Shown: one piece after another, positions 1 to 64,000 of the stretch
Layout of the letters: every line of letters starts with the position of its first letter
How positions within the stretch are numbered: position 1 is the first letter of the stretch
Virus record (IMG/VR): IMGVR_UViG_3300029121_000001
DNA from: a virus
DNA: 64,000 nucleotides
Reading direction: 5' to 3' (one strand)
Translations under genes and position numbers: made by a program
Notes under the pieces: model-generated
The model's database searches: none
Told to the model about the DNA's origin: nothing
The model's input: the letters and a program-made list of their open reading frames with translations, nothing else

Positions 1-144
1 GACAAGAGAATTGATATCGATAAATAGATTAATTTTATTACAATTAGATCCAGTATAAGACTGACTAATCAGCTCAGCCATTTTCTCATACTTGATAAAA
101 TGTCCAGTCATTAATTGTTCTAGTGTATATTTATCATCTATCAT
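1..144 (-). CDS. hypothetical protein, N-terminal part only (runs off left edge)
   Basis: ATG at 144-142 overlaps the TGA of the upstream gene (ATGA coupling). Open to position 1: MIDDKYTLEQLMTGHFIKYEKMAELISQSYTGSNCNKINLFIDINSLV. Confidence 0.6.
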   Translation of the reverse strand, partial: MIDDKYTLEQLMTGHFIKYEKMAELISQSYTGSNCNKINLFIDINSLV

Positions 145-491
145 TCATTTCCAACTCCTTTATTATTAAATCTACCTGTATGTCTATGCTCAACTTTAGA
201 TGGTAGTTCGAGATTAAATCTATTTCTAACTGATCTAATCTCTTCAATTATATTAAAGTCAAGATCAAGAGCTTCATAAATAAGAATTAGATTATCAATA
301 GAAATCTGATATTTAGATTCCATCTTACTAACCATAGAATGTGTAACACCAATTCTTCTTGCGAGTTCATCTTGAGAAATATCTTTCTCTAATCTAGTAG
401 CTTTAATCTTATCAATAAGATTTCTTTTTACTTGTTCAACTAACATTGATTGGGCAATATTTTCATAAACTTTACTACAAGGACCATTCAT
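141..491 (-). CDS. XRE/Cro-CI family helix-turn-helix transcriptional regulator
   Basis: HTH signature ISQDELARRIGVTHSMVSKMESKYQISIDNLILIYEAL. The track start at 506 is a TTG inside the GGAGG RBS; the ATG at 491 (MNGPCSKV) has proper spacing. Confidence 0.8.
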   Translation of the reverse strand: MNGPCSKVYENIAQSMLVEQVKRNLIDKIKATRLEKDISQDELARRIGVTHSMVSKMESKYQISIDNLILIYEALDLDFNIIEEIRSVRNRFNLELPSKVEHRHTGRFNNKGVGNE

Positions 492-516
492 TTTACAATC
501 CTCCAATAATTAAAAA

Positions 517-543
517 GGAGTAGAGAATTAAATTCTCTACTCC
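517..543 (-). terminator. intrinsic terminator after 553..948
   Basis: Hairpin ggagtagagaatt/aattctctactcc followed by a T-run on the minus strand. Confidence 0.7.
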
Positions 544-552
544 GATTGTTAT

Positions 553-948
553 TTAATCAATAATAGTACGTAAATCAAAGGTTTCATCAATATCGTCAGG
601 AACCTTATCACCATAACAAGCTCTTACTGCTTCAGGGAAATCAGAACGATTCTTAATAGCACCAAGAATCTTCTCAGTCTTACCAAAGCCTTCTTCAACA
701 AGAGCATGGGTCAGCTCATGAGGACCATCTTCTGTAAGAAAACTACAGCCTTTAAGCATTCTTTCATTACCATCTGCGTCTGTAGTATATTTACGAATAT
801 CAAGCTTAATCTTACTAGGATCTACTTCTTCATCTGCTCCAACCCAAGCAATCTGTGCAAGACGAATAAATTGATTATTCTTTTCATCTACTACACGATT
901 AACACCACGAAAAGAATATTTAAATTCAGAATTCTTACTGAATGCCAT
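553..948 (-). CDS. hypothetical protein, possibly PC4/YdbC-like ssDNA-binding fold
   Basis: 131-aa ORF with AAGGAG RBS. The W..LDIRKY pattern is reminiscent of bacterial PC4-like proteins; the family call is from memory only. Confidence 0.4.
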   Translation of the reverse strand: MAFSKNSEFKYSFRGVNRVVDEKNNQFIRLAQIAWVGADEEVDPSKIKLDIRKYTTDADGNERMLKGCSFLTEDGPHELTHALVEEGFGKTEKILGAIKNRSDFPEAVRACYGDKVPDDIDETFDLRTIID

Positions 949-984
949 ATTAATTACTCCTTAATTTTATTTAAAAAATAAAAA

Positions 985-1013
985 GGTCTGGGAGACCTTA
1001 GGCTTCCCAGACC
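985..1013 (-). terminator. intrinsic terminator after 1038..1889
   Basis: GGTCTGGGA/TCCCAGACC stem followed by TTTTTATTTTTT on the minus strand. Confidence 0.7.
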
Positions 1014-1037
1014 CTTCATGATTTTTAGTTTACTAGA

Positions 1038-1889
1038 TTAGTAGCAAACAATTGCACCCTGATAATTAGTGGTATAATTGCTGTCAGGCTTGACCTTGCT
1101 CATAGCCTCACAATCAAGCTCTCTGATATCAAGGATCCAATCATTGTTAGCCATAGCCTGATAATAAATATTGGACATCATGCCCATATTCATCTGCTGA
1201 GGAACAGTGCACACTTCCTGAAGAGGTGCAATGCTATATCCAAAGTTGATATCATCCTTATGGCCACGAGCAGCTGCAATGACCTTCAGGATATCCATGC
1301 ACTTGACCGAAACCTGAGTCTGCTCAGTATTGGTCTTTACATCGTAAGAATCCTGAGCAGTAATGATATTATTCCATTCAACTCTCAGATTGTTGTTGGG
1401 AAGCAGGAAATCACTCAGAATATCCTTTGCATCCTGAGTAATACCAACTGCATACTTGCTACCACCTCTGCTCATTGCGGCATTGACATTCTTCCAGATG
1501 TTGATCTTGTTATACAGCTCTTCAACAGATCTGGTCTTCTGATGCAGATTTGCACCCAGGATAGTGAATGCAACAAACTTACCATCATCAGGAAGCTTAT
1601 TGATCTCGTCCTGGCTCATGAGCTTAAACACAAGCTCAACAGTGACATATCTGATTCCGGTATTGGGATTAGGAGTAATCTTGACAACAGTGCCCTGATA
1701 ATCTGCAAACGTCTGCTTAAACATATGAGTGATATTACGGCAGAGTTCAGTAGATTTGATGAAGAGTTCAGACATACCAGGCTGAGTAATGATAGTAGGA
1801 GTAGTGGGATGCATGCTCAGTTTGCCTTCGATACGTGCGCCAGTGTTAGTGAACTTTTTGGTGTTGTTGTTAGTGCTGCGGATTTCCAT
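1038..1889 (-). CDS. hypothetical protein with GC-richer codon usage (probably abundant)
   Basis: Long ORF. The ATG at 1889 (MEIRST) lies 8 nt after GGAGG; the track start at 1904 is a TTG inside the RBS. Codons are visibly richer in G/C at third positions than in neighbouring genes. Confidence 0.8.
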   Translation of the reverse strand: MEIRSTNNNTKKFTNTGARIEGKLSMHPTTPTIITQPGMSELFIKSTELCRNITHMFKQTFADYQGTVVKITPNPNTGIRYVTVELVFKLMSQDEINKLPDDGKFVAFTILGANLHQKTRSVEELYNKINIWKNVNAAMSRGGSKYAVGITQDAKDILSDFLLPNNNLRVEWNNIITAQDSYDVKTNTEQTQVSVKCMDILKVIAAARGHKDDINFGYSIAPLQEVCTVPQQMNMGMMSNIYYQAMANNDWILDIRELDCEAMSKVKPDSNYTTNYQGAIVCY

Positions 1890-1974
1890 GGTAGGTACCT
1901 CCAAATTAAAAAATTGTTTTACACCGTGTACTTTGGTGTTTACGTATAATAAAAGATATTTTCATATCTTCTAT

Positions 1975-1990
1975 CACTATTATAATATCT
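1975..1990 (-). promoter_or_regulatory. copy of recurrent promoter-like motif AGATATTATAATAGTG
   Basis: Matches the 16-nt consensus AGATATTATAAWWWTG, 86 nt upstream of the 1889 start. Confidence 0.45.
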
Positions 1991-2020
1991 TGCCATTTTA
2001 AATATTAGACTATCAATATT

Positions 2021-3067
2021 TTACTTATTATGATTATCATAATTTTCCATGGCAGCTTTCAATCTTGTCTGTATTCTATTAGTTTGCTCCTCAGTCATTT
2101 TATAAAATTCAAGAGGACTAAATTCCTGTTCAGATTCAATAAAAGGAACAATCCAAAGAATCTCATCAGAATCCATAATAATCATATACTTCATCTTGAT
2201 AGAGTTTAAATCAATATCGTATCCAAACTTAATAGGAACAGCTTTTACGATATTAATTCCACCACACATCATAGACAGAAATACCTTATTCTCATCAGAA
2301 ATGGGCTTATTAAACTCAAGTTTAAAATCAGTTTTAATAATTCCAATCTTAGAATAAATATCAGTCATCAATCCACAATGGCCAATAAACTTAAAGAGAC
2401 TATTACAATATCCATTATAGCAATCATCTTTAATCGCATTCAGGAAATTCAGAGTAGTATCTTTAGCATATCGAATTGCGGTTTCATAAAGATCATTAAG
2501 AATGTCTTGTGTAGTAGTATTATCGAGTAAAACAGCAAGTGTGCTAGGTGTATCAAATTTGTAAACGTTAGCCATACGAGAATCAATGATTTTAGAAGCT
2601 GCACTAAGATCACTAAAACTATATCCTTCAGGACAAGCATCATCGGTAATGGAAAATCCTACGTCGTCTTCATTAGGATCAAGAAAAGTTTTAAAGATAT
2701 TCATTAGAGATTGACGTGCAAGAATGCAAGGACTATCTGCATCGATCATATGAATATCTTTATTCTCCATAAAGAAAAGCATAATGATATCTTTAATTTC
2801 TCTACCATTTTCTAATTCAGTAACTACTACGTTACTAAGAGACAGAATACCATCAGGAGCTAGAGGAGTATAACCCTTAATCATTTCCTTAAATTTATCT
2901 TTAGGAAGAGTTTTATATCCTTTCACCTTATAATCATGATCAAGTTCTGCATAATTCCAACTTTTACCATTATCAGATTCTTTGATAATACGAACCATAT
3001 CAAAACCATCATCAATACTATTATATTTGCAAAACAGTTTACCGATATTTGTTTTCAATTCTGTCAT
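2021..3067 (-). CDS. hypothetical protein
   Basis: 348-aa ORF, AAGGAG RBS 8 nt before the ATG. Confidence 0.85.
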   Translation of the reverse strand: MTELKTNIGKLFCKYNSIDDGFDMVRIIKESDNGKSWNYAELDHDYKVKGYKTLPKDKFKEMIKGYTPLAPDGILSLSNVVVTELENGREIKDIIMLFFMENKDIHMIDADSPCILARQSLMNIFKTFLDPNEDDVGFSITDDACPEGYSFSDLSAASKIIDSRMANVYKFDTPSTLAVLLDNTTTQDILNDLYETAIRYAKDTTLNFLNAIKDDCYNGYCNSLFKFIGHCGLMTDIYSKIGIIKTDFKLEFNKPISDENKVFLSMMCGGINIVKAVPIKFGYDIDLNSIKMKYMIIMDSDEILWIVPFIESEQEFSPLEFYKMTEEQTNRIQTRLKAAMENYDNHNK

Positions 3068-3128
3068 GATGATTACTCCTTTTCAAACATCTGTTATTGT
3101 ACAGTTTTTATTGTAATAAACAATAAAA

Positions 3129-3156
3129 GACCAATAGGACGAAACTCCTATTGGTC
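3129..3156 (-). terminator. intrinsic terminator after 3191..3514
   Basis: Hairpin gaccaatagga/tcctattggtc followed by TTTTATTGTTTATT on the minus strand. Confidence 0.65.
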
Positions 3157-3190
3157 TCATTATTATATTATCTCAGCAATTGGAAATTTA

Positions 3191-3514
3191 TCATCGACAT
3201 TCTTGAACATACAAATTAGCACAATTACCCGTAGATTGAGCATCTATTCTAAATACTTTGCCATATATATTCTTTCGATTATGAATATCATAATTAATAT
3301 AATTAACCATGTTAGCCAAATCGGAAGGATTAGATGTCATGATTTGCATTTGAAGCGTATAATGGTTTGAGTCAGTGATACCACACACTCCAGTTACATT
3401 ATATTGCTTTACAATATCATATATTGCCATTGAATGGTCAAAGAATCGTAGAATATCATCAATAGGATAAGTAGATGCTTTATATGTCTGTCCAATGAAT
3501 TCTGGCATATTCAT
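3191..3514 (-). CDS. hypothetical protein
   Basis: 107-aa ORF, AAGGAG RBS. Confidence 0.8.
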   Translation of the reverse strand: MNMPEFIGQTYKASTYPIDDILRFFDHSMAIYDIVKQYNVTGVCGITDSNHYTLQMQIMTSNPSDLANMVNYINYDIHNRKNIYGKVFRIDAQSTGNCANLYVQECR

Positions 3515-3529
3515 TAGAGTTTGACTCCT

Positions 3530-3685
3530 TTAGGTAAGATTATCTTCTATCATTCTACCTACTTGTCTAGCTCCTTGTTCCTCTTTTGATAATTTACTTT
3601 CTTCTTCTTTTTCTCTCCAATACATATAATACAATGTATTTATATCAGATAATAGAAGATGATCGAATTCTAACATAGAGGTCAT
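3530..3685 (-). CDS. possible small ORF (51 aa)
   Basis: MTSMLEFDHLLLSDINTLYYMYWREKEEESKLSKEEQGARQVGRMIEDNLT fills the gap between two minus-strand genes, but no clear RBS. Confidence 0.3.
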   Translation of the reverse strand: MTSMLEFDHLLLSDINTLYYMYWREKEEESKLSKEEQGARQVGRMIEDNLT

Positions 3686-3708
3686 GTTTTTAAAATACTT
3701 AACCAGAG

Positions 3709-5658
3709 TTACTTTTCTGTATATGTAGTCGCGATACGAACCAATTGCTGCCGTGTAAAAAGCATACCACGAGGATTGACAGTGCTCTCAGCTACCTTAT
3801 TACCACACTTCGGACAATTAGTTTCAGGCATCACATACTCAATATCAGCATTAGACTTAATAACAGCAGCATTGATTAGAGAAGCAACAATGCTAAATTC
3901 AACAGTATTAAATTCCTTAAGGATCTTAGAATATGCAGCAATCTTAGACTTGAAAGTCTTAGCATGATCGCCAGGATACTTTTTCCATCCAACAGGATAT
4001 AGATTACCATCATCACCGATCATATAAATACGATCAATGAATCTAATGACACTAATAATGGATTCATACTTTCTGATGAATGCATCATCAAGAGCACCAT
4101 ATTCATACATGATAGTGAACAAAGAAGGCATCTTGATACCAACAGCAAATCTATCATTGATGACAGTAACTACAGATTCATATGCTCCAGAGTTGTCAGG
4201 TGTTAGTTCCATATTCTTGATAGAATCAAACTTCTTCTTGGTATCATCGCTTCCGAATTTAACCATCTTATCAATGGGAAGATCATCGGATAGCCAAGCA
4301 TATTGGCAATGATCATTGTCACATGTGTAAGGTACATAGTTAGCACCTTCTAGAGATGCTACATATAGTGCCATAAAAATGCTATCTAGATCGCCAAAAG
4401 GAATGGTCTTAGCCCATGCTTCCAGAGTAGCAGGACGATACGGATTGACATCATGCTCAAAAATAATACGAGCCTGAGTAGTTGTCAGAACAGTATTAGA
4501 ATTATTATCCTGCTCTGCTAGCAATGCAACTTCAGCACCCTTTAGAGAAGATGCAATATAAGGACGATTTGCAAACATCAAAGGCCAAGTAGCAGTCTTA
4601 ACTGCAACGGGCTTAGTATTTTTCAAAACGTCCTTAATATTAATGACCTTATTAGAAACAACAAGCTGAGATGCATTTACTTTACGACCAGTGTTAACAA
4701 TCTTCTTCATGATATCATTACGAAGATTTGCCATTGCAACATCAACAAGTTTTTCAGATTCCTCATCATCAATAGGATCAGTTCTAGAACTTTCATCCTC
4801 ATCATCAGACTCTTCTTCAAAATCATTGTCATCAATATCTTCTAGATCATCAGATGTCACATGAGAAATATTGTTATCCATACTAGTCAAGGTATCATGC
4901 TTATCATCTTCAGCAGCAAGAATCTCTGCATCCTCGGACTCAACAGCACTATCTTCCTCAACGTCATCTGTGACGGTCTCATCCTCCGCATTCTCTTCTT
5001 CAGGAGCAGCTTCTTCCTCTACAATATGAGCAAAAGGATGAGGATTATTATCTTCTTCGATATCTTGATTATGAATCACAACATGAGTAGGCTCTTCAAC
5101 TTCTTCATCCTCATCATAATCAGAATCTTCAAAGTCATCATTTAGATCTTCGGACACAATACCATTATCTGTATTGATTGGTGCCTTAATCTTGTCATCT
5201 TCACTCATAGGTGTATATAGAGGATTCGGCATATACTGAATCTCATCACCAACATTCTCTAGACCATTCTCAATGCTTTCACGGTTAGCAGCATCTTCTT
5301 CTTCCATCTTAGCAACAGCTTCATGGAATTCCTGCTTACGACGAGTAACAGCAGCTGCTAGTTCGTTGACATACTTCTCTTGAATAGGCTTAGGTTCAGG
5401 CTTACTAACAGGCTCAATATAATCATTAGGATTAATTTCTTGAATCTGATCTGCAGATTCAACAGTACGATGAACACGCTTACGATTAGGATTAATCTTA
5501 ATTGTCTGACGGTTAGGATTCTGATTTTCATCAGCAATACCAGTAACAGTACCACCTGCTGCATTGATATTAATAGGTTGAGTATTCTGGGCAGGAGTTA
5601 CGCCAGGCTGTGTAATAACAACCTTAGGTCCAGTTCTATTTAGATCATTCACATTCAT
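3709..5658 (-). CDS. hypothetical protein with a long acidic low-complexity centre and a C-terminal CxxC pair
   Basis: 649-aa ORF, AAGGAG RBS. D/E-rich region; NCPKCG near the C-terminus. Confidence 0.85.
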   Translation of the reverse strand: MNVNDLNRTGPKVVITQPGVTPAQNTQPININAAGGTVTGIADENQNPNRQTIKINPNRKRVHRTVESADQIQEINPNDYIEPVSKPEPKPIQEKYVNELAAAVTRRKQEFHEAVAKMEEEDAANRESIENGLENVGDEIQYMPNPLYTPMSEDDKIKAPINTDNGIVSEDLNDDFEDSDYDEDEEVEEPTHVVIHNQDIEEDNNPHPFAHIVEEEAAPEEENAEDETVTDDVEEDSAVESEDAEILAAEDDKHDTLTSMDNNISHVTSDDLEDIDDNDFEEESDDEDESSRTDPIDDEESEKLVDVAMANLRNDIMKKIVNTGRKVNASQLVVSNKVINIKDVLKNTKPVAVKTATWPLMFANRPYIASSLKGAEVALLAEQDNNSNTVLTTTQARIIFEHDVNPYRPATLEAWAKTIPFGDLDSIFMALYVASLEGANYVPYTCDNDHCQYAWLSDDLPIDKMVKFGSDDTKKKFDSIKNMELTPDNSGAYESVVTVINDRFAVGIKMPSLFTIMYEYGALDDAFIRKYESIISVIRFIDRIYMIGDDGNLYPVGWKKYPGDHAKTFKSKIAAYSKILKEFNTVEFSIVASLINAAVIKSNADIEYVMPETNCPKCGNKVAESTVNPRGMLFTRQQLVRIATTYTEK

Positions 5659-5685
5659 TTGATTATCTCCTTACTAAAAATATAA

Positions 5686-6060
5686 TTAAGATACTAGATC
5701 ATTTAGTTCTATAGGAGTAGAACTATTTTCTGTATCATATATGAACTTAGTACCATCAGCAATAATTATGATATTGAGATATTTAGTATTTTCTTTCAAA
5801 TTTAAAATTACATCACATGCAAGAAATTCTCCAGACATATATGTTTCAATTTGTTTTTGAATTCTAGTACGAAGCATCTCAAGATCATCTTCAGAAATAA
5901 ATCTGTACTTAGGTCCTAGTCCTACACCCATTCCAGGATGCAAAGGATTAGATCCAGGCTGTAATATTAATAGTCTAAAGAGTAGTGTTCCATAAGCATC
6001 TGCTCCTTTAATTGATTTAGGTTCAAGATACTCACTCGTAGTCAATAAATGTTCTACCAT
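5686..6060 (-). CDS. hypothetical protein, possibly gp25/GPW-like baseplate wedge protein
   Basis: 124 aa. LILQPGSNPLHPGMGVGL resembles the PxFG region of gp25-like proteins; weak, from memory. Confidence 0.4.
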   Translation of the reverse strand: MVEHLLTTSEYLEPKSIKGADAYGTLLFRLLILQPGSNPLHPGMGVGLGPKYRFISEDDLEMLRTRIQKQIETYMSGEFLACDVILNLKENTKYLNIIIIADGTKFIYDTENSSTPIELNDLVS

Positions 6061-6191
6061 ATGATTACCACCTACCTAATTATATAATTGTATTCCATAT
6101 AAAATATTATAACAATTAATATTAAGTCAATGAAAATAGGATGGCTAAACATCCAAATAATTTACTGAGTATATTTTAAGGAGGAATAGTA

Positions 6192-9100
6192 ATGCAGTCT
6201 ATTATTCTTGCAGAATCAGTTGTTGCTAATACTGCTAAGAGTACTTATCAAAAGAAATATAAGTGCCCTTATTGTGATAAACGATTTGTAAGAGCAAAAC
6301 TTCATATTCATATTCAAAATGAACATGAAGATCTTATACCTGAAGGTTATACTGCTCTTAGAGTAGCATTCAATACTATTAATCATAAAACAGAAGGTCA
6401 TTGCATTATGTGTGGTGCAGTGACTGATTGGAATGAAGACAAAGGTAGATATGAAAGACTCTGCAATAATCCTAAATGCCATGAAGCATATAAGAAGATG
6501 GTTGCAGAACGTACTAAGAAAAAGTATGGCACAGAACGTCTTCAGACAGATCCAGAATATGCAGAATATGTTCAAAGAAAAGCACTTGCTGGACGCAAAA
6601 TGCATGGAGAATATAAATTTGCTGATGGTGGAGTAATTGAGTATTTCGGAAGTTATGAAAAGAAATTCCTTCAGTTTATGGATCAAATAATGCATTGTAA
6701 ATCTGAAGATATTCTTGCTCCTGCTCCTAGTATCAAATATATTTATAATGGAGAGCAGCATCTATATATTCCTGACTTCTATTATATTCCTTATAATCTT
6801 ATTATAGAGATTAAAGATGGTGGAAGTAATCCGAATAACCATCCTCATCGTACTGGAGAAGATGAACTTAAGCTTAGATGTAAAGAAGAAGCTATTATAC
6901 AGCTTAATGAATTTAGCTATGTAAGAGTAGTTAATAATGACTTTAGCCAAGTATTGAGTATCATGGCAGTGCTTAAATATAACATGGCTCATAGATACAA
7001 AGACCCTGTTGTTAAGGTAAATGAGAGTACGCTTCTAGAAACTGCTAGTATAGTAGATAAGAATTTCAAGCCTAAAGACAGAATTAATCTATATTCTTTG
7101 AAGAAAGTTCATATCACGGAAGCCGTCATTGAAAAGTATAAGAAACAGTATCCTGATCTGCGTCATGTTAGATGCAAAGATACTGATACTTATAAATGTG
7201 ATGGATATATGTGGTTTGATAATGAGAATCTAGTAGCCCAAGTAGGATCTTGTGAGTATCTAGATGATGGAACAAAATGGATTGTAAGTCTAGATATTAT
7301 GAAAGATTATAAGGGTCATGGTTTAAGTAAACAAATTCTTGATTTTGCAACTAAGATCATGAAATGCAAATATCTTTCTGTAGATAAAAATAATAAACTT
7401 GCAAAAATGATTTATGATCAGTATGGATTTAAAGTTTATTATGAAGATGATAAGATGTACTACATGACTCTAGAAGCAAATCCTGTAAAGGTCAATGAAT
7501 CTACTTTATTAGAATCTGTATCTAATAATTATCCTAAGGATCTTTATAACTGGATGAAGGCAAATATTACATATAAATCTACTGGAATTCTTCTATCACC
7601 TGAAGAGGTAGAAGAATATGGATATGGAGATTGTCATGATCAGGCAAATTATATTCATAGTAAATTGTCTACTAAAGATATTTCTAATGGAAGATTATTT
7701 GTGATTGAATATAATGATCTAAATTCTCCTGCAGGAAAAACTCATACTGCTGCTTATTATAAGCAGAATGGAAAGTATTATTGGATTGAAAATGCTTGGT
7801 ATGAGCAAACTGGAATCCATGGTCCTTATAATAGTATTTTCGATCTTAAAATTGCTATTGTAAATGTATGGGTTTGGGGTAATTATAAGAATCTATATAT
7901 AGGCTCTGTAAATAGATCTAAAATTAAGAATGGTATGAATCTAAATGATTATGTAAATGCTTGTCTTCCTGAGAATGAAAAAATGATTAAGCCTTTTATT
8001 ATCAATGAAGATAATACCAATCATATTAAGAATAAAGTTGTTGAGTCTATGTCTGATACTATTGGTGGTGCATTACCACTAACTCCTAATCCTATTCCTT
8101 ATGAATCTAATAAAGATAATTATTACATTATCCAGCATATGGAGAATAATGCTTTTGCTTATTCTCTTACTAAAGATCCTGTACAATATACAATGTATTC
8201 TGTAGATCCTGAATCTAAAGGATTTTATAAAGTTTTTAAGTCTGATAAGAGTAAGATTAATAAAAAATATTCTACTTTTAAGATCAAGGATCGCCAAAAA
8301 GCAAAAGAACTTTATGATGAATTAGCAAAGATTGAATCTTCTAATTCTAAAACTTTCTTTGCTGGAGATACTTCTAATGATTATATTTATCAACGTCTAA
8401 CTGAAGGCTCTAAAATAATTTCTGATGATCAAATTAGATATGATACTAGATTTGAAGAAGTTAAAAACTTCAATGAAGAAGTTCAAGATATCTGTGAATC
8501 TGTAAGAAATTTCATTCTTGGTGATCCCATCACTAGACTAGAAGAGCAGGTATCTACTCTATCCAATCTAGTAAATATCAATGAATCTTCTAATTATGTC
8601 TCTAGTGATTATGACATGATTACTAGTATAGAAGATTATGATAATAAAGTTCTTAAAGCAAAAACTGCTGAACAAATGGGTTTAATTATTCTATATCCTG
8701 AGTTTAAATATGGTACTTGTAATAAAAATACCATTGATAAACTTAAGAAGAAATATGCAGACTTTAATGCTCTTTCCCAAGAAAAAAGAACTCTATCTAA
8801 TAGAACAGCATATCATATCTTTGGATATGATAATGATACTCTATATAGTAAGCTACTTAATCTCTATGTATCAACAACTATGAAATCCGGAGGAGGATCA
8901 GAAGGATATTCATATAATACTATGAGATCTATTACTCCTCCTATTGAGCAATATTATAAACCTGGTGAAAAAGTTGGTACAGTTAGTTCTGATACTAAAG
9001 TGGCTAGAGAATCTTTTACTGATGATTCTTCTTGGAGACAAGTTGTAAGCAAACTTTGTCTAGAAGCAAATAACACAAGTGATGCAAAAAAGAAAAATGA

Positions 9101-9902
9101 TCTCAAAAATGAGATCATCAATCTTGGATGGAATCCTGAAATTCCTTTCAATGAAGAAGCCATTACTAGAGTAAAAAATATGAGACATAAGCTTCATATT
9201 TTTACAGAGGTGGATGCTGAAGAGTATATCAGAAATATTCATACTTTCAATGAAGCTACTTATAATCAATTGAAAGATAAGATTGTTCCTGTATTCATTT
9301 GCCTATTCAAAGGTAAAGCTCTTCATAGTAGAGGAATTGAGCTGTATACCGGATCTGAATGGTCTCATGCTGCAATATCATTCGATTCTTCTATGAAACA
9401 AATGTATACATTTAATATGAATCCTAAAGTAACTTCTAATGGAATATCTAAAGGATTTACTATTGAAAGTATAGAAGCTTATTGGAAAATAGATCCTTCT
9501 ATCAAATTCAAAGTTCATGCTCTATTTGTTACAAAAGAGCAAAAGATTATGATGGAAGATGCAATCAAATGGTATGTAACTCATCAGAATGAAACTAAGT
9601 ATTCTTTTAAAACCATTATCAATATTGCTCTAAAACGAGTATCAGATTTTGGTTCTGAATATGCAAATAAAACTGAAATGGTATGTAGTCAGTTTGTATA
9701 TACTATTTTGGCAATTGCAGATTTCAAAACTAAGGTCACTAAAGATGCAAGTCTAGTAAGTCCTGGAGATCTTGATACTAGTATTGATGATAGACTATAC
9801 TCTATGTTTATTGGAGGTATTGGCCTATATAGTAGTAAAAAGATTGATAGAATGGTTAGACAAATCATTCCTACACTACCATTAGATAAGTATAATATTT
9901 AA
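6192..9902 (+). CDS. multidomain polyprotein: C2H2 Zn finger, PD-(D/E)xK-like nuclease motif, GNAT acetyltransferase, transglutaminase-like Cys peptidase, C-terminal permuted papain/YiiX-like peptidase
   Basis: YKCPYCDKRFVRAKLHIHIQNEH; IPDFYY..IIEIKD; YKGHGLSKQILDFA (GNAT motif A); YGYGDCHDQANY; WSHAAISF ... MVCSQFVY ... SPGDL. The linker PV(V)KVNESTLLE is repeated. Confidence 0.6.
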   Translation: MQSIILAESVVANTAKSTYQKKYKCPYCDKRFVRAKLHIHIQNEHEDLIPEGYTALRVAFNTINHKTEGHCIMCGAVTDWNEDKGRYERLCNNPKCHEAYKKMVAERTKKKYGTERLQTDPEYAEYVQRKALAGRKMHGEYKFADGGVIEYFGSYEKKFLQFMDQIMHCKSEDILAPAPSIKYIYNGEQHLYIPDFYYIPYNLIIEIKDGGSNPNNHPHRTGEDELKLRCKEEAIIQLNEFSYVRVVNNDFSQVLSIMAVLKYNMAHRYKDPVVKVNESTLLETASIVDKNFKPKDRINLYSLKKVHITEAVIEKYKKQYPDLRHVRCKDTDTYKCDGYMWFDNENLVAQVGSCEYLDDGTKWIVSLDIMKDYKGHGLSKQILDFATKIMKCKYLSVDKNNKLAKMIYDQYGFKVYYEDDKMYYMTLEANPVKVNESTLLESVSNNYPKDLYNWMKANITYKSTGILLSPEEVEEYGYGDCHDQANYIHSKLSTKDISNGRLFVIEYNDLNSPAGKTHTAAYYKQNGKYYWIENAWYEQTGIHGPYNSIFDLKIAIVNVWVWGNYKNLYIGSVNRSKIKNGMNLNDYVNACLPENEKMIKPFIINEDNTNHIKNKVVESMSDTIGGALPLTPNPIPYESNKDNYYIIQHMENNAFAYSLTKDPVQYTMYSVDPESKGFYKVFKSDKSKINKKYSTFKIKDRQKAKELYDELAKIESSNSKTFFAGDTSNDYIYQRLTEGSKIISDDQIRYDTRFEEVKNFNEEVQDICESVRNFILGDPITRLEEQVSTLSNLVNINESSNYVSSDYDMITSIEDYDNKVLKAKTAEQMGLIILYPEFKYGTCNKNTIDKLKKKYADFNALSQEKRTLSNRTAYHIFGYDNDTLYSKLLNLYVSTTMKSGGGSEGYSYNTMRSITPPIEQYYKPGEKVGTVSSDTKVARESFTDDSSWRQVVSKLCLEANNTSDAKKKNDLKNEIINLGWNPEIPFNEEAITRVKNMRHKLHIFTEVDAEEYIRNIHTFNEATYNQLKDKIVPVFICLFKGKALHSRGIELYTGSEWSHAAISFDSSMKQMYTFNMNPKVTSNGISKGFTIESIEAYWKIDPSIKFKVHALFVTKEQKIMMEDAIKWYVTHQNETKYSFKTIINIALKRVSDFGSEYANKTEMVCSQFVYTILAIADFKTKVTKDASLVSPGDLDTSIDDRLYSMFIGGIGLYSSKKIDRMVRQIIPTLPLDKYNI

Positions 9903-9912
9903 CAAACAAAAA

Positions 9913-9939
9913 TCGGCTAGGGAGTTAATCCCTAGCCGA
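9913..9939 (+). terminator. hairpin after 6192..9902
   Basis: tcggctaggga/tccctagccga stem 10 nt after the stop; weak T-run. Confidence 0.5.
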
Positions 9940-9982
9940 CTTATTCAAATCTGCAGTCATTGATTTTCACTTTCCTTCAATT

Positions 9983-9998
9983 AGATATTATAAATATG
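9983..9998 (+). promoter_or_regulatory. promoter-like motif AGATATTATAAATATG
   Basis: Plus-strand copy 56 nt upstream of the plus-strand gene at 10054. Identical 16-mer to the minus-strand copy at 37090-37105. Confidence 0.5.
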
Positions 9999-10053
9999 AA
10001 ACAATAGACCCAAACTCTAGAGTTTCAAATAATATTAAAAGGAGGAAAGTACC

Positions 10054-10305
10054 ATGTCCGTACTTCCTGAAATACAGTTCTCAAAAGTTTCTGTTTACAA
10101 ATATGATGATGGCAAAGCCACTCATATTATCAAGCACGAAGTAATACCGCATCTCATAAATGATGTATTGAACTGTAGAGACTCTACAAAGATCCTACCA
10201 GATAGATACATGAAATCTATCAACAATGCTAACGACCACTACTTGAAAGAGTACAACAAAGTCGCTGGCATTGCTAAAGTCCCTTCAATAACTGCATTAC
10301 TATAA
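10054..10305 (+). CDS. hypothetical protein
   Basis: 83-aa ORF, AAGGAGG RBS. Confidence 0.8.
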   Translation: MSVLPEIQFSKVSVYKYDDGKATHIIKHEVIPHLINDVLNCRDSTKILPDRYMKSINNANDHYLKEYNKVAGIAKVPSITALL

Positions 10306-10314
10306 TGTATATAG

Positions 10315-10337
10315 GTGTAGAGAATTATTCTTTACAC
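10315..10337 (+). terminator. intrinsic terminator after 10054..10305
   Basis: gtgtagagaa/ttctttacac hairpin followed by TTTTTATTTTTT. Confidence 0.7.
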
Positions 10338-10347
10338 TTTTTATTTT

Positions 10348-12822
10348 TTATTTCTTTTCGCCTTCGTTATTAGGCTGATTATTATTCTCTTGATTCTGAT
10401 TATTCTCTTGATTACCGTTATTTTTCTTATTATTCTTTTCCTGTTTCTTTTCGTTCTTACTAGAAGCTTTAATAACAGTTTTAAATAGATTCATATTCTG
10501 TTTATATGCTGCAAAAGCATTAGTACACTTAGCAGTTATAACAGAAATGTTTGTAGAGAAACAACGATGAATAGCATCATCAAGAGTTTTAGAATTATTA
10601 TCATCAACCTTACCAGTAGCCTTTTCAGCATCTTCAGTGGTCTTTTCACCAGGAGTAATCTCTGCTTCATTGAAAGGAAGTTCATCATCAATCTGAGAAA
10701 GTCCTAGACATTCAGCAAGATTAAATCCAGAATTAAAATCACTGATAGCAGACTCATGCCCAGTCTGTTGTTGGGCAGGTTTCTGAGATCCGGTTTCACT
10801 CTTAGGTTCACCAGAACTAGGTTGTTGTTGAGTTGCTTGATTATTGGTATCATTCGAAGGATTATTTCTCATCTTTACCATATAATCATTATAATTTCTA
10901 GAAGCATTCTTATAATCTTCATCAATTTGCTTATAATCATCATTAATAGTTCCAAGAGCATCAGATGAATATCCCTTATAAACAAATTCATCAACGTATT
11001 TAAATGCTTCATCAAAATTATATCTAATATTTGCTAGAGTCTTACCTTTACTATTATCAATATTAATATAAGCTCCTTGGTAAGCTTTATTAACTCTAGT
11101 AAGGAAAGAGTCATCCTTATCTTTTCCAGCAGTAGCTTTATAATCAGTTCCGGTAGTGCCATGAATTTTATTAAGTGCTGCATTCTCCATAGCATCATCA
11201 GACTGAAGATCTTTGCTAACAGGATCAAACTTAATGACTGTAGAATTCTTGAACAAATTAAGATTATAACAATACCATTGGTTAACTTGAGTATCCATGA
11301 TATTGATATTCTTTAGTTTATTCTTATTATCTTCCCAGAACTGTTTGTCTCCACCCTTGCCAAGAACTTCATCGATTCGCTGCTTAAATCTACCAATAGC
11401 CTCTCCAAGTCTAGAAATAATTTGTTTAAGCCAATTAAGGATACCAAATTTATTTTTAGACTTAGAATTATTTTCTTTATTATTATTCGAATCATTATTA
11501 TTTGAATTATTACTATCTTTATTTTGATTTTCTTGCGGCTTAGATTCTTCTGCTTTTCCATCACTTTTGCTACTGGAATCTTCTGGTCTTCCGATAGTAG
11601 GCTCATTAGATTGAGCGTCCCATTCTTCTCTAGTTAATTCTGTCAAGTATTGTTCAAGCATGCACTCAAACTTATACTCATTATAAACGTTCTCAATGAG
11701 CATATTAGTCATTGTGTTGTCATGCTGAATATCATAGAATTCTTTAACAGAATCTTCACCATTGAAGGAAATAGAATCAGCAGGAGTATCTTGAGCAACA
11801 TCTTCAACTGGCTTATCAGTATTTTCAGATAGATCACAGTATTTAAGAATTAATTCATGAGCAGTATTAATTACTGTAATAGAATCTTTTCCATATCCAT
11901 AAATATCAATTAATCTATGAATCTTTCTACTAGCAACAATATTAGCTACACAAATTACATTCTGAATTACATTAATCAAAGATGCTGACCGATGTCCATA
12001 TATATTTTTATATTCATTAGAACCATTATTCTCTAGATTATTAATATACTCATCTATTTTATGAAGGCAATTATTAAAGCTGGATTCTACATCAGCTTTC
12101 ATATAATCTAGAAGCTCAATAACTGTATCAATAGAATTAAGATTAGAATATGCTCTGATATAAGTATCTAGAAGAAATCTCTGAGTATATTTACGATCCG
12201 GCATTAATGTATCTGCAATTCCAACTGCAAAAGACATAGTGTTAGCGGCCTTAGAAGGATCATAAAAACTACCAAGCATATTATAAAGAATATTATCTTT
12301 AAAAGAATTGAAATCAGTATTCTCAGTAGTGATTCCCTTAATAGCAGAAATATTGGGGAACATCTTGTCTAGAATAACATTTCCAGCAGTAATTTCTCCA
12401 ATATTATGAATTTGTAGCTCTGCAGGATCTGCGATTACAATCATTCTCTTAATAAATTCAATTCTCTGTGATATAGAATATTTATATTCAATAGGATTTT
12501 TCTCTCTTGTCTTACAAGATTCGATAGTTTCCTTAGCACCAGAAATTTCTTCTAGTAGAGAATTCTTTACTGTAGAAATAGCTTCTTTAGCAGTTGTAAG
12601 AGAATCATAAATCTGGCTAAATTGAATATCTCCAGGCTCTTCAGATTCATTAATAGAAACAATATTTTGAACAGATTCTCTAAGAGTATTATTAAACTTA
12701 AGAGTATTTTGAAGAGTAAATTCTTCTACATTAACGCAATTATTGTAGTTAATATAATCAGGAATATGGCAATGAGAATTATATCCTTCAAGAAAGAATT
12801 TATAATTCATATTTAGTCCCAT
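10348..12822 (-). CDS. hypothetical protein with N/Q/S-rich low-complexity tracts
   Basis: 824-aa ORF. Confidence 0.85.
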   Translation of the reverse strand: MGLNMNYKFFLEGYNSHCHIPDYINYNNCVNVEEFTLQNTLKFNNTLRESVQNIVSINESEEPGDIQFSQIYDSLTTAKEAISTVKNSLLEEISGAKETIESCKTREKNPIEYKYSISQRIEFIKRMIVIADPAELQIHNIGEITAGNVILDKMFPNISAIKGITTENTDFNSFKDNILYNMLGSFYDPSKAANTMSFAVGIADTLMPDRKYTQRFLLDTYIRAYSNLNSIDTVIELLDYMKADVESSFNNCLHKIDEYINNLENNGSNEYKNIYGHRSASLINVIQNVICVANIVASRKIHRLIDIYGYGKDSITVINTAHELILKYCDLSENTDKPVEDVAQDTPADSISFNGEDSVKEFYDIQHDNTMTNMLIENVYNEYKFECMLEQYLTELTREEWDAQSNEPTIGRPEDSSSKSDGKAEESKPQENQNKDSNNSNNNDSNNNKENNSKSKNKFGILNWLKQIISRLGEAIGRFKQRIDEVLGKGGDKQFWEDNKNKLKNINIMDTQVNQWYCYNLNLFKNSTVIKFDPVSKDLQSDDAMENAALNKIHGTTGTDYKATAGKDKDDSFLTRVNKAYQGAYINIDNSKGKTLANIRYNFDEAFKYVDEFVYKGYSSDALGTINDDYKQIDEDYKNASRNYNDYMVKMRNNPSNDTNNQATQQQPSSGEPKSETGSQKPAQQQTGHESAISDFNSGFNLAECLGLSQIDDELPFNEAEITPGEKTTEDAEKATGKVDDNNSKTLDDAIHRCFSTNISVITAKCTNAFAAYKQNMNLFKTVIKASSKNEKKQEKNNKKNNGNQENNQNQENNNQPNNEGEKK

Positions 12823-12881
12823 TTATAAGCGCCCCTTTCTTTATGAATAGAAGTAGATTATTATAAAGTTTTCAAGATAAA

Positions 12882-12910
12882 GTCCCTATGGACTTTTAAT
12901 CCATAGGGAC
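12882..12910 (-). terminator. hairpin after cassette a
   Basis: gtccctatgga/tccatagggac stem just after the cassette stop. Confidence 0.55.
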
Positions 12911-12914
12911 GATT

Positions 12915-13139
12915 TTAAATATATATTATATTAGCATAACTACTATAGTTTCTAAAATCGAACCCACTGCTCCAGTCAAATCCATATGTAGCATATACTT
13001 TACCGTTATATTGATATGCTGTAAAATATTCAGATTGTCCTGGACTATCTAATAAATCACATCCTATCATTGTGCCATTTAATGGATATCCACTAGTAGT
13101 AATATAAATATTATTAAGCTTTTTTATAGAAGCGTCAGA
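12915..13139 (-). CDS. startless cassette a (74 aa), SDAS...IIYI family
   Basis: Opens at TCT GAC GCT TCT directly after an in-frame TAA. No start codon, no RBS. SDASIKKLNNIYITTSGYPLNGTMIGCDLLDSPGQSEYFTAYQYNGKVYATYGFDWSSGFDFRNYSSYANIIYI. Paralogue of cassette j. Confidence 0.6.
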   Translation of the reverse strand, partial: SDASIKKLNNIYITTSGYPLNGTMIGCDLLDSPGQSEYFTAYQYNGKVYATYGFDWSSGFDFRNYSSYANIIYI

Positions 13140-13156
13140 TTATAAAAAAAATAAAA

Positions 13157-13177
13157 GGTGGGCGAATGAAACCCACC
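13157..13177 (-). terminator. intrinsic terminator after 13229..13555, abutting the cassette motif
   Basis: GGTGGG/CCCACC hairpin followed by TTTTATTTTTTTT on the minus strand, then TATAATCTGACGCTTCT. Confidence 0.7.
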
Positions 13178-13228
13178 CCTTCCGTAAAATTCTGATTGAT
13201 ACAGGATCTGTCAATTGTATACTAACGT

Positions 13229-13555
13229 TTATCCGATTATATCCATGATAAACTTAATACATTCTTTGGCCATATCACAGGCAACTCCAACATACTTTCG
13301 ATCCTCCTTATTGACAATGTACACATGTACATTGTCAATTTTGGAGACATCATTATTGAATAAATCAATAATAATTTCTTCCATTTTTGAACTGTTAAAT
13401 TCCATTTTGATCCCATCAGACGATAATATTAAAGCATTACCATCATCGTTTTTACTGATGTATGCAATAAAATCACATATATCAGTACCAAAGTATTTGG
13501 TAAATAGTGCTTTGCATTTATCAGTGCTTAGCTTGAGACGTACATCTATCATCAT
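13229..13555 (-). CDS. hypothetical protein
   Basis: ORF with AAGGAGG RBS before ATGATG at 13555 (MMIDVRLK). The track start at 13588 is upstream of the RBS. Confidence 0.75.
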   Translation of the reverse strand: MMIDVRLKLSTDKCKALFTKYFGTDICDFIAYISKNDDGNALILSSDGIKMEFNSSKMEEIIIDLFNNDVSKIDNVHVYIVNKEDRKYVGVACDMAKECIKFIMDIIG

Positions 13556-13619
13556 AATAATTAACCTCCTTTTATGATGATGAAACAATCCGAAATAGAG
13601 AATTCTTATATTCCTATCT

Positions 13620-13635
13620 CAATTTTATATTATGT
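13620..13635 (-). promoter_or_regulatory. promoter-like motif ACATAATATAAAATTG
   Basis: Degenerate copy of AGATATTATAAWWWTG, 65 nt upstream of the 13555 start. Confidence 0.35.
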
Positions 13636-13661
13636 AAGTGAAAATATACACTTTAAATAAA

Positions 13662-13922
13662 TCTGACGCTTCTATTAAGATAAAGAATAAAATTGTAAAT
13701 GTAAAAGATTATTATACATTTAGAGATGGTATCATATTAAATACCTGCCTTATGACGTATTCTAATGTAAGTTATTCATATAGGCCATTTATTCAAGTGC
13801 GTTACGATAATAATGATAATAGTTATAGTATTAGAATACAATGTATCATTAATAGTGATATTGATGGATATAATTTCGATAATAGTGTGAATGATGGAAG
13901 TATTATAATATATTATATATAA
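13662..13922 (+). CDS. startless cassette b (86 aa), the only motif copy on the plus strand
   Basis: AAATAAATCTGACGCTTCTATTAAG. SDASIKIKNKIVNVKDYYTF...SIIIYYI. The frame is open from 13638 (GTG), but there is no RBS. Confidence 0.55.
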   Translation, partial: SDASIKIKNKIVNVKDYYTFRDGIILNTCLMTYSNVSYSYRPFIQVRYDNNDNSYSIRIQCIINSDIDGYNFDNSVNDGSIIIYYI

Positions 13923-13926
13923 AATA

Positions 13927-13955
13927 ATCCAGTAGGAATTAAATTCCTACTGGAT
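13927..13955. terminator. bidirectional hairpin between convergent cassette b and the radical SAM gene
   Basis: atccagtaggaatt/aattcctactggat. Confidence 0.6.
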
Positions 13956-13962
13956 ATTATTG

Positions 13963-15297
13963 TTACTTATTAAATGCTTCTTTTTCTAGATTAAATAAAT
14001 AATCAGCTTCTTCTTTACCAAGAATATCTACTACTTCATTATATGGAAGATTGATCTTTGTTGGATCTTTATCTCCTAACTCAATACATCTTCTATTATA
14101 ATAGTAATAGTATCCTAATACTCTACCTTTATGAGCATAACAAATTCCAGTATATCTTTTATTCGCAGTTCCATATAATTCATAATTATATGCAGAACAC
14201 CAACCACAATTCAAAGATACAGGACAATCAATACACTTCTTTGGAGATTGAGAAGTGAATGTTATAGAATCAAGTTCTTTCTTGATATTCTTACTACTCT
14301 CTGATTTAAATAATCCATTAAAGCAATCACCAATAATAATTTTATTAGCTTTCTCTTTTCCAATAGATATAGGAGCATATCTAATACAAGGATAAGCATT
14401 GCCATCTGGGTCAAATGCCATCATATGACCGGTACCACCACAGAAATTCTTATCATCATGCTGTAGATTGACTGCTCCTCCGAGAGTAGAATCAAGTAAA
14501 GCTACAATAGCATTACTTTTATTTTGAATTAAATAATTAGAAAGCTTCTTTAATTCAAAATAAATATTCTTTGCATCACTAATAGAATATTCTGGTTCAT
14601 ATGCAAAATTGCAATTAACAAGGTTACATCCATTCTCAATCATCATCTTAATAGATGGAGTAATATATTGAACAGAATTGGGAACAAATGTCATTTTACT
14701 ATTCGCTGAACCATAAATATTTTTTACATCAAGAAATGCTTTATATGCTTTTTCAAATGATCCTTCTCCATATCTATCGATTCTATATTTATCATGAAGA
14801 TCTTGAATACCATCAATAGATACAGTAATTGATAAGAATTCTTTATACTTATGCACAAAATGTTGTACATCTTTATCAAACCAATTCTGACCATTTGTAG
14901 CAAAAGCAATTCTAGTAAATTGAGCAATAGGAATATTCCTTAAATAGCATTGATGAAAGAAATAATCACATATTTCTTCTACTAATTTTGCTTCTAGCAT
15001 TGGTTCTCCACCAATAAAATCAAGAATAATACTTTTTGTATTCTTATTGATAAAATCAGTGTCATTATCCTCATACATATCTAGAATTCTATCAATACAT
15101 TTTTTACCAATATAGAGAGACATAGATCCATCAGACTTATGATGTTCATAACAATAAGAGCAACGAAGATTACACTGATTTGTTACCTGAAATGTAATTT
15201 CTCGTGCAGCCTCCATTTTTCGATCTTCTCCATTTGAAAAAATCTCTCGAATATACTCACCATAATTGTCTCTAGATCGACTATTAATACTTACCAT
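13963..15297 (-). CDS. radical SAM enzyme with C-terminal SPASM-like Cys cluster (anaerobic sulfatase maturase / peptide maturase family)
   Basis: CNLRCSYCYEHH (CxxxCxxC), GGEP motif. C-terminal CIDCPVSLNCGWCSAYNY...GICYAHKG. Confidence 0.85.
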   Translation of the reverse strand: MVSINSRSRDNYGEYIREIFSNGEDRKMEAAREITFQVTNQCNLRCSYCYEHHKSDGSMSLYIGKKCIDRILDMYEDNDTDFINKNTKSIILDFIGGEPMLEAKLVEEICDYFFHQCYLRNIPIAQFTRIAFATNGQNWFDKDVQHFVHKYKEFLSITVSIDGIQDLHDKYRIDRYGEGSFEKAYKAFLDVKNIYGSANSKMTFVPNSVQYITPSIKMMIENGCNLVNCNFAYEPEYSISDAKNIYFELKKLSNYLIQNKSNAIVALLDSTLGGAVNLQHDDKNFCGGTGHMMAFDPDGNAYPCIRYAPISIGKEKANKIIIGDCFNGLFKSESSKNIKKELDSITFTSQSPKKCIDCPVSLNCGWCSAYNYELYGTANKRYTGICYAHKGRVLGYYYYYNRRCIELGDKDPTKINLPYNEVVDILGKEEADYLFNLEKEAFNK

Positions 15298-15584
15298 GTT
15301 AATTCTACCTCATTATTATCGAAATCAAATTCATATTCTATAGAAGAAGGAACTTTTCCGATTATAGAGGCAATAAGAGTATTTACGTTTACCATAAATT
15401 CAATATAGGCATTCTGATAATCTACTCTATATTTATCTATCATAGCTGCAGTTTCTGCGGATTTATTTTCTGCAAATTCACGAGCCAATACACAAATGAA
15501 ATTTTTATAACTCATCATAATATAATGAAGTCTTTCAATTGTAATAGATTGCTCTTTATCAATATTAACTTTCTTTTTCTGCAT
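15291..15584 (-). CDS. hypothetical protein
   Basis: ORF overlapping both neighbours. The ATG at 15584 (MQKKKVN) follows GGAG; the track start at 15605 is less likely. Confidence 0.65.
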   Translation of the reverse strand: MQKKKVNIDKEQSITIERLHYIMMSYKNFICVLAREFAENKSAETAAMIDKYRVDYQNAYIEFMVNVNTLIASIIGKVPSSIEYEFDFDNNEVELTW

Positions 15585-16185
15585 TATTATTAGTCTCCAT
15601 TTCAATCAGATGATAAGCTGTAGTTTCAGTTTTAAGAGATTCATATCGATCTCTTATATAAAAAATTTTATCGAGAATCCTGATAAGAAGACTATTGTCT
15701 CTATCCTTTTCTTCAATCATCTTATTAGCAATTGAACGTAGCACAGTATAAAGACAATATACATGAAAATTAGAATTTGTACTCATACTTAGAAAAATGT
15801 TTATTTTATTATTATCTATAGGAAATCCATCAATAACAGTAAAATTGCATTTATCTGAATATGTCTTTAAAGTAATTGTATATATAGTAAGAAGTATTTC
15901 TTCATCTGTAGCATCATAATTACATGCTGAAAAAATACTAGATACTACAGAACTTACATATTTTGCATAATCATGTATATTAATAGAAAAGTCAGAATGA
16001 CAAAGTGTGCAAAAATAATCTATATAACAAAATTCGGGTTCTTTAGATATATTATCAAAAATAATAAGCATATCTTTAGTAATTGGATCCATTGAAAGAA
16101 ATCTATTAAGTAAGAAATTCTTTTTAAAGAATTTATCATTTTTAGAATAATTTATAGTAAAGGTATCATTAGTAATATCTATCAT
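15565..16185 (-). CDS. hypothetical protein
   Basis: 206-aa ORF, GGAGG RBS. Confidence 0.8.
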   Translation of the reverse strand: MIDITNDTFTINYSKNDKFFKKNFLLNRFLSMDPITKDMLIIFDNISKEPEFCYIDYFCTLCHSDFSINIHDYAKYVSSVVSSIFSACNYDATDEEILLTIYTITLKTYSDKCNFTVIDGFPIDNNKINIFLSMSTNSNFHVYCLYTVLRSIANKMIEEKDRDNSLLIRILDKIFYIRDRYESLKTETTAYHLIEMETNNNAEKES

Positions 16186-16198
16186 AAAATATCCTCCA

Positions 16199-16756
16199 TT
16201 ACATTAACCAAAATCCACATCCAGAGCAAGATTCACAAGTATGAGCACATCCAGATCCACACCCTTCGCATCCATCACACCCTCCACTACATCCTCCACT
16301 ACATCCAGAGCAAGTAGTGTTACATCCTCCACTACAATTTGTTTTACAATTTCCAGAACATCCTTTACAACCACCATAGCAACCAGTATTGCACAATCCA
16401 CTACAAGATGCTTTACATCCAGTAGAGGTCGCATCTTTAGCAATTTTAGAAAGATTGCCTACTGATGTAGTAGCATTTGTAAGTACACTAGCAATAACAT
16501 TAGCATTTTTATCAGGAGTTGTATTACTACCAGTAACAGCATCCAAAGGTTTAGTAATCTTTTGAATGTGTTCTAAATTGATTTTAATATCTTTACCTTG
16601 AGCTGGTGTAGTAGTATAATCATATGAAGTTCCATTATAGGATTTCATACTTCCAACACTTGCTGAATTTGATCTACGTGTAATCTCCGATTTTACGAGT
16701 TTCTTAAGTGCAGTAAAATCACTAGCATTAATTAATTCGCTTTTTTTAATACCCAT
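16199..16756 (-). CDS. protein with an extremely Cys/Gly/Ser-rich C-terminal tail
   Basis: 185 aa. The last 72 residues contain 19 Cys at 3-4 residue spacing (CKASCSGLCNTGCYGGCKGCSGNC...CESCSGCGFWLM). Confidence 0.8.
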   Translation of the reverse strand: MGIKKSELINASDFTALKKLVKSEITRRSNSASVGSMKSYNGTSYDYTTTPAQGKDIKINLEHIQKITKPLDAVTGSNTTPDKNANVIASVLTNATTSVGNLSKIAKDATSTGCKASCSGLCNTGCYGGCKGCSGNCKTNCSGGCNTTCSGCSGGCSGGCDGCEGCGSGCAHTCESCSGCGFWLM

Positions 16757-16760
16757 AATA

Positions 16761-17303
16761 TTACCCTCTTACACGAATGCGTACTCGACGAATATCTGTA
16801 TTAAGATCTTCATCGACTGCATATCCTACAATTTGTGTATTTTCTACTATTTCATCATGAAGTTTTGCTTTACCAACTCCAGAAATATCAGAAACTATAA
16901 TAGTATCTCCACGATGAATTTCTCCAATACACTTACAGTATACACGGCCACATAGTGATACAGGAATATATTTCTTAATATTCTTAGAAATATAATCATC
17001 ACTATTATCATATTGATCACCACCAATAATCATAGCATATTCATCAGAATGAACACCTGCAATAATACTACTTTTATTAGTAGCTTTAATATAGCTTTCT
17101 TTATCAGAAGATAGATCAAGAGCAATAATATCTCCAGGTTCTGTATATTCTCCTCTAGGGAAGAATTCTGCATAGTCATTATATACAGCACCATAACATT
17201 TACTAAATTTTGCTACACCATTTTTATCTACATAATAACTAGCACTACCAAAATTAATAGTACCCGTCATTGTTCCACCAGACTTAAGAAGATAAGCGTC
17301 AAA
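16761..17303 (-). CDS. startless cassette c: tail-fibre-like C-terminal module with Peptidase_G2/IMC-like domain
   Basis: Opens TAA TAA TTT GAC GCT TAT, giving FDAYLLKSGGTMTGTINF (classic fibre motif). DYAEFF...IAGVHS...PVSLCGRVYCKC resembles the phi29 gp12-type autochaperone. An internal ATG at 17270 has no RBS. Confidence 0.6.
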   Translation of the reverse strand, partial: FDAYLLKSGGTMTGTINFGSASYYVDKNGVAKFSKCYGAVYNDYAEFFPRGEYTEPGDIIALDLSSDKESYIKATNKSSIIAGVHSDEYAMIIGGDQYDNSDDYISKNIKKYIPVSLCGRVYCKCIGEIHRGDTIIVSDISGVGKAKLHDEIVENTQIVGYAVDEDLNTDIRRVRIRVRG

Positions 17304-17340
17304 TTATTATAATTTTAATATATTTCAAAAAAAAGAAAAA

Positions 17341-17364
17341 CCAATAGAGAGAAATCTCTATTGG
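17341..17364 (-). terminator. intrinsic terminator between cassettes d and c
   Basis: ccaatagaga/tctctattgg hairpin followed by TTTTTCTTTTTTTT on the minus strand. Confidence 0.7.
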
Positions 17365-17371
17365 TTTATAA

Positions 17372-17587
17372 TTAAATATAATACACTATACAAGATATAT
17401 TATCATCCGTCCAAGTTGATGTATTACTACCTAAAGTAAAATGAATACAATATATCCAAGATGATTTAGATATAAATGCAATATAATTATAATAGTTTTC
17501 TTTAATTGCAACAGATATTGGAATTCCTAATGTAAACTTTTGTCCTGATTTAAAATCTATACTCTTAATTTTAGTAGAAGCGTCAGA
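17372..17587 (-). CDS. startless cassette d (71 aa)
   Basis: TGA TCT GAC GCT TCT. SDASTKIKSIDFKSGQKFTLGIPISVAIKENYYNYIAFISKSSWIYCIHFTLGSNTSTWTDDNISCIVYYI. No in-frame start near the 5' end, no RBS. Confidence 0.6.
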   Translation of the reverse strand, partial: SDASTKIKSIDFKSGQKFTLGIPISVAIKENYYNYIAFISKSSWIYCIHFTLGSNTSTWTDDNISCIVYYI

Positions 17588-17606
17588 TCATTCAAAAAAA
17601 AAATAA

Positions 17607-17632
17607 AAGCATGAAATTAGATTTCATGCTTT
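17607..17632 (-). terminator. intrinsic terminator after 17647..18390, abutting the cassette motif
   Basis: agcatgaaat/atttcatgct hairpin followed by TTTTATTTTTTTTTT. Confidence 0.7.
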
Positions 17633-17646
17633 TATTTTATGATATC

Positions 17647-18390
17647 TCAAATATGTTCTTTTATAATATCAATAATTGCCTTAATCAATCTTCTTTCATC
17701 GTGCTTTTCAATATTACTATTACTGCAAAAATCATTGAATTTTGTTCTAAAGTTTTCAATATCAGAAGAAGTCATATAAATATGAGATAATTGTGTCATA
17801 CTTAAAAGATTATAGTCTGGTTTTCCGAATAGATCATTATAAAGTTTGTCAACCAAGTATTCTTTTCTTTTTTGATCAATACATCTTATCCATACATCTC
17901 CAAGAGTGATAGAATCACTATTATTGACATTGATATATAATTCATATATATTTTCTAAAAGTCTAATGGTAATGACTACTTTATTATCAGAATCTAATTT
18001 TTTACTAATAAATTCCAAAGATTCAATCATTCTATTTGTTGTATTAATATTATGACAATTAATAAAATATCTTATCATATCATCATTATTTAATTTAATT
18101 TTACGCATCCTTCTACCAGATAATACTTTGTTACTGTTACAAAATGCAATAGATTTGAACTGCTCATATTTATCTTTAGCACATTCATAACTTTCAAAAT
18201 TATATCTACTAATTTTAACCTTTTTACCTCCATTAATATCGAATATAATATTTCTAATTGTAATAACATATGATAGATAATCATTATAACTATAACTTTC
18301 AATCATAACACATGTTTTACTATCAGAAGAATATCCCAATAAACTAACCATAATATCATCTTTTATAGTAGTAATAAATCTTTCTCTCAT
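17647..18390 (-). CDS. hypothetical protein
   Basis: 247-aa ORF, AAGGAG RBS. Confidence 0.85.
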   Translation of the reverse strand: MRERFITTIKDDIMVSLLGYSSDSKTCVMIESYSYNDYLSYVITIRNIIFDINGGKKVKISRYNFESYECAKDKYEQFKSIAFCNSNKVLSGRRMRKIKLNNDDMIRYFINCHNINTTNRMIESLEFISKKLDSDNKVVITIRLLENIYELYINVNNSDSITLGDVWIRCIDQKRKEYLVDKLYNDLFGKPDYNLLSMTQLSHIYMTSSDIENFRTKFNDFCSNSNIEKHDERRLIKAIIDIIKEHI

Positions 18391-18447
18391 TGTAATTCTC
18401 CTTTATTTTAGATAATTTAAAATAGAGTACATTATTCTCTATTTCTT

Positions 18448-18463
18448 CAATTTTATAATATCT
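18448..18463 (-). promoter_or_regulatory. promoter-like motif AGATATTATAAAATTG
   Basis: 58 nt upstream of the 18390 start; identical to the copy at 33937-33952. Confidence 0.5.
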
Positions 18464-18541
18464 AATTCAAAATCATTATATATATAACGATATTTCACAT
18501 CATAATAATTCTCAAAACTTTTCATAAAGGAGACAATTATT

Positions 18542-19045
18542 ATGAATTTTAATATGAAACAACTTCATACTATCTATGAATGTGATACCAATGATCAGAC
18601 TGGAGCAAATCTAGATAATACTCTTTCTTCTAATAATCTTCTAGATATCTTTGATAATATTTGTCCTATTACTGGTGATATCTATAAGACCATGAAGAAT
18701 GCTGCTGCAGATCCTAAGAATCTAAAGGTTACTGCTGCTAAGTCTGGAGATGGAGAGAAAGCAAGTCTTTTCATTGAAGCTGTAGAGTTTATGACTTATG
18801 TAGAAGCTTCTGGTAAGACTATTGGTGAAGCAGCAGAAGATATTGTAGATACTTATCAATCTGATATCCCTGGTATGGCAAGTGATGATATCCATGTTGT
18901 ATTTCCCAGTGATGCTCTTAATAAAAATAATCTCGGCAGTCAGAATTATGGCAGAGATGTTAAGAACGATTGGGCAATGCAACTTATGACTGGAATTCGT
19001 AGATATGGCCTAAAGGCAAATATTGGAGTTGACGAAAGTAAATAA
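18542..19045 (+). CDS. hypothetical protein
   Basis: 167-aa ORF, AAGGAG RBS. Confidence 0.8.
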   Translation: MNFNMKQLHTIYECDTNDQTGANLDNTLSSNNLLDIFDNICPITGDIYKTMKNAAADPKNLKVTAAKSGDGEKASLFIEAVEFMTYVEASGKTIGEAAEDIVDTYQSDIPGMASDDIHVVFPSDALNKNNLGSQNYGRDVKNDWAMQLMTGIRRYGLKANIGVDESK

Positions 19046-19100
19046 GTATTTATAAATTCTCAATATAGTATATAGTAAAACATATTCGAATTAAAATAAT

Positions 19101-19124
19101 CCACTAGAGATTCTTCTCTAGTGG
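19101..19124. terminator. bidirectional terminator
   Basis: ccactagaga/tctctagtgg hairpin flanked by an A-run and a T-run, between convergent units. Confidence 0.65.
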
Positions 19125-19131
19125 ATTTTAT

Positions 19132-19371
19132 TTATATATAATAAATTATTGCTGTACCTGATACACAGTTATCAACATCATGTGAATTATATCCAGTATT
19201 TGCACATATATAATATAAATTTTCAGTATAATATTTATTATTCATTGTTATACTACACACAGGATAATTAGTACCATTATATATTAATACAGCAGATATT
19301 GGCGTTCCTGGTACAGAAAAATAACTTGACACTTTTACTGTTATATTTTTAATCTTAGTAGAAGCGTCAGA
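19132..19371 (-). CDS. startless cassette e (79 aa)
   Basis: TGA TAA TCT GAC GCT TCT. SDASTKIKNITVKVSSYFSVPGTPISAVLIYNG...GTAIIYYI. The track GTG start at 19332 has no RBS and lies inside the conserved region. Confidence 0.6.
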   Translation of the reverse strand, partial: SDASTKIKNITVKVSSYFSVPGTPISAVLIYNGTNYPVCSITMNNKYYTENLYYICANTGYNSHDVDNCVSGTAIIYYI

Positions 19372-19390
19372 TTATCAAAAAAAAAAATAA

Positions 19391-19416
19391 ACCAGTAGAG
19401 ATTTCTCTCTACTGGT
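19391..19416 (-). terminator. intrinsic terminator after 19425..20084, abutting the cassette motif
   Basis: accagtagag/ctctactggt hairpin followed by a 13-nt T-rich run on the minus strand. Confidence 0.75.
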
Positions 19417-19424
19417 TCTTTATA

Positions 19425-20084
19425 TTATGAATTTTCTCTTAAGAATCTTTGCTCATCTTCATATTCTTTTCTAATTCTAAATATCATTACATTAGGATCA
19501 TTTGCGTATTTCTTATATATTGGACTTACAAAAGATACTGTTTGATTATCTATATTCCCTTCATAGAATTCATCATCGTAATTATATTGTTTTATATATC
19601 CTTTACTTATAGGAATGCTTCTTACATGAGCATCTCCTAATTGTACTAAACATCTTCCTTTTCCTGAATATTGTTGAATAGTATTTATCATTATAGTTTC
19701 TCTTGTTTTAAACTCTTCTTCTCTAGACTTAAATTTCTTAGTATCTCCTCTATCTATTCCAATTAAAGGAATATTATATTTATATGCTAATTCATATAGC
19801 CAATAATTATATTGATAATCACATGGACCCCTCCCGCCATTAGTAGCATGGTCCATCTTATATTTGATATCTTCTCTTGTAAGAGCTTTATCAGCATAAG
19901 CAAATTCAGCTAAAAGATAATCATATTTACTTTGAGATAAAAGTTTATCATAAATACCAATCATTGAATTATTATGATATTCACCTACAATAACCATTTT
20001 ATATTTATCTAGTTTAGCAGATTTAATATCTTGATGCTTTGAATATGGAGTAACTTTTTCATTTATAATATTAAATACTTTCAT
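19425..20084 (-). CDS. hypothetical protein (weak ChaN/Tiki-like resemblance)
   Basis: 219-aa ORF. VIVGEYHNN resembles the LGExH motif; low confidence. Confidence 0.7.
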   Translation of the reverse strand: MKVFNIINEKVTPYSKHQDIKSAKLDKYKMVIVGEYHNNSMIGIYDKLLSQSKYDYLLAEFAYADKALTREDIKYKMDHATNGGRGPCDYQYNYWLYELAYKYNIPLIGIDRGDTKKFKSREEEFKTRETIMINTIQQYSGKGRCLVQLGDAHVRSIPISKGYIKQYNYDDEFYEGNIDNQTVSFVSPIYKKYANDPNVMIFRIRKEYEDEQRFLRENS

Positions 20085-20124
20085 AATATTATCTTCTTTC
20101 TTTTTATTATTACTAATTTGTATT

Positions 20125-20140
20125 CAATATTATAATATCT
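20125..20140 (-). promoter_or_regulatory. promoter-like motif AGATATTATAATATTG
   Basis: 41 nt upstream of the 20084 start. Confidence 0.45.
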
Positions 20141-20158
20141 TTTTATAAATTAATTGGT

Positions 20159-20287
20159 ATGGCTAGTGTTGTAACTGGTAATATTCCATCATTAAATATT
20201 GGAAATAAATATTATGACATAAAAGTTATATTAGATTATACATACAGTAAAGATTTATCTGTGATCGTATCGGTTATATATTATTAA
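20159..20287 (+). pseudogene. possible remnant of a cassette-family C-terminus on the plus strand
   Basis: 42-aa ORF ending ...SVIVSVIYY-stop, like the YYI-stop family end. No 5' motif, no RBS. Confidence 0.25.
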
Positions 20288-20293
20288 AATAAA

Positions 20294-20321
20294 ACCCAGA
20301 GGGTCTTAAGACCCTCTGGGT
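20294..20321. terminator. hairpin terminator
   Basis: acccagagggtc/gaccctctgggt. Confidence 0.6.
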
Positions 20322-20346
20322 AATTTTATATAGTAATTATTATAAA

Positions 20347-21405
20347 TTAATAGACGGGGAAGAAGCGATCATCAGAGAAGATAGCAGAATTATGCTGACC
20401 CTGAAGAGGCTTATCGTCATTATGCTTCATAATTTCATCTCTGGTGAATCTGGCGTCTCCATCAGTGAAACGCTGCTTAATATAATCATATGTATACTTA
20501 TCAGTACCCTTAGCCCAAGCATGCATTGCCTTATCAAGATCCTTATCACCATCATATGTATCCTTGGCGATAGACTTATTCTTCAGGGCAAACTTCAGAA
20601 TCTCAACATACTGACCAACATAAGAATGATACCACTTAATAAGTTCAGAAGATGCAAGAGAGATATATCTGCATGTAGCATTAACCGCCTTCAACTTATC
20701 ACTCTTATCCTCATCATTTTCTTCTCTAATATCCTTCTTAGCATCATTAAGAGTCTTTAGTGCTGTAGCTTTAGATTTACGAATTTCATTAAAAATAGTT
20801 CTATCAGTATTAAAAACAATATTCTCTGCGTGTGTTAGAATACCCTTATTAATTTCTACATTCTTCTTGGATGTCACAACTGCTTTTTTGATTTTCATCT
20901 TAACATCAGAAGCTTCAGCATTAGCATTAGAGTTGTTAGCATCAATAGCAAGGAAATTAGCAACGTTTTTGTTAAGATCTTCTTTCTCGACCCAATTAGT
21001 AATTTCCTTATTATACTTTGCAGTGTTACTCCAATTAGCAATGATATTATCAAGCTTCTTCTTGTTAATACCAGCCTTATTGAAGAACTCACGAACATCT
21101 TCAACACGATCCTGAACCCAGGTAATCAGCTTGTCCCACATATCGGAGACAGTCTTGGTAACCTTATCAATAGCACCCTTGATCTTTTCCTTCAGCTGAT
21201 AGTTAGCCTCGTTAACATACTGAATTTCAGTGCCGTTCTCCAGCAGATAAGCATGCTCATTCAGCAGAATGCTCATGTTCATCTCATTCAGTGCATCAGC
21301 AGTATATGCCTGAGCCATGCCACAAGCCTCTGCCAGGCTCATGCCAGGAAACGGATTAGGGTTAGTATAGCCAGAGCTCTGACCACTAATAACATTAACA
21401 ATCAT
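20347..21405 (-). CDS. hypothetical protein (GC-richer codons, possibly a virion or scaffold protein)
   Basis: 352-aa ORF, AAGGAG RBS. Confidence 0.85.
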   Translation of the reverse strand: MIVNVISGQSSGYTNPNPFPGMSLAEACGMAQAYTADALNEMNMSILLNEHAYLLENGTEIQYVNEANYQLKEKIKGAIDKVTKTVSDMWDKLITWVQDRVEDVREFFNKAGINKKKLDNIIANWSNTAKYNKEITNWVEKEDLNKNVANFLAIDANNSNANAEASDVKMKIKKAVVTSKKNVEINKGILTHAENIVFNTDRTIFNEIRKSKATALKTLNDAKKDIREENDEDKSDKLKAVNATCRYISLASSELIKWYHSYVGQYVEILKFALKNKSIAKDTYDGDKDLDKAMHAWAKGTDKYTYDYIKQRFTDGDARFTRDEIMKHNDDKPLQGQHNSAIFSDDRFFPVY

Positions 21406-21447
21406 GATTTAATCTCCTTTGTTTAAAATTACGATCGTAAGGAAAAA

Positions 21448-21996
21448 TTAATATAGATCGTCCCAACCTGTTGTGGACTCGTCAATACTGTCATCCTCAG
21501 CCAATTCAGCAGGGCTTGCTCCATCGACATACGATCCATCATCGAAGCTGGCTTCAAAGTTGTCATCTTCGTTGTTGAATTGAGGAATTGTATTGGGATC
21601 AACAGGGATCTCTTCAGATTCATTCACTAGACTTGCGTCCTTTTCAAATCCAGAGAAATCTTCATGAAAAGAATCATGGAACGATAAATCTACATCAGTG
21701 TCTTTTCCATCACTAGCATCTGCAAACTGATCAGCAGCAGCGATACCAGCGTCAAGACCATACTTAGCAGGGCGACCGAGCTTGTCGACTCCAAAGCCAT
21801 CAAAACCAGAATCTTCAGTGGATTCTTCAAATACATCTGCACTCTCATCTGCAAATGAATTCTGCTTATGCTTAATGTCAGAAGCAGTATCTCCGAATCC
21901 ACTATTATCATCTTGTTCCTGGCTATCATCCCAGGTATTGTGAGGCTCATCTTTATGCCAAGTATCTTCATGAAGAAGACTATTAAAAATACTCAT
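21448..21996 (-). CDS. highly acidic hypothetical protein
   Basis: 182-aa D/E-rich ORF, AAGGAG RBS. Confidence 0.8.
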   Translation of the reverse strand: MSIFNSLLHEDTWHKDEPHNTWDDSQEQDDNSGFGDTASDIKHKQNSFADESADVFEESTEDSGFDGFGVDKLGRPAKYGLDAGIAAADQFADASDGKDTDVDLSFHDSFHEDFSGFEKDASLVNESEEIPVDPNTIPQFNNEDDNFEASFDDGSYVDGASPAELAEDDSIDESTTGWDDLY

Positions 21997-22048
21997 AATA
22001 GTAGTTTCTCCTTTCCTGAGATTTATTATAAAGTTATATATTTAAGAA

Positions 22049-23209
22049 TTAGAATAATCCGCCACCATTATCATCACCATATGTGGTTTGATCATCTTCA
22101 TCGTATCGATGTTTAGATTCTTCTTTTTCATTCTGTTCAGTTTCTCTAGTTGCTTTAGAGTTCTTAAGAGCAATTGCGTTAGCAATCTTTCTAAATCTAT
22201 CAACCCATTTAATTTGACGATCATAAACTTTCTTTTTATGATCATCGCCTTTTTCATCTTCACGATACTTAAGGTTTTCTGCATTGATCTGCAGATAATT
22301 AGCTTGAAGTTCAAACCAATCAGATACATCCATACGAGTCTTAAGAGTAAAGAATGCAACTTTACGAAGAAGCCAAATGAACAGAATAGCGCTCATACCA
22401 GCACCAACTACTGTAGCAATGAATGCTCCAATAGGTCCAGCTGCTGCTAGTGATGTAAGTAGAGGACCAGCACTAGCACCAGTAGCAGCACCTACAATAG
22501 CCTTAGTAAAGTCGGTAAATGTCTTATTACCATTTTCATCATAATCAATGAAAATTCCATCTTCATTGATTCCTGTAGCAGATTCACCAGTACTAGTAAT
22601 ATTACTCTTAATGCATCCATTAATGAGTTTATCAATAGTGCCATTAGCACAGTTACGATTAAATTGATTAATATACTCCAGAGTCAAATTGTCTCTAGAC
22701 TTAATATAACCAGTTTTATCGAGTGCAACACTGAAAGAATCATGGCCATTCTTAATGAATTCTACAGAAGAAGAGATCAAAAGAGAAGTAGATGTGATAA
22801 TAGACATTACTGTCATATTATATAGCATAATAGGAAATTCAATGTTAAGAGTAAATGCCTTGGTAAATAGACGCTCTCTATCATGAATATTACTAATAGC
22901 AGTAGATAGTTCATCTACAGGCTTAGTAGGTTCATTATAGCTCTTAACAAGATCATGAATACTATTAATGCAATCTACAATACTTGCATAATTTTCAACC
23001 TTAGTAATTACTCCCTTAGAACGAGGAATGGTACCAAAGTCAATTCCAGTTACATCATTCTTGATATGGCTATAAAGTCTACCAACAATGTTTTCAATAT
23101 TTGCTTGCCTCTTAGCTTCATTGCAAAAGAGAACATTCTTCTTAGTATAATAATCAGATAGATCATATGCTTCACTTACGAGTTGCATATATTCTGCACC
23201 TGTAATCAT
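22049..23209 (-). CDS. hypothetical membrane-associated protein
   Basis: 386 aa with the hydrophobic stretch GAATGASAGPLLTSLAAAGPIGAFIATVVGAGMSAILFIWLL; AAGGAGG RBS. Confidence 0.85.
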   Translation of the reverse strand: MITGAEYMQLVSEAYDLSDYYTKKNVLFCNEAKRQANIENIVGRLYSHIKNDVTGIDFGTIPRSKGVITKVENYASIVDCINSIHDLVKSYNEPTKPVDELSTAISNIHDRERLFTKAFTLNIEFPIMLYNMTVMSIITSTSLLISSSVEFIKNGHDSFSVALDKTGYIKSRDNLTLEYINQFNRNCANGTIDKLINGCIKSNITSTGESATGINEDGIFIDYDENGNKTFTDFTKAIVGAATGASAGPLLTSLAAAGPIGAFIATVVGAGMSAILFIWLLRKVAFFTLKTRMDVSDWFELQANYLQINAENLKYREDEKGDDHKKKVYDRQIKWVDRFRKIANAIALKNSKATRETEQNEKEESKHRYDEDDQTTYGDDNGGGLF

Positions 23210-23230
23210 TACAAATATCCTCCTTTCAAT

Positions 23231-24931
23231 TTATCTAGAAGAAGCCATTAGATTAATAAGTTTCTTATAAGTACCACCATCTTGAGTTTCTCTCTCAAGC
23301 ATAGTATAAGAGATATCTTCGAAACTCTTACTACCATTATCAAGCAATAGATGCAGAACCTCATTAGAATCATCTACAATAGCGAATCCCATAAGATTAT
23401 AAGAACTCATAAATCTTAGGGCATTCTTAGGATCACTGATATCCAAATTCTCTTCACGATATAGTTCATCTACATCTTCCTGAGAAATCAAAACTGTAGT
23501 GATAGCAGAGAAATCATTATGCTTACCAGACTTAATTTGAGATTTAGCGGCAGCAGCTCTATTCTGAAGCAGTGTCCAAAGGTCTCCACGTGCTCCCTTT
23601 ACCTTATAAGATTTGACATCATCAGTAATACGAGACAATCCAAGAATAACTTCAGATGCTTTAAGCTCACCAGTAATAGTACGCATGAACTTCAAGAATT
23701 TCTGGCCATCCTTATTATCGTTCATAATACGACGAAGAATCTCAGTAGTAGTAATAGGAACAATTTTGGATTTAACACCAATTAGAAATTCAGTAGGAAT
23801 ATCAGAGATACCACCATTATTATCACGCTGATAAAAACGGACAACAAGAATAGAAGGAACGGCGTCATTCATCTTCTTGATATCCTGATCTTTCAGAATC
23901 ATTGCAGAGCCATATCTAAATTGTTGAGCTCTTTGGGTATTATATTGGCTATCAGCACGCTCTTTAGCAGCTTTCTCTTCTTCTGCTTTACGTTTAATAG
24001 ATTCGAGTTCTTTCTGATTCTTAAATTGGTTATTCTGTTCTGCTTCTTTATTATCATGGCGTTGTTTTTCTTCTGCAGTCTGGTTGTTATGGCGTTTCTC
24101 TTCACGTGCGCTAGCTTTCTGATCATCGTAATCAGATGCTTTATTTCTGGCAGCTATATATCCAGAATAATCTTTTTGCTGAGTTTGATTATTATTCTGG
24201 TTACTATTTCCACTATTCTGATTATTACCATTATTATAGTTATTCTTTACTTTGCCTGTATACTTCTTAGCCTCATTGAGATCCATGTATCCCATCGTGA
24301 CCTTATAAGTACCATTAGCAAATTCTCTAACTATATAGTCATTAACAGAAACAGGATTAAGATTAGTATCTAGAACTTCAATATTTGCATTTTCATGCAT
24401 TAGATTTACTAGATCTCTAATATCAGTAGAACTAATCTTAACATTATCAGCTTGGAACATGAAAGGATCAACAGAAGCTTCAGCAAAAGCTTCTGCATTC
24501 ATAGAACCAGCAATTGTAGCATTTTCAAAAGTTCCTCTTTCATAAGCATCTAGCCAAGATTGCATAGTAGCAATAATAGCATTACTATTATCATCACCAA
24601 GATCTAGATTCTGATGGAAATTTCTTAGGTAATCAATACCATTTTTAACATTACTAATATTAGCTTGCTGTAGAGCCAGCATAAAGAACTGACAAGAGAT
24701 CTGCTCAATATACTTAGAAACAGCATGTGCAGAAGACATACTTACAGTACGACTTGTCAAAACAGGAAATACAGCAATAAGCTTAGATGCTGCTCTTGCG
24801 ATAGATGAATAAGAATATGAATTATTACCACTAGTATTCTGATATCGCTGTGTAGCAACATTGCTAAGACCCTTTGCCATGTCAACCATATCATCAAAGC
24901 CATAGCTGTTTGCTTCGCGCAAACTATCCAT
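23231..24931 (-). CDS. hypothetical protein with N/Q-rich and charged coiled-coil-like centre
   Basis: 566-aa ORF, AAGGAGG RBS. Confidence 0.85.
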   Translation of the reverse strand: MDSLREANSYGFDDMVDMAKGLSNVATQRYQNTSGNNSYSYSSIARAASKLIAVFPVLTSRTVSMSSAHAVSKYIEQISCQFFMLALQQANISNVKNGIDYLRNFHQNLDLGDDNSNAIIATMQSWLDAYERGTFENATIAGSMNAEAFAEASVDPFMFQADNVKISSTDIRDLVNLMHENANIEVLDTNLNPVSVNDYIVREFANGTYKVTMGYMDLNEAKKYTGKVKNNYNNGNNQNSGNSNQNNNQTQQKDYSGYIAARNKASDYDDQKASAREEKRHNNQTAEEKQRHDNKEAEQNNQFKNQKELESIKRKAEEEKAAKERADSQYNTQRAQQFRYGSAMILKDQDIKKMNDAVPSILVVRFYQRDNNGGISDIPTEFLIGVKSKIVPITTTEILRRIMNDNKDGQKFLKFMRTITGELKASEVILGLSRITDDVKSYKVKGARGDLWTLLQNRAAAAKSQIKSGKHNDFSAITTVLISQEDVDELYREENLDISDPKNALRFMSSYNLMGFAIVDDSNEVLHLLLDNGSKSFEDISYTMLERETQDGGTYKKLINLMASSR

Positions 24932-24993
24932 TTATAATACCTCCTTTTTAGGCCTACTAATATTATACTAATGTTAAAAAATAAAAAATAATG

Positions 24994-25020
24994 CTCTGGA
25001 GCCTATTTTGGGCTCCAGAG
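24994..25020 (-). terminator. intrinsic terminator after 25029..25937
   Basis: ctctggagcc/ggctccagag hairpin followed by a T-rich run on the minus strand. Confidence 0.7.
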
Positions 25021-25028
25021 ACTTTTAT

Positions 25029-25937
25029 TTATTTCTTATGCTGATGCATGGGAATTACACTTATGCCGTCATTGTAGTAGACAACGAGATATTTCTCATT
25101 ATCATCTATATATTCCAGCAAAGAATTCATTCTATTAAAGCTAATAGTTTTAATACCTTGAACCTGATTAAATACTCCATCCATATCAACGAATACAAAG
25201 TATTTGCAATGAGCAAGATATCTTCTAAGAAGTTTACCTTTAATAAATCCCTTCCATCTTCTATCATCTACAACAAATTTATCACGATAATCTTCAGTTG
25301 TAAGATTATCATCAATACTTTTATTTACGTAAACAATAGATTCTTGAATTCTTTTACTAGCCTTTTTATACCGTTTTGTATTAGCTATTTTTAGTGCTCT
25401 ATTTAACATCCTCTCTTCATCAATATCCGATAGCATAAATCCAAATTCAGGATGAAGATATGCACTTGTATTATCATTTATAAACAAATTTCTTAAACGT
25501 GCATTACTTTCAATATTGAGATCAACAGTGCTCATTTTATTTGTATAAATAAAAAGAGCATACTCATGATCATCGATTATATTATTTATCACCCATTCTT
25601 TGTTTACTATAAGAGCAGTACTATTATCCCTTTCTACATTTGTATTATCAAAGATAAGAGACCATCCACATTGTTTGAATAAATACTTTAACCTACTACC
25701 ATTGATCGTATGCTTAAAGTATTCGATTCTAATGTCTGGATCATAGTCTTTATCAGCTGACCAATCCTGAACATATTCAGAATCAACAAAGACCATAGAT
25801 TCACAAAGCTCATTCATAGCTTCATTATATCCATTATCTTCGATCATCAATTTTTCAGAATTACTTAAAGTTCTTTGCATTTCTTCATGTTTAAGAAGAG
25901 CTGCAAATCTAGGATCAAGTATCACTGATTCATTCAT
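25029..25937 (-). CDS. hypothetical protein
   Basis: 302-aa ORF. Confidence 0.85.
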   Translation of the reverse strand: MNESVILDPRFAALLKHEEMQRTLSNSEKLMIEDNGYNEAMNELCESMVFVDSEYVQDWSADKDYDPDIRIEYFKHTINGSRLKYLFKQCGWSLIFDNTNVERDNSTALIVNKEWVINNIIDDHEYALFIYTNKMSTVDLNIESNARLRNLFINDNTSAYLHPEFGFMLSDIDEERMLNRALKIANTKRYKKASKRIQESIVYVNKSIDDNLTTEDYRDKFVVDDRRWKGFIKGKLLRRYLAHCKYFVFVDMDGVFNQVQGIKTISFNRMNSLLEYIDDNEKYLVVYYNDGISVIPMHQHKK

Positions 25938-25954
25938 TTTTATTCCTTTCTTCT

Positions 25955-26224
25955 TTAAAATTTTCTTCTCTTGTGATTCATGAAATACACTGCCTGTTTA
26001 TCTTCTACAGGAGTTCTTCCCATGATAGTATCACAATAGTAGTTTTTTGTTTCTACAAAAGAACCTTTAATAGACTGAGTAGGAGTGAAATCCACATCTC
26101 TTCTCTTATCATAATTATTGACAAACCTCTTGCCTACATCACATACACCATATACTACAGTGTCGATGATTACAGGCATTGCATCCTTTAAAACCTCACC
26201 AATACTAAATCCATTTGCTACCAT
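25955..26224 (-). CDS. hypothetical protein
   Basis: 89-aa ORF. Confidence 0.7.
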   Translation of the reverse strand: MVANGFSIGEVLKDAMPVIIDTVVYGVCDVGKRFVNNYDKRRDVDFTPTQSIKGSFVETKNYYCDTIMGRTPVEDKQAVYFMNHKRRKF

Positions 26225-26275
26225 TTTTAATCAAACCTTTCGTTTAAAATTTATGAGAAATATTCTCATATCTCT

Positions 26276-26291
26276 CATAATTATAATATCT
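26276..26291 (-). promoter_or_regulatory. promoter-like motif AGATATTATAATTATG
   Basis: 52 nt upstream of the 26224 start. Confidence 0.45.
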
Positions 26292-26377
26292 TTTTATAGG
26301 GTACTTTAAAGGCTCTAATATGTTAGCTCTGGAACATCCGTATAATATTTATTATATAAGAAAAGGAGGAAAAGGTA

Positions 26378-27589
26378 TTGGCTAATAATAGCAAATATAG
26401 TTATACTAGTGAGACAATACGTCAAGGTGAAAGTAATACTGATGTATTAGCTCAGGACTACGTAACTGATGAGCTTATGCACTCTCGTGGAATTTATTCC
26501 AAGAGTGATATTAAAGATGCTAAATTTAATAAATACTCTCGTTTTGGCCGGATACTTGATCCATATGGAAGAGTAAATGGAGGAAGAGAATATCTATTCT
26601 TTGTCAAACCTGATCTTCATATAGTAGTGCCTTATGGAAAATCTACATCAGATACTTTGTATACTATGGGTGGATTTCAAAAGACTAATACTATTGCTGG
26701 TAATGGTTATAGGCTTAATCCACAACTAGCGAATAATTCTTATTTCGTTGGATTGCTTAATACAAATCCTGATATAATTCCAGAAATTCAAAAGAGTGCT
26801 ACTGCCAGTGTAGATCCATTTAGTCATCTTTTAAGTTTTTCTGTAAATAGTGCTTTGCCTTTGGATTCTTCTAATTCGCAAACTATGGACAATCCTGCTA
26901 CTATATATGGAACAGCTTATAAGTATCTTCAAGATTCTGAACCCTCTGATGAAAACTACAGTTTCTCACTAGAATTTGTCGATGATAAAAGCCTGAGTAC
27001 TTACCAATTTTTCAAAGCATATTCTGAATATCATATTGCTAGAAAATCTGGTCTAGTAACTCCTCCTAGTTTAGATTATTATAAATATAAACGTCTTCAT
27101 AATACAATGGGTATATATAAATTCATTGTAGATGAAGATATGGAAACTCTAATTTATTGGGCTTACTTATGGGGTGTATATCCAACATCATGTCCTAGAG
27201 ATGCATTTCAGGATGCATCTTTTAGTGACGGCTTAACTTTTTCTGTTAGTTTTGATGCAGCGTTTATTGAAGATATGACTCCTGCTATACTAAGTCAATT
27301 TAATTATCTTATGATGAAAGTTTTGAACAAAAACGGAATCAATAAGAACGATTGGCTTCCTGTAGTTAAACATAATAGAAAATCTGATATGCTTTATGGT
27401 AGAAATCATGGTTATGATTCTTCTTTGAGCTTAGGAGCATCAGAACAATCTTTTAGTGGCATGAAATATAATGTCGGTGTTACTGAATGGATAGATGGTA
27501 CTCTTCCTTGTGCTGCTCTAGTCGATGGAAGAGTTCTTGAAACTGATTCAAGAAGCAAATATCGTCTCAGATGGTATGCTAAAAAATAA
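26378..27589 (+). CDS. hypothetical protein, probably virion structural
   Basis: 403-aa ORF. TTG start 8 nt after AAGGAGG; heads a plus-strand block with the 1507-aa protein. Confidence 0.8.
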   Translation: MANNSKYSYTSETIRQGESNTDVLAQDYVTDELMHSRGIYSKSDIKDAKFNKYSRFGRILDPYGRVNGGREYLFFVKPDLHIVVPYGKSTSDTLYTMGGFQKTNTIAGNGYRLNPQLANNSYFVGLLNTNPDIIPEIQKSATASVDPFSHLLSFSVNSALPLDSSNSQTMDNPATIYGTAYKYLQDSEPSDENYSFSLEFVDDKSLSTYQFFKAYSEYHIARKSGLVTPPSLDYYKYKRLHNTMGIYKFIVDEDMETLIYWAYLWGVYPTSCPRDAFQDASFSDGLTFSVSFDAAFIEDMTPAILSQFNYLMMKVLNKNGINKNDWLPVVKHNRKSDMLYGRNHGYDSSLSLGASEQSFSGMKYNVGVTEWIDGTLPCAALVDGRVLETDSRSKYRLRWYAKK

Positions 27590-27609
27590 ATTGATAAGGA
27601 GAATTTCAG

Positions 27610-30600
27610 ATGGCAAAGAAAACAGTTAATTCTGATATCTACAATCTGTCATCATTGGTTGAAGATGTCAAATCGGTATTTCTTCCAGATGAAAATGAAG
27701 AAACCTTAGCAATTGGTACATATGGATATCTTGGTGCTCTAGAGGCAAAAAGACTTCAGACTCAGGTTCAAATGACTGGTGAATTATGTAATGAAGTTTT
27801 TCCTTCCAGAGCAAGGCTAGAAAGAAACGTTATTACTCATGCAATAATGATGAATATCGAAAACATCAATGCTGTTCCTGCAAAGATGACTGCTTTTCTA
27901 GCTATCAAAGAATCTGATATTGCTGATTACTTTGATGAAAATAATATATTTACCATTGATAGAGAATGTCCTCTAGAGATTGGTGACTATGAATTTCATC
28001 TGGAATATGATATTAAGTTAAAAAGAATTTATATTGAGAAGAAAGCTACAAATACTTATACTGCTCAATATGAAATTCCTGCAAATAGAGATGTACCTAC
28101 GTCTACTATCAATGTAGAAAATCAATATCTAAGTCCTCCTAATGTTGTCATTGTCAACCATGAAGCATATATTTATCTAACAGTAATTCTTGCTCAGGTT
28201 GAACATAACACAGTTTCCAAAAAGTTGGTTACTTCAAATATTATTGATAACAAAACTATCAATTTTGAATTTGAAAATCAACTTGCATATTTCGAGATTC
28301 ATTCTAAAGAGTCTGATCAAGATTACTATATTACTCCTGTATTTGAAGGAAGCTCTGTACCAAGTGATACTAAATCTAAGTATTATTGTTGGTATCAATA
28401 TATCGATACTAATCTTATCAGAGTGCGTTTTGACAGACAGTCATATATGCCTGGTCTAAATGCTACTGTAGAATGTCTAGTTAAAACTTGTCAAGGCTCT
28501 GGTGGTAACTTTACATATGGTAAAGATGTAGACGTTACTCTAGAATCTACAAATTTTAATTATCGAAATATTACATGTAGACTTACTCCTATTACCAATT
28601 CTTCTGGTGGTATTGATAGAAAATCTAAGAAAGAACTACAAGGAATTATTCCTAAAGAAGCACTTTCTAGAGGATCTCTTACTACTATTACAGATTTGAA
28701 TAACTATTTTGGAATGCTAGATTCTGATTCTGCTCGAATTGTTATTCAAAAGAAAATTGATAATCAGATTGAGCGAGTTTATTACGCATACTTCGTAGCT
28801 AAAGATACTAATGGAGATATTCTTCCTAGTAATACTATTGATATTAAAGTTCCTATGAGTGCTCTCATTGAATCTAAAATCAATGAAGTTGATTCTCCTA
28901 GATATCTATTGCCTGCTGGTACATGCTTTAGACTAGGTGCAGATGGCATTGGATATATCAATGATAAGCCTATCATTGATAAAGGCTATGAAATCGATGG
29001 CCCTTCTGTCTCCAATGGTACTGTAGTTCAAGGAATTATCACTGTTGAAGTAGTAGATGAAACTAAAGCTCCTTTTAGCGTATCTTTTGATGTTGATGGA
29101 GTAGCATTTCCTACTCATTATTTCCCTGATAAGACTACAGGAGATATTAATGGCACCCTTGCATATGATAAAGAATTTGTTACTAATAGTAAAACAGAAT
29201 CTAAAATAGTAGAAAATTATATTCAGATGGGTGTTGGCAATGATTATGTATACACTGCCAGTTATGAAACTAGATATGATAATTCTATTATCAAGGTAAG
29301 AGATAAGTATCTTCCTAATCTTGATTTTGTTAAAGCTTATTACACTATCGAAGGTAAAACAACAGAATTTGATTCTCTTCCTATTGTTGTTACAGATCAA
29401 CCTACTGGAACCAAAATTGAATTTGGCATTATTAGAAGACTTAATGAAAAGACTTCTGGTGTTATCTATTTCGGTGAAGGAGAAAATAAATATAGTTTAA
29501 ATCAGCTTACAAAAGTAAATCTATCCACTGTTCTTAACTCTCTAGGATATAGTGGTCAGGTTACTGATTGTGTATCTTCTGATGAAAACTATGTATCTGT
29601 TACTTCTAATGGTACAGTAGAAAATCCAATTATTAAAGATCCTAATAAAGAAGATACTACTAATACTGATACACCTAGTGTGCCAGTTGAAACTAAGAAA
29701 GAGTATAAATTCAATGTTGTTAATCCTGATACCATTCCTCCTATAAGTAAGAGAGAAAAGAATAGTTGGTATGGTAACGTTTTGGAATCATCTACAATAG
29801 ACAAAGAAGCATCTGATACTCCTGCTGGCAAACTTGATAAATATAATATCAAAGTTACTGCAGAAAAAGATATGCCTGATCTTAAGGATCGTAAAGAGAA
29901 CGAATGGTATATGGGTATCGTCAATTCTTCTAAAGTTCCTGGTGGTGGAGAACAGCAAGAGTCTGATGATGATAATGATTATGCACTAAGTGTTGTTAAT
30001 GAAGAAGATCTTCCTGAAATTAATGATCGTCCTCAGAATAACTGGTACTATGTCATTGATCATGTAGAAGAAACTGAATCTGAACCTGATGATCCAGATG
30101 TACCTGAGAAAAAGATTAGTGGTAATGAATATATCATTGAAGTAAAGAAACGTCTTACTGGTCCTACTAGTATCAATGTTTCTATTGATGGTAAAATTTA
30201 TACTATCAAGATCACTCAAGATGTTTATGCTATTGAAAATGGTATTTATATTTATGAGGGATCTGAAAATACTTATAAGGATATCAATACCACTTATACT
30301 CCGAGAATTGATGAGATAAGTAATATTCTTGCTATCAAGAATGGTACTCAGATTACTTATAAATTCTCTTATAAGTCTCTTGGCACTAACTATACTCCTA
30401 AGATTACAGTAAAAGTATCTAAGGGTTTGGAGTATATGATTTTCAGTAATTATCTGAAATATAATGGTAAGCAATATCAGTATGAGCCCAAAGAATCTAC
30501 TATTGAGAAAGAAAAAGGATTTATCTATACTAATCCTTATGCAGTTAATATTAATGGATATCGTCTATATTCAGCATTTTACATGATGTCTATGGAAGAA

Positions 30601-32133
30601 AATCCATATCTACATTTTGATTATATTAATGATAAATCTAATATCCAATTTATCTCCACTAATCTTCATTGGACTAGACCCTTCTGTGAAGATAGAAAAG
30701 ATAAATATTCTCTTCAGATTGAATTTATGCAATCTGTTCAAGATGATCTTGGCATTATTCCTGAAGAGGAAGGTGCAACTCCTCTTATTAAAGCATTTGC
30801 TGTATTTAGAAGAAATAATTCTAATTACAGATACAGAGCATTAAATCTACTAAGCTATGATGATTCTGATTATACATTTACTTTTGGTCAAGATTTCTCT
30901 GCTGAAGATATCTTTGATCAAGATAATAATATCAGAGTTTCTAACGTTCAAGTATGTGGCCAATCAGAATACACTGTTACTATTTCTAATGATAAAAACA
31001 CCTATAGAATGAATAATGGTGGCATTGTAAATCTATCTACTATTCTTACAAATCTTGGTCTTGAAGTTCCTAGTGAATATGACTATGCTATTTCTAGTAA
31101 TGCAAATGCATTAAGCTTCGATCCTATTCTTGATAAAGATGGTAAGAAAGTTGATTATAGAGTTATTTCTTTCACTGATTTTGCAGACGAAATTGAAATT
31201 TCTTATGCAGGATCTGATGCAGATGCCCCTGTTACTATTAAAGCTACAAGTACTCAACCTGCTTTGACAGAATATGGATTCTTTAATCCTACTACAGAGA
31301 TGAAGATTTATGTTCTGTGTGCTATACCCGATACTAATGGAGTTTACTCTAGAAATGGCTTCGATGCTATTTGTCCTGGTCTAAAGAATTGGACACTTAC
31401 TAACATCTTTGACGTTGTCAACGGTGTTACTATGTATCATAATTATTCTGAAATTATGGGTTCTAGAGTTAAACCTTATGGTACAGATATAGAAAAGGCA
31501 GAAGATGATACTAGTACTACTAGAATGAATCTTGAAGGTTATTATGTTGCAAGCGTTCCTATGCTTGGATACGATTATTGCCAAGATGAGATTCTAGTTC
31601 AATCTGCAATCAATGCTTTGAATTATAGAAAAGCTTATATTGAATCTGCTATACAGAAACTTGAAAATTCTTTCGGAGTTGACTTTAAGCTATTCAATAC
31701 ATATGGACCTTCCAATACATTCTATATTATCAAAGATAAAGACAATAATGGCCTACTCGATGATACTATTGAATATATTGATCGTGTCAATATTAGTCTA
31801 TACTTCAGAGTCAAGTTGGTTGCAGAGAATGACTCTTATACAAAGAATAATATTGTTCAGGAAATTAAGGACTATATCGAAGATCTAAATGATCTTAGTG
31901 AGTTGCATATTCCTAATCTGGTTACACAGATTACTACCAACTATAAAGAGCAAATTACTTACTTCGAGTATCTTGGATTTAATGATTATGGTGCTAACAT
32001 CCAGCATATCTATAAACTGGATGATTCTCAGATTCCTATTCATACAGCTCCAGAATTCTTGAATGTAAATAATGTACTCTCTAATGATGGTACTACAACT
32101 CCTGATATCAATATCTATGTATCTGAAATTTAA
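27610..32133 (+). CDS. large (1507 aa) putative virion structural protein (baseplate or fibre component)
   Basis: Long ORF, AAGGAG RBS. Internal triple repeat: PPISKREKNSWYGNV / PDLKDRKENEWYMGI / PEINDRPQNNWYYVI. Confidence 0.85.
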   Translation: MAKKTVNSDIYNLSSLVEDVKSVFLPDENEETLAIGTYGYLGALEAKRLQTQVQMTGELCNEVFPSRARLERNVITHAIMMNIENINAVPAKMTAFLAIKESDIADYFDENNIFTIDRECPLEIGDYEFHLEYDIKLKRIYIEKKATNTYTAQYEIPANRDVPTSTINVENQYLSPPNVVIVNHEAYIYLTVILAQVEHNTVSKKLVTSNIIDNKTINFEFENQLAYFEIHSKESDQDYYITPVFEGSSVPSDTKSKYYCWYQYIDTNLIRVRFDRQSYMPGLNATVECLVKTCQGSGGNFTYGKDVDVTLESTNFNYRNITCRLTPITNSSGGIDRKSKKELQGIIPKEALSRGSLTTITDLNNYFGMLDSDSARIVIQKKIDNQIERVYYAYFVAKDTNGDILPSNTIDIKVPMSALIESKINEVDSPRYLLPAGTCFRLGADGIGYINDKPIIDKGYEIDGPSVSNGTVVQGIITVEVVDETKAPFSVSFDVDGVAFPTHYFPDKTTGDINGTLAYDKEFVTNSKTESKIVENYIQMGVGNDYVYTASYETRYDNSIIKVRDKYLPNLDFVKAYYTIEGKTTEFDSLPIVVTDQPTGTKIEFGIIRRLNEKTSGVIYFGEGENKYSLNQLTKVNLSTVLNSLGYSGQVTDCVSSDENYVSVTSNGTVENPIIKDPNKEDTTNTDTPSVPVETKKEYKFNVVNPDTIPPISKREKNSWYGNVLESSTIDKEASDTPAGKLDKYNIKVTAEKDMPDLKDRKENEWYMGIVNSSKVPGGGEQQESDDDNDYALSVVNEEDLPEINDRPQNNWYYVIDHVEETESEPDDPDVPEKKISGNEYIIEVKKRLTGPTSINVSIDGKIYTIKITQDVYAIENGIYIYEGSENTYKDINTTYTPRIDEISNILAIKNGTQITYKFSYKSLGTNYTPKITVKVSKGLEYMIFSNYLKYNGKQYQYEPKESTIEKEKGFIYTNPYAVNINGYRLYSAFYMMSMEENPYLHFDYINDKSNIQFISTNLHWTRPFCEDRKDKYSLQIEFMQSVQDDLGIIPEEEGATPLIKAFAVFRRNNSNYRYRALNLLSYDDSDYTFTFGQDFSAEDIFDQDNNIRVSNVQVCGQSEYTVTISNDKNTYRMNNGGIVNLSTILTNLGLEVPSEYDYAISSNANALSFDPILDKDGKKVDYRVISFTDFADEIEISYAGSDADAPVTIKATSTQPALTEYGFFNPTTEMKIYVLCAIPDTNGVYSRNGFDAICPGLKNWTLTNIFDVVNGVTMYHNYSEIMGSRVKPYGTDIEKAEDDTSTTRMNLEGYYVASVPMLGYDYCQDEILVQSAINALNYRKAYIESAIQKLENSFGVDFKLFNTYGPSNTFYIIKDKDNNGLLDDTIEYIDRVNISLYFRVKLVAENDSYTKNNIVQEIKDYIEDLNDLSELHIPNLVTQITTNYKEQITYFEYLGFNDYGANIQHIYKLDDSQIPIHTAPEFLNVNNVLSNDGTTTPDINIYVSEI

Positions 32134-32153
32134 TTATATAGGAGGATATTACA

Positions 32154-33080
32154 ATGAGTCTCAAGGAAGATCGCGAATATCTTACAAATAAGCGTAAGGA
32201 AAAAGAAGAAGCGGTAAAAGCTACTATTCAGAAGAAGCGTGAAGAGCTCAATAAGCGTATTGTTGATCGTGAAGATGCAAAAGCTAAGCACGAAGCAGCT
32301 GTTAATGGACTTTATAATTTCAAGCATGATGTTAAGAAGTCTCTTATTAAGAAGATGCTCATGGAGTTGTGCGTAGGTTCTATTCCCAATTATACTCAAC
32401 GTGAGTATGCTATCTGTGAGAACCTTATTGAAAATTATATCAATGAGGTTGGAGAACCTATTATTCTAAAGAATATGAGATTCTCTGAAAATGGTTTCCT
32501 TCGTACTTGCTATAATCAGATTGATAAGCACTTTAAGGCTATTACAGAAGATGCTACTATTGAGCCTGAAACTCAATATATTGATTCTAATAGTCTTGAT
32601 AGTTTCTGGGATGATATTGATGACACAGAAAACGTTGATGATATTACTAGTCTGATTCGTATGCGTGTATCTGATGCTGAAGAGAATTTCATCAATAAAA
32701 ATCAGCAGGATAAGGAGAACGTTAAGACTGTTCTACAGCAAACTGCTTCTCGTATCCAGATGGCTAAGGGTACTAATGATAATGATTATGCAGAGGAAGT
32801 CGAGGAATCTGAAACTCGTCTTGCTAAGAATAAAATTTATCAAATTCAGCATGAAGGCCATCGTAGCGTATTTGATCGTATGGTTCGCAATCTATCTGAA
32901 GCTGCCCTCAAAAATGAAGATGCTAAGGGCACTCTGATTGATGAGAGTGGTAAGCTTGATATGGATGCAATTGTGGAATCTGCTCGTTGCATGTATGCTC
33001 TACTCGAAACTGTTAGTACTATTCAGCTTGAAAAGGTTGATATTAAGTATATTGAAGATACGCTAAAGTCTATTAAGTAA
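32154..33080 (+). CDS. hypothetical charged/coiled-coil protein
   Basis: 308-aa ORF, AGGAGG RBS. Confidence 0.85.
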   Translation: MSLKEDREYLTNKRKEKEEAVKATIQKKREELNKRIVDREDAKAKHEAAVNGLYNFKHDVKKSLIKKMLMELCVGSIPNYTQREYAICENLIENYINEVGEPIILKNMRFSENGFLRTCYNQIDKHFKAITEDATIEPETQYIDSNSLDSFWDDIDDTENVDDITSLIRMRVSDAEENFINKNQQDKENVKTVLQQTASRIQMAKGTNDNDYAEEVEESETRLAKNKIYQIQHEGHRSVFDRMVRNLSEAALKNEDAKGTLIDESGKLDMDAIVESARCMYALLETVSTIQLEKVDIKYIEDTLKSIK

Positions 33081-33089
33081 AAAAAAATA

Positions 33090-33120
33090 AAGCCGGGTGG
33101 ATATTTAGTCCACTCGGCTT
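33090..33120. terminator. bidirectional intrinsic terminator
   Basis: aagccgggtgg/ccactcggctt hairpin flanked by an A-run and a T-run, between convergent genes. Confidence 0.75.
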
Positions 33121-33125
33121 TTTAT

Positions 33126-33884
33126 TTAGTAATTTATTTTACCAGAATAATTAATATTGTATCTATGATGATCAAGATAGACATTATCTGGTCCTAACGG
33201 TTTATCGATATCTATTCTATGAATAAAAATACGCTTATGAGTACCATCATTCATAAGTTTTTCGTATAGTGGCTTACAGTAATTCACAAAATTATGAATA
33301 GCAGATATAGGATCATCATTATTAAGCCACTCTTTAGAAACTTGGAACCCTGAAATGGAAGATTCACCGGCACAAGCAGCGATATGATTATATGTACTAT
33401 TTAATGTAACCATAACAGGATCTCTACCAACAGTTATCCCATGCTTTACGTTTGAAAGATTACATTGCCCGCATGTATTTATATATCCACAAGTAACTAT
33501 ATATAGCTTAAGATCTATTATTCTCCCACAATCACACTCACATCTTACAATAGGTCTATGACGTATACGACCATTATCATGACTAGAAGAAAGAGTAGTT
33601 ATTCTTCCTACGAATGATCGTATTGTTAAATGACCATATTTTTTATTAATATATTTATCTACAGTTTTCTTTGCATGTTCAACACAATATAAGTTACATG
33701 ATTTTGAGCATGCTTTTGGAGAATGTAATACATTCTTTAGTATCTTATCGTATTCCTTGCCGCAGTCACATTTAACTCTTACTTTTGATTGCCTAATAAT
33801 TGTATTAGGTTCTACAACTCCAATAACTGTTAAACATCCAAATTTTTTGTTTATAAAATCATTTAAGTTTTTCTTTTCACTCAT
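33126..33884 (-). CDS. Cys-rich protein with repeated G-L-T-V...C-x-C-D-C-G modules (paralogue of 56506..57711)
   Basis: KFGCLTVIGVVEP..VKCDCG and KYGHLTIRSFVGR..RCECDCG repeats. Confidence 0.8.
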   Translation of the reverse strand: MSEKKNLNDFINKKFGCLTVIGVVEPNTIIRQSKVRVKCDCGKEYDKILKNVLHSPKACSKSCNLYCVEHAKKTVDKYINKKYGHLTIRSFVGRITTLSSSHDNGRIRHRPIVRCECDCGRIIDLKLYIVTCGYINTCGQCNLSNVKHGITVGRDPVMVTLNSTYNHIAACAGESSISGFQVSKEWLNNDDPISAIHNFVNYCKPLYEKLMNDGTHKRIFIHRIDIDKPLGPDNVYLDHHRYNINYSGKINY

Positions 33885-33936
33885 AATAATTCTCTTCTTT
33901 CTTTTTAATATTTTTGATAAGAGGTTTCATTCTTAT

Positions 33937-33952
33937 CAATTTTATAATATCT
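33937..33952 (-). promoter_or_regulatory. promoter-like motif AGATATTATAAAATTG
   Basis: 53 nt upstream of the 33884 start. Confidence 0.5.
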
Positions 33953-33970
33953 ATTTGAAATAAAATAAAA

Positions 33971-33995
33971 GGAGTAGATCGCAATGATCTACTCC
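33971..33995 (-). terminator. intrinsic terminator after 34001..34603
   Basis: ggagtagatc/gatctactcc hairpin followed by TTTTATTTTA on the minus strand. Confidence 0.7.
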
Positions 33996-34000
33996 TGTTT

Positions 34001-34603
34001 TTATTCATCAGATTCTAGTTTCACTTTAAGAATAAAGTTTCTTTTATATACTTCTTGAAGTTTGCGAGACTTTCTCATCTCAGTATCATGAATAAGTCGC
34101 TGTTTATGGGTATAGCAAGGAAGTCTTCTAAAATCATTTAGAACTTTAACCTTATATTTATCATGAGATATAATGTACTTTAGCATACTCAGAATATCAG
34201 ATTTACCACGATATTTCTGAATATGATAATGATGAACTAGATGACCATTCTTAATGGGTAGCTCACCATAATTTTCAGTATTCGCATGATACAGCATAAG
34301 ATCTGTTGCTCTAGGTCTTGCACAAATCTTCCAAGAAGAAAATACATTATCAATGTACATTGCTCCGCCTTCAATATACATTTTCAGATAATGAGAGCAT
34401 AAATAACTATCTATATTTACTCGATCTTCATTATACTTAATAATTATTCTAGAGCAAAGTGGACATTGATAATATCCTTGTTCTTCTGCTTCATCTATAC
34501 TATTGAATTCAATTCTATTGTTTGGTTTAATATTCTTTGCACATTTGCAGTATTGATAATGAAATGCTTTAGTTTTTGAACCCTTCGATGCAACTAATTT
34601 CAT
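34001..34603 (-). CDS. protein with N-terminal Ada-like zinc-binding domain
   Basis: FHYQYCKCAKNIKPNNRIEFNSIDEAEEQGYYQCPLC matches the Ada N-terminal pattern (H..C....KPEN...F.S..EA...GY.PC..C). Confidence 0.6.
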   Translation of the reverse strand: MKLVASKGSKTKAFHYQYCKCAKNIKPNNRIEFNSIDEAEEQGYYQCPLCSRIIIKYNEDRVNIDSYLCSHYLKMYIEGGAMYIDNVFSSWKICARPRATDLMLYHANTENYGELPIKNGHLVHHYHIQKYRGKSDILSMLKYIISHDKYKVKVLNDFRRLPCYTHKQRLIHDTEMRKSRKLQEVYKRNFILKVKLESDE

Positions 34604-34935
34604 ATTTTCACCATCAGAGTGTTGTTTCCAACGTAAATAATATTTGCTAGATTATTAACAATAGAACTATCAATAGCAGAATCACCAATTTCATTAATAG
34701 CATATTCTAGAGCAGAAGAAACAGTAGAAGAATATTTAGTATCATTCGGATTATAATTTTCAATAGTAATATAGATATTAATACCACCAGTAGGATCGTA
34801 TCCAAAGCCTACATTGCCAATGCCATTTCTATTCATATATTCTGTAAACTTTCGAACAAATTCTTCAGAATTATAAATAGTGGATCGAAGATTACTAATA
34901 ATATTAGTAATCTCATCAGAGTAAGTTGCAGTCAT
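34600..34935 (-). CDS. hypothetical protein
   Basis: 111-aa ORF, AAGGAGG RBS, ATGA overlap with the next gene. Confidence 0.8.
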   Translation of the reverse strand: MTATYSDEITNIISNLRSTIYNSEEFVRKFTEYMNRNGIGNVGFGYDPTGGINIYITIENYNPNDTKYSSTVSSALEYAINEIGDSAIDSSIVNNLANIIYVGNNTLMVKI

Positions 34936-35361
34936 TTATTTATCCTCCTTATTAGATTTATTCATATATTCTTTTAATTGCTCCTTAAGTTTAGGGTCAG
35001 AATTGATTAATAGCTGCTTATGGATATTCCAATTCTTAGATTCCATCTCAAGAATAAATGCCATATTACATGCAGCATGCCAAAGATGAGGAAGCCCAGA
35101 TTCTTCATCAAGTTCTTCACCTTCCTGATAAGCGATTAAATGACGCCACATAGCATCAATATATCTTTGTTTATCTACTAGAACCCAGTTATTAGGAGCA
35201 TGATATTTTTCTTCACCATATTTTCTAATAGCTGCAATATTCCTAATGATTTCCATAGGTACTAAAGAGATAGGAAGTTTTCCTTTATCTGCTTTAGCAC
35301 ACTGAATATTTTTTGACATACCTGTACATTCATTAGATTCATTAAATAAAAGATCTTCCAT
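34936..35361 (-). CDS. dATP/dGTP pyrophosphohydrolase-like (DUF5664-type) protein
   Basis: KGKLPISLVP...IRKYGEEKY..NW...RYIDAMWRHL...LDEESGLPHLWHAACNMAFILE fits the conserved pattern of that family (from memory). Confidence 0.55.
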   Translation of the reverse strand: MEDLLFNESNECTGMSKNIQCAKADKGKLPISLVPMEIIRNIAAIRKYGEEKYHAPNNWVLVDKQRYIDAMWRHLIAYQEGEELDEESGLPHLWHAACNMAFILEMESKNWNIHKQLLINSDPKLKEQLKEYMNKSNKEDK

Positions 35362-35377
35362 TTTATAATACTCTCCT

Positions 35378-36112
35378 TTATATAGGATTACCCATATTAT
35401 CCAAATAGCTTACACCAAATTCTTGTTTATAATCTTTTCGATTAACGATCTGATTATATTGATAAGAATTTGTAATGTAATTTAAATATCTAATATATAT
35501 TTCAAGTCTAGGTAATACTGAGTAATATTTATGTATATCAGCATCTACTATTAGACTATCATCAAGCCAAATATTATAATTAAATGCATCATAATATTTC
35601 TTTTCAATATTATCTACATCTGGTTTCTGCATTGGTCTATGAAGACCAATTTCGGCAAGTATAGTATCTGCTTGATTGAAATAAGACGGTGTATGCGAAA
35701 ATGTGTTTATTGATACTTGCATAGGTGTAGAAATTAGCCCATTAAGCTGAATTAATTCTTGATCTACTAATCTATGCATAAATCGATGATCATCTGCTGC
35801 ATTAGGAGAATATACATGAACAAAATCTCTTGCTTGAATAGCCATGTTCATATAATTTTTCCTATTTACTAATCTGAATCTTGGTCGCTTAGCTCCTTCA
35901 GGATCTTCATATAAAACAAGTTTATATGTATAATACTGAAGATAAGTTTCCATATTTCTTTTCTTTTCAATTATATCATTCATTTTGGAAGGGGTCAATT
36001 TGAATTGATCTATTAGCCAAGCTAATCTCTGATCATTATCTCTTGGAATAAATCCATATTTCAAATCATATTCTTCCGCTTTTTCTTTTCTCGATTTACT
36101 CAAAGGAAACAC
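35378..36112 (-). CDS. protein with C-terminal RusA-like Holliday junction resolvase motif
   Basis: PDVDNIEKKYYDAFNYNIWLDDSLIV resembles RusA D.DN..K...D.L......DD..I. Start is either GTG at 36112 or, with better spacing from GGAGG, TTG at 36103. Confidence 0.5.
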   Translation of the reverse strand: MFPLSKSRKEKAEEYDLKYGFIPRDNDQRLAWLIDQFKLTPSKMNDIIEKKRNMETYLQYYTYKLVLYEDPEGAKRPRFRLVNRKNYMNMAIQARDFVHVYSPNAADDHRFMHRLVDQELIQLNGLISTPMQVSINTFSHTPSYFNQADTILAEIGLHRPMQKPDVDNIEKKYYDAFNYNIWLDDSLIVDADIHKYYSVLPRLEIYIRYLNYITNSYQYNQIVNRKDYKQEFGVSYLDNMGNPI

Positions 36113-36170
36113 ACCTCCTTTCGATTTTTATTAATCTACCGTTATTGGTACTTTTAAAAATAAAAAATAA

Positions 36171-36200
36171 AAGGAAGTAGATTTTGATTTCTACTTCCTT
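36171..36200 (-). terminator. intrinsic terminator after 36276..37031
   Basis: aaggaagtag/ctacttcctt hairpin followed by TTTATTTTTTATTTTT on the minus strand. Confidence 0.7.
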
Positions 36201-36275
36201 CTAATTAATTATTTGTATGATCTAATTTTAGAATAATCTGGTTGACAGCAATCATCAGGAACTGTTCCATTTCTA

Positions 36276-37031
36276 TTATTCAAATATAAATCTCATCTTT
36301 TTGTTATTATAATATAATGCTTTATAATTATTATCATTATTTTTACCAACATGCAATGCATGCATTGCAATATATTGATATAAATATAGATATGGGTTAT
36401 TAATTGGAGAACCCCATCTTATTTTATTATTGATAATATTATATATCTCTTCTCTAAACGATCTATTAATTTTAGGATCGCAGACTATTACAACTCCTCT
36501 TGTTTCATTAATATTGACTCGTATACTATTATATTCCGGTACATCAATATTTACAATTAATCCAGAGGAAAGTGGATTTGCTATTTTAAATCTTCCATTT
36601 CCAATAGGTAAATCAATTGTATCAGGAATAATAGCATCAAATATATTGTCAATAGTTATAGAATCGATATAATTTGGACAAGTAGTAGGTGTTTCCCATT
36701 TAGAATATACAATATTTCCATCACTAGAATCCCAAGCATTATTTAATTCTTCCCAATTATCATGCATAAATTTATCAATGATCATACATTGATATTTATC
36801 AAAGAATTCTGCAGGTTTACCAAAATATTCATTTTTGTAAAGTTTAATGCATATGTCAGAATATCCATTAGTACAAATATGAATATGAGGTTCTACAAAT
36901 CCTTCCATTCCATATACTCTAGCAATACTTCTTTTAAGAGGAAATAATTCAGCTGGAATTATAAATTCATGCACATCAAGCGAATAAAATAAATCATCGT
37001 TATTCTGTTTTCCTGGCCTATTATAATCCAT
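36276..37031 (-). CDS. hypothetical protein
   Basis: 251-aa ORF. Confidence 0.85.
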   Translation of the reverse strand: MDYNRPGKQNNDDLFYSLDVHEFIIPAELFPLKRSIARVYGMEGFVEPHIHICTNGYSDICIKLYKNEYFGKPAEFFDKYQCMIIDKFMHDNWEELNNAWDSSDGNIVYSKWETPTTCPNYIDSITIDNIFDAIIPDTIDLPIGNGRFKIANPLSSGLIVNIDVPEYNSIRVNINETRGVVIVCDPKINRSFREEIYNIINNKIRWGSPINNPYLYLYQYIAMHALHVGKNNDNNYKALYYNNKKMRFIFE

Positions 37032-37089
37032 AAGTTTATCCTTTCTAAATTATAAATAAAATTTAATATGAATATCCTCCTTAAATATT

Positions 37090-37105
37090 CATATTTATAA
37101 TATCT
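37090..37105 (-). promoter_or_regulatory. promoter-like motif AGATATTATAAATATG
   Basis: 59 nt upstream of the 37031 start. Confidence 0.5.
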
Positions 37106-37120
37106 AAATATTATAAATAA

Positions 37121-37147
37121 TAAAACAAAATCTGGAAGGGAGTTATT
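37121..37147 (-). terminator. intrinsic terminator after 37164..38672
   Basis: tctggaaggga/tcccttccaga hairpin followed by a T-rich run. Confidence 0.7.
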
Positions 37148-37163
37148 CCCTTCCAGAATATTT

Positions 37164-38672
37164 TTATGACAAGAATCTTGTATCACTAAATTTAGAGAAT
37201 ATATGTTTTGCAGCGGCTTTATTAGCAGTATTTTTAATACCGCCCCAGAAATAATCACCCCAATCATTAAATGTATTTCCAATGATTTGTAGAGCAAGTT
37301 TAACCTGTCTAGTTGGTTCAAATTCATTTAGATCAACGCCAGCCATTGTAGCCAGGTAATCCATCTGAGCAGTATTGGTTAGCAGACCCATGCGCTTAGA
37401 AATTTGCATAGATCCATATAGATCTTTTAGGCTAAGTGTAACGTCTGCTACAGTAGGCATACCCATAGAATTCCAGTTACCAGATCCACCCTTGCTAATT
37501 GATAGACCAGTAATTATACCCATATCACAGCTAAAGATAGATTTATAAGTAGCTCTTACAATAAAGGGAGATTCATATGAGTTAGAACTATTACCGATCT
37601 GTCTAGGAGCTGCCATAGATATTAAGAGAATAATAGGCATGTATATATTAAGAAAAATACTAACAGGATCTGGATCGGGAGATCTTAGTTTGATATTAAT
37701 ATCATAAGATCTATCATATTCGGATTCAGACCAAATCTCAGGGAACACAATCTTACCACCAGTAATAATTGTAGTAAGTTCACCTGAAATTCTACTAATC
37801 ATACTCTTTCCAGCAAAAGCTTCACTTAATCCACCAATAGCATCAGTAACCGCTTGAGATACATCAGTTGTAGCTTGCTGAATATTTCCAGCTAGACCAC
37901 CAAAATCTTTAGATCCCATAATAAATTGAATTTCTCTAGCATTCTGAGAATATTGATTAACAGTTTGCGACAATGCAGATTCAGTAGTACTATTAGAAAA
38001 ACTTTCACTAATAGAATTTTCTGCATCTAGAAAGAACGGCACAGTAACTTGTGTACCAAAGAATTTAGAGAATCCACTATTTAAAAATCTTTCAATATCC
38101 ATCTTTCCTAGTCTAATATTTCCACCACCACCAGGAATAGGAATTTCAACTTTATCGATTCCCATATATAATGCAAGCGCTCTTAGAGAAGCATTTGCAT
38201 ATTTTTTATATTCAGGAAAATTCGATTCAAAAGAATAATATCTACCATCATCTAGTTCAGTTTCATCTTGATCTAGATCAAGCATACCTGCTAATTTAGC
38301 AGCAGTGGTTTGTCTAATACTCTTGTATTTATTATTTCCATAGTCAGCCATAAACTTAGGTTCACCAGGAGATAGAAATAGAATAGGCATAATAGAAAAA
38401 ATCTTACTATTATACTTTCTTCCAATATGAGTATCGACTCCATTCTCATGAATAGTAGGATCTACATCAGCAGAAAATTGATACGGCAAACCAAATATAC
38501 CAGAAATATTTGTAGCAAGATTGTGAAATCCAGGTTGAGATAGACCATGTTGAATGTCACTAATGAATTTATTTGTATTAGCTTCTTGATTAGCAGCATC
38601 ATCACTATTAGTATCTGATGCACTATTGTCATATTCAAGAACTGTTCCACCATATGCTGCAATAACTGCCAT
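37164..38672 (-). CDS. hypothetical protein, probably a tail/virion component (directly downstream of the giant protein)
   Basis: 502-aa ORF, AAGGAG RBS. Confidence 0.85.
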   Translation of the reverse strand: MAVIAAYGGTVLEYDNSASDTNSDDAANQEANTNKFISDIQHGLSQPGFHNLATNISGIFGLPYQFSADVDPTIHENGVDTHIGRKYNSKIFSIMPILFLSPGEPKFMADYGNNKYKSIRQTTAAKLAGMLDLDQDETELDDGRYYSFESNFPEYKKYANASLRALALYMGIDKVEIPIPGGGGNIRLGKMDIERFLNSGFSKFFGTQVTVPFFLDAENSISESFSNSTTESALSQTVNQYSQNAREIQFIMGSKDFGGLAGNIQQATTDVSQAVTDAIGGLSEAFAGKSMISRISGELTTIITGGKIVFPEIWSESEYDRSYDINIKLRSPDPDPVSIFLNIYMPIILLISMAAPRQIGNSSNSYESPFIVRATYKSIFSCDMGIITGLSISKGGSGNWNSMGMPTVADVTLSLKDLYGSMQISKRMGLLTNTAQMDYLATMAGVDLNEFEPTRQVKLALQIIGNTFNDWGDYFWGGIKNTANKAAAKHIFSKFSDTRFLS

Positions 38673-38708
38673 AATTGTTTCTCCTTTCTTATTAGAAAAT
38701 ATTAATAA

Positions 38709-38733
38709 GGAGTTGGGCCGTGAGACCCAACTC
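38709..38733 (-). terminator. hairpin after the 3164-aa gene
   Basis: ggagttgggcc/gacccaactcc. Confidence 0.55.
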
Positions 38734-38744
38734 CATTATTTTAA

Positions 38745-41700
38745 TTACGGTGTAGATGCAAGAGCTTCAACTTTTGCTTTCATATTTCTGAGTTGTTCCA
38801 TAATATTATTTTGAATATCTTGTGCAGAATTATTAATATCTCCAATACTAGACGCAGCACCACCAGCAGAAGATGCTAGTTGTGCAATAGATCCCATATT
38901 GTTAATAATGCCATTCAAAATACTTGCAATAGCAGGTAGAGAACTGTTATTATTAGTATTTTGAGTAATCTGTTCTAGATATTTAATAATAATATCAAGT
39001 TTTTCAACATCAGACAAACTAGAAGTATTAACTGTAGTTGCTACAGTATCAATATCAGAAGCAGAGCCTCTAGACAAAGCTTTCTTTCTAACTACAGTAG
39101 GAGTAGAAGAATGGTTAGGATTGGTGAAATCATGAGTAATAGGAATCTTAGTATTCTTAGTAGAAGAACCACTTCCAGATCTACGTGCAGCCACAGCAAT
39201 AGCTTCTTGATCAAGACGGTCAAGTGCACTACCAGTACCATGTAGAGCACTATATACCTCTTCAGCACCCTTCTTACGAACAGGATACCAAGTCTTATTA
39301 GTCTTAGCTTTTTCCATACCCAGACTAGGCATTTCATAATTTCCAAGTGCTGCAGCAGCTGCATCAGCAGGAGTTTTTGCACTCATTAGATTATTATATG
39401 CCTTAGTATACTTACCAGAATTTTTCAATTCATCATAAGCAAAATCAACCTGAGTATTTAGATCACCAACAGAAGTTCCCTTACTCTTAGCAAAAGCGAG
39501 TAGATTATGCTTACGATTACCGCTTCTAGGATTGCTATTGGCACCAGTCCACTGAGCCAAACCATATCCAACATCATCGTTAGCTTTATCAGGCCACTTA
39601 TTGTTAGAGTCTACATAATTAGTGTATTCTTTATCGCCGCCATACTTCTTTTCGAATTTGTTCTCAAGATTCATAGGATTGAAATTAGACTCGTTTTTCC
39701 AACAGCCCATAAGACCAGAAATACCAGTCTCACTCATTCCTTTACTCTTAAGACGTTTCCAGATAGCTTTAGCATTATCACTTGCATTTCCAGCATTAGG
39801 AGTAGCTACAGAATTATGGGAAGCATAGTATTCCTGAACAGCAGGATTATAAACAAATCCAAGGAATCTATACTTGGAATTTCCGCCCCAGTTTCCATCA
39901 CTACCCCTCTTACGAGATTTATACTTAAACTTGAAGGAGCTAAATCCAGATTCAGAATCCATAAGTTCATCACTGGAAATAACTTTCTCAACAACAGCAA
40001 CATGGCCAGCTCTACCAACAGTACTAGCCCAAACCATTATTGCACCTGCCTGAGGAGTAGAACCTGTTTGTAGACCAAATTTAGAAGCAAGAGCATACAT
40101 CTGTCCAGCATCTGCATGGAAGTCTCTATACCTCATGGTCTTTTCGCCCTTCATAATACTATAGATATGGTTAAAACGACCGCATGCCCAACCAACACAG
40201 TTAGAAAGAACTGAACAAGTAGGATCAGTAGGATTACCAAGTCTACAATTACTCTGTCCACCATGACTTTTAGTATTATAATAAGAGATGTAAGGATCAT
40301 TTGCCTTAGGCATTTCAGTACAGATCGGGAAAGGAGAATCTCCTGTGTATACATAGCCACCACCAGAAGAACTAGTGTCTCCATAGCTATATCCAGAAGA
40401 ATCGCCACTAGTAGAAGAGTTATTAAAGCCATTAAAAATAGTATTAACGATGGTACCAAATGTTCCACCAACTTTATTTGCTATTGCATTGAATCCTGCA
40501 CTAATACCGGTATTAATAATAGTAGATACATCCATACCACTATTACTAGTAGTAGAAGCTGTAGAACTATCAACATCAGAATCTCCACCTGCAACAACTC
40601 CAAGTTTAGTCTTCTGAAGAATACTCTTCTTATAGAGAGCAGTTCCCTTTAGTTCAGGATCATCAACAATAACATTTCCATTCTTATCCTTGCCTCTTGC
40701 CACAATGTAGTGAGGATTAGGTCCAAACGGACTATTGGTTTTAGATTTGTTTCCATCATCTTCACCAAGAAGAATAGTAGGTTTACCAGAAGAAATAGCA
40801 GAATTAATATCAGTCCTATTATCAGTATACTTAGTATCAATTCCATTTCTTCCAAGGATATCTCCAAAATAAGATGCATTAGTACCACGTTCAGATTTAG
40901 TGCTACCTGCAACATATCCCATCTTCTCAGCATATTTAGCAGTATCTGTAATATCAGTATTCTTGCCAAAAGCTTTCAAGACGGTAGATGCAACAGCAGG
41001 TCCACATCCATCTTGATCAATAGTGCTATTACCAAATTTAGTGAAGTTACCCTTTTGTGTTGTATGGATATCAGATCCAGATCCATTAAAGAAACTGAAA
41101 ATACCTTTCTTTTTCTTCTTAGAAGATTCGATCTTAGCTTTAGCGAGTTTAGCTTGATATGCCTTCTGGGAAGCACCAGATCCAGAGCCATACTTTGCAC
41201 CAGATGCTTCTTTGTTCAGATCAATATTAGATTTACTTGCAGATAGATTATCTTTTGTATCATCCTTACTAGTATCTTTATTCTTTCCTGTGAAGAAATT
41301 CTTGATATTAGTTACAGTTTTTCCAACAAAAGACTTAAACTTATCCTGAGTAGTACTCTTTCCAAGTACGTTATAAACATACTCTTCTACGTTATAAGTG
41401 TGGCCAGTTTCCTGGTTATAAGCTTCAACTGTTGCTTTAGCATCGGCTCTCTTATCAGCAAGAGTACGTGTTAGTCCCTTAAGAAAACGAGATAGAACAT
41501 TGAATACAATGTTAAAGATAGTAGTAGAACTAATAATGCCTCCAATACCAGGAATAGCGTAATTGATACCATTAACAGCAGCAGCTACACATCTTTCAGC
41601 AATAGTAGGCTTTTCAATAATTCCAAGGATACTCATAGCACGGGCATCTTCAAAACCATCTTCAACAGCTAGAGCAATCTGTCCTATATAAATAGCACCA

Positions 41701-44700
41701 GCAATCTTACTAAGAACACCAGTTACCTTAGATCCAGCCTTACCAATTGCTTGTGCAATCTGTTCAGCACAATCATCAATCCAACTAGTATCTTTACCTA
41801 GTTTCTTAGCTACGAAATTAAGTACAGCACGAACAGCACCCTTGCATTTATTTGCAATTTTTGCCATTATTTCAGCGTTCTTACTAACACCAACAGCAGC
41901 ATCAGGATCAATAACTTTAGTAGCAGCTTTATGTGTGAGTTTATCAACACCCTTTTTAAATACATCTCCTACTTTAGATGCACCCTTAAAAGGAGCAGCT
42001 ATTACTTTGCCAAAAGTAGTCTTACTAATAGCTGTTGCTGCTTTTCCAATACCAGGAATCTTACTAATAGAAGTTGCTAATTTTGCACCAGATAGAGCAG
42101 GATTATTACCAAAACTTAGTAGAGCATTTGTGGCAATTCTCTTCTTAAATCTATCAGAGAAGAAAGAAGATACATGATCATCTTGCTCATATGTAGTCAT
42201 CTTTTTGCCAGTAGCACTGATTTCAAAACGATCTACACCAAGTTTTGCTCGCTTCAGAATTTTTCCTATTCCTTTAACTTCCTTCTGGCGTTCAGTAGGA
42301 TCCATTCCTTTGCGCATTCCAGAATCTGCATCTGTTCCAGCAGCTTGTCCACCAAGATAGCTTAATCCTATAATGGTTGCAGCAGATCCTAAAATCGTAG
42401 GAAGATGTGCTATTATAGTTTTACCGAAAGTTCCTCCTAGGAAAGAAGTTATACCATCAAAAATCTTACCGAATAACCCAGAAGCTTTATCCTTAACAAA
42501 ATCAAGTATGGAAGATTTTTTCTCTCCATCTTCATCTGTTTTGCCAATACCGAAAATATCCTTGAATTTATCAAAGAAATTTCCTCCGACAAACATACCA
42601 AAGAATTTGTCCTTTAACTCAGAAGCTTTTCTCTTAGCTTTAATAGCAGCATTAGTAACAGCATCTGCAAGATTAGCAATCCATTCACCCTTAGTATTCC
42701 TTGTATACTGAATTGGATTGCCTTCATCATCAAGAACTGTCTTTGTATTGCCATCTCCACTACTAGCATTATCTCCTGTTGATTCTCCACCTTCCTGAAT
42801 AGGAGCAGAAGAATCACCTGTTACCTTTTTGGTAGGATCTTTAGCTCTATTATTACGGATAATCTCTCTGACTTTTCCTACTTCGATTCCTAGTTTCAAT
42901 GCAATACGCCAATCATTAACACCAGTATTATGAAGGCGCATAACCTCTTTAATAGTGTCTGTTGTAATGATCGTATTATTGCTATTGTTTTCTTTAGGCT
43001 TAGTATTTTCTCCAGCTACTTTTTCTGCTAACTTTTCATATTCTTTCTTAACCTCTTCTGCTTTCTTCTCCATTTCCGTAGAAGGCTTAGAAGAAGTAGT
43101 GTCCTCTTTATTTTCAGGAGGAACTACTCCTGCAGGAGTAGTAGAAGTTTCTTTAGCAGCATCAGCTATAGTAGCTTCTGTTGCAGTAGCAGGTTTCTGC
43201 TCTTTGCTTTCTGCTTCTTCAGTCTGCTTTTCTCCAGTAAGAGATTCAAGAATACCAGAAATCTTATCAGAAATAGTATCTAGAATGGTATTACGTTCAA
43301 TATCGAGTTTATCTACAGCCTCAGTAGTTGCTTCACCAGGTGTAACATTAGCTTTATTATTCAGAGCTTCTCTAGCAGCATCTTCTTTCTTATGAATACC
43401 AGCAGCATCCATACGAAGTTGCATACGAGTACGACGTAGCTCTTTCTTACTCATCTTGCTAATATCAAGACCACTTTCATTGAAGAATGTTTTCTTCTTT
43501 TCACCATAATCTTTAATATCAGCATCTATTTCGTTTAGTCTTTTAACCTCTGCTTCGATTTTTTCTGTCATCGATTTTTTAGTTGTTTCATCGAGGTTAG
43601 AATTTTCAATCTCTGCAATAACGTCGCTATAGTCATTATTATTTTTCTTATGATAATTCATAAGTTTAGTAATAGACTTAGCGAGTTTCTGGTCAGGACC
43701 GTTACCACCATGAGGAAGAGTTCCTACTAGAGTATCTCTTAGATTTTGACGAATCTGATGCTTTTCCTGCTTTAGAACAGTAGGACCATTAAGAGCAGCA
43801 TTTGCTGTCTTAATCATCTTATCACGTTCTTCTCCACTGTATTTAAGCTCCCAATCTGTCAATGCAGATTTTCTAACTTTTTTTCTTCCAGTGAAGAATT
43901 TATATCCAGAATTCTTTTCAATATCATCTCTCTCTTCTGCAGACAGAGAAGAATATCCTTTATTGATATTATGTCTTTTTAAAGCATCACCTGCGGCTCC
44001 CATAAGTTTAAAAGGAGCAGTGATAATAGCTTTGCCAACACCTAAAGCTTTTTTAGCAATCCATTTACCAGCCGTAGCTACAGGAGCAAATAGAGCATCA
44101 AATTTTTCACCAATAGTACGTCTTACAACATCCTTGGCACTGTCTACTATAGACATCATGATGCTCTTAGATTTACCCTTGACCCAATCAGTAAGAGGAT
44201 CAAACAGTCTCTTTATAGGACTAAAGAAATTCTTTTTCGCAAAGTTCTTAATTTTTTCAATACCGTTTTCAGTAAATTCTGCTAGAGGATCTATGACACG
44301 AGTTTGAATAGAACCAAGAATACCACCATGTCTTTCTCCGTTCAGTCCTTCTTTACCGAACATTGCAGATTTAAAAGTTTCAGTATCCTTAACAAGTTCA
44401 ATACCGGCACCAAGTACAAATCCACCCATGACACCACCAGGAGCAAGTCCAATGGTTCCAAGAATTGCACCAAGTGCACCAGCTTTACCCATATCAGGAA
44501 CTTTTTCTGTGATAAATTTCTTAGCTCCTTTAGGAAGAATTCCCTTCTTAATCAGATTCTCGTGATCATCATATTTTCCAAATAGAGCTTCTGATAGAGC
44601 CGTTGAATTGTTAACAATAACAGCACCAGATCCTAGAACAAGGCCACCAAGAAGTCCTAATCCAGACCCAGTTAATGCTGCACCTGCAAGTGCACCAAGA

Positions 44701-47700
44701 CTACCAGCTGCTGCTACCTTAGGAAGATCAACCTTAGCAGCTCTAACAATTTCATTTCCTGTTTTCTTTAGATCTTTGTAGATATCATCTCCACCAAGGA
44801 AATAATCCATGGCTTCTTTGAGTTTGCCCTTGCCATAATCAACACCGGATTTAATAGATTGACCAACAGGAGAATTGAGGAATTCACTAGAATAATGAGC
44901 AGTTTTTTCTTCTGCCCATTTAGCATATCCAGAAAGTACTTTTCCACAATCATTGATCTTTTCTTTTACTTTATTATTTTTTCTTGCATCACTGATATAT
45001 TCAACAATTTCAGGAGATACACCAACACCATCAGCAATATATTGAACAGATCTTCCACGGTTAAGTAAAGTGTTAATCTGTTTAGCTTGTTCTTCTGTAA
45101 TATCATTAGGTTTGGGTTCTTTTTCTTCAGGCTTATCTTCAACAGTGCCACCTTCAGCAAAACTACCAAAGAAGGTACCACTATTTCCACCAGCTTTTCT
45201 CCAAGCTTTATAATTTCTACGTTCAATAGCCTTACGCTGTTCATCAGTTAAAGCACCATGATACATAGGATTATACTTAGCAGGAATAATCAATTCACCT
45301 TCAGAAACAGAAACCATTCCAGATTTTCTGACCTGTCCACCTTTATAAGATCCTTCAGGTTTTGCATCATTATTAGGAATAGGAGGAGCTACTTTATCAG
45401 GATTCCATGCAGGAAGTTGAAACTTGGTAGATGCTACAGGAACGTCTACATATTCCTGTTTACCGTCTTTATTAGTTTTTAAAACTCTTGCTTTAAATTT
45501 ATGCTCTTCAAAAGGCTTTTCTTCTTTAGGTTTACCAATCTTAAAATGCTCTTTAATATATTTTAAAGTACCATCTACTTGTCTATCAGCATACTGTGCA
45601 GTACCTCTTACAAAGCTAGCGAGAATATCCTTATTGGCTTTAATATATTTTTCACCAAAATTGGTTTCTTGAAACTTCTTCCAAAGCTCATCTGCTTTTT
45701 TAGCAAATCGCTCAGGGAAATCATATATAGCATCACTAATACGAGAAGGAAGATTAAGCATATATCCAAAGAATCCGCCATCTTCATCTACTTGCTCTTT
45801 AAGTTTAGTGCCAAGATCACCAAACATAAAGTTTTCCATTAGATCATTAATCTGATCAATAATGAAAGATCCAACAGTAGATTCTTCTTTAGCCTTATTC
45901 TTTTTAAATAATAGGCTACCACGGCTCTCTGCCTTAGGCTTTTCATACTGCTTAGTTTCAGGATTATAAACGTCTCTACCTTCAGAATCTATAACAGTAA
46001 AACCTCTCTCCGTAACTTCTTCAGAAGTTACGGGTTTCTTTACTGTTTTATTAGCATAAATATTAATATTATCAGGAGCAGTATATTGATTTAGATCAAA
46101 TCCATATATAGATCTTGAAGGGTTAGCAGGGGCAGGCTGTGCAGAATTACCAGAACTTGAAAGTTGTGGCTGCCCACTAGATCTTCCATTTCTATGAAAT
46201 GCTTCAGTAATTCTACTAAACAATCCACCATTGTTAGGAGGATTAGTTGTATTCTTACCACCAACAATATTATCTTTAACTTTATCGAGATCAAATTGCA
46301 TGGCAGACTGGAAGTCTACCATCATTCTGATATTTTTATAGAAATCCTGAAGATAGAAGAATACATTATTTCCAAGATTATCTTTTACATTAAAGATATT
46401 ATTCTTATCAGAGTTTAGATTGTTAGTATACTTGTGAGTATTAGCAAGGCCAGATCCATTTGCAATATTGCTAAATGTACTATCAGATTCACTAATCTGA
46501 TCAACAAATTTAGCATTTGCAAGTTGTCCTTGATACACACCATTATACAGCTTTCCAACACCAGATTTTTTCTTAAAAATCAATCTATCAAGAGCTACAA
46601 TGCTCTTATAATTCATCGGATACTTAGATTGATCTCCAGAATTACCAATCCAGCCTTGAGCAACACAGAATTTTACAATATCTCCAGTCTTATGAAATCT
46701 ACCAGGTTCTACTCCCTTAAGAGTCAAGAAAGACATTAGTTTATCATAATCTTTGCTCAAGGATCTAACAGCTCTACTGTTTTCGGTATAACTAATATGG
46801 CCAGGAGTATTTCTATGAATTTCATTATCTTCAGAAATGAAATCATTGATCAATTCCCTCTTCATTCCTCTACTAGCATTACCAATAACTTCTTCTCTCT
46901 TCTTTTTAAAATCATTAACAGATCTACTAGCAGTAACAAATCTACCAGTTTCATAATTAAAGATTTTAGCTTCTTTACCAGAAAGAAGTGCTTCAATGTT
47001 AGCCAGATAAGTAGGAATAACTTCTCTCAAAGCTTTACTATCTTTACCTGTCCAATCTACTCGTCCCTTGTTGTAATTGCCAAAATCCATCTTAGGTTTA
47101 GTTTTAGGAGTAATATCCAAAAACTTAGCAATTGTAGCAAAGAATCCATCACCCTTTGCATATTCATGCATACGGCCAGCAATCTTCATCATACCATCTC
47201 TAAGAATAGAAACAGTTCTATCAAGCGCTTTACCAGTAGGACCATTCTGAATCTTAGAAGTAAGAGACATAGTAAGAGCAGTAGCAATAGGAGATGCTAG
47301 ACCACCACCCTTGATCAGCATATTGATCATATCAGGGCTTAGAACAGCTGCTAGAGAGTCTAGATCATATTCTTCCATAAATTTCTGAGTAGCAAACTTG
47401 CCCCATTCACCAAGGTCAGGAAGATCTCCTCCCATAACTTTTTCCCAAGGAGTTTGCTTTCTAGATCTAGCAGATTCAGTAGATTTAGGAGAAAATCTAT
47501 CAGTAAGCAAATTCTTAATATCTTCTAGATATTTAGTTTGTTTAGCCATTTCTTCACTAGTCTGCTTGAAGAAAGTATCAGCATTTAGTGCCAAACTATT
47601 AACAGGTTTAACAATATCAGTGTGAAGATTAAGAATAGAAGAATTGATGACAGACAGAGAATTATTCATCATACCGAATAGTCTCTGATTATTGAGCATC

Positions 47701-48239
47701 ATATTTCTGCTATTCTTAGTAGCATTACCAGCAATCTTTCCAGCAACTGCTTCAGAAGTAATTAACTGATGATACGACAATTGATTTCCTAGGCCATGAA
47801 TGGCTCCAGTAATCTCAGAAGACTCATTATCACTAGAAGATTCTTCTTCCTTATTATCATTATCATCGAAGTCAAAATCTTCATCATCAAAATCAAAGCC
47901 TGTCATACCCATTGATTCTGCAAAAGCACCAATGGCAGCATCTTCTCTTTCTGCATTATAGAACTTACCAGTCTTAAGGTCATCGAGAATATTTTTCTTG
48001 ACATCTTTCAAAGAGTCAAGGTTCTCTTCACCGACCATTTTACCAAGTTCATTTCTAACAGTACCTTTGAAATCTTTCACTGCATAATACATGTCTTTTG
48101 CAGCAGATACATTATCAGAAATGTAATTGGTTAATGTAGGATTGACACCTTTGGCAGTCTCAGTAGCAACATACTTAATGGATTTCAATACATTCTTGGC
48201 ATATGTATTGGGATCCACAAAGCCAAATCGATTAGCCAT
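38745..48239 (-). CDS. giant (3164 aa) tape-measure-like virion protein with C39-like peptidase, CHAP and phage-tail-lysozyme domains
   Basis: AAGGAGG RBS. Gly-rich membrane-like segments (GSLGALAGAALTGSGLGLLGG). DQDGCGPAVAST...PHYIVARG (about 40650-41030). NCVGWACGRF...GHVAVVEKV CHAP (about 39950-40270). GLMGCWKNESNFNP...GYGLAQWTG...QVDFAYDEL (about 39380-39760). Confidence 0.85.
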   Translation of the reverse strand: MANRFGFVDPNTYAKNVLKSIKYVATETAKGVNPTLTNYISDNVSAAKDMYYAVKDFKGTVRNELGKMVGEENLDSLKDVKKNILDDLKTGKFYNAEREDAAIGAFAESMGMTGFDFDDEDFDFDDNDNKEEESSSDNESSEITGAIHGLGNQLSYHQLITSEAVAGKIAGNATKNSRNMMLNNQRLFGMMNNSLSVINSSILNLHTDIVKPVNSLALNADTFFKQTSEEMAKQTKYLEDIKNLLTDRFSPKSTESARSRKQTPWEKVMGGDLPDLGEWGKFATQKFMEEYDLDSLAAVLSPDMINMLIKGGGLASPIATALTMSLTSKIQNGPTGKALDRTVSILRDGMMKIAGRMHEYAKGDGFFATIAKFLDITPKTKPKMDFGNYNKGRVDWTGKDSKALREVIPTYLANIEALLSGKEAKIFNYETGRFVTASRSVNDFKKKREEVIGNASRGMKRELINDFISEDNEIHRNTPGHISYTENSRAVRSLSKDYDKLMSFLTLKGVEPGRFHKTGDIVKFCVAQGWIGNSGDQSKYPMNYKSIVALDRLIFKKKSGVGKLYNGVYQGQLANAKFVDQISESDSTFSNIANGSGLANTHKYTNNLNSDKNNIFNVKDNLGNNVFFYLQDFYKNIRMMVDFQSAMQFDLDKVKDNIVGGKNTTNPPNNGGLFSRITEAFHRNGRSSGQPQLSSSGNSAQPAPANPSRSIYGFDLNQYTAPDNINIYANKTVKKPVTSEEVTERGFTVIDSEGRDVYNPETKQYEKPKAESRGSLLFKKNKAKEESTVGSFIIDQINDLMENFMFGDLGTKLKEQVDEDGGFFGYMLNLPSRISDAIYDFPERFAKKADELWKKFQETNFGEKYIKANKDILASFVRGTAQYADRQVDGTLKYIKEHFKIGKPKEEKPFEEHKFKARVLKTNKDGKQEYVDVPVASTKFQLPAWNPDKVAPPIPNNDAKPEGSYKGGQVRKSGMVSVSEGELIIPAKYNPMYHGALTDEQRKAIERRNYKAWRKAGGNSGTFFGSFAEGGTVEDKPEEKEPKPNDITEEQAKQINTLLNRGRSVQYIADGVGVSPEIVEYISDARKNNKVKEKINDCGKVLSGYAKWAEEKTAHYSSEFLNSPVGQSIKSGVDYGKGKLKEAMDYFLGGDDIYKDLKKTGNEIVRAAKVDLPKVAAAGSLGALAGAALTGSGLGLLGGLVLGSGAVIVNNSTALSEALFGKYDDHENLIKKGILPKGAKKFITEKVPDMGKAGALGAILGTIGLAPGGVMGGFVLGAGIELVKDTETFKSAMFGKEGLNGERHGGILGSIQTRVIDPLAEFTENGIEKIKNFAKKNFFSPIKRLFDPLTDWVKGKSKSIMMSIVDSAKDVVRRTIGEKFDALFAPVATAGKWIAKKALGVGKAIITAPFKLMGAAGDALKRHNINKGYSSLSAEERDDIEKNSGYKFFTGRKKVRKSALTDWELKYSGEERDKMIKTANAALNGPTVLKQEKHQIRQNLRDTLVGTLPHGGNGPDQKLAKSITKLMNYHKKNNNDYSDVIAEIENSNLDETTKKSMTEKIEAEVKRLNEIDADIKDYGEKKKTFFNESGLDISKMSKKELRRTRMQLRMDAAGIHKKEDAAREALNNKANVTPGEATTEAVDKLDIERNTILDTISDKISGILESLTGEKQTEEAESKEQKPATATEATIADAAKETSTTPAGVVPPENKEDTTSSKPSTEMEKKAEEVKKEYEKLAEKVAGENTKPKENNSNNTIITTDTIKEVMRLHNTGVNDWRIALKLGIEVGKVREIIRNNRAKDPTKKVTGDSSAPIQEGGESTGDNASSGDGNTKTVLDDEGNPIQYTRNTKGEWIANLADAVTNAAIKAKRKASELKDKFFGMFVGGNFFDKFKDIFGIGKTDEDGEKKSSILDFVKDKASGLFGKIFDGITSFLGGTFGKTIIAHLPTILGSAATIIGLSYLGGQAAGTDADSGMRKGMDPTERQKEVKGIGKILKRAKLGVDRFEISATGKKMTTYEQDDHVSSFFSDRFKKRIATNALLSFGNNPALSGAKLATSISKIPGIGKAATAISKTTFGKVIAAPFKGASKVGDVFKKGVDKLTHKAATKVIDPDAAVGVSKNAEIMAKIANKCKGAVRAVLNFVAKKLGKDTSWIDDCAEQIAQAIGKAGSKVTGVLSKIAGAIYIGQIALAVEDGFEDARAMSILGIIEKPTIAERCVAAAVNGINYAIPGIGGIISSTTIFNIVFNVLSRFLKGLTRTLADKRADAKATVEAYNQETGHTYNVEEYVYNVLGKSTTQDKFKSFVGKTVTNIKNFFTGKNKDTSKDDTKDNLSASKSNIDLNKEASGAKYGSGSGASQKAYQAKLAKAKIESSKKKKKGIFSFFNGSGSDIHTTQKGNFTKFGNSTIDQDGCGPAVASTVLKAFGKNTDITDTAKYAEKMGYVAGSTKSERGTNASYFGDILGRNGIDTKYTDNRTDINSAISSGKPTILLGEDDGNKSKTNSPFGPNPHYIVARGKDKNGNVIVDDPELKGTALYKKSILQKTKLGVVAGGDSDVDSSTASTTSNSGMDVSTIINTGISAGFNAIANKVGGTFGTIVNTIFNGFNNSSTSGDSSGYSYGDTSSSGGGYVYTGDSPFPICTEMPKANDPYISYYNTKSHGGQSNCRLGNPTDPTCSVLSNCVGWACGRFNHIYSIMKGEKTMRYRDFHADAGQMYALASKFGLQTGSTPQAGAIMVWASTVGRAGHVAVVEKVISSDELMDSESGFSSFKFKYKSRKRGSDGNWGGNSKYRFLGFVYNPAVQEYYASHNSVATPNAGNASDNAKAIWKRLKSKGMSETGISGLMGCWKNESNFNPMNLENKFEKKYGGDKEYTNYVDSNNKWPDKANDDVGYGLAQWTGANSNPRSGNRKHNLLAFAKSKGTSVGDLNTQVDFAYDELKNSGKYTKAYNNLMSAKTPADAAAAALGNYEMPSLGMEKAKTNKTWYPVRKKGAEEVYSALHGTGSALDRLDQEAIAVAARRSGSGSSTKNTKIPITHDFTNPNHSSTPTVVRKKALSRGSASDIDTVATTVNTSSLSDVEKLDIIIKYLEQITQNTNNNSSLPAIASILNGIINNMGSIAQLASSAGGAASSIGDINNSAQDIQNNIMEQLRNMKAKVEALASTP

Positions 48240-48298
48240 ATCTTACTCCTCCTTACATTAAAAGTATTATTCTAAAGTTCGATTTATACAAAAGAAGC

Positions 48299-48323
48299 GG
48301 GGAAGACTATTACAGCCTTCCCC
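48299..48323 (-). terminator. hairpin after 48334..48837
   Basis: GGGGAAG/CTTCCCC stem. Confidence 0.55.
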
Positions 48324-48333
48324 AATTCTTTAT

Positions 48334-48837
48334 TTATTTTAACCACTCAGGGCAAGGATTTAATGCCTTGATACCACCATGAGCGGGAATGAACGTATTC
48401 AGACGTTCACCATTTTCAGACTTAATAGGAATTTCAGTAGTACGGTCTTCAATGTTCTTCCACATTAGTTCAATGTTAGAAGTCTTTCGACCACCAAGAG
48501 GAAGTTTTCTACCAGTCTGAAGATAAGTTCCAGTAAACTCCTTAGACATATTTACCATAGCAGCGGCATCTGCACGGGTAAATTCATAAGCATTAACTAG
48601 TTCTGTTGCTTCCTTTACAGGAATATGAGTGGTAGCAGCTACTACATTGCTAACCACTTTACGAAGTTCACGAGAAGGATAGTATTCATCAACCTTACCA
48701 CCCTTAGCATAAACATCAACAGAATAGTTTGTATCATTCATCATTGCTTGCATGACAGTGATCTCATCTTTTTTAGAAGAAGAACATTGAGTAACACCAT
48801 CTCTGACTTCTTTGATAATCTCATATGCACTTGTCAT
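48334..48837 (-). CDS. hypothetical protein
   Basis: 167-aa ORF with GC-richer codons; weak RBS. Confidence 0.75.
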   Translation of the reverse strand: MTSAYEIIKEVRDGVTQCSSSKKDEITVMQAMMNDTNYSVDVYAKGGKVDEYYPSRELRKVVSNVVAATTHIPVKEATELVNAYEFTRADAAAMVNMSKEFTGTYLQTGRKLPLGGRKTSNIELMWKNIEDRTTEIPIKSENGERLNTFIPAHGGIKALNPCPEWLK

Positions 48838-48939
48838 AATCGGTCATCTCTCTTTCTTTTTAATTTTATAGAATTCTTCTTATACTCCAAGATTCAAGAC
48901 TCGAACTTGATAAATGTCCAATACAATCTTAGTTAGGGA

Positions 48940-49740
48940 GATATGAGTTTGCTAGTGGACCGTAGCCCACAAATAACCCTCAGAAACCCATATCAGAAAA
49001 CCGCATCTTAATTTCGGAAATATAGAAGGATGCTTTATCTATACCCCTAGAAGGTCAACTGTCTTTTTCTCATACCTACAGCTCATCTGGATCGATGGTT
49101 TCCTACACGAAATCAAAGTCCTTAAATTTCGGATAATGTGCTAGATGATTTACACAAAACCTACTATTGTTCTTTATATCGTGGCCAGCTCAATAAACTT
49201 ACGGGTGAAGTTTTGCATAAACTAAACGCGCAAGTAGCCTTCCTTAGAACAATCAAGAGTATCTAATGCATATCAATATTCGGCAAACTACCTAAACCAT
49301 AGCTGGTATGGAGTTATTCGTACCAAATATTATTATTCCCCGCCTCGGTAGATACTTTCAAGACTTGACACGCTTTCCCGGTGCCCTTTATGTGGGGCAT
49401 ATAGTAGACCACTATAATTAATAGCCTAAAAAGTTGATCAGACTATCTAGAAAATTAATTAAAGTTTTTATGGCGATACGCGTATCTATTCAATTACGAA
49501 TCCCAATTTGGGATCCTAATAATTGTCACTACGGTCCCCCAGATCCATCTATATGCGTATAAGCGTTAGGATAAAGGTAGTAGACATTATCCCTGCAGAA
49601 TCTTACTGCACCATCATTAGATGTAATCTAATGAATCGAACCTCGCTTTGTAAACCTAAGAAGAAAGAAAAACTTAGATTTACACTTCTTTTGAGCTGTC
49701 CGTCCCTCGATACACAAAAGAAAAAATAGGAATTAAATAC
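48940..49740. ncRNA. candidate large structured non-coding RNA (about 800 nt ORF-free, GC-elevated region next to the tRNAs); strand unresolved
   Basis: No credible ORF in six frames in otherwise gene-dense DNA. Composition is clearly richer in G+C than the flanks (similar to the verified intron). Local helices such as ggatcccaa/ttgggattc. Adjacent to two tRNA genes. Confidence 0.35.
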
Positions 49741-49762
49741 AAGCCGAATATTTAATTCCTAA

Positions 49763-49839
49763 TGGTGGGCCATGTAGGACTCGAACCTACGACCATCCGG
49801 TTATGAGCCAGAAGCTCTGACCAACTAAGCTAATAGCCC
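49763..49839 (-). tRNA. tRNA-Met: tRNA with CAU anticodon (Met, or Ile2 if lysidine-modified), encoded CCA
   Basis: GGGCTATTAGCTTAGTTGGTCAGAGCTTCTGGCTCATAACCGGATGGTCGTAGGTTCGAGTCCTACATGGCCCACCA folds as a cloverleaf with GGTTCGAGTCC T-arm. Confidence 0.9.
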
Positions 49840-49871
49840 TTATAAGTAGAATTAGGGGAGATAATTCTACA

Positions 49872-49954
49872 TGGTGCAGGAAAAGGGACTTGAACCCTCA
49901 CTCCGAAGAACTAGATCCTAAGTCTAGCGTGTCTGCCATTCCACCATTCCTGCA
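49872..49954 (-). tRNA. tRNA-Leu: tRNA-Leu (UAG anticodon), class II with long variable arm, encoded CCA
   Basis: TGCAGGAATGGTGGAATGGCAGACACGCTAGACTTAGGATCTAGTTCTTCGGAGTGAGGGTTCAAGTCCCTTTTCCTGCACCA; anticodon loop CTTAGGA. Confidence 0.88.
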
Positions 49955-49974
49955 AATATAAAAGAGCTAATAAC

Positions 49975-50142
49975 TTAATTAGTCTGATTCGAATCCGTAC
50001 TATTATGTATGTCTTGTAAAGTTTGATCATCTAAAAATGTAATAGCATTTACATTTTTAATCTTGCCTTTAGAAGAAATAAAGTGATTAATTTCTTCAGG
50101 TGTAGATGAACAAAGAATTTTATAAAAATCAGATTTGTCCAT
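49975..50142 (-). CDS. small hypothetical protein (55 aa)
   Basis: MDKSDFYKILCSSTPEEINHFISSKGKIKNVNAITFLDDQTLQDIHNSTDSNQTN; AGGAGG RBS 8 nt upstream. Below the ORF-track length cutoff. Confidence 0.6.
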   Translation of the reverse strand: MDKSDFYKILCSSTPEEINHFISSKGKIKNVNAITFLDDQTLQDIHNSTDSNQTN

Positions 50143-50194
50143 TAATATTCCTCCTACAATATTTTGTATTATATTGTTTAGGAGGAATTAAAGT

Positions 50195-50458
50195 TTAAAT
50201 ATAATAAAGCGTAGATATAGTGCACTCCATTATAATTATTCCAGAAGCATTATAAGCAAGTGCCATTATATATGAATCTATTTGTGTTAACATACATTTA
50301 TATCTTATTACTTTCATATTTAATGAATATCCAATCATAGTTCCAGAAGCTAAATAATAACAGTATTCATTAAAGTTACCATATTGATTATTTATCTGTG
50401 TATATACTGTTTTTATATCAGATAATTTATGTATAATATTTTTCTGAGAAGCGTCAGA
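50195..50458 (-). CDS. startless cassette f (87 aa)
   Basis: AAATAAATCTGACGCTTCTCAG. SDASQKNIIHKLSDIKTVYTQINNQYGNFNEYCYYLASGTMIGYSLNMKVIRYKCMLTQIDSYIMALAYNASGIIIMECTISTLYYI. Confidence 0.55.
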   Translation of the reverse strand, partial: SDASQKNIIHKLSDIKTVYTQINNQYGNFNEYCYYLASGTMIGYSLNMKVIRYKCMLTQIDSYIMALAYNASGIIIMECTISTLYYI

Positions 50459-50474
50459 TTTATTTGATAATATA

Positions 50475-50711
50475 TTAAATATAGAATATTCTTACATTAT
50501 ATTTTGCTAAAATAATATCATGTGCGTTTAAGTCAATATTAAATGCAGCGATTCCATATTGTGAATTACTAATGTAATATATGGATACATATGGAAGTCC
50601 AGATATAGAATTCACATCTTTACATACTGCAGATATTACAGTTCCATTTTTAAAAGTTTTTAGTTCTGGGATATACATATCTATATATTTAATTTTAGTA
50701 GAAGCGTCAGA
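50475..50711 (-). CDS. startless cassette g (78 aa)
   Basis: TAA AAT AAA TCT GAC GCT TCT. SDASTKIKYIDMYIPELKTFKNGTVISAVCKD...NVRIFYI. The internal ATG at 50678 has no RBS. Confidence 0.6.
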   Translation of the reverse strand, partial: SDASTKIKYIDMYIPELKTFKNGTVISAVCKDVNSISGLPYVSIYYISNSQYGIAAFNIDLNAHDIILAKYNVRIFYI

Positions 50712-50720
50712 TTTATTTTA

Positions 50721-51638
50721 TCTTATCATTATAAGAGGGAAAACTCCTTTACTACCATAATACACAGGTGCATTAGCAACTTTTACTTCAGATCCAGATG
50801 CAATATACCATGGCATATCATAACTGTGTCCTCCTTGAGGATAGCTATTGTTTGATAATCCACGTAAGAAGCCATCTCCAAATTACCAAGTAGTAAAATT
50901 AAAATATGGTAATTTATAATTAGCTTCACCATCATCATATTTGTTGTTATTAGAAGCAAATTTACCAGTAATTTGTCCAGCACTCATTAATGTACAATAT
51001 GCATTTGTCCAAGCATAACCTGTATTAGTAAGATTGCCATTGACATATTCAGTTTTATTAGATAATAATACCTTTCTTTTAACTAAATGATTATAAAAAA
51101 TAGATTTTTTCATCAATATATCAGCTGTAGTTGAATTCAAATCTTTATGCACACCTGTACTTACATATCCAGTATCTTCAAATATCATGCCATTTGATGA
51201 TTTATAAAGAGGTTCTGTAGGAATCATAAATATACCATATCCATTATCATATGGTGTTCCATCTGAAGCAGTTTTATTATGTTCACAATCAAAACCTACA
51301 ATAACCCATTTCTTATTGTAAGTACCATCTTTAATAGTTATTGTAGAACCAATAGAAGCACCATAATAACCTGTAAAATTACTACATCTAATAAGAAAAT
51401 CATCTAGATCAATAGTAGTTTCATCATGATTAATGGATAATGTGCCAAGGTCTTGAACTTTATATCTAGTATTAGGAGTAGAAGTATCAATAGGAAGATT
51501 TTTTACATCTCCTAGTATTTTAATAATAATAGATTGTATAGTTGTATTTTTACTAAATTTACTTTTAGCAGGAATTCCTCCAACTGTGTATCTTGTTACA
51601 ATATCATTCTCTAATATTAAATTAGTAGAAGCGTCAGA
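50721..51638 (-). CDS. startless cassette h: long receptor-binding-like module (251 + 54 codons) interrupted by an in-frame TAA; paralogue of cassette i
   Basis: TAA TAA TCT GAC GCT TCT. SDASTNLILENDIVTRYTVGGIPAKSKF...ANYKLPYFNFTTW-TAA-FGDGFLRGLSNN...GVFPLIMIR. The first in-frame ATG is 136 codons in. Confidence 0.6.
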
Positions 51639-51660
51639 TTATTATAAAAAAAAAATAAAA

Positions 51661-51682
51661 GGGAGTAGATTTCTCCACTCCC
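51661..51682 (-). terminator. intrinsic terminator after 51691..52136, abutting the cassette motif
   Basis: gggagtag/ccactccc hairpin followed by TTTTATTTTTTTTT on the minus strand, then ATAATAATCTGACGC. Confidence 0.7.
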
Positions 51683-51690
51683 TTTTATAA

Positions 51691-52136
51691 TTATTCTTCG
51701 CCTTCTTCCCATTTATGATGACGCTCTTCTTCGAGCATCCTCTCGTTAATAGACTTTGGAAGTCTCTTCATACGAGATACATTGGTGATATACAGCTTGC
51801 TATCATTACCAAGCTCAACAATGTACTTGCATTTTGCATTGAATACGGGAGGATAAAATTGCGTCCAGCCTTTATCAAACAAGTACTGATAGCAGTACCT
51901 ATAAATCTGGCGCATAGTAGCACCAGATTTTGCATTGCCATGATTCACCATATGGCGAAGCATGGCGGAATATTTTTTACCCTTACGGGTAAAAATCAGG
52001 TTGATATCATGCTTTTCATGCTCAAAAGGAGCACGCGCATGGCATTCATGGCTTTGTCAAATTCCTCCCAGTACTTATCTTCATCACTGATACAAGTAGT
52101 GTTGATATCGTTCATATTGTTGTTCATGTTAGCCAT
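51691..52136 (-). pseudogene. frameshifted gene (or -1 frameshift / sequencing indel), GC-rich
   Basis: AAGGAGG RBS plus ATG at 52136 opens a frame that stops at 51996-51998. The -1 frame is open from 52056 to 51691 (…FEHEKHDINLIFTRKGKKYSAMLRHMVNHG…). Overlap window 51999-52056. Confidence 0.55.
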
Positions 52137-52258
52137 AATAAAGTCCTCCTTATAGACTTCCAATATAATAAAATATTCTTCTAAGAAGGAATATATTTAT
52201 CCTTCTTATCACTTTTATACTATACAAGTGAAATATTTAAATTGTTAAAAAAATAAAC

Positions 52259-52280
52259 CAGTAGAGATTTCTCCCTACTG
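52259..52280 (-). terminator. intrinsic terminator after the RNAP beta-prime gene
   Basis: cagtagag/ccctactg hairpin followed by TTTATTTTTTT on the minus strand. Confidence 0.7.
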
Positions 52281-52338
52281 ATATTTTTAATTATACATAC
52301 ACTACTATTATCTCATTAGTATTATTGCGCAATTAATA

Positions 52339-52587
52339 TTAGTGAGATTTAATAACATTAAAGATTCTATCAAACTTAGCAATCTCTTCTTGAGTATAAT
52401 TTTCTCTACCAAGTCTTGCTAATGTATTAGCATTGATAAGAGTATCTCTTTGCATAGAAGCGTTAGCATTAAAATACCCATTATCTCTAGAAATATACAT
52501 AGCATTTCTAGGATTAAATTTCTCCCAAGCAAGACGAATGAAAGTCTGATTCATCGGTACCAAACAATATATAACATCTCCGTCAAA
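52339..52587 (-). CDS. RNA polymerase beta-prime-like subunit (N-terminal fragment type), exon 2
   Basis: Opens FDGDVIYCLVPMNQTF..., completing the AAD|FDGD catalytic motif begun in exon 1. Confidence 0.8.
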   Translation of the reverse strand, partial: FDGDVIYCLVPMNQTFIRLAWEKFNPRNAMYISRDNGYFNANASMQRDTLINANTLARLGRENYTQEEIAKFDRIFNVIKSH

Positions 52588-53129
52588 CCTAAATCGGACA
52601 CTTTAGGAAAGTTAAAATTGAAATAAGCGAATCTTATGTCATTCATGTACCCTTACACATGAAATATTTAAAATTGCTTAAAACTGCATATTTTAACTTT
52701 TCTTTTAATTTAGCGATCATATCTTTATCCAGTAAAGATTCTGCAATTCTTTATTTATCTGGATATATATCGTTTCGATTTAAATGGATTTATCTGCTGC
52801 CTCAGTACCATACCTATATAATATAGGCTCTACATAATGATCTGTGGGCACACTCATTTCTGAGCTTCGCTGCTGGTTGTCAATTTTATACTATAATAGT
52901 ATTGATCTTTAAGGAACTTAATTTTCATTAAGCTTTTATTGCATCCTAGATCATCCTGTAAATTCTTTCTGACTTTCGTCGGCTTTCACGCTTACCATTG
53001 CTAGTTACGTTGTAGCTTTACAGGCATTATGGTTTTCCAGCAATTAGATATATTAGCGACTCTAAATTACTTTAGAGAAGGGACTTCTGTGGTGATATTA
53101 TATATTATAAATAGCACCACTGCTATTTA
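52588..53129 (-). ncRNA. group I self-splicing intron (542 nt, no ORF)
   Basis: Splits AAD/FDGD. 5' exon ends in U (GAT); the intron ends in G (…GATTTAGG). CCCACAGATCATTATG and AAAGATATGATCGC resemble the conserved R and S elements and can pair as P7 (GATCAT/ATGATC). GC-elevated, no ORF. Confidence 0.75.
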
Positions 53130-54554
53130 ATCCGCAGCCAAAAATTTCAAGATCTGCAGAGGAACTGCTAGAGTATAGGTATTAGTAATTCCAACACAGA
53201 ACATTTGCAGAATAGAGCCATAAGCAAGTGTAGGATTTCGGCCAATTATTACCGGTAATCCACGCATACCTTTATGCTTAAAATCATCAATGATAGATTG
53301 AATAATCGTATTGATCTTTTTATTAGGCTCAATAGTAGCTTTATACCAGATATCATGAGCTTCTGTTGGAGTCATACCATGCATACGGCAAAGAATATTT
53401 TTAATTCTCTGCTCAAGCATAACAGTCAGAGCAACTGCAGGCATTGTAATTTCATCAATACGAAGATTGGGATTTTGAACGATAACACAACGAGAAGAGA
53501 AGTTATACCGTCCACCGAGAAGACATCTAAAATCACCTTTCTTACCAGCAAGGATATTAATTTGCTCTGAATAAATATCCATAAACTTCTTCTGGAGATT
53601 ATAAAGCTGCTGATTCTTGATCTTAGGTTCTCTCTGAATAGCAGTCTTATTCTTGTTGATAGAAGTTGCTAGTTTATTGATCATGGCATACATTGCATTT
53701 GTAGGCTCATATGTCATGTTATTTCCATCGATATCAAAAGGACGAAGTAGAGTAGTAATAACAGGAAGAGACGATGAGAATACAGACTCTCTAGCTTCAT
53801 AAATAGCATCATAATAACTCTTCTTATTAGGATACTTTTTAATATAATAATCCATAATCTCATCGAATCTTTCAGTGAATTCTATCATACCAATTCCAAA
53901 GAAAGGTTCATCCTTAAGCTTAGGATCATCTCTAGACATCGTATTGAGAACAAGTTGAGTATCTGTGACATCAAGAATATTCTCAAGCTTAGTACGCTTA
54001 TTACCTTGAATATAGATGCCCTTACCAAGAATAGATTCAATATAGATATAGAATGTAGGATGAATAAACTTATATGGTTTAGATAATTTAATCCAACCAC
54101 AATACTTGAAGTTATCATCTACATATGTGCACAAGTGCCCACATTGAGGACAGCGAAGACCATAATTAATACGTCCTCTAAGTCCTCCTTCTTTACATCT
54201 ACAACGATACCTATCCATAAAAGGATTAGTATCAGCAAGAGTCTGTCCAAACTTTGGAGAGAAGATACCATCTTCTGCACGAAGATCTTTCTTGATGTTA
54301 CGTCCTGCAGGTTCTACAATAAAGCCATTGCCTTCACGAAGATCATCTTCACAAGCTTTATCATAATTAATGATCTCAAGCTTACCAGAGAATTCATATT
54401 TATCAGAATGAGGATAAGTTTTACTGGTAGACATAAGATCATTAAGATGAGGCTTAAGGAAATTAAATTCCTGTTGATGCTTCATCTGATATTCGATATT
54501 GTAATCGTGGAGTTGTTTATAGTTGCTAGTGTCAACATTATATTTCGTTTCCAT
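53130..54554 (-). CDS. RNA polymerase beta-prime-like subunit, exon 1
   Basis: Zn-binding CRCKEGGLRGRINYGLRCPQCG; LLGGRYNFSSRCVIV; ends ...LKFLAAD. AAGGAGG RBS. Confidence 0.85.
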
Positions 54555-54647
54555 TGAATAAAAATCCTCCTTAGTGTATTTATACTTTTGGAGATAATAT
54601 CTTACAAAAATTACGGTGGTCTAATCATAAAATCATAACCTTTCTAT

Positions 54648-54663
54648 CAATATTATAATATAT
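54648..54663 (-). promoter_or_regulatory. promoter-like motif ATATATTATAATATTG
   Basis: 94 nt upstream of the 54554 start. Confidence 0.4.
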
Positions 54664-54677
54664 CCTTAAAAGATTTT

Positions 54678-55241
54678 TTAAGAATTATCTGTAAATTTAT
54701 TCAGTTTCATTATAGTATTATAATCAGGATCATCTAATCTAGGCTGTTTAGAATCGTCTTTTAGCAGGTATACTTTTCCTTTAAACGGTTTATATTTAAT
54801 ACCAACAGCATCAAGCATTCTAGTAGCTTCTCTAAAATCTGCTGTATCAGGATATTTATTAATGCTATAATAAATATTCTTTACTCCTACTTGAATAAGA
54901 GCCTTAGTGCAATTATGACAAGGAAACATGGTTACATAAAGAGTAGATCCTCTAAAAGCAGAAAGATCTCCACGGAAGTTGAGAATAGCATTTTCTTCTG
55001 CATGTACTACATAAGGATATTTAGTATCTTCTTCATTTTCTGCTTCCCTTGCCCAAGGAAATTCATCATCAGAAATTCCATTAGGAAATCCATTATAACC
55101 AATGCTAAGGATACGATCATTAGAAGATACAAATACTGCACCAACTTGAGAATTAGGATCTTTAGATCGCATTGCTGCCATTCGAGCAATGCCCATATAC
55201 ATATCTTCTTTAGAGATATAATTAGTGCGTTTATCTGACAT
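54678..55241 (-). CDS. dCMP deaminase
   Basis: VVHAEENAI and PCHNCTKALIQVGVKNIYY zinc-binding motifs; AAGGAGG RBS. Confidence 0.9.
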   Translation of the reverse strand: MSDKRTNYISKEDMYMGIARMAAMRSKDPNSQVGAVFVSSNDRILSIGYNGFPNGISDDEFPWAREAENEEDTKYPYVVHAEENAILNFRGDLSAFRGSTLYVTMFPCHNCTKALIQVGVKNIYYSINKYPDTADFREATRMLDAVGIKYKPFKGKVYLLKDDSKQPRLDDPDYNTIMKLNKFTDNS

Positions 55242-55297
55242 GAGATAGCCTCCTTTAAATTTAGTAATTAATTGTCAAATGAAAAATTAAAAAATAA

Positions 55298-55330
55298 TAC
55301 TAGGTAAGGAATCTACTTCCTTACCTAGTA
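55298..55330. terminator. bidirectional hairpin terminator after cassette i
   Basis: tactaggtaaggaa/ttccttacctagta. Confidence 0.65.
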
Positions 55331-55360
55331 TTTTAAAATTTCATAAAGTGGTTAATTATA

Positions 55361-56227
55361 TTACCTAATATAAATAAGCGGACGAAGACCGAGCCTGCTA
55401 TAACAGAGGTTCCAATCTGGTTTACCAGAATTTGAAATACCATAGACATAGTTATTGCCATAACTTTTACTGCATATTCCACGCAACCAAGCCCAATTAT
55501 CAAAACTCCATGTTTCATAATTGAATAATGGTAGTTTATAATTAGCTTCTCCATCATCGAATTTATTACTAGTAGAAGCAAATGTGCCAGTTACTTGTCC
55601 TGTACTCATTAACGTGCAATATGCATTAGTCCATATATAACTATTAGCACAATAATTAGAATCTCTAGAAGTACTCAATAGAACATTACGTAGTACAAGA
55701 TGCTCACCAAGTACTCTCTTAAGGTTATCTGCAACTTCAGATAATATAGTCTTATTTATAGCAGATCCATTATATCCTTTTTCAGTAGAACTAGAATCCC
55801 ATACTACACTACCTAAACTCCTCCTAGGTATTAAACATATACCATATCCATTATCATTAGTATTTCCATCAGATGCTGTTTGATTGTGTTCCATATCGAA
55901 ACCAGCAATAATCCATTCTTTATTATATACATCATCTTTAATAGTAACATAACTACCAATAGTAGCACCGTAATAACCAGTATCATGGCAACATCTATAA
56001 AGAAAGTAATCTATATCACTAACATTAGACCAAGTCCCAAGATCCTGAGACTTATAACGTGTATTAGGTGTAGAAGTATCAACCGGAAGTTGTCCACTAT
56101 CTCCTAGCATTTTAATGATAATAGATTGTATAGTATCAGTTGCAGAGAATTGAGATCTTTTAGATATACCTCCAACAGTATATCTAGTATTATAAATTTG
56201 GACTCCAAGTTTATTAGAAGCGTCATT
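55361..56227 (-). CDS. startless cassette i: long receptor-binding-like module (288 aa), variant motif AATGACGCTTCT
   Basis: NDASNKLGVQIYNTRYTVGGISKRSQF...ANYKLPLFNYETWSFDNWAWLRGI...GLRPLIYIR. The track N-terminal extension to 56350 overlaps cassette j in another frame and has no RBS. Confidence 0.6.
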   Translation of the reverse strand, partial: NDASNKLGVQIYNTRYTVGGISKRSQFSATDTIQSIIIKMLGDSGQLPVDTSTPNTRYKSQDLGTWSNVSDIDYFLYRCCHDTGYYGATIGSYVTIKDDVYNKEWIIAGFDMEHNQTASDGNTNDNGYGICLIPRRSLGSVVWDSSSTEKGYNGSAINKTILSEVADNLKRVLGEHLVLRNVLLSTSRDSNYCANSYIWTNAYCTLMSTGQVTGTFASTSNKFDDGEANYKLPLFNYETWSFDNWAWLRGICSKSYGNNYVYGISNSGKPDWNLCYSRLGLRPLIYIR

Positions 56228-56231
56228 CTTA

Positions 56232-56456
56232 TTAAATATATATGATGTTTGCATGGCAGTCATCAGTATAAGATGACGCTGTACCATTACTCCAGTGTCT
56301 AATCCATCTATAATATAATTTTCCGTTATTTTGATAAATCCAATCAGCATCGTTTCTTACGTCATCTAATATATCAAATCCTATTATAGTACCATTTAAT
56401 GTATATCCAGATTTTGTGATATAAATATTATAAAGCTTCTTTATAGAAGCGTCAGA
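56232..56456 (-). CDS. startless cassette j (74 aa)
   Basis: TAA TAA TCT GAC GCT TCT. SDASIKKLYNIYITKSGYTLNGTIIGFDILDDVRNDADWIYQNNGKLYYRWIRHWSNGTASSYTDDCHANIIYI. Confidence 0.6.
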   Translation of the reverse strand, partial: SDASIKKLYNIYITKSGYTLNGTIIGFDILDDVRNDADWIYQNNGKLYYRWIRHWSNGTASSYTDDCHANIIYI

Positions 56457-56470
56457 TTATTAAAAAATAA

Positions 56471-56500
56471 AAGGAGTGAAGATTTTACTCTTCACTCCTT
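56471..56500 (-). terminator. intrinsic terminator after 56506..57711, abutting the cassette motif
   Basis: aaggagtgaag/cttcactcctt hairpin followed by TTTATTTTTT on the minus strand. Confidence 0.7.
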
Positions 56501-56505
56501 CTAAA

Positions 56506-57711
56506 TTATTTCTTATATTCCATTTCGTAGAAACTCAAATCATACGGATATGGAACTTTTGGTTTACAGTTTCTATCACAGTATCCACAAGATTTGGATT
56601 GTCCACTTAACACTGAAGACAATATAGGAATATTAAAATTGCCACAATCGCACTTGCAAATTACTCGTTGATACAAACTTGGTTTATTAATGCTTATATC
56701 TTCTGGGTTATAAATATATGCTGCTTTGATTATAGTAAGTTTTCCATGATGTTCACCTTTATAAATTTTATCAACAGCAGATGGAGTTGATTTCTGATAC
56801 TTCTTACCACACTTGTCGCAAGTAGTTCTCTGCAGTTTACCATTCTCTAATTTTGTAGATACATATCCTCCACAATCACATTGACATACCACATTAAAAT
56901 GAGAAATCGTGCGATCATATCCACTAATTACAGGTACTGCTTGTACGATTCTAAGTTTTCCATACTTCCTTCCAATCAATTTAGGTGTATATTCTTTTGC
57001 ATAGCAGTATACGCATTCACCATATTTTTTATTCCAGGCAAACAGTACATCTTTGCAATCAGTATATGCATTACCACATTTAATACATTTAAATGTACAC
57101 TTATCGAGATCTTTTGTAACACTAATAAGTTTAAGTCTTGAAATACGTCGTTCAAGATCCATTCTGCATTGAATTTCCATCAATTCATCGCACTTAGTGC
57201 AATTGGGATATACAGATAGTGCATTATTTAGTGTAATACGATTGACTTCACCACAAGAATGAACTGTATAGACATATGTGGTATTCATCAATTTAATGAT
57301 GTTGTCACTGGTAAATTCACATTCTACTTTATCATATCTCCTATCATCTCTAGAAAGATTTCCAATAATCTGACACCATCCAAATGCCTGATGGTCTTGA
57401 GCCCAGATATATCCTACGTATTCATTAGGATCAAAGATGTTGTCACACTCCTCTTTAACGATGAATGTATTGGACTTGCTAGCTTCAAGTATAGCATTGA
57501 ATGCATCTTTTGAATTATCAATACCATATACATTAGAATCATATGCGCTAATATAGAGATTGATATATTTATCACTTGTAATAAAGTAATGCCCTTTTGC
57601 TTTTATGGAAAATATCATTTCTCTATTTAAGCCAATTCCAATGAATAGTGTATTAGGAAAATACTTATAGATACTTTCCATATACTCGATAACCTTTTTC
57701 TTGTCAATCAT
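56506..57711 (-). CDS. Cys-rich protein with C-x-C-D-C-G repeat modules (paralogue of 33126..33884)
   Basis: KYGKLRIVQAV..VVCQCDCG and HHGKLTIIKAA..ICKCDCG. The ATG at 57711 (MIDKKK) follows AAAGGAG; the track start at 57762 lies inside the promoter-like motif. Confidence 0.8.
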   Translation of the reverse strand: MIDKKKVIEYMESIYKYFPNTLFIGIGLNREMIFSIKAKGHYFITSDKYINLYISAYDSNVYGIDNSKDAFNAILEASKSNTFIVKEECDNIFDPNEYVGYIWAQDHQAFGWCQIIGNLSRDDRRYDKVECEFTSDNIIKLMNTTYVYTVHSCGEVNRITLNNALSVYPNCTKCDELMEIQCRMDLERRISRLKLISVTKDLDKCTFKCIKCGNAYTDCKDVLFAWNKKYGECVYCYAKEYTPKLIGRKYGKLRIVQAVPVISGYDRTISHFNVVCQCDCGGYVSTKLENGKLQRTTCDKCGKKYQKSTPSAVDKIYKGEHHGKLTIIKAAYIYNPEDISINKPSLYQRVICKCDCGNFNIPILSSVLSGQSKSCGYCDRNCKPKVPYPYDLSFYEMEYKK

Positions 57712-57759
57712 TTTAACTACTCCTTTTTTAAATTGTATGATAGGACAACTTCTTCCTAC

Positions 57760-57775
57760 CATATTTATAATATAT
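57760..57775 (-). promoter_or_regulatory. promoter-like motif ATATATTATAAATATG
   Basis: 49 nt upstream of the 57711 start. Confidence 0.4.
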
Positions 57776-57787
57776 ATTCATTTCATA

Positions 57788-58762
57788 TTAAAAGTAAATA
57801 TCTCTATTAAAAGCCTCTTTAAAACTCGCTTTAACTTTACTGCTATTCACATTACAATAAATCATAGTAGTCTCTAATTTGGCATGCCCGAGAACTTCTT
57901 TAATCTGTTCTACAGGCATTCCTCTATCCATTAGATGAGTTGCACAAGTTCTACGGAATCGGTGAGGATGTACATTCTCTACTCCAGCTCTATCACCAAT
58001 ATCCTTAAGAATTAATTCTGCACCTCTTGGAGTCAATCTATGGCCATTTGAAAGATGTGTGAATAAAGGTTGATCCGGTTGAGCATAACGTTCTTCTAAA
58101 TATTCTTGTAAGTATTTCATACAATTATTACTTAGATAAACAACTCTCTCCTTATGACCTTTACCAAATACTATAACTTCGCCTTCATTGAAGTTGATAT
58201 CTTTTACATTAAGACTAATAACTTCAGCAAGTCTAGTTCCAGTAGAATATAGAAATTCAACAAATGCTTTATCTCTTTTATTAGTACATTCTGCTCTAAG
58301 AGCATCCATCTCAACATTAGAGAAAGCTTTCTTGATTTTCTTTTCACACAATACTCTTTCAATTTTATTAGTAGGATTTTTCTCAATGAATTCTTCATTT
58401 ACAAGAAATTCATAAAAAGAGCTAATAGCTCTAATCTTAGTCTGTAATGTAGCAGCTTGAAGATTTCTTGCTTTAACCATATAGGCAAGATAATCCTTCA
58501 TATCTGCAGTAGTAATGTCTAAATAACTCTTTCCATTATAGTACTTAGCCATTGCTCTAACTTCTGTTACATATCCGGTCAAAGAAGATGGTTTTAGTCC
58601 TACTAAACTTTTCTGTTGTATGAAGCGTTCTATCAACTCTTCATTTGGTAGAGCGGTTCTAGATGTTCTTAGAATTGTATCCAGAACGTTTTTCAATTTA
58701 GCTAGTTGAATTTCATTTAATTCTGGTCCCATCAATTTTAGGATCATCTCTATATTAGTCAT
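57788..58762 (-). CDS. tyrosine site-specific recombinase (XerC/XerD / phage integrase family)
   Basis: N-terminal SAM-like domain. Catalytic signature GTRLAE...HPHRFRRTCATHL...LGHAKLETTMIY. The ATG at 58762 (MTNIEM) follows GGAG. Confidence 0.9.
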   Translation of the reverse strand: MTNIEMILKLMGPELNEIQLAKLKNVLDTILRTSRTALPNEELIERFIQQKSLVGLKPSSLTGYVTEVRAMAKYYNGKSYLDITTADMKDYLAYMVKARNLQAATLQTKIRAISSFYEFLVNEEFIEKNPTNKIERVLCEKKIKKAFSNVEMDALRAECTNKRDKAFVEFLYSTGTRLAEVISLNVKDINFNEGEVIVFGKGHKERVVYLSNNCMKYLQEYLEERYAQPDQPLFTHLSNGHRLTPRGAELILKDIGDRAGVENVHPHRFRRTCATHLMDRGMPVEQIKEVLGHAKLETTMIYCNVNSSKVKASFKEAFNRDIYF

Positions 58763-58810
58763 CGCTATATCTCCAATCACAATTAATGTACATTAAGGAG
58801 GACTTTTCAA

Positions 58811-59335
58811 ATGGAAAAGCTAGTTCTGTCTAACGGTGCTGAGTATCGTCTGGTTACTGATGGTGTAAATGAGTACAATGGTGTCCTAACCCTAAAGGTT
58901 CGTCCGATGGAAGGTACTACCAAGACTGCTGAAGAGGTCCTGAAGGACTTCACTGGTAATGATACCATTACTGCTAAGATTGATGATACTGCTATTCGTA
59001 TCTTCACCAATTACACCAAGGTTAAGGACGTTAGACTGGTTCCTAACTACGTTGTTAACACCAAGTATGTTTGCCCCGAGTGTGGTGAGTCTGTAGAGAA
59101 CACTGCTACTACTTGTACAAAGTGCAATGCTACTTTCGATGCTCCTACGATTTCTGAGGAGACCGATACTATCTTCATTCTGAATGTCACTACACCTGAT
59201 GTCAATGACCGTCTGAATGATGTTGAGAATGCTATCACTGAGATTGGTGCTTCTCTGCTGGCTATGGGTGGAGACGATACTGACTCCTCTGATGGTAATG
59301 ACACAGCACCTGAATCCAATGTTGTTGCTGATTAA
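58811..59335 (+). CDS. hypothetical protein with zinc-ribbon (CPECG...CTKC), GC-richer
   Basis: 174-aa ORF, AAGGAGG RBS. Confidence 0.8.
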   Translation: MEKLVLSNGAEYRLVTDGVNEYNGVLTLKVRPMEGTTKTAEEVLKDFTGNDTITAKIDDTAIRIFTNYTKVKDVRLVPNYVVNTKYVCPECGESVENTATTCTKCNATFDAPTISEETDTIFILNVTTPDVNDRLNDVENAITEIGASLLAMGGDDTDSSDGNDTAPESNVVAD

Positions 59336-59358
59336 TTAAAATTAGGAGGTAAATGACA

Positions 59359-59484
59359 ATGTATAAGTTTGTCGTTCGTATGTGGAAGAATCATATGATT
59401 GATGAAAAGGGTGTCGACAATGCTGTGAAGAAGCATTGGATCACTGCTAAGCAGGCAGAAGATATCAAGAAGATGCCTCGTTAA
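59359..59484 (+). CDS. xkdX: XkdX-family small phage protein (41 aa)
   Basis: MYKFVVRMWKNHMIDEKGVDNAVKKHWITAKQAEDIKKMPR. AGGAGG RBS 9 nt upstream. Size and the ...ITAKQAEDI pattern fit XkdX (from memory). Confidence 0.55.
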   Translation: MYKFVVRMWKNHMIDEKGVDNAVKKHWITAKQAEDIKKMPR

Positions 59485-59504
59485 TTTTCATTAGATAAAA
59501 AATA

Positions 59505-59533
59505 ATGGGTAAGGGATTAACTCCCTTACCCAT
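59505..59533. terminator. bidirectional terminator
   Basis: atgggtaaggga/tcccttacccat hairpin between convergent genes. Confidence 0.7.
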
Positions 59534-59541
59534 TTAATTTA

Positions 59542-61914
59542 TCAAACGATAGAAGCTCTAATTACAACATCAGTTTTATTCTGTGTTACCTTAATACCCT
59601 TGCTTACAGAACTCATCATCTGGATCTGAGAAATCGGCAAACTTATATTGGATCCTGTGGTAATAATATTAAGTGTATTATTATCAGAAGCTCCAAAGAT
59701 AGTTTTAATTCTATCTCCTCTTCCAAGATCAATAACTCTACTACCAGCTTTATTTCTTTGACTTCTCTCAAAACCAGCAACGGAGAATTTATTAATCTTA
59801 CCAGACTCTGTCAATACAATAACGTATTTGGTTGGATTCTTATGGTCAGTATAAATAATACTCATACCTTCCATAGGCCCATGTTGACCTCCCATACCAA
59901 GTGTGCCAATTGTATTTCTCTTAAGCAATGCGATATCAGTAGAAGCAATTCGCAATGCTTTAGAATCGCTATACAGAATCAGATCCATATTGTCAGATAC
60001 AAGTTGAGTATCAACAATGTCATCATCCTGATTAATCTTAGAATAGATAATACCAGAAGGAGGAACATTGATGAAATCCTGAATATCAAGTTTCTTGATA
60101 GTATTATTTTTAGACAAGATTGCTACATATACTTTCTGCTTTAAAGCCGCAAGTTTAGTAACCATAGGCTCATAAATTACAGAAATAATATCTGCAGTAA
60201 GTCCTTTAATAACACCCTTAACATCGATACCAGGCTCATTCTTAGCCATAATGGGAATTCTGTGAATCGGAAGCTTGAATACTCTACCCTTATTATCAAA
60301 GAGAAGTATATTCTCCAGATTACTTACTGTCAATACAAACTTAGGCCGATCTCCCTTAACCACATTTACATTCTCATTCTCACCAATCTTACGGATATAG
60401 TTATTCTCAGTGATAATGATCTTGAATGTACCTTCAGGGATATTGCCCAGATTACTAACCTTAATAACCTTACAGATTCTAGGGGTAGCATACTTATTGC
60501 GAAGCATGATCAATTCATTTTTGACATCTTCCTTAATAAGTTTATCATTAGCGATTCTTCCTTCAAGCCAAGATTCTTCTTTACTTAGCTTATTAAACTC
60601 CTCCTTATATTTATCAAGATATCCTCTAGACAACTGTTTGATCTGAGCATTGATAATATAAGATGCCTGAATATCAGTCAATCTATATTTACTAATCAAA
60701 AGCTCAATCAATTCATTATCAGAACTAGTCTTTCCTTTCTTAATAAGATTAATAATCTTATCAATATCAGGAGATCCTACAATCTTGATAAATGCGTCAA
60801 GTTTATGAAGCTTTGTAGATACTACATAATGTCTTGCAGAGTATTCCTTGATCTTATTATCAGTAGCAAATTTGATAAACAATTCAAGATAGGCTTTATA
60901 AGACAATCTTACAAGCTCAGTACCATAAACTGCTTCAAAATTAACTCTGAAAGATTGTTCACAAGGAGTGTACTTATACAAAGCTTCTTTAACAAAGTTT
61001 ACATCAGTACCCTTCTTTAACTTGATTACGATTCGTACACCATAGTCATTCTTAGACTCATCATTAACATCAATAATCTGAGGGAATTTACCAGCGGCAA
61101 TTCCTTCATCGATCTTGTTGACTACATTGTTGGTACCATACATCGGAAGAGAAGTAATTGTGATATAAGGATAATCATTCTTATCATGAGATACACTCAT
61201 AGTTGCTCTTGCACGATAAGATCCATAGCCTTTATTACAGATATTCTTCCAATCTGTATCGATGATATCGCAAGGAAGACAATGATCAGGAATTAGAACT
61301 ACTTCTGCGTTTGGATCATCAATCAATCTCAGAGTTGCATCGATAACTTCTCCCATATTATGAGAAGGAAGATCTGCTTTAATGCCAGTACCAATACCAC
61401 CAAGAATACCATTGATCAGAAGAAGTGGAACTTTAACAGGAAGATATTGAGGCTCCATATGCTTGTTATCATATGTGGGATTCCAATCAACGACTTCATT
61501 GTTATAATACAATGCTCCACATACACATTCGAGTCCAAAAGGACTTAAACAGCATTCGGTATATCTTTGTGCAGATGCTACTTCACCAGATACAGTACCA
61601 AAAGAGCCTTGCCCAATCATCATCGGTTGCTTAATTTCAAACCAGTTTACCATGGTTTTAAATGTAGGATAGGTACCACTATGAGGATGATATTTCTTCA
61701 TAACAGTACCTTCTACGGCAGCAGATTTAACCTGAGTAGCAGGACTTACTGCTTTTTCATCATTCATTAGAGTATACAGAATACGTCTTGCAACAGGCTT
61801 CAATCCATCTCGAACATCAGGCAATGCACGAACTAGGTTCGTAGCAATAGTGTATAGAGCAAGATCTTCGATATATTGTTTATGAGCTGTATTTTGACGA
61901 ATTACTTCGGCCAT
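59542..61914 (-). CDS. type II DNA topoisomerase, A (breakage-reunion) subunit
   Basis: PDVRDGLKPVARRILY, KYHPHSG, active-site AQRYTECCL; 790 aa. Confidence 0.9.
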   Translation of the reverse strand: MAEVIRQNTAHKQYIEDLALYTIATNLVRALPDVRDGLKPVARRILYTLMNDEKAVSPATQVKSAAVEGTVMKKYHPHSGTYPTFKTMVNWFEIKQPMMIGQGSFGTVSGEVASAQRYTECCLSPFGLECVCGALYYNNEVVDWNPTYDNKHMEPQYLPVKVPLLLINGILGGIGTGIKADLPSHNMGEVIDATLRLIDDPNAEVVLIPDHCLPCDIIDTDWKNICNKGYGSYRARATMSVSHDKNDYPYITITSLPMYGTNNVVNKIDEGIAAGKFPQIIDVNDESKNDYGVRIVIKLKKGTDVNFVKEALYKYTPCEQSFRVNFEAVYGTELVRLSYKAYLELFIKFATDNKIKEYSARHYVVSTKLHKLDAFIKIVGSPDIDKIINLIKKGKTSSDNELIELLISKYRLTDIQASYIINAQIKQLSRGYLDKYKEEFNKLSKEESWLEGRIANDKLIKEDVKNELIMLRNKYATPRICKVIKVSNLGNIPEGTFKIIITENNYIRKIGENENVNVVKGDRPKFVLTVSNLENILLFDNKGRVFKLPIHRIPIMAKNEPGIDVKGVIKGLTADIISVIYEPMVTKLAALKQKVYVAILSKNNTIKKLDIQDFINVPPSGIIYSKINQDDDIVDTQLVSDNMDLILYSDSKALRIASTDIALLKRNTIGTLGMGGQHGPMEGMSIIYTDHKNPTKYVIVLTESGKINKFSVAGFERSQRNKAGSRVIDLGRGDRIKTIFGASDNNTLNIITTGSNISLPISQIQMMSSVSKGIKVTQNKTDVVIRASIV

Positions 61915-61920
61915 TTATTT

Positions 61921-62424
61921 TTACACCTGACTTTCAATATATTCACTTTTACTATTTGAGCATTTAACGATCTTGTTATCTCCAGTGTTATTTTTAATCC
62001 ATTCAGATTCTGCTTTGTTATGATAGATAAAAATGCAATCATTACCATAGGTTCTATCCATGCAACGATTGAAGAAGACATGATCAAAATTAGCATTATA
62101 AAGAATACCTTGCTGATTCTTGATCATTTCCTTGCCTTCTGCTACAGAACCATGTGCTGCCATAGGACAGATAGTACCTGCTTGAGCAAATAGCAATATA
62201 TTTCTATCATCATAAAGTTTCGTAAGATCTTTAAGGACATCAAGAGTGCTAAATCCACTATTATGTCTAATATTGAGAATCCAATGAATTTCATCATCAA
62301 AATCCGCAAGAGCAGCATAAAGATCACTAATACAGGATCTAAGATAAGGTTCAGTATGATTATAATAAATAGCAATATTTACTTTACCGCTATCAACATC
62401 AACCCATTTACTATTATTCATCAT
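61921..62424 (-). CDS. hypothetical protein
   Basis: 167-aa ORF, AGGAG RBS. Confidence 0.8.
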   Translation of the reverse strand: MMNNSKWVDVDSGKVNIAIYYNHTEPYLRSCISDLYAALADFDDEIHWILNIRHNSGFSTLDVLKDLTKLYDDRNILLFAQAGTICPMAAHGSVAEGKEMIKNQQGILYNANFDHVFFNRCMDRTYGNDCIFIYHNKAESEWIKNNTGDNKIVKCSNSKSEYIESQV

Positions 62425-62959
62425 GGCTTATTCTCCTAGTAAATTTTGCATTCATAGTCTTCATAAATTCATTAGTATTACCAATATTCAAAGTAGTTCC
62501 TTCAACTTTTTTATTTCCACTTACGACAACAGTTCCGCTGGATTTAGAATCTTCACATGAAAAATCAATTCCTTTACGACTATTAAGCATATTTGTAAAC
62601 ATTTCAGAATATAAATATGCATTATCGATCTCAAACTTAGTCACAAATGTACCATTCATCTTAATTTCTCCACAAAGGGCTTTACCTTTAAGATGGACAG
62701 ATCTAAATGCAAAGTCAAATGACTCTTCCTCAGCAATCTGATCGAGAATTTTTCTAGAATACTCTGCATCGCTAATTCTATTAATCTCAATAGAATAATT
62801 TTCATGAAGAAGAGCGGCTAATTGAGTTTTGATAAATGCTACTACTACAGCATATTCAACATTAAGTTTTAAAGTCAAATCAGGATCATTGTAGACATCT
62901 TCTGTCATAATCGATGTAGGTGTTTTACCTAAAGAATAATTCATATATTCTATGAACAT
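62414..62959 (-). CDS. hypothetical protein
   Basis: ORF. The ATG at 62959 (MFIEYMNY) is better spaced from AAGGAG than the track start at 62965. Confidence 0.8.
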   Translation of the reverse strand: MFIEYMNYSLGKTPTSIMTEDVYNDPDLTLKLNVEYAVVVAFIKTQLAALLHENYSIEINRISDAEYSRKILDQIAEEESFDFAFRSVHLKGKALCGEIKMNGTFVTKFEIDNAYLYSEMFTNMLNSRKGIDFSCEDSKSSGTVVVSGNKKVEGTTLNIGNTNEFMKTMNAKFTRRISHDE

Positions 62960-62986
62960 AATCATCTTCTCCTTAAATAAAATAAT

Positions 62987-63020
62987 AAGAGACTAGTAAA
63001 TTGGTGCTTACTAGTCTCTT
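62987..63020 (-). terminator. intrinsic terminator after the topo II B gene
   Basis: aagagactagtaa/ttactagtctctt hairpin followed by a T-rich run on the minus strand. Confidence 0.7.
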
Positions 63021-63026
63021 ATATTA

Positions 63027-63866
63027 TTACAATCCGATCAATGCACTGCGATCAACAACACCAGTTTCTTGAAGAATCATATGCTTATTCGAATCATACT
63101 GACGAATGATCTTAGTGGTCTCATTGATATCATCAACCGTATATTGGATCAGGGTACGTGTATTAGGATTCATAGTAGATTCAGCCAACTGATCAGCATT
63201 CATCTCACCTAATCCCTTAAAACGGTTAACACTGCCAATAGTATTCATTGCTGTAGATACTAGATCATACAAACCAACTTTCTTACCATTAACAATGAAT
63301 CTCATATGATTTTCATTCATCGCTTTCTTAATAGGGTCGATCAGAGGTTTGCAATCCTCAATGAATCTATCATTATAGAAAATCGTTTCAATTCTTCCAT
63401 TAATTAGGCCTTTGATTCTGATAGTATTACCAATCTTAGTAATATTTTCATTCTCCATAAATCTAAATTCAGAAGTAATTCTCTTACGAAGAGTTTCAAA
63501 TTTCTCCTTCTTAATATAGGAAGAAATGACAATTTCCAATAGGATAGGATTAATCTTATATCTTTCAGCAATGGTGGAGAAGTCATAAATATAATCAGAA
63601 TTCTCAATCAAGATTCTAGTAAAGGTAGCAGAATCGATAGGCTTACCATTAAGATCTGTAACAGAATTCTTCTTATAATACTCCTTCTGCATATATCTTA
63701 CAAAGTCAACACGCTCTGCAAAATATTTCATGCGATTCTTCCCCATAGGAATTCCATATAGAGGAGGAACAGCCTTATATACTTTGCCAGCATCGACTAA
63801 GCCGGGGAACATCTTCAGGCACACAAGCAAAAGAAGGTCTGCAATATGTGCACCATCATTATCAGC
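63027..63866 (-). CDS. type II DNA topoisomerase B subunit, C-terminal exon (Toprim DxDxD onward)
   Basis: The frame reads ..ADNDGAHIADLLLLVCLKMFPGLVDAGKVYKAVPPLYGI..., a GyrB/ParE signature. It is closed by TGA at 63882-63884 just upstream of the conserved motif. The exact 5' exon boundary is uncertain by a few nt. Confidence 0.8.
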   Translation of the reverse strand, partial: ADNDGAHIADLLLLVCLKMFPGLVDAGKVYKAVPPLYGIPMGKNRMKYFAERVDFVRYMQKEYYKKNSVTDLNGKPIDSATFTRILIENSDYIYDFSTIAERYKINPILLEIVISSYIKKEKFETLRKRITSEFRFMENENITKIGNTIRIKGLINGRIETIFYNDRFIEDCKPLIDPIKKAMNENHMRFIVNGKKVGLYDLVSTAMNTIGSVNRFKGLGEMNADQLAESTMNPNTRTLIQYTVDDINETTKIIRQYDSNKHMILQETGVVDRSALIGL

Positions 63867-64000
63867 TCTATTTCGGTACTCTCACGTTAGTGAGAGAGTA
63901 GACTATATGTTACTATGCTTAGATACTATACTTCTCTAAACCTAGAATGCTCTTTCCAAATACGTGTCAATAGTATCTGTACTTTCCTTCACGGAAATAG
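63867..64000 (-). ncRNA. probable 3' part of a second group I intron (runs off right edge)
   Basis: The conserved Toprim motif is cut off by non-coding, GC-elevated, hairpin-rich sequence (ctctcac gtta gtgagag). The missing upstream part of the motif (expected ..IMTD) is not in frame. Confidence 0.45.

Follow-up and report, generated by a model that had tools for sequence, protein, structure and literature searches.

The closest described analogues of the phage system reported here are the expression-site switching of Mycoplasma vsa genes, the shufflons and the integrons. In Mycoplasma pulmonis, the piece that is juxtaposed brings a promoter, an RBS and the initial 714 nt of the coding sequence; silent vsa genes have no 5' ends, and the gene of a tyrosine (Xer-like) recombinase, HvsR, adjoins the locus (PMC2268961). 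One expression site and many silent genes are also found in M. agalactiae (vpma/Xer1) and M. bovis (vsp), and these Mycoplasma systems invert within one compact chromosomal locus. Shufflons (R64 Rci/sfx; phage BV01-like) combine start-less alternative C-terminal segments with one constant N-terminal part, at a site inside the coding sequence on the constant/variable border, and use a tyrosine recombinase. They are small (1.7-2 kb), their sites are inverted, and inversion is the only reaction. The R64 shufflon sites are asymmetric with one conserved arm, and the tail-fibre shufflon of BV01-like phages has a 10-bp directional motif. Integrons hold tandem arrays of promoter-less cassettes, which have their own start codons and attC hairpins, pass through circular intermediates and move to a fixed promoter/attI platform with a tyrosine recombinase of the Xer/IntI branch. 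In Mu (Gin/G), P1 (Cin/C) and p15B (Min), start-less fibre C-termini are swapped at an in-gene crossover by serine invertases, which use inverted 26-bp sites and an enhancer and have 2-6 alternatives per invertible region. In pilE/pilS and vlsE, an expressed gene likewise receives sequence from silent start-less archives, by RecA-type gene conversion that relies on flanking homology blocks.

We analysed a window of 64,000 nt (64 kb of a 258-kb viral contig) in which a sequence-only reading had noticed ten ORFs that open at one conserved motif and possess neither start codon nor RBS. Both observations were confirmed. In the best explanation, the ten ORFs encode alternative C-terminal parts of a single fibre-like virion protein and lack both promoter and start; seven of them are small beta-sandwich tips, two are long modules and the remaining one is of the Peptidase_G2/IMC type. 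The features of the window are:

12915-13139, minus strand: silent tip cassette, 74 aa (SDASIKKL...ANIIYI), opening at TCTGACGCTTCT, 4 nt past the terminator T-run
13143-13181, minus strand: terminator hairpin and T-run, directly upstream of cassette 13139
13662-13922, plus strand: silent tip cassette, 86 aa (SDASIKIK...IIIYYI), the sole plus-strand copy, divergent from 13139
16761-17303, minus strand: silent fibre C-terminal cassette, 180 aa (FDAYLLKSGGTMTG...AVYNDYAEFF...), motif variant TTTGACGCTTAT
17372-17587, minus strand: silent tip cassette, 71 aa (SDASTKIKSIDF..TLGIPIS..CIVYYI), with one in-frame start-type codon, GTG, at codon 67 of 71
19132-19371, minus strand: silent tip cassette, 79 aa, between two similar terminator hairpins
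50195-50458, minus strand: silent tip cassette, 87 aa (SDASQKNI...TLYYI), third in a tandem array
50475-50711, minus strand: silent tip cassette, 78 aa (SDASTKIKYIDMY...RIFYI), second in the tandem array
50718-51638, minus strand: long silent cassette, about 306 codons, first in the tandem array, after a terminator
55361-56227, minus strand: long silent cassette, 288 aa (NDASNKLGVQIYNTRYTVGG...), motif variant AATGACGCTTCT
56232-56456, minus strand: silent tip cassette, 74 aa, lacking ATG, GTG and TTG throughout
17600-17638, 19389-19418, 51655-51688 and 56468-56503: equivalent terminators upstream of cassettes
56506-57711, minus strand: Cys-rich (zinc-ribbon-like) protein, 401 aa, between recombinase and cassettes
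57788-58762, minus strand: Xer-like tyrosine recombinase, 324 aa (Pfam Phage_integrase 2e-40, SAM-like N-terminal domain)

Apart from the two variants at 17303 and 56227, the other eight copies of the motif are exact. Matches with at most two mismatches number 19 in the window versus 3.8 +/- 2.1 in shuffled sequence, and 19 was reached by none of 100 shuffles. All ten ORFs open with xxTGACGCTTCT. The motif had been described as invariant, and this holds strictly for the core TGACGCT but not for the first codon, which varies (TCT/AAT/TAT/TTT). In the alignment of cassette sites, information content is high at T-GACGCT-TCT-AnT-AA; a single arm is conserved, TCTAnTAA, with the left side no more than AT-rich. 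GAC is rare relative to its use in the motif, as had been judged by eye: its share among the Asp codons of 25 window genes is 9.7%, yet 65 of 71 candidate sites have it at the motif Asp, the remaining sites being chance ORFs. Synonymous divergence in cassettes outside the motif is 0.08-0.8, and 7-10 nt of the motif are unchanged next to synonymous sites with dS up to 0.8. The retention of GAC together with divergence elsewhere points to a constraint at the nucleotide level.

Six of the ten cassettes have an in-frame stop directly 5' of the motif; in the other four, the upstream stop is 2 to 43 codons away from it. The earliest in-frame ATG, GTG or TTG, where there is one, is at codon 11-137. 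A usable start codon or RBS was found at none of the ten cassettes, and no SD precedes the motif at any copy, though other window genes have GGAGG. Gene callers sometimes place starts inside or before such cassettes: P0138 (169 aa) is called from the eleventh codon (codon 11) in cassette 17303, and the N-terminal extensions of P0001-P0017 are junk that results from fortuitous upstream starts. The frame lengths of 71-288 codons given before were reproduced (one codon per residue listed above, and 251 codons for 51638). The exception is that cassette 51638 is about 306 codons long and interrupted: its 251-codon ORF (50883-51638 including the stop) ends at an in-frame TAA at 50885-50883, a codon that is CAA in the L053 homologue. 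All five terminators claimed to precede the cluster-leading copies (13139, 17587, 19371, 51638 and 56456) were found as hairpins with T-runs, ending 4-7 nt, not 0-6 nt, 5' of the motif. This close spacing is left unexplained by the module movement proposed below.

In agreement with the shared termini noticed earlier, the seven small cassettes form one cluster, with the N-terminus xDAS(T/I/N)K and the C-terminus (I/V)YYI or IIYI. Cassettes 51638 and 56227 are indeed paralogues, and cassette 17303 belongs to the fibre modules of the YLLKSGGTMTG and AVYNDYAEFF type; its homologues have Pfam Peptidase_G2 IMC. With dN/dS of 0.27-0.6 for long and 0.3-1.6 for small cassettes, the cassettes remain protein-coding. 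A frameshifted cassette copy is present in L040.

The earlier proposal was that the ten cassettes are archived tips and that a gene outside the window supplies the constant N-terminal part to which they are joined; such a gene is found in relatives. In related human-gut jumbo phages, a module of 0.83-1.03 kb lies exactly at the motif, before differing cassettes. Its conserved left end of 40 nt is followed by a terminator and a leader of about 430-630 nt; then come an RBS, an ATG and a constant head of 136 codons. The head ends in ...IPTSALIYSMNQTLTSL-N-D-A (...QTLTSL-N-D-A) and reads in frame through the motif into homologues of the window cassettes. In these relatives the motif is located inside an ORF with start and RBS; none of its copies within the window is. 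One head (81-98% identical) is joined, between QTLTSL and NDA, to at least eight unrelated cassette types in a set of 18 metagenome loci plus L059 and L064. The head profile is matched by 128 proteins, most of them 205-244 aa long and made up of the head and one small tip, and more than 100 distinct head-tip fusions occur in metagenomes. The window proved to contain no head, which leaves all ten cassettes in it silent. In IMG/VR contig 139374, a single module accompanies at least 33 distinct cassettes; contigs 126218 (L030) and 121810 contain cassettes, and the module was not found there in the scans made.

Several window cassettes have close head-fused counterparts. Cassette 13139 is 78% identical to the tip of head fusion P0022, and its orthologue (88% DNA identity) is head-fused at the syntenic locus of L075. 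Homologues of cassette 17303 are joined to the head in P0139 (89%) and P0157, the orthologue of 56227 is head-fused in L064, L068-L072 and L085 (L064/L070 about 75% identity), and 56456 shares 64% identity with the tip of head fusion P0036. Further identities are 46% to the P0020 tip and 65% to L017_5891 for cassette 13662, 57% to the P0047 tip for 50458 and 76% to L001_1982 for 50711. In an AF2 model of head and tip, the junction coincides with the end of the helix formed by residues 121-137, and a confident beta-sandwich tip (pLDDT >90) comes next. No significant structural or family match was obtained for the head or the small tips; the protein is probably a fibre, to judge from motifs, the gene position in Roseburia phage Jekyll and the Pfam domain in homologues, and would serve in receptor binding.

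When related phages were compared for gain and loss at the motif, three presence/absence cases emerged in which the units are bounded by the 7-bp core TGACGCT (L058/L059, window 17303/L134 and window/L030); all assembly comparisons are between different samples, not within one clone. L059 and L061 possess 944 extra bp exactly between AATGACGCT and TCT of the last cassette of an array. This site is empty in L058, L060, L040, L062 and L063, with flanks that are 98-99.7% identical. L134 is syntenic with window 10028-23802 and has 824 extra bp of module at the orthologue of window 17303, where the alignment blocks on either side have window 17301-17295, the TGACGCT core, in common. Judged by this alignment, window 17303 is the empty counterpart of the head-filled L134 site. 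At the DNA level this supports the proposed joining of tips to a constant N-terminal part, for which site-specific recombination had been the first candidate of the sequence-only reading. Cassette 56456 is an extra unit of the window relative to L030, with two motif copies as bounds. Cassette 19371 is absent from L134, and this indel has two similar terminator hairpins as its borders instead of the core; thus, the arrays are also remodelled by another process.

The left junction of the module always reads xxTGACGCT followed by ATTACGAAGTAG, with at least eight unrelated upstream flanks. The module ends carry imperfect inverted repeats, about 23 nt long, and a 7-bp direct repeat. A 1085-bp k141 contig (L088) has a 141-nt terminal repeat and therefore represents a 944-bp circle or tandem unit, joined end to end from CTTCGCTAAATGACGCT to ATTACGAAGTAG. 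Alternatively, the contig may be a collapsed tandem duplication of the kind seen in L090, where two 100% identical modules in tandem are joined at the core. P0065 and P0078 consist of the head followed by NDAITK and a stop. In the predicted attP junction sequence, CTTCGCTAAATGACGCTATTACGAAG, the core is flanked by inverted arms TCAGACT..ACTTCG.TAA (score reached by 18 of 2000 shuffles). The arm ACTTCGYTAA is conserved in the main family, L083 and L090, and the cassette half-site TCTAnTAA resembles the module arm ATTACGAA. Inversion isomers were not seen.

The Xer-like protein scores 220 bits with NCBIfam XerA and 190-197 bits with XerC and XerD, and its 102.7 bits are far below the integron-integrase cut-off of 265 bits. 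No further recombinase was detected among the roughly 50 window ORFs scanned. Homologues of the Xer-like protein precede the head module by 1-4 kb in L064, L067 and L068 and also in the distant L083 (62% and 50% identity). This protein is a candidate for the enzyme acting at the motif. The Cys-rich 401-aa protein, for which no family match was found, keeps its position in L030, L064, L067, L068, L072 and L031 and may be an accessory factor.

We consider it likely that the start-less cassettes are expressed by a mobile head module via Xer-like conservative site-specific recombination. A cassette would be expressed only with this module immediately upstream in the DNA, and a join inside TGACGCT would place the head in frame with the cassette as N-D-A-S.... 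Flanked by direct repeats of the core, the module would be excised as a small circle, at whose junction inverted arms (ACTTCGYTAA) flank the core, and would re-integrate at any other cassette's core, its orientation set by that cassette. The circle would then be the reaction intermediate. Such movement would allow cassettes to be dispersed genome-wide on either strand, would freeze the motif at synonymous positions and would spare every cassette a start of its own. We infer that switching is frequent enough for host-range bet-hedging; if so, swapping of the fibre tip would let the phage alter what it binds.

Alternatively, the head module might be a non-autonomous transposon (DDE or other), with its inverted repeats as transposase sites, TGACGCT as a sequence-specific target that is duplicated upon entry, the circle as copy-out/paste-in intermediate and the Xer-like recombinase in an unrelated role, e.g., concatemer resolution. 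The imperfect inverted repeats around the module and the 7-bp direct repeat at its ends are together equally a DDE signature, and the ends are exactly 7 bp apart in the circular or tandem junction, a geometry typical of IS circles. However, no transposase was found among roughly 50 window ORFs (many without a family match) or beside modules, and the single module per genome where testable (139374) speaks against replicative spread. The cassette indel between window and L030, bounded by cores without inverted repeats, is not accounted for, the likeness of the cassette half-site to the module arm fits a recombinase attB, and recombinase and module stay syntenic at 50-62% protein identity; the transposon is therefore unlikely. 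It is also unlikely that programmed switching is absent. In that reading, the motif would be a conserved linker for the exchange of fibre modules between co-infecting phages in the course of evolution; the exchange would proceed by illegitimate or short-homology recombination, and the copies without a start would be its slowly decaying remnants. The sampling of different phages instead of one clone, the nonsense codon in 51638, the frameshifted L040 copy, the hairpin-bounded 19371 indel and dN/dS near 1 in some small cassettes would suit such exchange. Against it stand at least 33 intact cassettes per genome with frames of 70-307 codons open in AT-rich DNA, the invariance of the motif beside diverged synonymous sites and module boundaries that are sharp and identical in at least eight contexts. 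The junction with its inverted arms, a dedicated recombinase gene beside the module across divergent lineages and the differing module position between strains with nearly identical flanks argue in the same direction.

RNA-level joining of a leader to the cassettes (trans-splicing, ligation or template switching), with the motif as acceptor, had been among the earlier suggestions and would fit a motif that is conserved as nucleic acid exactly at the 5' end of every frame. It is very improbable and not needed, since the head-cassette joins are already present in DNA assemblies of many samples; furthermore, the window yielded no match to an intron or ribozyme family, and terminators 4-7 nt upstream leave no space for conserved intron domains. 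Equally improbable is independent translation of each cassette by non-canonical initiation at or near the motif. Gene callers at times do call internal or fortuitous upstream starts, but 56456 lacks any start-type codon, no copy is preceded by an SD, the N-terminal strand of the modelled tip continues directly from the head helix, and the same cassettes are found as in-frame head fusions.

The proposed movement of a head module by site-specific recombination has its counterpart in vsa switching: in the phage version, one promoter, RBS and 136-codon head face 33 or more cassettes without a start, and an Xer-like gene is close by. In contrast to Mycoplasma, the cassettes are viral, dispersed over at least 43 kb and mostly in one orientation. 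The phage genomes differ in the position of the module (window cluster A in L075, B in L134, D in L059 and E in L064), and these differences, with the direct core repeats and the circular or tandem junction, suggest excision and integration. What is distinctive here is that the expression module appears to move instead of inverting. With shufflons the system shares start-less C-terminal segments, an asymmetric site at the constant/variable border with one conserved arm, and a tyrosine recombinase, which scores as Xer, however, and not specifically as Rci. Unlike in shufflons, nine of the ten copies lie on one strand, in tandem arrays and genome-wide, and promoter plus head form a portable segment. 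Integrons resemble it in their tandem promoter-less arrays, their Xer/IntI-branch recombinase, cassette-sized indels bounded by the site and circular intermediates (inferred here), whereas the phage site is a short double-stranded core within an ORF and it is the promoter module that appears to move. The start-less fibre C-termini and in-gene crossover recall the Mu, P1 and p15B switches, but no serine recombinase was found here. Gene conversion as in pilE/pilS and vlsE, also suggested before, is not needed: discrete whole units are present or absent with just a 7-9 bp repeat at their borders, join homology is 7-17 nt, and units are gained and lost reciprocally with cores duplicated. The sequence-only reading was right that dispersed direct copies do not suit an invertible switch, the promoter-plus-head module being a unit found at different sites; as for the mechanism that it thought might be new, the data support novelty as a variation on tyrosine-recombinase expression-site switching and not as a new category. 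Two more cassettes are located just beyond the window, giving 12 cassettes across about 57 kb.

The sequence-only reading had described ten reading frames that open at one conserved motif and have no usable start codon. All ten motif copies were recovered, eight of them exact (TCTGACGCTTCT) and two as variants, and at two or fewer mismatches the window holds 19 matches against 3.8 expected. An ORF of 71-288 codons opens at each copy, and six copies have a stop in the codon immediately 5' of the motif. A usable start is absent from the 5' ends, as claimed: the first start-type codon lies 11-137 codons into the frame, and cassette 56456 (cassettes are named after the position of their first motif codon) has no start-type codon at all. 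GGAGG-type ribosome-binding sites precede most other genes of the window, which is AT-rich (GC 0.27-0.38). The five cluster-leading copies do follow directly on a hairpin with a T-run, but the gap is 4-7 nt and not 0-6 nt; several cassettes also have a terminator of their own downstream. Nine of the ten cassettes lie on the minus strand, and together they form five clusters over 43.5 kb.

The motif spells its Asp as GAC throughout, again in line with the earlier claim, though in 25 confident window genes only 9.7% of Asp codons are GAC. Outside the motif, the cassettes show a synonymous divergence of 0.08-0.8, and the motif is therefore constrained as nucleic acid. The dN/dS ratio was 0.27-0.6 for the long and 0.3-1.6 for the small cassettes; judged from their sequence, the cassettes are protein-coding despite the constraint on the motif at the nucleotide level. 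Their proteins are mutually 20-60% identical, and the small cassettes form one family conserved at both ends. Cassette 51638 is interrupted by an in-frame stop, past which the frame runs for 54 further codons to 50718 and ends ...FPLIMIR as in its homologues. It looks like a silent cassette that is starting to decay. Two further cassettes were found on L093, contig sequence that continues past the window's left end, so the library reaches past the window and counts at least 12 cassettes in 74 kb.

50883-50885, minus strand: in-frame TAA of the decaying cassette 51638; CAA (Gln) in the homologue on contig L053
L093 15935-16435, about 5 kb left of window position 1: two further cassettes (SDASIKRLDGIYI... 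and NDASTKIKIDD...)

The window belongs to a contig of 258,080 bp (Ga0495776_079947, JGI metagenome 3300045988), and L093 matches window 1-10948 at 100% identity. A split RNA polymerase beta', which shares 28-31% identity with its counterparts in Yersinia phage phiR1-37 and Bacillus phages AR9 and PBS1, marks its bearer on sequence grounds as a jumbo phage. Megablast of 12-20 kb against GenBank phages gave no match. Many motif copies occur in four IMG/VR contigs of 161-271 kb from the 3300045988 sample, and likewise in many human-gut ENA and Logan contigs. In these relatives, cassettes form tandem arrays of up to six members; TGACGCT is the part of the motif that never varies, TCT (rarely TAT, AGT, ACT or TGT) comes after it, and the first codon is TCT in cluster leaders and AAT, TAT or TTT within arrays.

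The relatives also contain the constant N-terminal part to which the tips had been proposed to be joined, and there this head is fused to them in DNA, exactly at the motif. Two strains, L058 and L059, are 98-99.7% identical in the surroundings of a six-cassette array, and L059 has 944 bp extra exactly at the motif of the last cassette. The empty site of L058 reads AATGACGCT/TCTATAAAA and the filled site of L059 reads AATGACGCT/ATTACGAAGTAG...module...CTTCGCTAAATGACGCT/TCTATAAAA. From its conserved left end, the inserted module runs through a terminator and a leader of 527 nt to a ribosome-binding site with ATG and 136 codons ending ...IPTSALIYSMNQTLTSL-N-D-A; the product of the insertion is an ordinary 208-aa gene that consists of constant head plus tip. 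The same head recurs in 18 metagenome loci, where no fewer than eight unrelated cassette types are attached to it, always at this point, and a head-profile search of a large protein collection retrieved more than 100 distinct head-plus-tip proteins of 205-244 aa. A profile search with the small cassettes returned 17 short proteins and no long fusion, which must be a false negative of the word index because the head profile retrieved these fusions. The left border is constant (xxTGACGCT/ATTACGAAGTAG) next to at least eight unrelated upstream sequences, and the left end keeps its first 40 nt even where the remaining leader differs. IMG/VR contig 139374, from a related phage, carries one module and at least 33 cassettes. 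Within the window, no head, module arms, module leader or promoter-like repeat was found, and the head was not found in GTDB genomes. A degenerate left-end pattern searched across IMG/VR gave only chance matches and two already known modules.

Modules of the main family carry five GTGAAGn7TTAAGA repeats and, about 190 nt 5' of the head ATG, an inverted internal motif copy on the opposite strand (TCTGACGCTACT or TCTGACGCTTCT). The divergent modules at loci L083 and L090 have neither. The product predicted from inversion at the internal motif (NDATTFNGL...) is absent from 120 head proteins.

L059 11090-11110: internal inverted motif copy
L064 5842: internal inverted motif copy
L072 3842: internal inverted motif copy
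L075 3847: internal inverted motif copy

The motif at locus L089 (ENA ERZ27271590 k95_34715) forms the end of a head whose N-terminus and upstream region are those of a conventional paralogous fibre (MASVNKVKVETD...), and directly behind this motif comes the left end of a module. So the module can sit behind another head, or heads themselves recombine. In another 250-kb phage (L065 11700-12560, IMGVR_UViG_3300021256_001754), AACTTCGCTA and the motif AATGACGCT, together AACTTCGCTAAATGACGCT, stand before cassettes. AACTTCGCTA is the final 10 nt of the head, no head is present there, and the next cassette has GACGCA; the arrangement looks like a relic of earlier joins.

Several window cassettes have orthologues with a filled site. 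Related phages differ by gain or loss of cassettes and modules at the motif, and the differences are bounded by the core (L058/L059, L134 and L030). The ENA contig L134 (259 kb) is syntenic with window 10028-23802, to which it is 86-97% identical, and has its module exactly at the orthologue of cassette 17303; the alignment blocks on either side both include window 17301-17295, the seven bases TGACGCT. Two proteins, P0139 and P0157, are head fusions to a 17303-type cassette, P0139 being 89% identical to the window copy. At L075, the module stands before the orthologue of cassette 13139 (88% DNA identity) and neighbours the orthologue of the 824-aa gene at window 10348-12822. At L064 and L068-L072, it precedes the cassette 56227 orthologue, with the recombinase gene a few kb away. 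The L059 array is syntenic with the window array 51638/50711/50458 and differs in cassette content. Relative to L030 (IMG/VR contig 126218), the window has one extra cassette (56456-56228) with two motif copies as its borders.

Cassette 19371 is missing from L134, and the borders of this indel are two similar hairpins, not cores. Terminator hairpins of the window fall into near-identical families (CCAnTAGAGAnnnnTCTCTAnTGG and GGAGTGnAG...CTnCACTCC), so the hairpins may be recombination patches that seed or delete cassettes.

19098-19127, window: family hairpin
19389-19418, window: family hairpin
17338-17367, window: family hairpin
52257-52282, window: family hairpin
51655-51688, window: family hairpin
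56468-56503, window: family hairpin

Direct core repeats flank the module. Its ends, when joined, give AACTTCGCTAAA-TGACGCT-ATTACGAAGTAG, so that an asymmetric centre of 7 bp stands between two inverted arms. These arms (ACTTCGYTAA) are shared by the main head family and both divergent loci, L083 and L090. The junction ACTTCG(C)TAA(A) - TGACGCT - reverse complement of ACTTCG(-)TAA(T) has the form of an Xer/Cre-type site. The central TGACGCT is identical across all cassettes, and cassette sites retain the right arm only. Joined forms were observed as well. L088, a k141 contig of 1085 bp, has a 141-nt terminal repeat and therefore represents a unit of 944 bp, circular or in tandem; in L090, two identical modules follow each other with the core at the join, and P0065 and P0078 are the predicted head-NDAITK* products. 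The attP junction (module end to end, expected string CTTCGCTAAATGACGCTATTACGAAGTAG) had no match in IMG/VR. At window site 13139, the expected left border (attL) is TTTTTTTTATAATCTGACGCT/ATTACGAAGTAG and the expected right border (attR) is CTTCGCTAAATGACGCT/TCTATAAAAAAGC; such junction sequences can be specified for all ten window sites and are testable on existing reads. One candidate enzyme was identified:

57788-58762: Xer-like tyrosine recombinase; no other recombinase turned up among the roughly 50 window ORFs scanned

The enzyme scores best against XerA, XerC and XerD, with no Rci-specific model among those used. In L064, L067, L068 and L083, a homologous recombinase gene lies upstream of the module at a distance of 1-4 kb; in the distant L083, the recombinase is 62% and the head 50% identical. 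The gene next after the recombinase encodes a conserved Cys-rich protein of 401 aa. Searches of Pfam, PHROGs and NCBIfam returned no family for the cassettes, the head or this neighbour, and the recombinase alone was matched.

Movement of the module by a target-specific transposon was kept as a rival explanation, and its footprints would be identical. The inverted arms, the joined forms and the recombinase beside the module together favour excision and integration by the Xer-like enzyme, which would excise the module and re-integrate it at another cassette core. From the structures and synteny seen here, we infer catalysis by this recombinase, a circular intermediate and a rate of switching. 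Explanations at the level of RNA or translation fared poorly. In the window, the only Rfam matches at gathering threshold were two tRNAs, with nothing for an RNA-level explanation. Stop-codon recoding was rejected on the grounds that the cassette frames differ and TAA is the usual stop here; ribosomal bypass or reinitiation, on the terminators and unrelated genes upstream; a split intein, on the lack of an IntC ahead of Ser; and a tmRNA-like resume codon, on the absence of a tRNA-like domain.

Among known DNA-level systems, integrons, serine invertases, diversity-generating retroelements (DGR) and gene conversion all fail on defining features. The recombinase scores far below the integron integrase models (TIGR02249, 102.7 bits vs a cut-off of 265; NF011946, 65.9 vs 435), the array-internal junctions 50711 to 50458 and 56456 to 56227 have no hairpin, and the cassettes lack the start codons that integron cassettes bring along. 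No resolvase/invertase domain was detected in about 50 window ORFs scanned, and the motif copies are mostly direct, unlike the inverted crossover sites that surround one segment in Gin/Cin/Min systems. A DGR is contradicted by the absence of a reverse transcriptase among the window ORFs scanned and by cassettes that are not near-identical TR/VR pairs. In Mycoplasma pulmonis, a tyrosine recombinase places the vsa promoter, RBS and 5' coding segment before silent 3' parts (PMC2268961). The present system resembles the vsa type in that one promoter, RBS and 5' segment serves many silent 3' parts (seen in relatives; the window is without a module) and in that a tyrosine recombinase gene adjoins the locus. 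However, vsa recombines by inversion between inverted sites, whereas indels with direct core repeats and circular or tandem junctions were found here. Shufflons share the start-less alternative C-termini, the constant N-terminus and a site within the ORF, and a phage tail-fibre shufflon reported in 2026 follows a similar logic. Yet shufflon segments are invertible and clustered at the 3' end of one gene, while the cassettes here are dispersed, mostly on the minus strand, and without a constant gene in the window. The system differs from vsa and shufflons in belonging to a virulent-type jumbo phage whose cassettes number dozens and are dispersed and mostly co-oriented; the moving part appears to be the expression module, and the footprints are of the integration type and not the inversion type. 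A literature search found no description of such a system. Head-to-head motif pairs 24-25 nt apart, with cassettes on opposite strands, occur at L010 ~6915, L018 ~4981 and L134 6261/6279, and only these would permit shufflon-like inversions.

In an AF2 model built from a 75-sequence alignment, the head is of low confidence, a helix at residues 121-137 ends at the junction, and the tip after it is a beta-sandwich with pLDDT >90. Foldseek of this model against PDB and BFVD gave nothing at E <= 0.001; the weak top BFVD matches are fibre or adaptor proteins and are only suggestive. The head and the small tips had no significant Pfam, PHROG, PDB or BFVD match, and a PDB sequence search with the long and IMC-type cassettes found none. 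Homologues of the 17303 type carry PF11962 (Peptidase_G2 IMC) and occur on proteins with the fibre motifs YLPLSGGTLTG and SVGLGNVDNTAD, and head residues 12-80 share 46% identity with a Roseburia phage Jekyll protein encoded between tail spike and holin. The model, the IMC domain, the fibre motifs and the likeness to Jekyll therefore make it likely that the cassettes encode fibre tips. A junction-spanning peptide would read ...SMNQTLTSLNDAS(T/I/N)K... The host probably belongs to the Lachnospiraceae, because of the Roseburia-phage similarity and the strong Shine-Dalgarno usage.

If the model holds, these abundant human-gut jumbo phages carry a heritable and reversible library of at least 12-33 receptor-binding tips, and a shift of the tiny promoter-plus-head module would select the tip in use. 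A lytic virus would thereby gain a new host-range hedge against surface-variable gut bacteria. It is tempting to speculate, tentatively and with somewhat more doubt than confidence, that a mini-circle of about 0.9 kb, which brings together promoter, RBS and the constant fibre half, is hopped by the Xer-like recombinase during replication among dozens of scattered start-less cassettes in the 258-kb genome of a virulent jumbo phage, so that a single burst yields progeny that each express and inherit a different tip. Such a system would be an inverse integron, with a mobile promoter and stationary cassettes, and a form of host-range bet-hedging undescribed for viruses. If the module sits at varying sites in a population, assembly would place it on a small circle of its own and leave every site looking empty. 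The model would also explain mis-annotated or missed fibre genes, as gene callers skip or truncate the cassettes. Potentially, the compact recombinase/att pair with its 7-bp core could be used as a tool, and the junction at a helix end offers a natural scaffold for tip swaps in engineered phages.

Other features of the window were noted. Directly downstream of cassette 17303 lie genes for a radical SAM enzyme (13963-15297, minus strand) and for a protein of 185 aa whose C-terminus is Cys-rich (DGCEGCGSGCAHTCESCSGCG; 16199-16756, minus strand), and the L134 orthologue of the latter has a faint tSAM_targ_Cxxx repeat; the two may be a maturase and its substrate, co-transcribed if the head is at 17303. 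A very large ORF (38745-48239, minus strand) encodes 3164 aa with an endolysin-like domain at residues 2821-2982, and a large one (6192-9902, plus strand) encodes 1236 aa with endonuclease, acetyltransferase and enoyl-CoA-hydratase-like regions. A stretch of about 850 nt (48900-49760, minus strand), immediately downstream of tRNA-Leu(tag) (49872-49953) and tRNA-Met (49763-49839), is ORF-free and GC-richer, with a folding energy z of -2.5. Its sole Rfam match, RAGATH-36 at 49549-49613, is sub-threshold (29.6 bits vs 70), and the stretch may be a new structured RNA. The window also encodes a MazZ-like dATP/dGTP diphosphohydrolase (PF18909, 1e-26; 34936-35361, minus strand) and a dCMP deaminase (54678-55241, minus strand). 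These enzymes, together with the nearest RNA polymerase relatives being the dU-DNA phages phiR1-37, AR9 and PBS1, hint at non-canonical DNA bases.

Follow-up and report, generated by a model that had tools for sequence, protein, structure and literature searches.

In the 64,000-nucleotide stretch of viral DNA analysed here (the window), two opposed copies of a short motif are probably the docking sites of silent tail-fibre tips that are activated by a mobile module, rather than the boundaries of a switch that inverts locally. According to the mechanism that we favour, the motif copies would be attachment-type recombination sites, in which a conserved stretch of about 12–16 nt surrounds a 7-bp crossover core, TGACGCT, and the core sites would form the 5' edges of two cassettes (a and b) that are predicted C-terminal modules of a tail-fibre or receptor-binding protein. 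Having neither a promoter nor a start codon, the cassettes would be expressed only once a module of approximately 950 bp joins the core. This module would bring an insulating hairpin, regulatory repeats, a Shine-Dalgarno (SD) sequence, an ATG, and a constant 136-aa N-terminal fibre domain (the N-domain) ending ...SMNQTLTSL-N, and its joining would create an in-frame N-domain-DAS-cassette.

The two attB-like motif copies form a perfect 16-nt inverted pair, AATCTGACGCTTCTAT, at 13126–13141 on the minus strand (core at 13137–13131) and 13660–13675 on the plus strand (core at 13664–13670), with no mismatches and 518 nt between the arms; the repeat is prolonged to 35 nt at 77% identity. When the window was scanned with up to three mismatches allowed, 12 matches to the motif were obtained against 1.15 expected, and none of 100 shuffles reached 12. 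The core has 10 genuine sites in the window, dispersed across 43 kb, nine of them on the minus strand and one on the plus strand, and the copy at 13662 is therefore the sole plus-strand copy. Both the inverted pair around a central segment and the singularity of its plus-strand member had been pointed out in an earlier, sequence-only reading of this DNA, and both observations stand. Among 40 pooled motif copies, the codons GAC GCT are invariant, which points to a constraint at the nucleic-acid level; one TGATGCT variant was found later, in the related assembly L136. The target (cassette) sites have no obvious dyad symmetry, and, in our reading, their arms resemble the module arms weakly (nnTAynAArn).

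An open reading frame (ORF) without a start codon opens at each of the 10 motif copies in the window. These ORFs belong to several unrelated protein families, the motif being their sole common part. Cassette a (12915–13139, minus strand; 74 codons plus a stop) begins SDASIKKLNNIYI and ends ANIIYI, with a TAA stop immediately before its motif, and cassette b (13662–13922, plus strand; 86 codons plus a stop) begins SDASIKIKNKIV and ends SIIIYYI; both are putative silent tail-fibre C-terminal modules. The a-type family shows protein-level conservation, and the AlphaFold2 model of cassette a is all-beta (pLDDT 92.7), with no significant match in a fold search of the PDB. Cassette b, which has orthologs in L092, L140, and L144, shows no conserved start: the in-frame GTG at 13638 is replaced by a stop in L106, and L092 has no canonical in-frame start. 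A non-conserved leader of 24 nt lies upstream of the b copy, and a terminator lies upstream of the a copy. The far ends of the two cassettes are closed by hairpins, one at 12882–12910, which is bidirectional, terminator-like, placed before an 824-aa gene, and homologous at the same place in L136 and L161, and the other at 13927–13955, which is also the terminator of an opposite-strand radical-SAM gene.

The other startless cassettes are all on the minus strand. They occupy 16761–17303 (180 aa, tail-fibre-like, beginning FDAYLLKSGGTMTG at a motif variant, TTTGACGCTTAT, and containing KSGGTMTG, which we take to be a tail-fibre motif), 17372–17587 (71 aa) and 19132–19371 (79 aa), both after terminators, 50195–50458 (87 aa), 50475–50711 (78 aa), 50883–51638 (a long cassette of 251 aa, whose family is targeted by a diversity-generating retroelement (DGR) in relatives), 55361–56227 (a long cassette of 288 aa, reading NDASNKLGV...), and 56232–56456 (an a-type cassette of 74 aa after a terminator, with P0140 as its fused counterpart). 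Tandem cassettes are separated by gaps of 0–11 nt, where the 7-bp core and its short flanks alone are conserved. In the window and its relatives, the cassette ORFs are all kept open despite the AT-rich DNA.

In the relatives, which are gut jumbo phages, the same kinds of cassette are found in complete genes. A single tail-fibre N-domain (136 aa, 78–96% identity) is joined in frame at the motif to approximately 25 types of C-terminal cassette in 89 fusion proteins, and the joint always reads ...TSL-NDAS. Fused counterparts exist for eight of the ten window cassettes, including cassette a (78% identical in amino acids to its counterpart in P0177), and P0171 is a fusion with a b-type cassette; the idea that a-type cassettes are never joined to the N-domain was overturned by the N-domain search. 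In L161, whose aligned blocks are 88–95% identical to the window, with the exception of the central unit (76%), the cassette a ortholog (88% nucleotide identity) has a module fused to it. Similarly, in the block of L140 that corresponds to 17372–17587, a module sits directly upstream of a 167-aa gene and is fused to a cassette of the same cluster, and in L143 an N-domain fusion with a different cassette lies directly upstream of the same 55-aa gene that accompanies the cassette at 50195–50458. The homology of the 288-aa cassette to an expressed fibre gene of 419–423 aa in L138 and L141 starts exactly at the motif, and the break in homology between the window and either assembly falls exactly on the motif of 56227. 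As further evidence of tail-fibre identity, a paralog of the N-domain is placed before an ORF with Phage_fiber_rpt. In addition, a long cassette of L141 contains a DGR variable region that differs from its template mostly at template adenines; L138 and L141 both encode a reverse transcriptase next to the long cassette, and L141 also has a template/variable repeat pair. In the window, neither a reverse transcriptase nor an accessory gene of a DGR was found.

The N-domain travels with a discrete module of approximately 950 bp that is edged by TGACGCT and occurs in at least 10 different left contexts. In seven aligned copies, homology begins exactly where TGACGCT meets ATTACGAAG and ends at ...CTAAATGACGCT. 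TGACGCT is present at both ends of 14 modules, the sole exception being the right core of L139 (TAACGCT), and an inverted core is conserved inside every module. Around the core, the two ends of the module make up an inverted repeat whose score was reached in only nine of 5000 shuffles; in order, the arms read TCAGACT(CTA)ACTTCG(C)TAA, the core, and TTACGAAGTAGTCTGA. Three comparisons of empty and occupied sites show that insertion is precise, with a single core copy at the empty sites and two at the occupied sites. L140 and L144, whose genomes are 96–98% identical, carry the module at two different sites, each of which is empty in the other genome, and the ortholog of site 13139 is the one occupied in L144 and empty in L140. 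In the pair L137/L154, the flanks are 99% identical and the overlap is exactly 7 nt. A block of three cassettes in L140 is missing from L144, and both of its boundaries are at cores. In other words, the rearrangements seen between relatives consist of the presence or absence of a module or of cassette blocks between direct cores, and not of inversion. The proposal that the motif is a DNA recombination joint, with exchangeable cassettes behind it, is thus borne out by the fusions and by the empty and occupied sites. The comparison is one between assemblies and not within a single phage population, and movement of the module could therefore be on an evolutionary timescale and not programmed.

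Because inverted arms are present on both module ends, excision as a circle would restore a site of the classical tyrosine-recombinase type, with a 7-bp overlap between two sets of arms. The reconstituted site would be ACTTCGCTAAA-TGACGCT-ATTACGAAGT, and the circle junction would read ...ACTTCGCTAAATGACGCTATTACGAAGTAG... The candidate enzyme at the cores is an Xer-type tyrosine recombinase encoded at 57788–58780 on the minus strand (PF00589 at 2e-40, plus SAM-like N-terminal domains), which may catalyse both excision and integration of the module; the same core-to-core recombination would also shift cassette blocks. The best profile for this protein is NF040815 XerA (220.2 against a cut-off of 220), whereas the integron-integrase profiles stay below their cut-offs (TIGR02249, 102.6 bits against 265; NF011946, 65.8 against 435), and the closest solved structures are the XerC-like 4a8e and XerD 1a0p, ahead of IntI4. 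L138 has an ortholog with 92% identity, in the same synteny and adjoining the L138 fibre locus, and L141 aligns with the window across the recombinase region; the link between the enzyme and the sites is one of presence and synteny only. Neither the module nor the N-domain was found in the window or in the 9.4 kb past its left end. With 10 target sites and no module, all cassettes of the window, a and b included, appear to be silent here. A search of a GenBank phage collection found no N-domain and no close relative of the region (one match of 63% over 34% of the query).

An unlikely alternative, and the one that survives best, is that the module is a non-autonomous, target-specific DNA transposon with terminal inverted repeats that duplicates TGACGCT on insertion by means of an unidentified transposase, the Xer-like recombinase being unrelated and serving, for example, in dimer resolution. 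The inverted repeats do lie just inside identical 7-bp direct repeats, one core at empty sites and two at occupied sites are what a 7-bp target duplication would leave, and Xer-type enzymes commonly resolve dimers. On the other hand, no transposase was detected among the window ORFs scanned, and cassette blocks without terminal inverted repeats also come and go exactly between cores. Every insertion is at the same core, within a conserved site of 12–16 nt, and in frame in a coding joint. Moreover, the usual site of a tyrosine recombinase consists of a 7-bp overlap between inverted arms.

There is only a slight chance that no dedicated machinery is involved. The motif would then be a conserved linker, at which occasional homologous recombination during co-infection exchanges sequences over evolutionary time, and the startless cassettes would be decaying remnants. 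Tail-fibre genes commonly exchange modules at conserved linkers, and all of our evidence is a comparison of different assemblies. Against recombination without machinery, the junctions are precise to the 7-bp overlap with unrelated sequence on either side, and an overlap of this length is too short for efficient homologous recombination. Decaying remnants would also be at variance with cassettes that all remain open and with an a-type family conserved as protein. The number of cassettes (10 in 64 kb), the inverted arms at the module ends, and the inverted core inside every module likewise argue against it.

Slightly less probable still is the model that builds on the sequence-only reading, namely that the 518-bp segment flips by site-specific inversion and redirects a promoter/gene/terminator unit from cassette a towards cassette b, thereby switching which cassette is expressed. 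The content of the central segment was described correctly. It holds a 108-aa gene of unknown function (13229–13555, minus strand; SD AAGGAGG at 13571–13565), which is ended by an intrinsic-terminator-like hairpin with a T-run (13153–13181, minus strand) conserved in L140, L144, and L092. A promoter-like motif (13619–13643, minus strand) belongs to a family spelled TCAATTTTATAyTATryAAGTGAAA on the plus strand. In all 12 non-redundant copies of this family, an SD-ATG is found 26–68 nt off on the opposite strand, and never on the same strand; the motif here therefore serves the 108-aa gene, as had been supposed, and the possibility that it faces cassette b was rejected by the same count. The 108-aa protein has no match in Pfam or NCBIfam, is present in exactly the same form on five contigs, and is replaced in L106 and L136 by unrelated genes of approximately 107–108 aa; the whole has the appearance of an ordinary small transcription unit.

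Inversion of this segment is geometrically possible, with perfect 16-nt arms 518 bp apart, a motif that is a genuine recombination site, and a tyrosine recombinase encoded within the window. The b copy reads AATGACGC in L092 and L140, and the two copies in the window are more alike (16/16), which could reflect exchange between them. However, the cassettes have no start codon, the leader beside cassette b supplies no conserved start, and the central unit is closed by its own terminator, so redirecting the unit would yield neither cassette protein. Five further assemblies have the locus next to the 824-aa gene (L092, L136, L140, L144, and L161), and in all of them the central unit lies the same way round between its flanks as it does in the window and the near-identical L119; under frequent flipping, five matching orientations would have a chance of about 0.03 if the assemblies are independent. 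The redirection is thus not borne out, and no flipped 518-bp unit was found among the relatives examined. Moreover, both cassette types are expressed in relatives through fusion to the N-domain and not from the central unit, and opposed motif pairs with spacers of only about 20 nt exist in L067, L093, and L120, so that an inverted layout alone is no sign of a switch. Among the ORFs scanned, no resolvase-type protein was found, the sole recombinase being the tyrosine enzyme 44 kb from the inverted pair. A flipped junction under the inversion model would contain ...CACTTTAAATAAATCTGACGCTTCTATAAAAAAGC..., and the leader sequence that would mark a flipped or recombinant junction had no match in viral contigs. 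Under the docking-site reading, the opposed orientation of a and b would be incidental, the two cassettes having been inserted on either side of the small transcription unit.

It is very improbable that the motif is an expression signal for stand-alone small proteins (an out-of-frame CTG/ATG/TTG start with recoding, or a phage-polymerase promoter): all 40 copies have CTG, ATG, or TTG at positions 2–4 of the 12-mer, in a frame other than that of the ORF, and some tandem cassettes have a TAATG stop/start overlap, but the frame so opened closes after 4–40 codons with no slippery site, the sequence upstream of the motif is unrelated between copies, and 89 proteins start at an ATG before the motif and continue across it in the cassette's own frame. 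Frameshifting, quadruplet decoding, and hopping from such a start were rejected on the same grounds, and phage-polymerase or sigma-70 promoters because −10 matches are at the chance level only. A special initiator tRNA was also considered and rejected; an Rfam scan of the window gave two tRNAs and nothing else, an elongator-type tRNA-Met and a tRNA-Leu(TAG). Translational bypass from an upstream gene, tmRNA-like resumption, trans-splicing or a spliced leader, and a Chi-like site are made unnecessary by the in-frame N-domain fusions.

If the module moves at an appreciable frequency, this would be programmed host-range diversification in a virus, and the alternatives on offer (approximately 25 tip types seen, 10 silent tips in a 64-kb window) would be far above the two-state segments of Mu and P1. 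We speculate, at somewhat less than an even chance, that human-gut jumbo phages possess a “reverse integron”, in which an Xer-type recombinase moves a 0.95-kb expression head (promoter, SD, ATG, and a 136-aa baseplate-proximal fibre domain) among dozens of silent receptor-binding tips spread genome-wide, at high frequency, so that a single burst would release virions of differing host specificity. In some lineages, a DGR acting on one tip family may add a second layer, and a possible third would be an on/off switch by inversion of the stretch from the module's internal inverted core to its right-hand core. The literature searched, including a recent jumbo-phage review, holds no description of such a system. 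Gene callers skip the cassettes or assign spurious N-termini to them, and the cassette proteins have no family assignment; current annotations therefore do not reveal the receptor-binding repertoire of these abundant gut jumbo phages. Sites with a 7-bp core and a small Xer-type enzyme could also be of interest as a compact tool for in-frame domain swapping.

Among known systems, the arrangement resembles integrons in its promoterless cassettes in arrays, its short conserved core at cassette boundaries, and the presence of a tyrosine recombinase; cassettes or blocks are gained or lost precisely between cores, and expression needs an adjacent promoter-supplying element. In contrast to integrons, the cassettes here are startless and encode C-terminal domains, which makes the joint a coding junction that is read in frame. 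There is no attC (imperfect palindromes of 57–141 bp) between cassettes whose gaps are so short, and the recombinase, best described by XerA, is not an IntI-type integrase. The integron platform (attI plus Pc) is fixed, whereas the mobile unit here is a promoter-bearing element with a 136-aa N-terminal exon, and its targets, in both orientations, are scattered across a viral genome exceeding 250 kb. The layout differs from those of integrons and shufflons because promoter and N-terminal exon travel to the cassette.

The shufflon of R64 (Rci/sfx, PilV adhesin) likewise joins a constant N-terminal part in frame to alternative C-terminal segments, at a short asymmetric site inside the coding sequence and with a tyrosine recombinase (a candidate here); such in-frame C-terminal exchange is what the fusions of the N-domain display. 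A shufflon, however, is a compact cluster that undergoes only inversion between inverted sites, whereas the sites here are mostly direct and dispersed, the events are module insertion or translocation, and no inversion is documented among the relatives compared. In the phages Mu (G/Gin) and P1 (C/Cin), too, a phage-encoded rearrangement swaps the receptor-binding C-terminal part of the fibre while the N-terminal part stays constant. Those phages use a serine invertase and two alternatives on one 3–4-kb segment, against a candidate tyrosine recombinase and approximately 25 alternatives here, and their constant 5' fibre part, with its promoter and start, lies directly outside one repeat, where none is present beside the inverted pair of the window. 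Promoter inversion at sap in Campylobacter fetus and expression-site switching at vsa in Mycoplasma pulmonis, with one expression element and many silent homologs sharing a conserved 5' joint, come nearest in logic to the idea that a segment between opposed cassettes carries the promoter. They are bacterial surface-antigen inversions, whereas here the intervening segment is an unrelated, terminated gene unit and the expression element is elsewhere.

Finally, integration of the lambda-Int or Xer type, including that of elements which exploit Xer, shares with the module the same core at both junctions and one core at the empty site, a 7-bp overlap, inverted arms around the core in the circular form that would be reconstituted, and an Xer-like recombinase; as with attP and attB, identical junction cores and inverted arms around the overlap are both found. 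The difference is that the module is neither a replicon nor a prophage, and would instead be a 0.95-kb promoter-plus-exon that moves within one viral genome among dozens of targets.

The 16-nt motif AATCTGACGCTTCTAT lies at 13126-13141 (minus strand) and again at 13660-13675 (plus strand) with 0 mismatches, the two arms being separated by 518 nt, and the inverted repeat stretches to 35 nt at 77%. If up to three mismatches are allowed, the window holds 12 matches against 1.15 expected, a number reached in 0 of 100 shuffles. Ten genuine copies are identified by the 7-bp core, TGACGCT. Nine are on the minus strand (13137, 17301, 17585, 19369, 50456, 50709, 51636, 56225, and 56454) and the tenth, at 13664, is on the plus strand, so that the copy at 13662 is, as the sequence-only reading had it, the sole plus-strand motif of the window. 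Its description of the locus, an inverted pair around a promoter-like motif, a gene, and a terminator, was also correct: the central segment is a single complete transcription unit on the minus strand, with a promoter-like motif (13619-13643), a 108-aa ORF (13555-13229) preceded by the Shine-Dalgarno sequence AAGGAGG, and a hairpin with a T-run at its end (13181-13153). The promoter-like motif belongs to a family that occurs across the window and its relatives. Because a Shine-Dalgarno-ATG pair is found 26-68 nt away on the opposite strand in 12/12 non-redundant copies, and on the same strand in 0/12, the motif at 13619-13643 serves the 108-aa gene. The gene between the opposed arrays is swapped for apparently unrelated genes among related phages (window 13229-13555, 108 aa; L106:2842-3168, 108 aa; L136:1502-1825, 107 aa), and the promoter-like motif and the terminator position are retained despite this replacement in L106 and L136. 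A tie between the central gene of about 108 aa and the cassettes may exist.

All motif copies begin a long ORF without a start codon, including cassette a (12915-13139, minus) and cassette b (13662-13922, plus), and in copies that follow a terminator, a stop codon immediately precedes the first codon. The cassette peptides start with [S/Y/F/N/T]-D-A-[S/T/Y]-x-K and fall into several unrelated families that have the motif alone in common: peptides of 71-100 aa ending in (V/I)YYI, peptides of 251-307 aa, peptides of 168-198 aa (SDATKNFGN...), and a 180-aa protein with KSGGTMTG. The codons GAC GCT are invariant across 40 pooled motif copies in a genome of 33% G+C (one GAT variant was seen later, in L136, beyond these 40), which points to a constraint at the nucleic acid level. 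The cassette ORFs are real coding sequence, on the basis of protein-level conservation with synonymous changes in the a-type family and of a confident, all-beta AlphaFold2 model of cassette a (pLDDT 92.7); a fold search of the PDB with this model returned no match. Gene callers skip these ORFs or add unrelated, spurious N-terminal extensions. It should be mentioned that positions 2-4 of TCTGACGCTTCT, one base out of the cassette frame, read CTG (23), ATG (12), or TTG (5) in 40/40 copies, and that some tandem cassettes overlap by TAATG; this start-like, out-of-frame triplet is unaccounted for by the recombination model. A tRNA-Met (CAT, with an elongator-like acceptor stem) and a tRNA-Leu (TAG), at 49763-49953, adjoin the cassette cluster at 50195-51638.

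Homologs of the long cassettes include a class of proteins of 419-439 aa, in which a genuine 136-aa N-terminal domain (MAIIDKIKVGSTTYDV...IPTSALIYSMNQTLTSL) leads in frame into NDAS and the cassette. A search with this N-domain gave 79 clusters, or 89 fusion proteins together with the long class, all with the same N-domain (78-96% identical), the same junction, and about 25 types of C-terminal cassette. Fused counterparts are known for 8 of the 10 window cassettes, among them the fusion proteins P0177 for cassette a (78%) and P0171 for cassette b (46%). The N-domain is tail-fibre-like; in the related phage locus L138, a paralog of it lies immediately upstream of an ORF with Phage_fiber_rpt. 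A diversity-generating retroelement (DGR) stands beside the fibre gene in two relatives (L138:11230-13779 and L141:9100-11767), with a reverse transcriptase adjoining the long cassette and a 272-aa accessory gene. In L141, a template repeat matches a variable region, with differences mostly at template adenines, and this region lies within the 3' end of the N-domain-fused long cassette. The window retains the long cassette (55361-56227), without the reverse transcriptase and the template repeat. From the fusions, the likeness to tail fibres, and the DGR on the long cassette, the motif is the point at which a constant N-terminal fibre domain is joined in frame to receptor-binding tips that can be exchanged. 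A second copy of the N-domain (139-148 aa; L138:7432-9052 and L141:6209-7047) ends in a stop codon and overlaps the next ORF, which carries tail-fibre repeats in L138, in another frame; a second fibre gene with programmed frameshifting could account for this, as could an error of assembly in that gene.

The N-domain is part of a larger element in 14 loci, with a length of about 950 bp or, in a shorter version, about 841 bp. This module begins TGACGCT|ATTACGAAGTAGTCTGAGAAATCTGCC and ends ...ACTTCGCTAAATGACGCT|, whereupon the cassette runs on directly with TCT.... When seven copies are aligned, no relationship is seen between their upstream flanks, and identity (about 90%) starts exactly at the core. 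The left flanks represent at least 10 contexts, made up of terminators from various genes and the 3' ends of various cassettes. Three comparisons of an empty with an occupied site between genomes are available. The collinear loci L140 and L144 are 96-98% identical: the L140 module, between a 292-aa gene and a cassette, faces an empty site in L144, and the L144 module, which follows the central small gene's terminator, faces an empty site in L140. Between L137 (empty) and L154 (occupied), the flanks are 99% identical and the alignments overlap by exactly 7 nt, TGACGCT. A three-cassette block between cores is likewise present in L140 and missing from L144. On this evidence, all of it drawn from comparisons between assemblies of related phages, the module is a discrete mobile unit; its rate of movement, circular intermediate, enzyme, and effect on host range are inferred. 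Just inside the cores, the two ends of the module make up an inverted repeat, TCAGACT(CTA)ACTTCG(C)TAA ... TTACGAAGTAGTCTGA, the score of which was reached in only 9 of 5000 shuffles, so that a circle formed core to core would have inverted arms flanking a 7-bp overlap. Inverted arms around a 7-bp overlap are the standard layout of a tyrosine-recombinase site.

Inside all 14 module copies (L140:9467-10417 and those in L138, L139, L141, L143-L145, L148, L149, L154, L155, L158, L161, and L162), in long and short versions alike, there is one inverted core about 160 nt upstream of the N-domain ATG, which with the right-hand core forms the only inverted motif pair that encloses the expression element. 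Inversion between these two cores would separate the N-domain from its cassette and give it a tail of 9-38 aa, and the pair could work as an on/off switch. Outside its coding sequence, the module also contains five direct repeats, TGTGAAG(A/C)C..TTAAGA (L140:9700-9900; columns 270-460 of alignment A1), and an insulating hairpin with a T-run immediately inside the left core; a regulator or an accessory recombination factor could bind here.

The site at 13139 is demonstrably used by relatives, as seen from the occupation in L144 and the array in L161. The occupied site of L144 is the ortholog of the window site, with the same terminator (GGGGTGGGTTTCATTCGCCCACC and a T-run) immediately before the core. 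L161, from a 259.6-kb contig, is 88-95% identical to the window in the blocks aligned between 25098 and 4145, the central unit excepted, and has the same layout of inverted cassettes, central unit (76% to 13678-13122), terminator, and array. Its array consists of two cassettes, the module, the cassette a ortholog, which is fused to the N-domain and matches 13137-12914 at 88% identity, and two more cassettes, followed by a hairpin and the 824-aa gene that flanks the locus. After the central terminator, the window has one cassette, L092 one different cassette, L136 three, and L161 five plus the module. No N-domain and no module occur in the window, and the 97.8%-identical contig L160, which extends 9.4 kb past its left end, adds two further startless cassettes and no module. 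Five module positions of relatives, in or beside blocks common to the window, are all module-free here: the DGR locus (L138 and L141), immediately upstream of a 167-aa gene (L140), the first core of the a-site array (L144), further along that array (L161), and upstream of a 55-aa gene (L143). At 56227, the window becomes homologous to the fibre gene that L141 and L138 express exactly at the motif; where the N-domain would stand, upstream of this point, there are a terminator and an a-type cassette, and the DGR is missing. The window site at 13139 is in an empty, apparently silent state and, with a genome of about 259 kb, the module may lie outside the window. The 167-aa gene is reversed relative to its neighbours (window 18464-19045 against L140:10616-11184), and an apparent relic of a cassette 3' end (..TCATTATATATATAA) precedes its leader in the window, which suggests larger rearrangements with breakpoints at cassettes.

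The sequence-only reading had proposed that the segment 13140-13661 inverts between the motifs, redirecting its transcription unit from cassette a towards cassette b. This is not the best reading, because both cassettes are untranslatable from their own locus and the unit is terminated before cassette a. An in-frame GTG at 13638 is not conserved, L106 having an in-frame stop and L092 no canonical start. Nor was a flipped unit found: its direction relative to the flanking genes is the same in the window, in the near-identical L119, and in five further assemblies that have the locus beside the 824-aa gene (L092, L136, L140, L144, and L161). Inversion between 13131-13137 and 13664-13670 by a tyrosine recombinase is chemically conceivable, though we see no effect that it would have on expression. 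The opposed cassettes are best explained by cassettes having accumulated to either side of a gene, at intergenic positions where they do no harm; the same architecture surrounds another small gene in L138, with inverted cassettes upstream of the promoter and forward cassettes past the terminator, and inverted motif pairs with spacers of only about 20 nt also occur.

For movement of the module between cores, the window offers one candidate enzyme, a tyrosine recombinase at 57788-58780 (PF00589 at 2e-40, with SAM-like N-terminal domains), 1.3 kb upstream of the cassettes at 56456 and 56227, which presumably acts on the cores. It scores 220.2 with the XerA model (cut-off 220) and far under the cut-offs of the integron-integrase models, and among solved structures XerC-like 4a8e and XerD 1a0p come closest. 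Its ortholog in L138 is 92% identical and syntenic, lying a few kb upstream of the fibre genes, module, and DGR, and L141 aligns with the window through this region. Among the other window ORFs that were scanned there was no further recombinase or transposase, only a RusA resolvase. Directly after the recombinase gene and before the fibre/cassette locus, the window (56506-57762) and L138 encode a 418-aa protein with many CxxC pairs (zinc-ribbon-like, no family match), which likewise precedes the fibre locus in L141 and may act as an accessory factor. A radical-SAM/SPASM peptide maturase of the 'CXXX-repeat target' family (13963-15297; TIGR04115 at 5.8e-87, under its cut-off) and, 0.9 kb from it, a 185-aa protein whose C-terminus is Cys-rich (CSGGCNTTCSGCSGGCSGGCDGCEGCGSGC; 16199-16756) lie amid structural and tail-fibre-like genes, and this entire cluster is missing from the close relative L161. 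A dCMP/dCTP-deaminase-like protein (54678-55241), part of a beta-type subunit of a multisubunit RNA polymerase (53127-54554; phrog_2987), and, elsewhere in the window, a topoisomerase II and a 3164-aa ORF assign the window to a jumbo phage, found in human gut metagenomes, with a genome of about 259 kb.

This system would belong to a known kind, in which a receptor-binding protein is altered by DNA rearrangement that is programmed, or at least partly so. No description of such a system was found in full-text literature searches and a 2026 jumbo-phage review, and public sources hold no names for the proteins. With integrons and Int/Xer integration it shares its mechanics, short-core site-specific recombination and cassette arrays, but it differs from integrons in having no IntI-type enzyme, no attC sites, and no fixed platform. 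With shufflons and the invertible segments of Mu and P1 it shares its logic, a constant N-terminal part joined to alternative C-terminal adhesin tips; unlike in shufflons, however, the sites are unclustered and no inversion is documented, and unlike in Mu and P1 there is no serine invertase. What is unusual in comparison with these systems is that the mobile element consists of the promoter and the N-terminal exon.

Follow-up and report, generated by a model that had tools for sequence, protein, structure and literature searches.

The window analysed here is a 64,000-nucleotide stretch of viral DNA (IMG/VR record IMGVR_UViG_3300029121_000001). Its source is a gut jumbo phage, and the operon described below adjoins tail-fibre genes. 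Five genes lie on the minus strand between two terminator-like hairpins (17367..17338 and 13955..13927), with the following features:

17338..17367, minus strand: terminator-like hairpin (13-pair stem and T run) upstream of the operon, end of the preceding transcription unit
16761..17270, minus strand: putative phi29-gp12-type (Peptidase_G2) intramolecular-chaperone/autocleavage domain, 169 aa, first gene of the operon
16418..16756, minus strand: N-terminal conserved domain (residues 1-113) of the CXXX-repeat target protein, predicted to be helical, without signal peptide
16199..16417, minus strand: CXXX-repeat tail (residues 114-185 and stop codon) of the same protein, 19 cysteines, beginning CKASCSGLC, presumed radical SAM substrate
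15565..16185, minus strand: predicted all-alpha accessory protein, 206 aa, fast-evolving and phage-specific
15291..15584, minus strand: probable remote homologue of TIGR04116 ("CXXX repeat peptide modification system protein"), 97 aa
13963..15297, minus strand: predicted radical SAM/SPASM peptide maturase, 444 aa, phage branch of the TIGR04115 family
13927..13955, both strands: bidirectional terminator-like hairpin (13-pair stem), 8 nt past the radical SAM stop codon, end of the operon

A sequence-only reading of this DNA had described four tightly packed minus-strand genes, and an ORF check confirmed their coordinates. The genes 16199..16756, 15565..16185, 15291..15584 and 13963..15297 encode proteins of 185, 206, 97 and 444 aa, the third being 104 aa long if an upstream TTG rather than the ATG is the start. 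In this order, the first two genes are 13 nt apart, and the next two junctions are overlaps of 20 and 7 nt. The 4-nt spacing reported for the upstream side was also found, 16761..17270 stopping 4 nt before the Cys-rich gene. Since the two hairpins flank five genes, 16761..17270 belongs to the same unit as the other four. Five terminator-like sites were observed in the region, against 0.6 expected.

The announced tail of 72 residues with 19 cysteines corresponds exactly to residues 114-185 of the 185-aa protein, and all of its cysteine spacings are 3 or 4. This regularity is not due to chance; among all ORFs of 40 aa or more in the 64-kb window, 16199..16756 alone had a run of at least eight closely spaced cysteines. 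The underlying DNA contains only 2.5 copies of a 12-nt unit and is not a recent tandem repeat. The residues between the cysteines are rich in Gly, Ser and Thr. The 120 homologues listed displayed the same kind of pattern, with 2238 CxxxC and 557 CxxC spacings, and an entry motif, C..[SGA]C.G[LMTA]C, opened the repeat in 60 of 68 phage targets. Relatives of the target contain the Pfam family PF27846 ("tSAM_targ_Cxxx_rpt"). The window copy itself matched PHROG 6085 (E 1e-11) and, weakly, TIGR04117 (E 0.094). The N-terminal domain was kept among 270 homologues, with K18, E24, R28, P51 and K66 invariant. AlphaFold2 predicted helices at residues 11-28, 61-75 and 89-103 (pLDDT about 80-89) and gave no model of the tail (pLDDT below 50); neither the whole model nor the N-terminal domain had a significant fold match in the PDB. 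Of 80 viral loci, 70 encode this domain, and the canonical bacterial cassettes all lack it. At least one phage (L089) has the non-Cys domain at the C-terminus; the longest targets measure 522 aa, and the longest runs contain 81 cysteines. These features suggest that a two-domain structural protein fits the target better than a leader followed by a core peptide.

The product of 13963..15297 carries the radical SAM site CNLRCSYCY and the C-terminal auxiliary cysteine cluster that the sequence-only reading had ascribed to it. In an alignment of 14 relatives, C42, C46 and C49 of the CxxxCxxC site were invariant, as were seven further cysteines (C286, C304, C355, C358, C364, C367 and C386) forming a full-SPASM pattern, while the Pfam SPASM match was under threshold (E 0.052). 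The best NCBIfam match was TIGR04115, the "CXXX-repeat target family" (E 5.8e-87, 292.5 bits, covering positions 1-359 of the 359-position model). This score is below the curated cut-off of 350 bits, a bacterial reference enzyme (locus L009) reaching 630 bits, so that the phage enzymes form a separate branch. The PapB family came next at 137 bits, 155 bits under TIGR04115 and short of its own cut-off of 340. The SCIFF maturase model TIGR03974 (83 bits, cut-off 425) and the anaerobic sulfatase maturase model TIGR03942 (55.8 bits, cut-off 349) were not reached either, and the QhpD family was among the matches with 61 bits. The enzyme also matched PHROG 1802 (E 6.5e-56), and the nearest solved structure by sequence was the SCIFF maturase CteB (5wgg, E 5e-16). 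Profile classification, which had been proposed as a check of the initial idea, thus returned peptide or protein maturases for all top NCBIfam matches and did not place the enzyme in a non-peptide-modifying family. On this basis the enzyme classifies as a peptide maturase of a phage branch of the TIGR04115 family. Formylglycine formation, one of the chemistries first envisaged, is unlikely in view of the low sulfatase-maturase score and of the tail sequence, in which no CxPxR or CxAxR motif was seen on reading it through.

The two small proteins encoded between target and enzyme differ in their distribution. The 97-aa protein had no direct NCBIfam match, and a word-indexed homologue search with it returned only one near-identical match; homologues were gathered from the loci compared. 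It is 44-46% identical to its positional equivalents in two other phages, and an iterated HMM built from this family reached bacterial TIGR04116 proteins that neighbour TIGR04115 enzymes. When a phage-only profile was compared with a bacterial-only profile by hhalign, the two aligned over 91 columns with a probability of 93% (E 3.5e-7). The TIGR04116-like family was found in 73 of 80 viral loci, and its member in the window is probably a partner or substrate-handling subunit of the maturase. The 206-aa protein had three matches among 1.84 billion representative proteins. Of the loci scanned with its family HMM, 44 of the 80 viral ones contained a member and none of the bacterial ones did; more distant phages have in its position either an unrelated ORF of 150-195 aa or no ORF. 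AlphaFold2 predicted nine helices, and the model had no significant fold match in the PDB. The possibility that this protein is a decayed TIGR04119 was rejected (hhalign probability 0.1%).

The first gene of the operon, 16761..17270, suggests a link of the module with tail fibres. A profile of its 21-member family matched both the pre-neck appendage protein of phi29 and the auto-chaperone domain of that protein (6qz9, E 6e-4; 3gqh, E 1e-3; also 3suc, the three ranging from E 6e-4 to 3e-3), with the "DyAeff" of the profile aligned to the "DFAEYFE" of gp12. Fifteen of the 21 members matched PF11962 (best E 2.5e-6); the window copy had no such match at E<=0.1. About 31 residues precede an invariant aspartate, D32, which the alignment places at the cleavage site of gp12. 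Some 55 related loci have the domain at the C-terminal end of a protein of up to 1126 aa, the gene of which comes immediately before the CXXX gene; the latter begins 0-10 nt after it or overlaps it. The 1126-aa protein clearly classifies as a tail fibre (PHROG E 2e-59). In the relative L001, where the upstream fibre gene and the CXXX gene are 5400..6509 and 6514..7095, the genes past the module encode tail fibre or tail proteins. The resemblance to phi29 gp12 (PF11962) lies in the "D-[FY]-A-E-[FY]-F" motif found at the start of the released chaperone fragment 3gqh and in the place of the domain at the C-terminus of fibres in relatives. Unlike in gp12, the window domain stands nearly alone, and it remains under Pfam significance. 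In the window phage the upstream "fibre" has shrunk to about 31 residues and the chaperone domain.

Co-occurrence of enzyme and repeat in related phages, another check suggested at the outset, was strongly positive. Of the loci with this type of enzyme, 73 of the 80 viral and 30 of the 36 bacterial ones had a same-strand ORF with a run of at least eight closely spaced cysteines within 3 kb; among 44 control loci, whose radical SAM enzymes are unrelated, only three did. In the viral loci each repeat run contained 13-81 cysteines. The module is widespread in contigs of human-gut phages, where its proteins fall into hundreds of clusters, some of them exceeding 2,000 sequences, and the TIGR04115 family is common in Bacteroidales, for example in Segatella copri (L125). 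Two cultured phages of Salmonella and Erwinia, SPN3US and phiEaH2, are also carriers, and the annotation of their Cys-repeat genes is either missing or in the wrong frame. In SPN3US the radical SAM genes are gp163 and gp164, and the corrected ORFs of the two CXXX genes lie on the complement of NC_027402 at about 143828..144220 and 143413..143817 (3142..3534 and 3545..3949 of locus L002). The SPN3US module adjoins gp167, a virion structural protein, and gp168, a tail protein that resembles phiKZ gp131, a protein of the baseplate periphery (PMC5105663). Distant radical SAM homologues also occur in Campylobacter phage CP220 and in Phass-1; with no CXXX gene found within 5 kb, these two were rejected as carriers. 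A phage-collection match, MT835702.1, turned out to be a SCIFF-type bacterial locus and is irrelevant here.

The sequence-only reading knew of no described phage system of this form. The family has in fact already been defined computationally (TIGR04114-04119 and PF27846), and phage relatives carry its name as an automatic label, so that the pair is no new kind of system but the phage branch of this in silico family. The CXXX-repeat family was reportedly first defined by Haft and Basu in 2011. In the literature searched, no paper on a phage CXXX system and no experiment on any member of the family was found; a cyanophage paper that names a radical SAM maturase concerns an unrelated system. The bacterial system, known by comparative genomics only, consists of the TIGR04115 maturase, the second maturase TIGR04119, the small protein TIGR04116 and targets of TIGR04114, TIGR04117 or PF27846. 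Target, TIGR04115, TIGR04119 and TIGR04116 genes are all adjacent in a canonical bacterial cassette, that of L009. The phage locus resembles this arrangement in the full-length match of its enzyme to TIGR04115, in a presumed substrate with a cysteine at every fourth residue and Gly, Ser or Thr between, in an entry motif shared with a few bacterial targets (C..SC.GLC), and in the neighbouring genes on one strand. Each also has a small protein of about 90-100 aa, and profile comparison indicates that the two are probably homologous. It departs from it by more than the sub-threshold score of the enzyme. Neither the window nor any of the 80 viral loci contains TIGR04119, whereas it was found in 25 of 36 bacterial loci besides L009, at times fused to the radical SAM enzyme. 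In place of the twin-arginine-type signal peptide seen in the Bacteroidales targets examined, the phage target has a helical domain of about 110 aa, many phages add the fast-evolving all-alpha protein, and the phage module lies inside tail-fibre clusters behind a fibre gene bearing the auto-chaperone domain. What appears to be new is the phage architecture: the helical domain, the absence of TIGR04119, the probable remote TIGR04116 homologue and the auto-chaperone gene in first position. The best explanation for the region from 17270 to 13963 is that it constitutes one five-gene operon for a phage-adapted CXXX-repeat radical SAM protein-modification system.

Characterised SPASM enzymes offer partial models for its function. 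PapB, the ranthipeptide maturase of freyrasin, forms thioethers from Cys to Asp or Glu in CX3D/E motifs and so produces numerous small rings in a repetitive peptide that contains cysteine. As a SPASM enzyme and the second-best family match it is the nearest characterised model for the mechanism proposed here, although the phage enzyme scores far under its cut-off and the phage substrates are proteins of 185-522 aa rather than a short peptide. Since only 3 of the 72 residues of the phage tail are Asp or Glu, the acceptor residues would have to differ from those of PapB. QhpD is a SPASM enzyme that introduces several Cys thioethers into QhpC, the gamma subunit of quinohemoprotein amine dehydrogenase, which is retained in the larger assembly. 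It provides a precedent for a cross-linked subunit of an assembly as opposed to a secreted natural product; its sequence is only remotely related, the cross-links of QhpC are few and not set in a repeat, and the system has no viral link. CteB (PDB 5WGG) shares the plan of a radical SAM core and a SPASM domain. It has an N-terminal peptide-binding domain, instead of which the phage enzyme, whose core begins at about residue 31, has a separate small partner protein. The SCIFF substrate, a peptide with six cysteines in 45 residues, is of another kind than the phage target.

We propose that the enzyme and its partner cross-link the Cys repeats, likely through thioethers, into a fibre-associated structural protein, a reading that we regard as somewhat probable. 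The 444-aa radical SAM/SPASM enzyme would act together with the 97-aa TIGR04116-like protein, abstracting hydrogen atoms and bonding the thiols of the 19 tail cysteines to neighbouring residues. By analogy with the closest characterised relatives, the links would most probably be thioether bridges. The Gly/Ser/Thr-rich and otherwise unstructured tail may in this way be converted into a chain of small rings, that is, a stiff segment resistant to proteases and insensitive to redox conditions. This segment would be held by the helical N-terminal domain on the tail fibre whose gene lies directly upstream, marked by its C-terminal auto-chaperone domain and probably translationally coupled. The lack of TIGR04119 in the phage operon counts against this proposal, as it suggests that the phage chemistry may differ from that of the bacterial system. 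The sub-threshold TIGR04115 score, the reduction of the upstream "fibre" in this phage, which leaves no obvious fibre for attachment, and the lack of a confident AlphaFold2 model of the tail also weigh against it.

A different use of the same enzymatic machinery would be the production of a diffusible RiPP-like toxin, bacteriocin or signal. The 185-aa protein would then be a precursor from which the 113-aa leader is removed, the cross-linked peptide being freed at lysis to act on other cells. The enzyme does fall in a clade of RiPP maturases, and bacterial repeats follow twin-arginine-type signal peptides such as "SRREFFK..", so that their product exits the cytoplasm. Searches of the Pfam, NCBIfam and PHROG type recognised no protease, transporter or immunity gene in the operon, however. 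A non-Cys domain that can be C-terminal is difficult to regard as a leader, the longest targets and Cys runs are far beyond the known size of RiPPs, and the gene is constantly coupled behind a fibre gene in tail gene clusters. We therefore consider a diffusible product quite unlikely. Of the two options left by the sequence-only reading, a structural component associated with the fibre fits the fibre-gene neighbourhood better than a phage-borne RiPP.

The chemistry and the destination of the protein each leave room for another view. The enzyme might act on the tail by non-thioether chemistry (formylglycine, a dehydro-residue, C-methylation or epimerisation), or the tail might mainly bind metal or iron-sulfur clusters in the manner of a metallothionein, the enzyme having a supporting role. 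The CXXX family itself has no assigned chemistry, the single Asp and two Glu of the tail offer few of the acceptor residues of PapB, and the twin-arginine-type signals of the bacterial targets would suit cofactor binding, the Tat pathway typically exporting folded or cofactor-loaded proteins. Against this, the closest characterised relatives by score, PapB, CteB and QhpD, form Cys thioethers, the seven conserved auxiliary cysteines give a full SPASM pattern, and the sulfatase-maturase score and the motif-free tail speak against formylglycine as above. We judge this family of explanations to be unlikely, if less so than a diffusible peptide. It is still more improbable, in our estimate, that the Cys-repeat protein stays outside the virion as a late assembly factor or host-directed protein, with fibre adjacency reflecting co-regulation only. 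Such a role would agree with the chaperone-type domain of the upstream gene and with the SPN3US papers examined, which do not name gp163-gp167 as virion proteins. Mass spectrometry, however, could not have found products of SPN3US genes that are unannotated or called in the wrong frame, and heavily cross-linked peptides are difficult to identify. The variation of the Cys run from 13 to 81 across phages is also more like fibre-length variation than like a conserved enzyme-like factor.

Small secreted peptides are the main products for which radical SAM/SPASM maturases are known. In the present case the machinery sits in phage tail-fibre clusters, with presumed substrates of up to 522 aa. Extending the proposal to tailed phages more widely, SPN3US and phiEaH2 included, we tentatively put forward, as a possibility with the odds somewhat against it, that they make part of a tail appendage out of a protein whose 13 to more than 80 regularly spaced cysteines are stitched by a phage-encoded radical SAM enzyme into a ladder of thioether rings. 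If this is true, it would be, as far as could be found, the first structural protein of a virion to owe its maturation to radical SAM chemistry, and a redox-proof replacement for disulfides. The mis-annotated Cys-repeat genes of the cultured Salmonella and Erwinia phages would explain the silence of proteomics. A cross-linked fibre element would represent a new type of covalent stabilisation in virions, beside for example the isopeptide cross-links of the HK97 capsid. It would also reveal the chemistry of a family common in Bacteroidales, the first to be assigned to the whole CXXX-repeat family.

The four genes that the sequence-only reading had described as tightly packed were recovered as minus-strand ORFs in our ORF reading of the window, separated by a 13-nt gap and then by overlaps of 20 nt and 7 nt. 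The gene 16761..17270 stops 4 nt ahead of the first of them, the distance that had also been read. Terminator-like hairpins, of which five were observed in the operon region for 0.6 expected, enclose all five genes, indicating that the unit also takes in 16761..17270. The five genes form one operon:

17367..17338, terminator-like hairpin, 5' border of the unit
16761..17270, 169-aa protein with a gp12-type auto-chaperone domain
16199..16756, minus strand, 185-aa Cys-repeat target protein
15565..16185, minus strand, 206-aa protein
15291..15584, minus strand, 97-aa protein
13963..15297, minus strand, 444-aa radical SAM enzyme
13955..13927, terminator-like hairpin, 3' border of the unit

Elsewhere in the window, four small ORFs of 51-94 aa (13638..13922, plus strand; 19132..19332, 12915..13070 and about 17372..17560, minus strand) have C-termini of the form ...I(I/V)YYI or ..IIYI and show weak similarity to one another (21-27% identity); 13638..13922 and ~17372..17560, at least, are followed by a terminator-like hairpin. 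They may represent a paralogous small-protein family scattered over the structural region. In the 1236-aa product of a plus-strand ORF (6192..9902), the N-terminus resembles an endonuclease (PHROG 15137, E 4e-43) and the C-terminus an enoyl-CoA hydratase, and the protein also contains an acetyltransferase-like segment; such a fusion is unusual in a phage. The window's largest ORF encodes 3164 aa (38745..48239, minus strand).

The enzyme is a member of the CXXX-repeat maturase family with its radical SAM and SPASM cysteines intact. It contains the motif CNLRCSYCY and matches Radical_SAM and Fer4_12 in Pfam, the SPASM match being below threshold. C42, C46, C49 and seven further cysteines are invariant in 14 aligned relatives, as in a complete SPASM domain, in agreement with the auxiliary cluster seen in the sequence alone. 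HMM classification, which had been proposed as a check, placed it decisively among peptide maturases: its top NCBIfam match, covering the entire model, was TIGR04115, "radical SAM peptide maturase, CXXX-repeat target family" (292.5 bits, E 5.8e-87), followed by PapB (137 bits), the SCIFF maturase (83 bits), HxsB, CcpM and others, while the anaerobic sulfatase maturase model gave only 56 bits. The score lies under the curated TIGR04115 cut-off of 350 bits, which marks the enzyme as a diverged branch. Among solved structures, CteB, the SCIFF maturase (5wgg, E 5e-16), comes nearest, and phage relatives at 61-68% identity already bear the CXXX-family name from public pipelines.

The repeat of the target protein is the hallmark of the same family. 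Its last 72 residues hold 19 cysteines, as had been read, with spacings solely of 3 or 4, and it is the only window ORF of at least 40 aa with a run of at least eight closely spaced cysteines. The tail did not arise as a recent tandem repeat of DNA, indicating that the periodicity is kept at the protein level. Among 270 homologues found, the 120 listed are all built alike, with ~105-116 aa of conserved domain followed by 47-170 residues of Cys repeat, with cysteines at every fourth position in 2238 cases and every third in 557, separated mainly by Gly, Ser and Thr. The first residues of the repeat are nearly always C-x-x-x-C-x-G-L-C (by a relaxed pattern, in 60 of 68 distinct phage targets), and some homologues match the recent Pfam family PF27846, "tSAM_targ_Cxxx_rpt". 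AlphaFold2 predicted a helical N-terminal domain (pLDDT about 80-89), a fold without a match in the PDB, and yielded no model for the tail. A classical leader role for this domain is disfavoured, since targets reach 522 aa and in at least one phage locus (L089) the repeat is N-terminal and the helical domain C-terminal (HMM match, residues 166-254). N-terminal Cys repeats with a C-terminal non-Cys region were observed in L087 (5281..5991 and 7295..8062), L089 (7278..8057, where HMM identifies that region as the helical domain) and L094 (7226..7972); the 97-aa partner was not detected in these three loci.

Co-occurrence of the gene pair, another check proposed beforehand, was near-obligate. Loci were collected with the enzyme alignment (80 viral and 80 genomic), and a CXXX-run ORF was counted when it had at least 8 Cys, on the same strand and within 3 kb of the enzyme.

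Co-occurrence with the radical SAM enzyme
Viral loci (n=80): CXXX-run ORF 73, 97-aa family 73
Bacterial loci with a TIGR04115-like enzyme (n=36): CXXX-run ORF 30, 97-aa family 24
Control loci with an unrelated radical SAM enzyme (n=44): CXXX-run ORF 3, 97-aa family 0

The Cys run in viral loci had a median of 37 Cys (range 13 to 81). Seven viral loci had no CXXX ORF, and at least one of these (L022) ends early upstream of the enzyme.

In two other phages, the proteins encoded at the equivalent position share 44-46% identity with the 97-aa protein, which has no direct NCBIfam match. An HMM of its family, iterated over the fetched loci, reached bacterial TIGR04116 proteins, and phage-only and bacterial-only profiles matched over 91 columns (93% probability, E 3.5e-7); on this profile similarity we treat it as a probable remote TIGR04116 homologue. 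The second maturase, TIGR04119, occurs in 25 of 36 bacterial loci and in L009, at times fused to the radical SAM enzyme, and in 0 of 80 viral loci. The 206-aa protein, predicted to be all-alpha, had only three matches among 1.84 billion representative proteins and no fold match; a relationship to TIGR04119 was considered and rejected. Its family is present in 44 of 80 viral loci, and in more distant phages the slot holds an unrelated 150-195-aa ORF or is empty. This distribution leaves target, TIGR04116-like protein and radical SAM enzyme as the minimal phage module.

A canonical cassette is found in L009 (MT837480.1), which is filed as 'Bacteriophage sp.' and looks bacterial, with tatA/tatC-like genes adjoining. 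Its target is 174 aa long and bears a twin-arginine-type signal peptide; the accompanying proteins match TIGR04115 at 630 bits, TIGR04119 ("CXXX repeat peptide maturase") at 235 bits and TIGR04116 ("CXXX repeat peptide modification system protein") at 105 bits. When one genome per species was scanned, this arrangement recurred in Prevotella/Segatella, Bacteroides, Muribaculaceae and some Firmicutes, in many cases with more than one target in a locus. L010 (MT835702.1), also filed as 'Bacteriophage sp.', looks bacterial as well, with a SCIFF-type maturase beside secDF- and recJ-like genes. Four loci from Candidatus Termititenax / Margulisiibacteriota MAGs (L111, L115, L121, L122) encode a TIGR04115-like enzyme beside proteins 495-667 aa long in which the Cys run is 42-69, and TIGR04119 and TIGR04116 homologues are absent; these loci could be prophage-borne or a third architecture. 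In L008 (ERZ1310280 NODE_884, 5265..7332) the phage module is joined straight to bacterial infB-rbfA-truB genes, and two other contigs (L006/L007, 6960..7295) have a 111-aa ORF with the same end coordinate. An assembly chimera, integration at this site or capture of an infB fragment could each account for this.

Distant enzyme homologues were found in the cultured Salmonella phage SPN3US (27% identity) and Erwinia phage phiEaH2 (25%), in both as one of a radical SAM gene pair with two CXXX-repeat ORFs of 127-155 aa directly upstream:

SPN3US (L002, from NC_027402), 3142..3534 and 3545..3949, Cys-repeat ORFs, unannotated or wrong frame (gp166/gp100)
phiEaH2 (L171), 2099..2482 and 2425..2892, Cys-repeat ORFs, unannotated or wrong frame (gp088/gp087)

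SPN3US gp166 is a wrong-frame call over a Cys-repeat ORF; because of such mis-annotation, published proteomics could not have found these proteins. Beside the SPN3US module lie gp167, whose annotation is putative virion structural protein, and gp168, described in PMC5105663 as a tail protein resembling phiKZ gp131, which sits at the baseplate periphery. The literature searched on SPN3US contained no mention of gp163-gp167. No CXXX gene was found within 5 kb of the distant radical SAM homologues of CP220 and Phass-1.

The phage module is embedded in fibre gene clusters. The 169-aa family profile matches phi29 gp12, a pre-neck appendage protein, and the auto-chaperone domain released from it (6qz9, E 6e-4; 3gqh, E 1e-3). 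Asp32, invariant in the family, aligns with the residue at which the released fragment starts, and 15 of 21 members match PF11962 (Peptidase_G2 IMC autoproteolytic cleavage domain). At some 55 related loci the domain is the C-terminal end of proteins of up to 1126 aa, the 1126-aa protein being a clear tail fibre (E 2e-59), and its gene overlaps the CXXX gene or stops 0-10 nt before it. Tail-fibre and tail proteins follow the module in the relative L001, and nearby window genes match PHROG "virion structural protein" families. Compared with its relatives, 16761..17270 is odd in encoding the domain nearly alone, only about 31 residues preceding the Asp at which cleavage is predicted; in the 376 nt upstream there are two terminator-like hairpins, and no gene for a fibre shaft is present.

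We propose that the enzyme acts on the Cys-repeat tail, aided by the 97-aa protein and perhaps beginning at the conserved entry motif. PapB, CteB and QhpD join Cys sulfur to carbon atoms; by analogy, the cysteines of the tail would be linked to carbons of neighbouring residues, forming small rings one after another. The helical domain would dock this rigid, redox-insensitive segment onto the fibre encoded upstream. We consider it highly probable that the enzyme acts on the tail, and we lean slightly towards the overall picture of a tail cross-linked by a CXXX-type enzyme and docked on the fibre.

The enzyme clade and the signal peptides of bacterial targets would also suit a diffusible RiPP-like product, but target size, domain order, the fibre context and the absence of any gene recognisable as encoding a protease or exporter make this unlikely. 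Other cysteine chemistry, or metal binding by the tail, keeps a small though appreciable probability, as the CXXX family is uncharacterised, Asp and Glu are almost absent from the tail and bacterial targets bear twin-arginine-type signals. That the target is a non-virion assembly factor or a host-directed factor seems to us quite improbable.

The earlier statement that no phage system of this form is described stands for publications, none having been found in the literature searched on the phage form or on the chemistry of any CXXX family member. It does not stand for the family itself, which is defined in silico (TIGR04114-04119 models and PF27846) and whose naming has already propagated to phage MAG annotations. 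The phage system belongs to the CXXX-repeat radical SAM family as one of its branches and is no new kind of system. Unlike the bacterial system, it misses the TIGR04115 cut-off and does without TIGR04119, adds a helical domain to the target and a fast-evolving alpha-helical protein to the operon, and is coupled to an auto-chaperone-bearing fibre gene.
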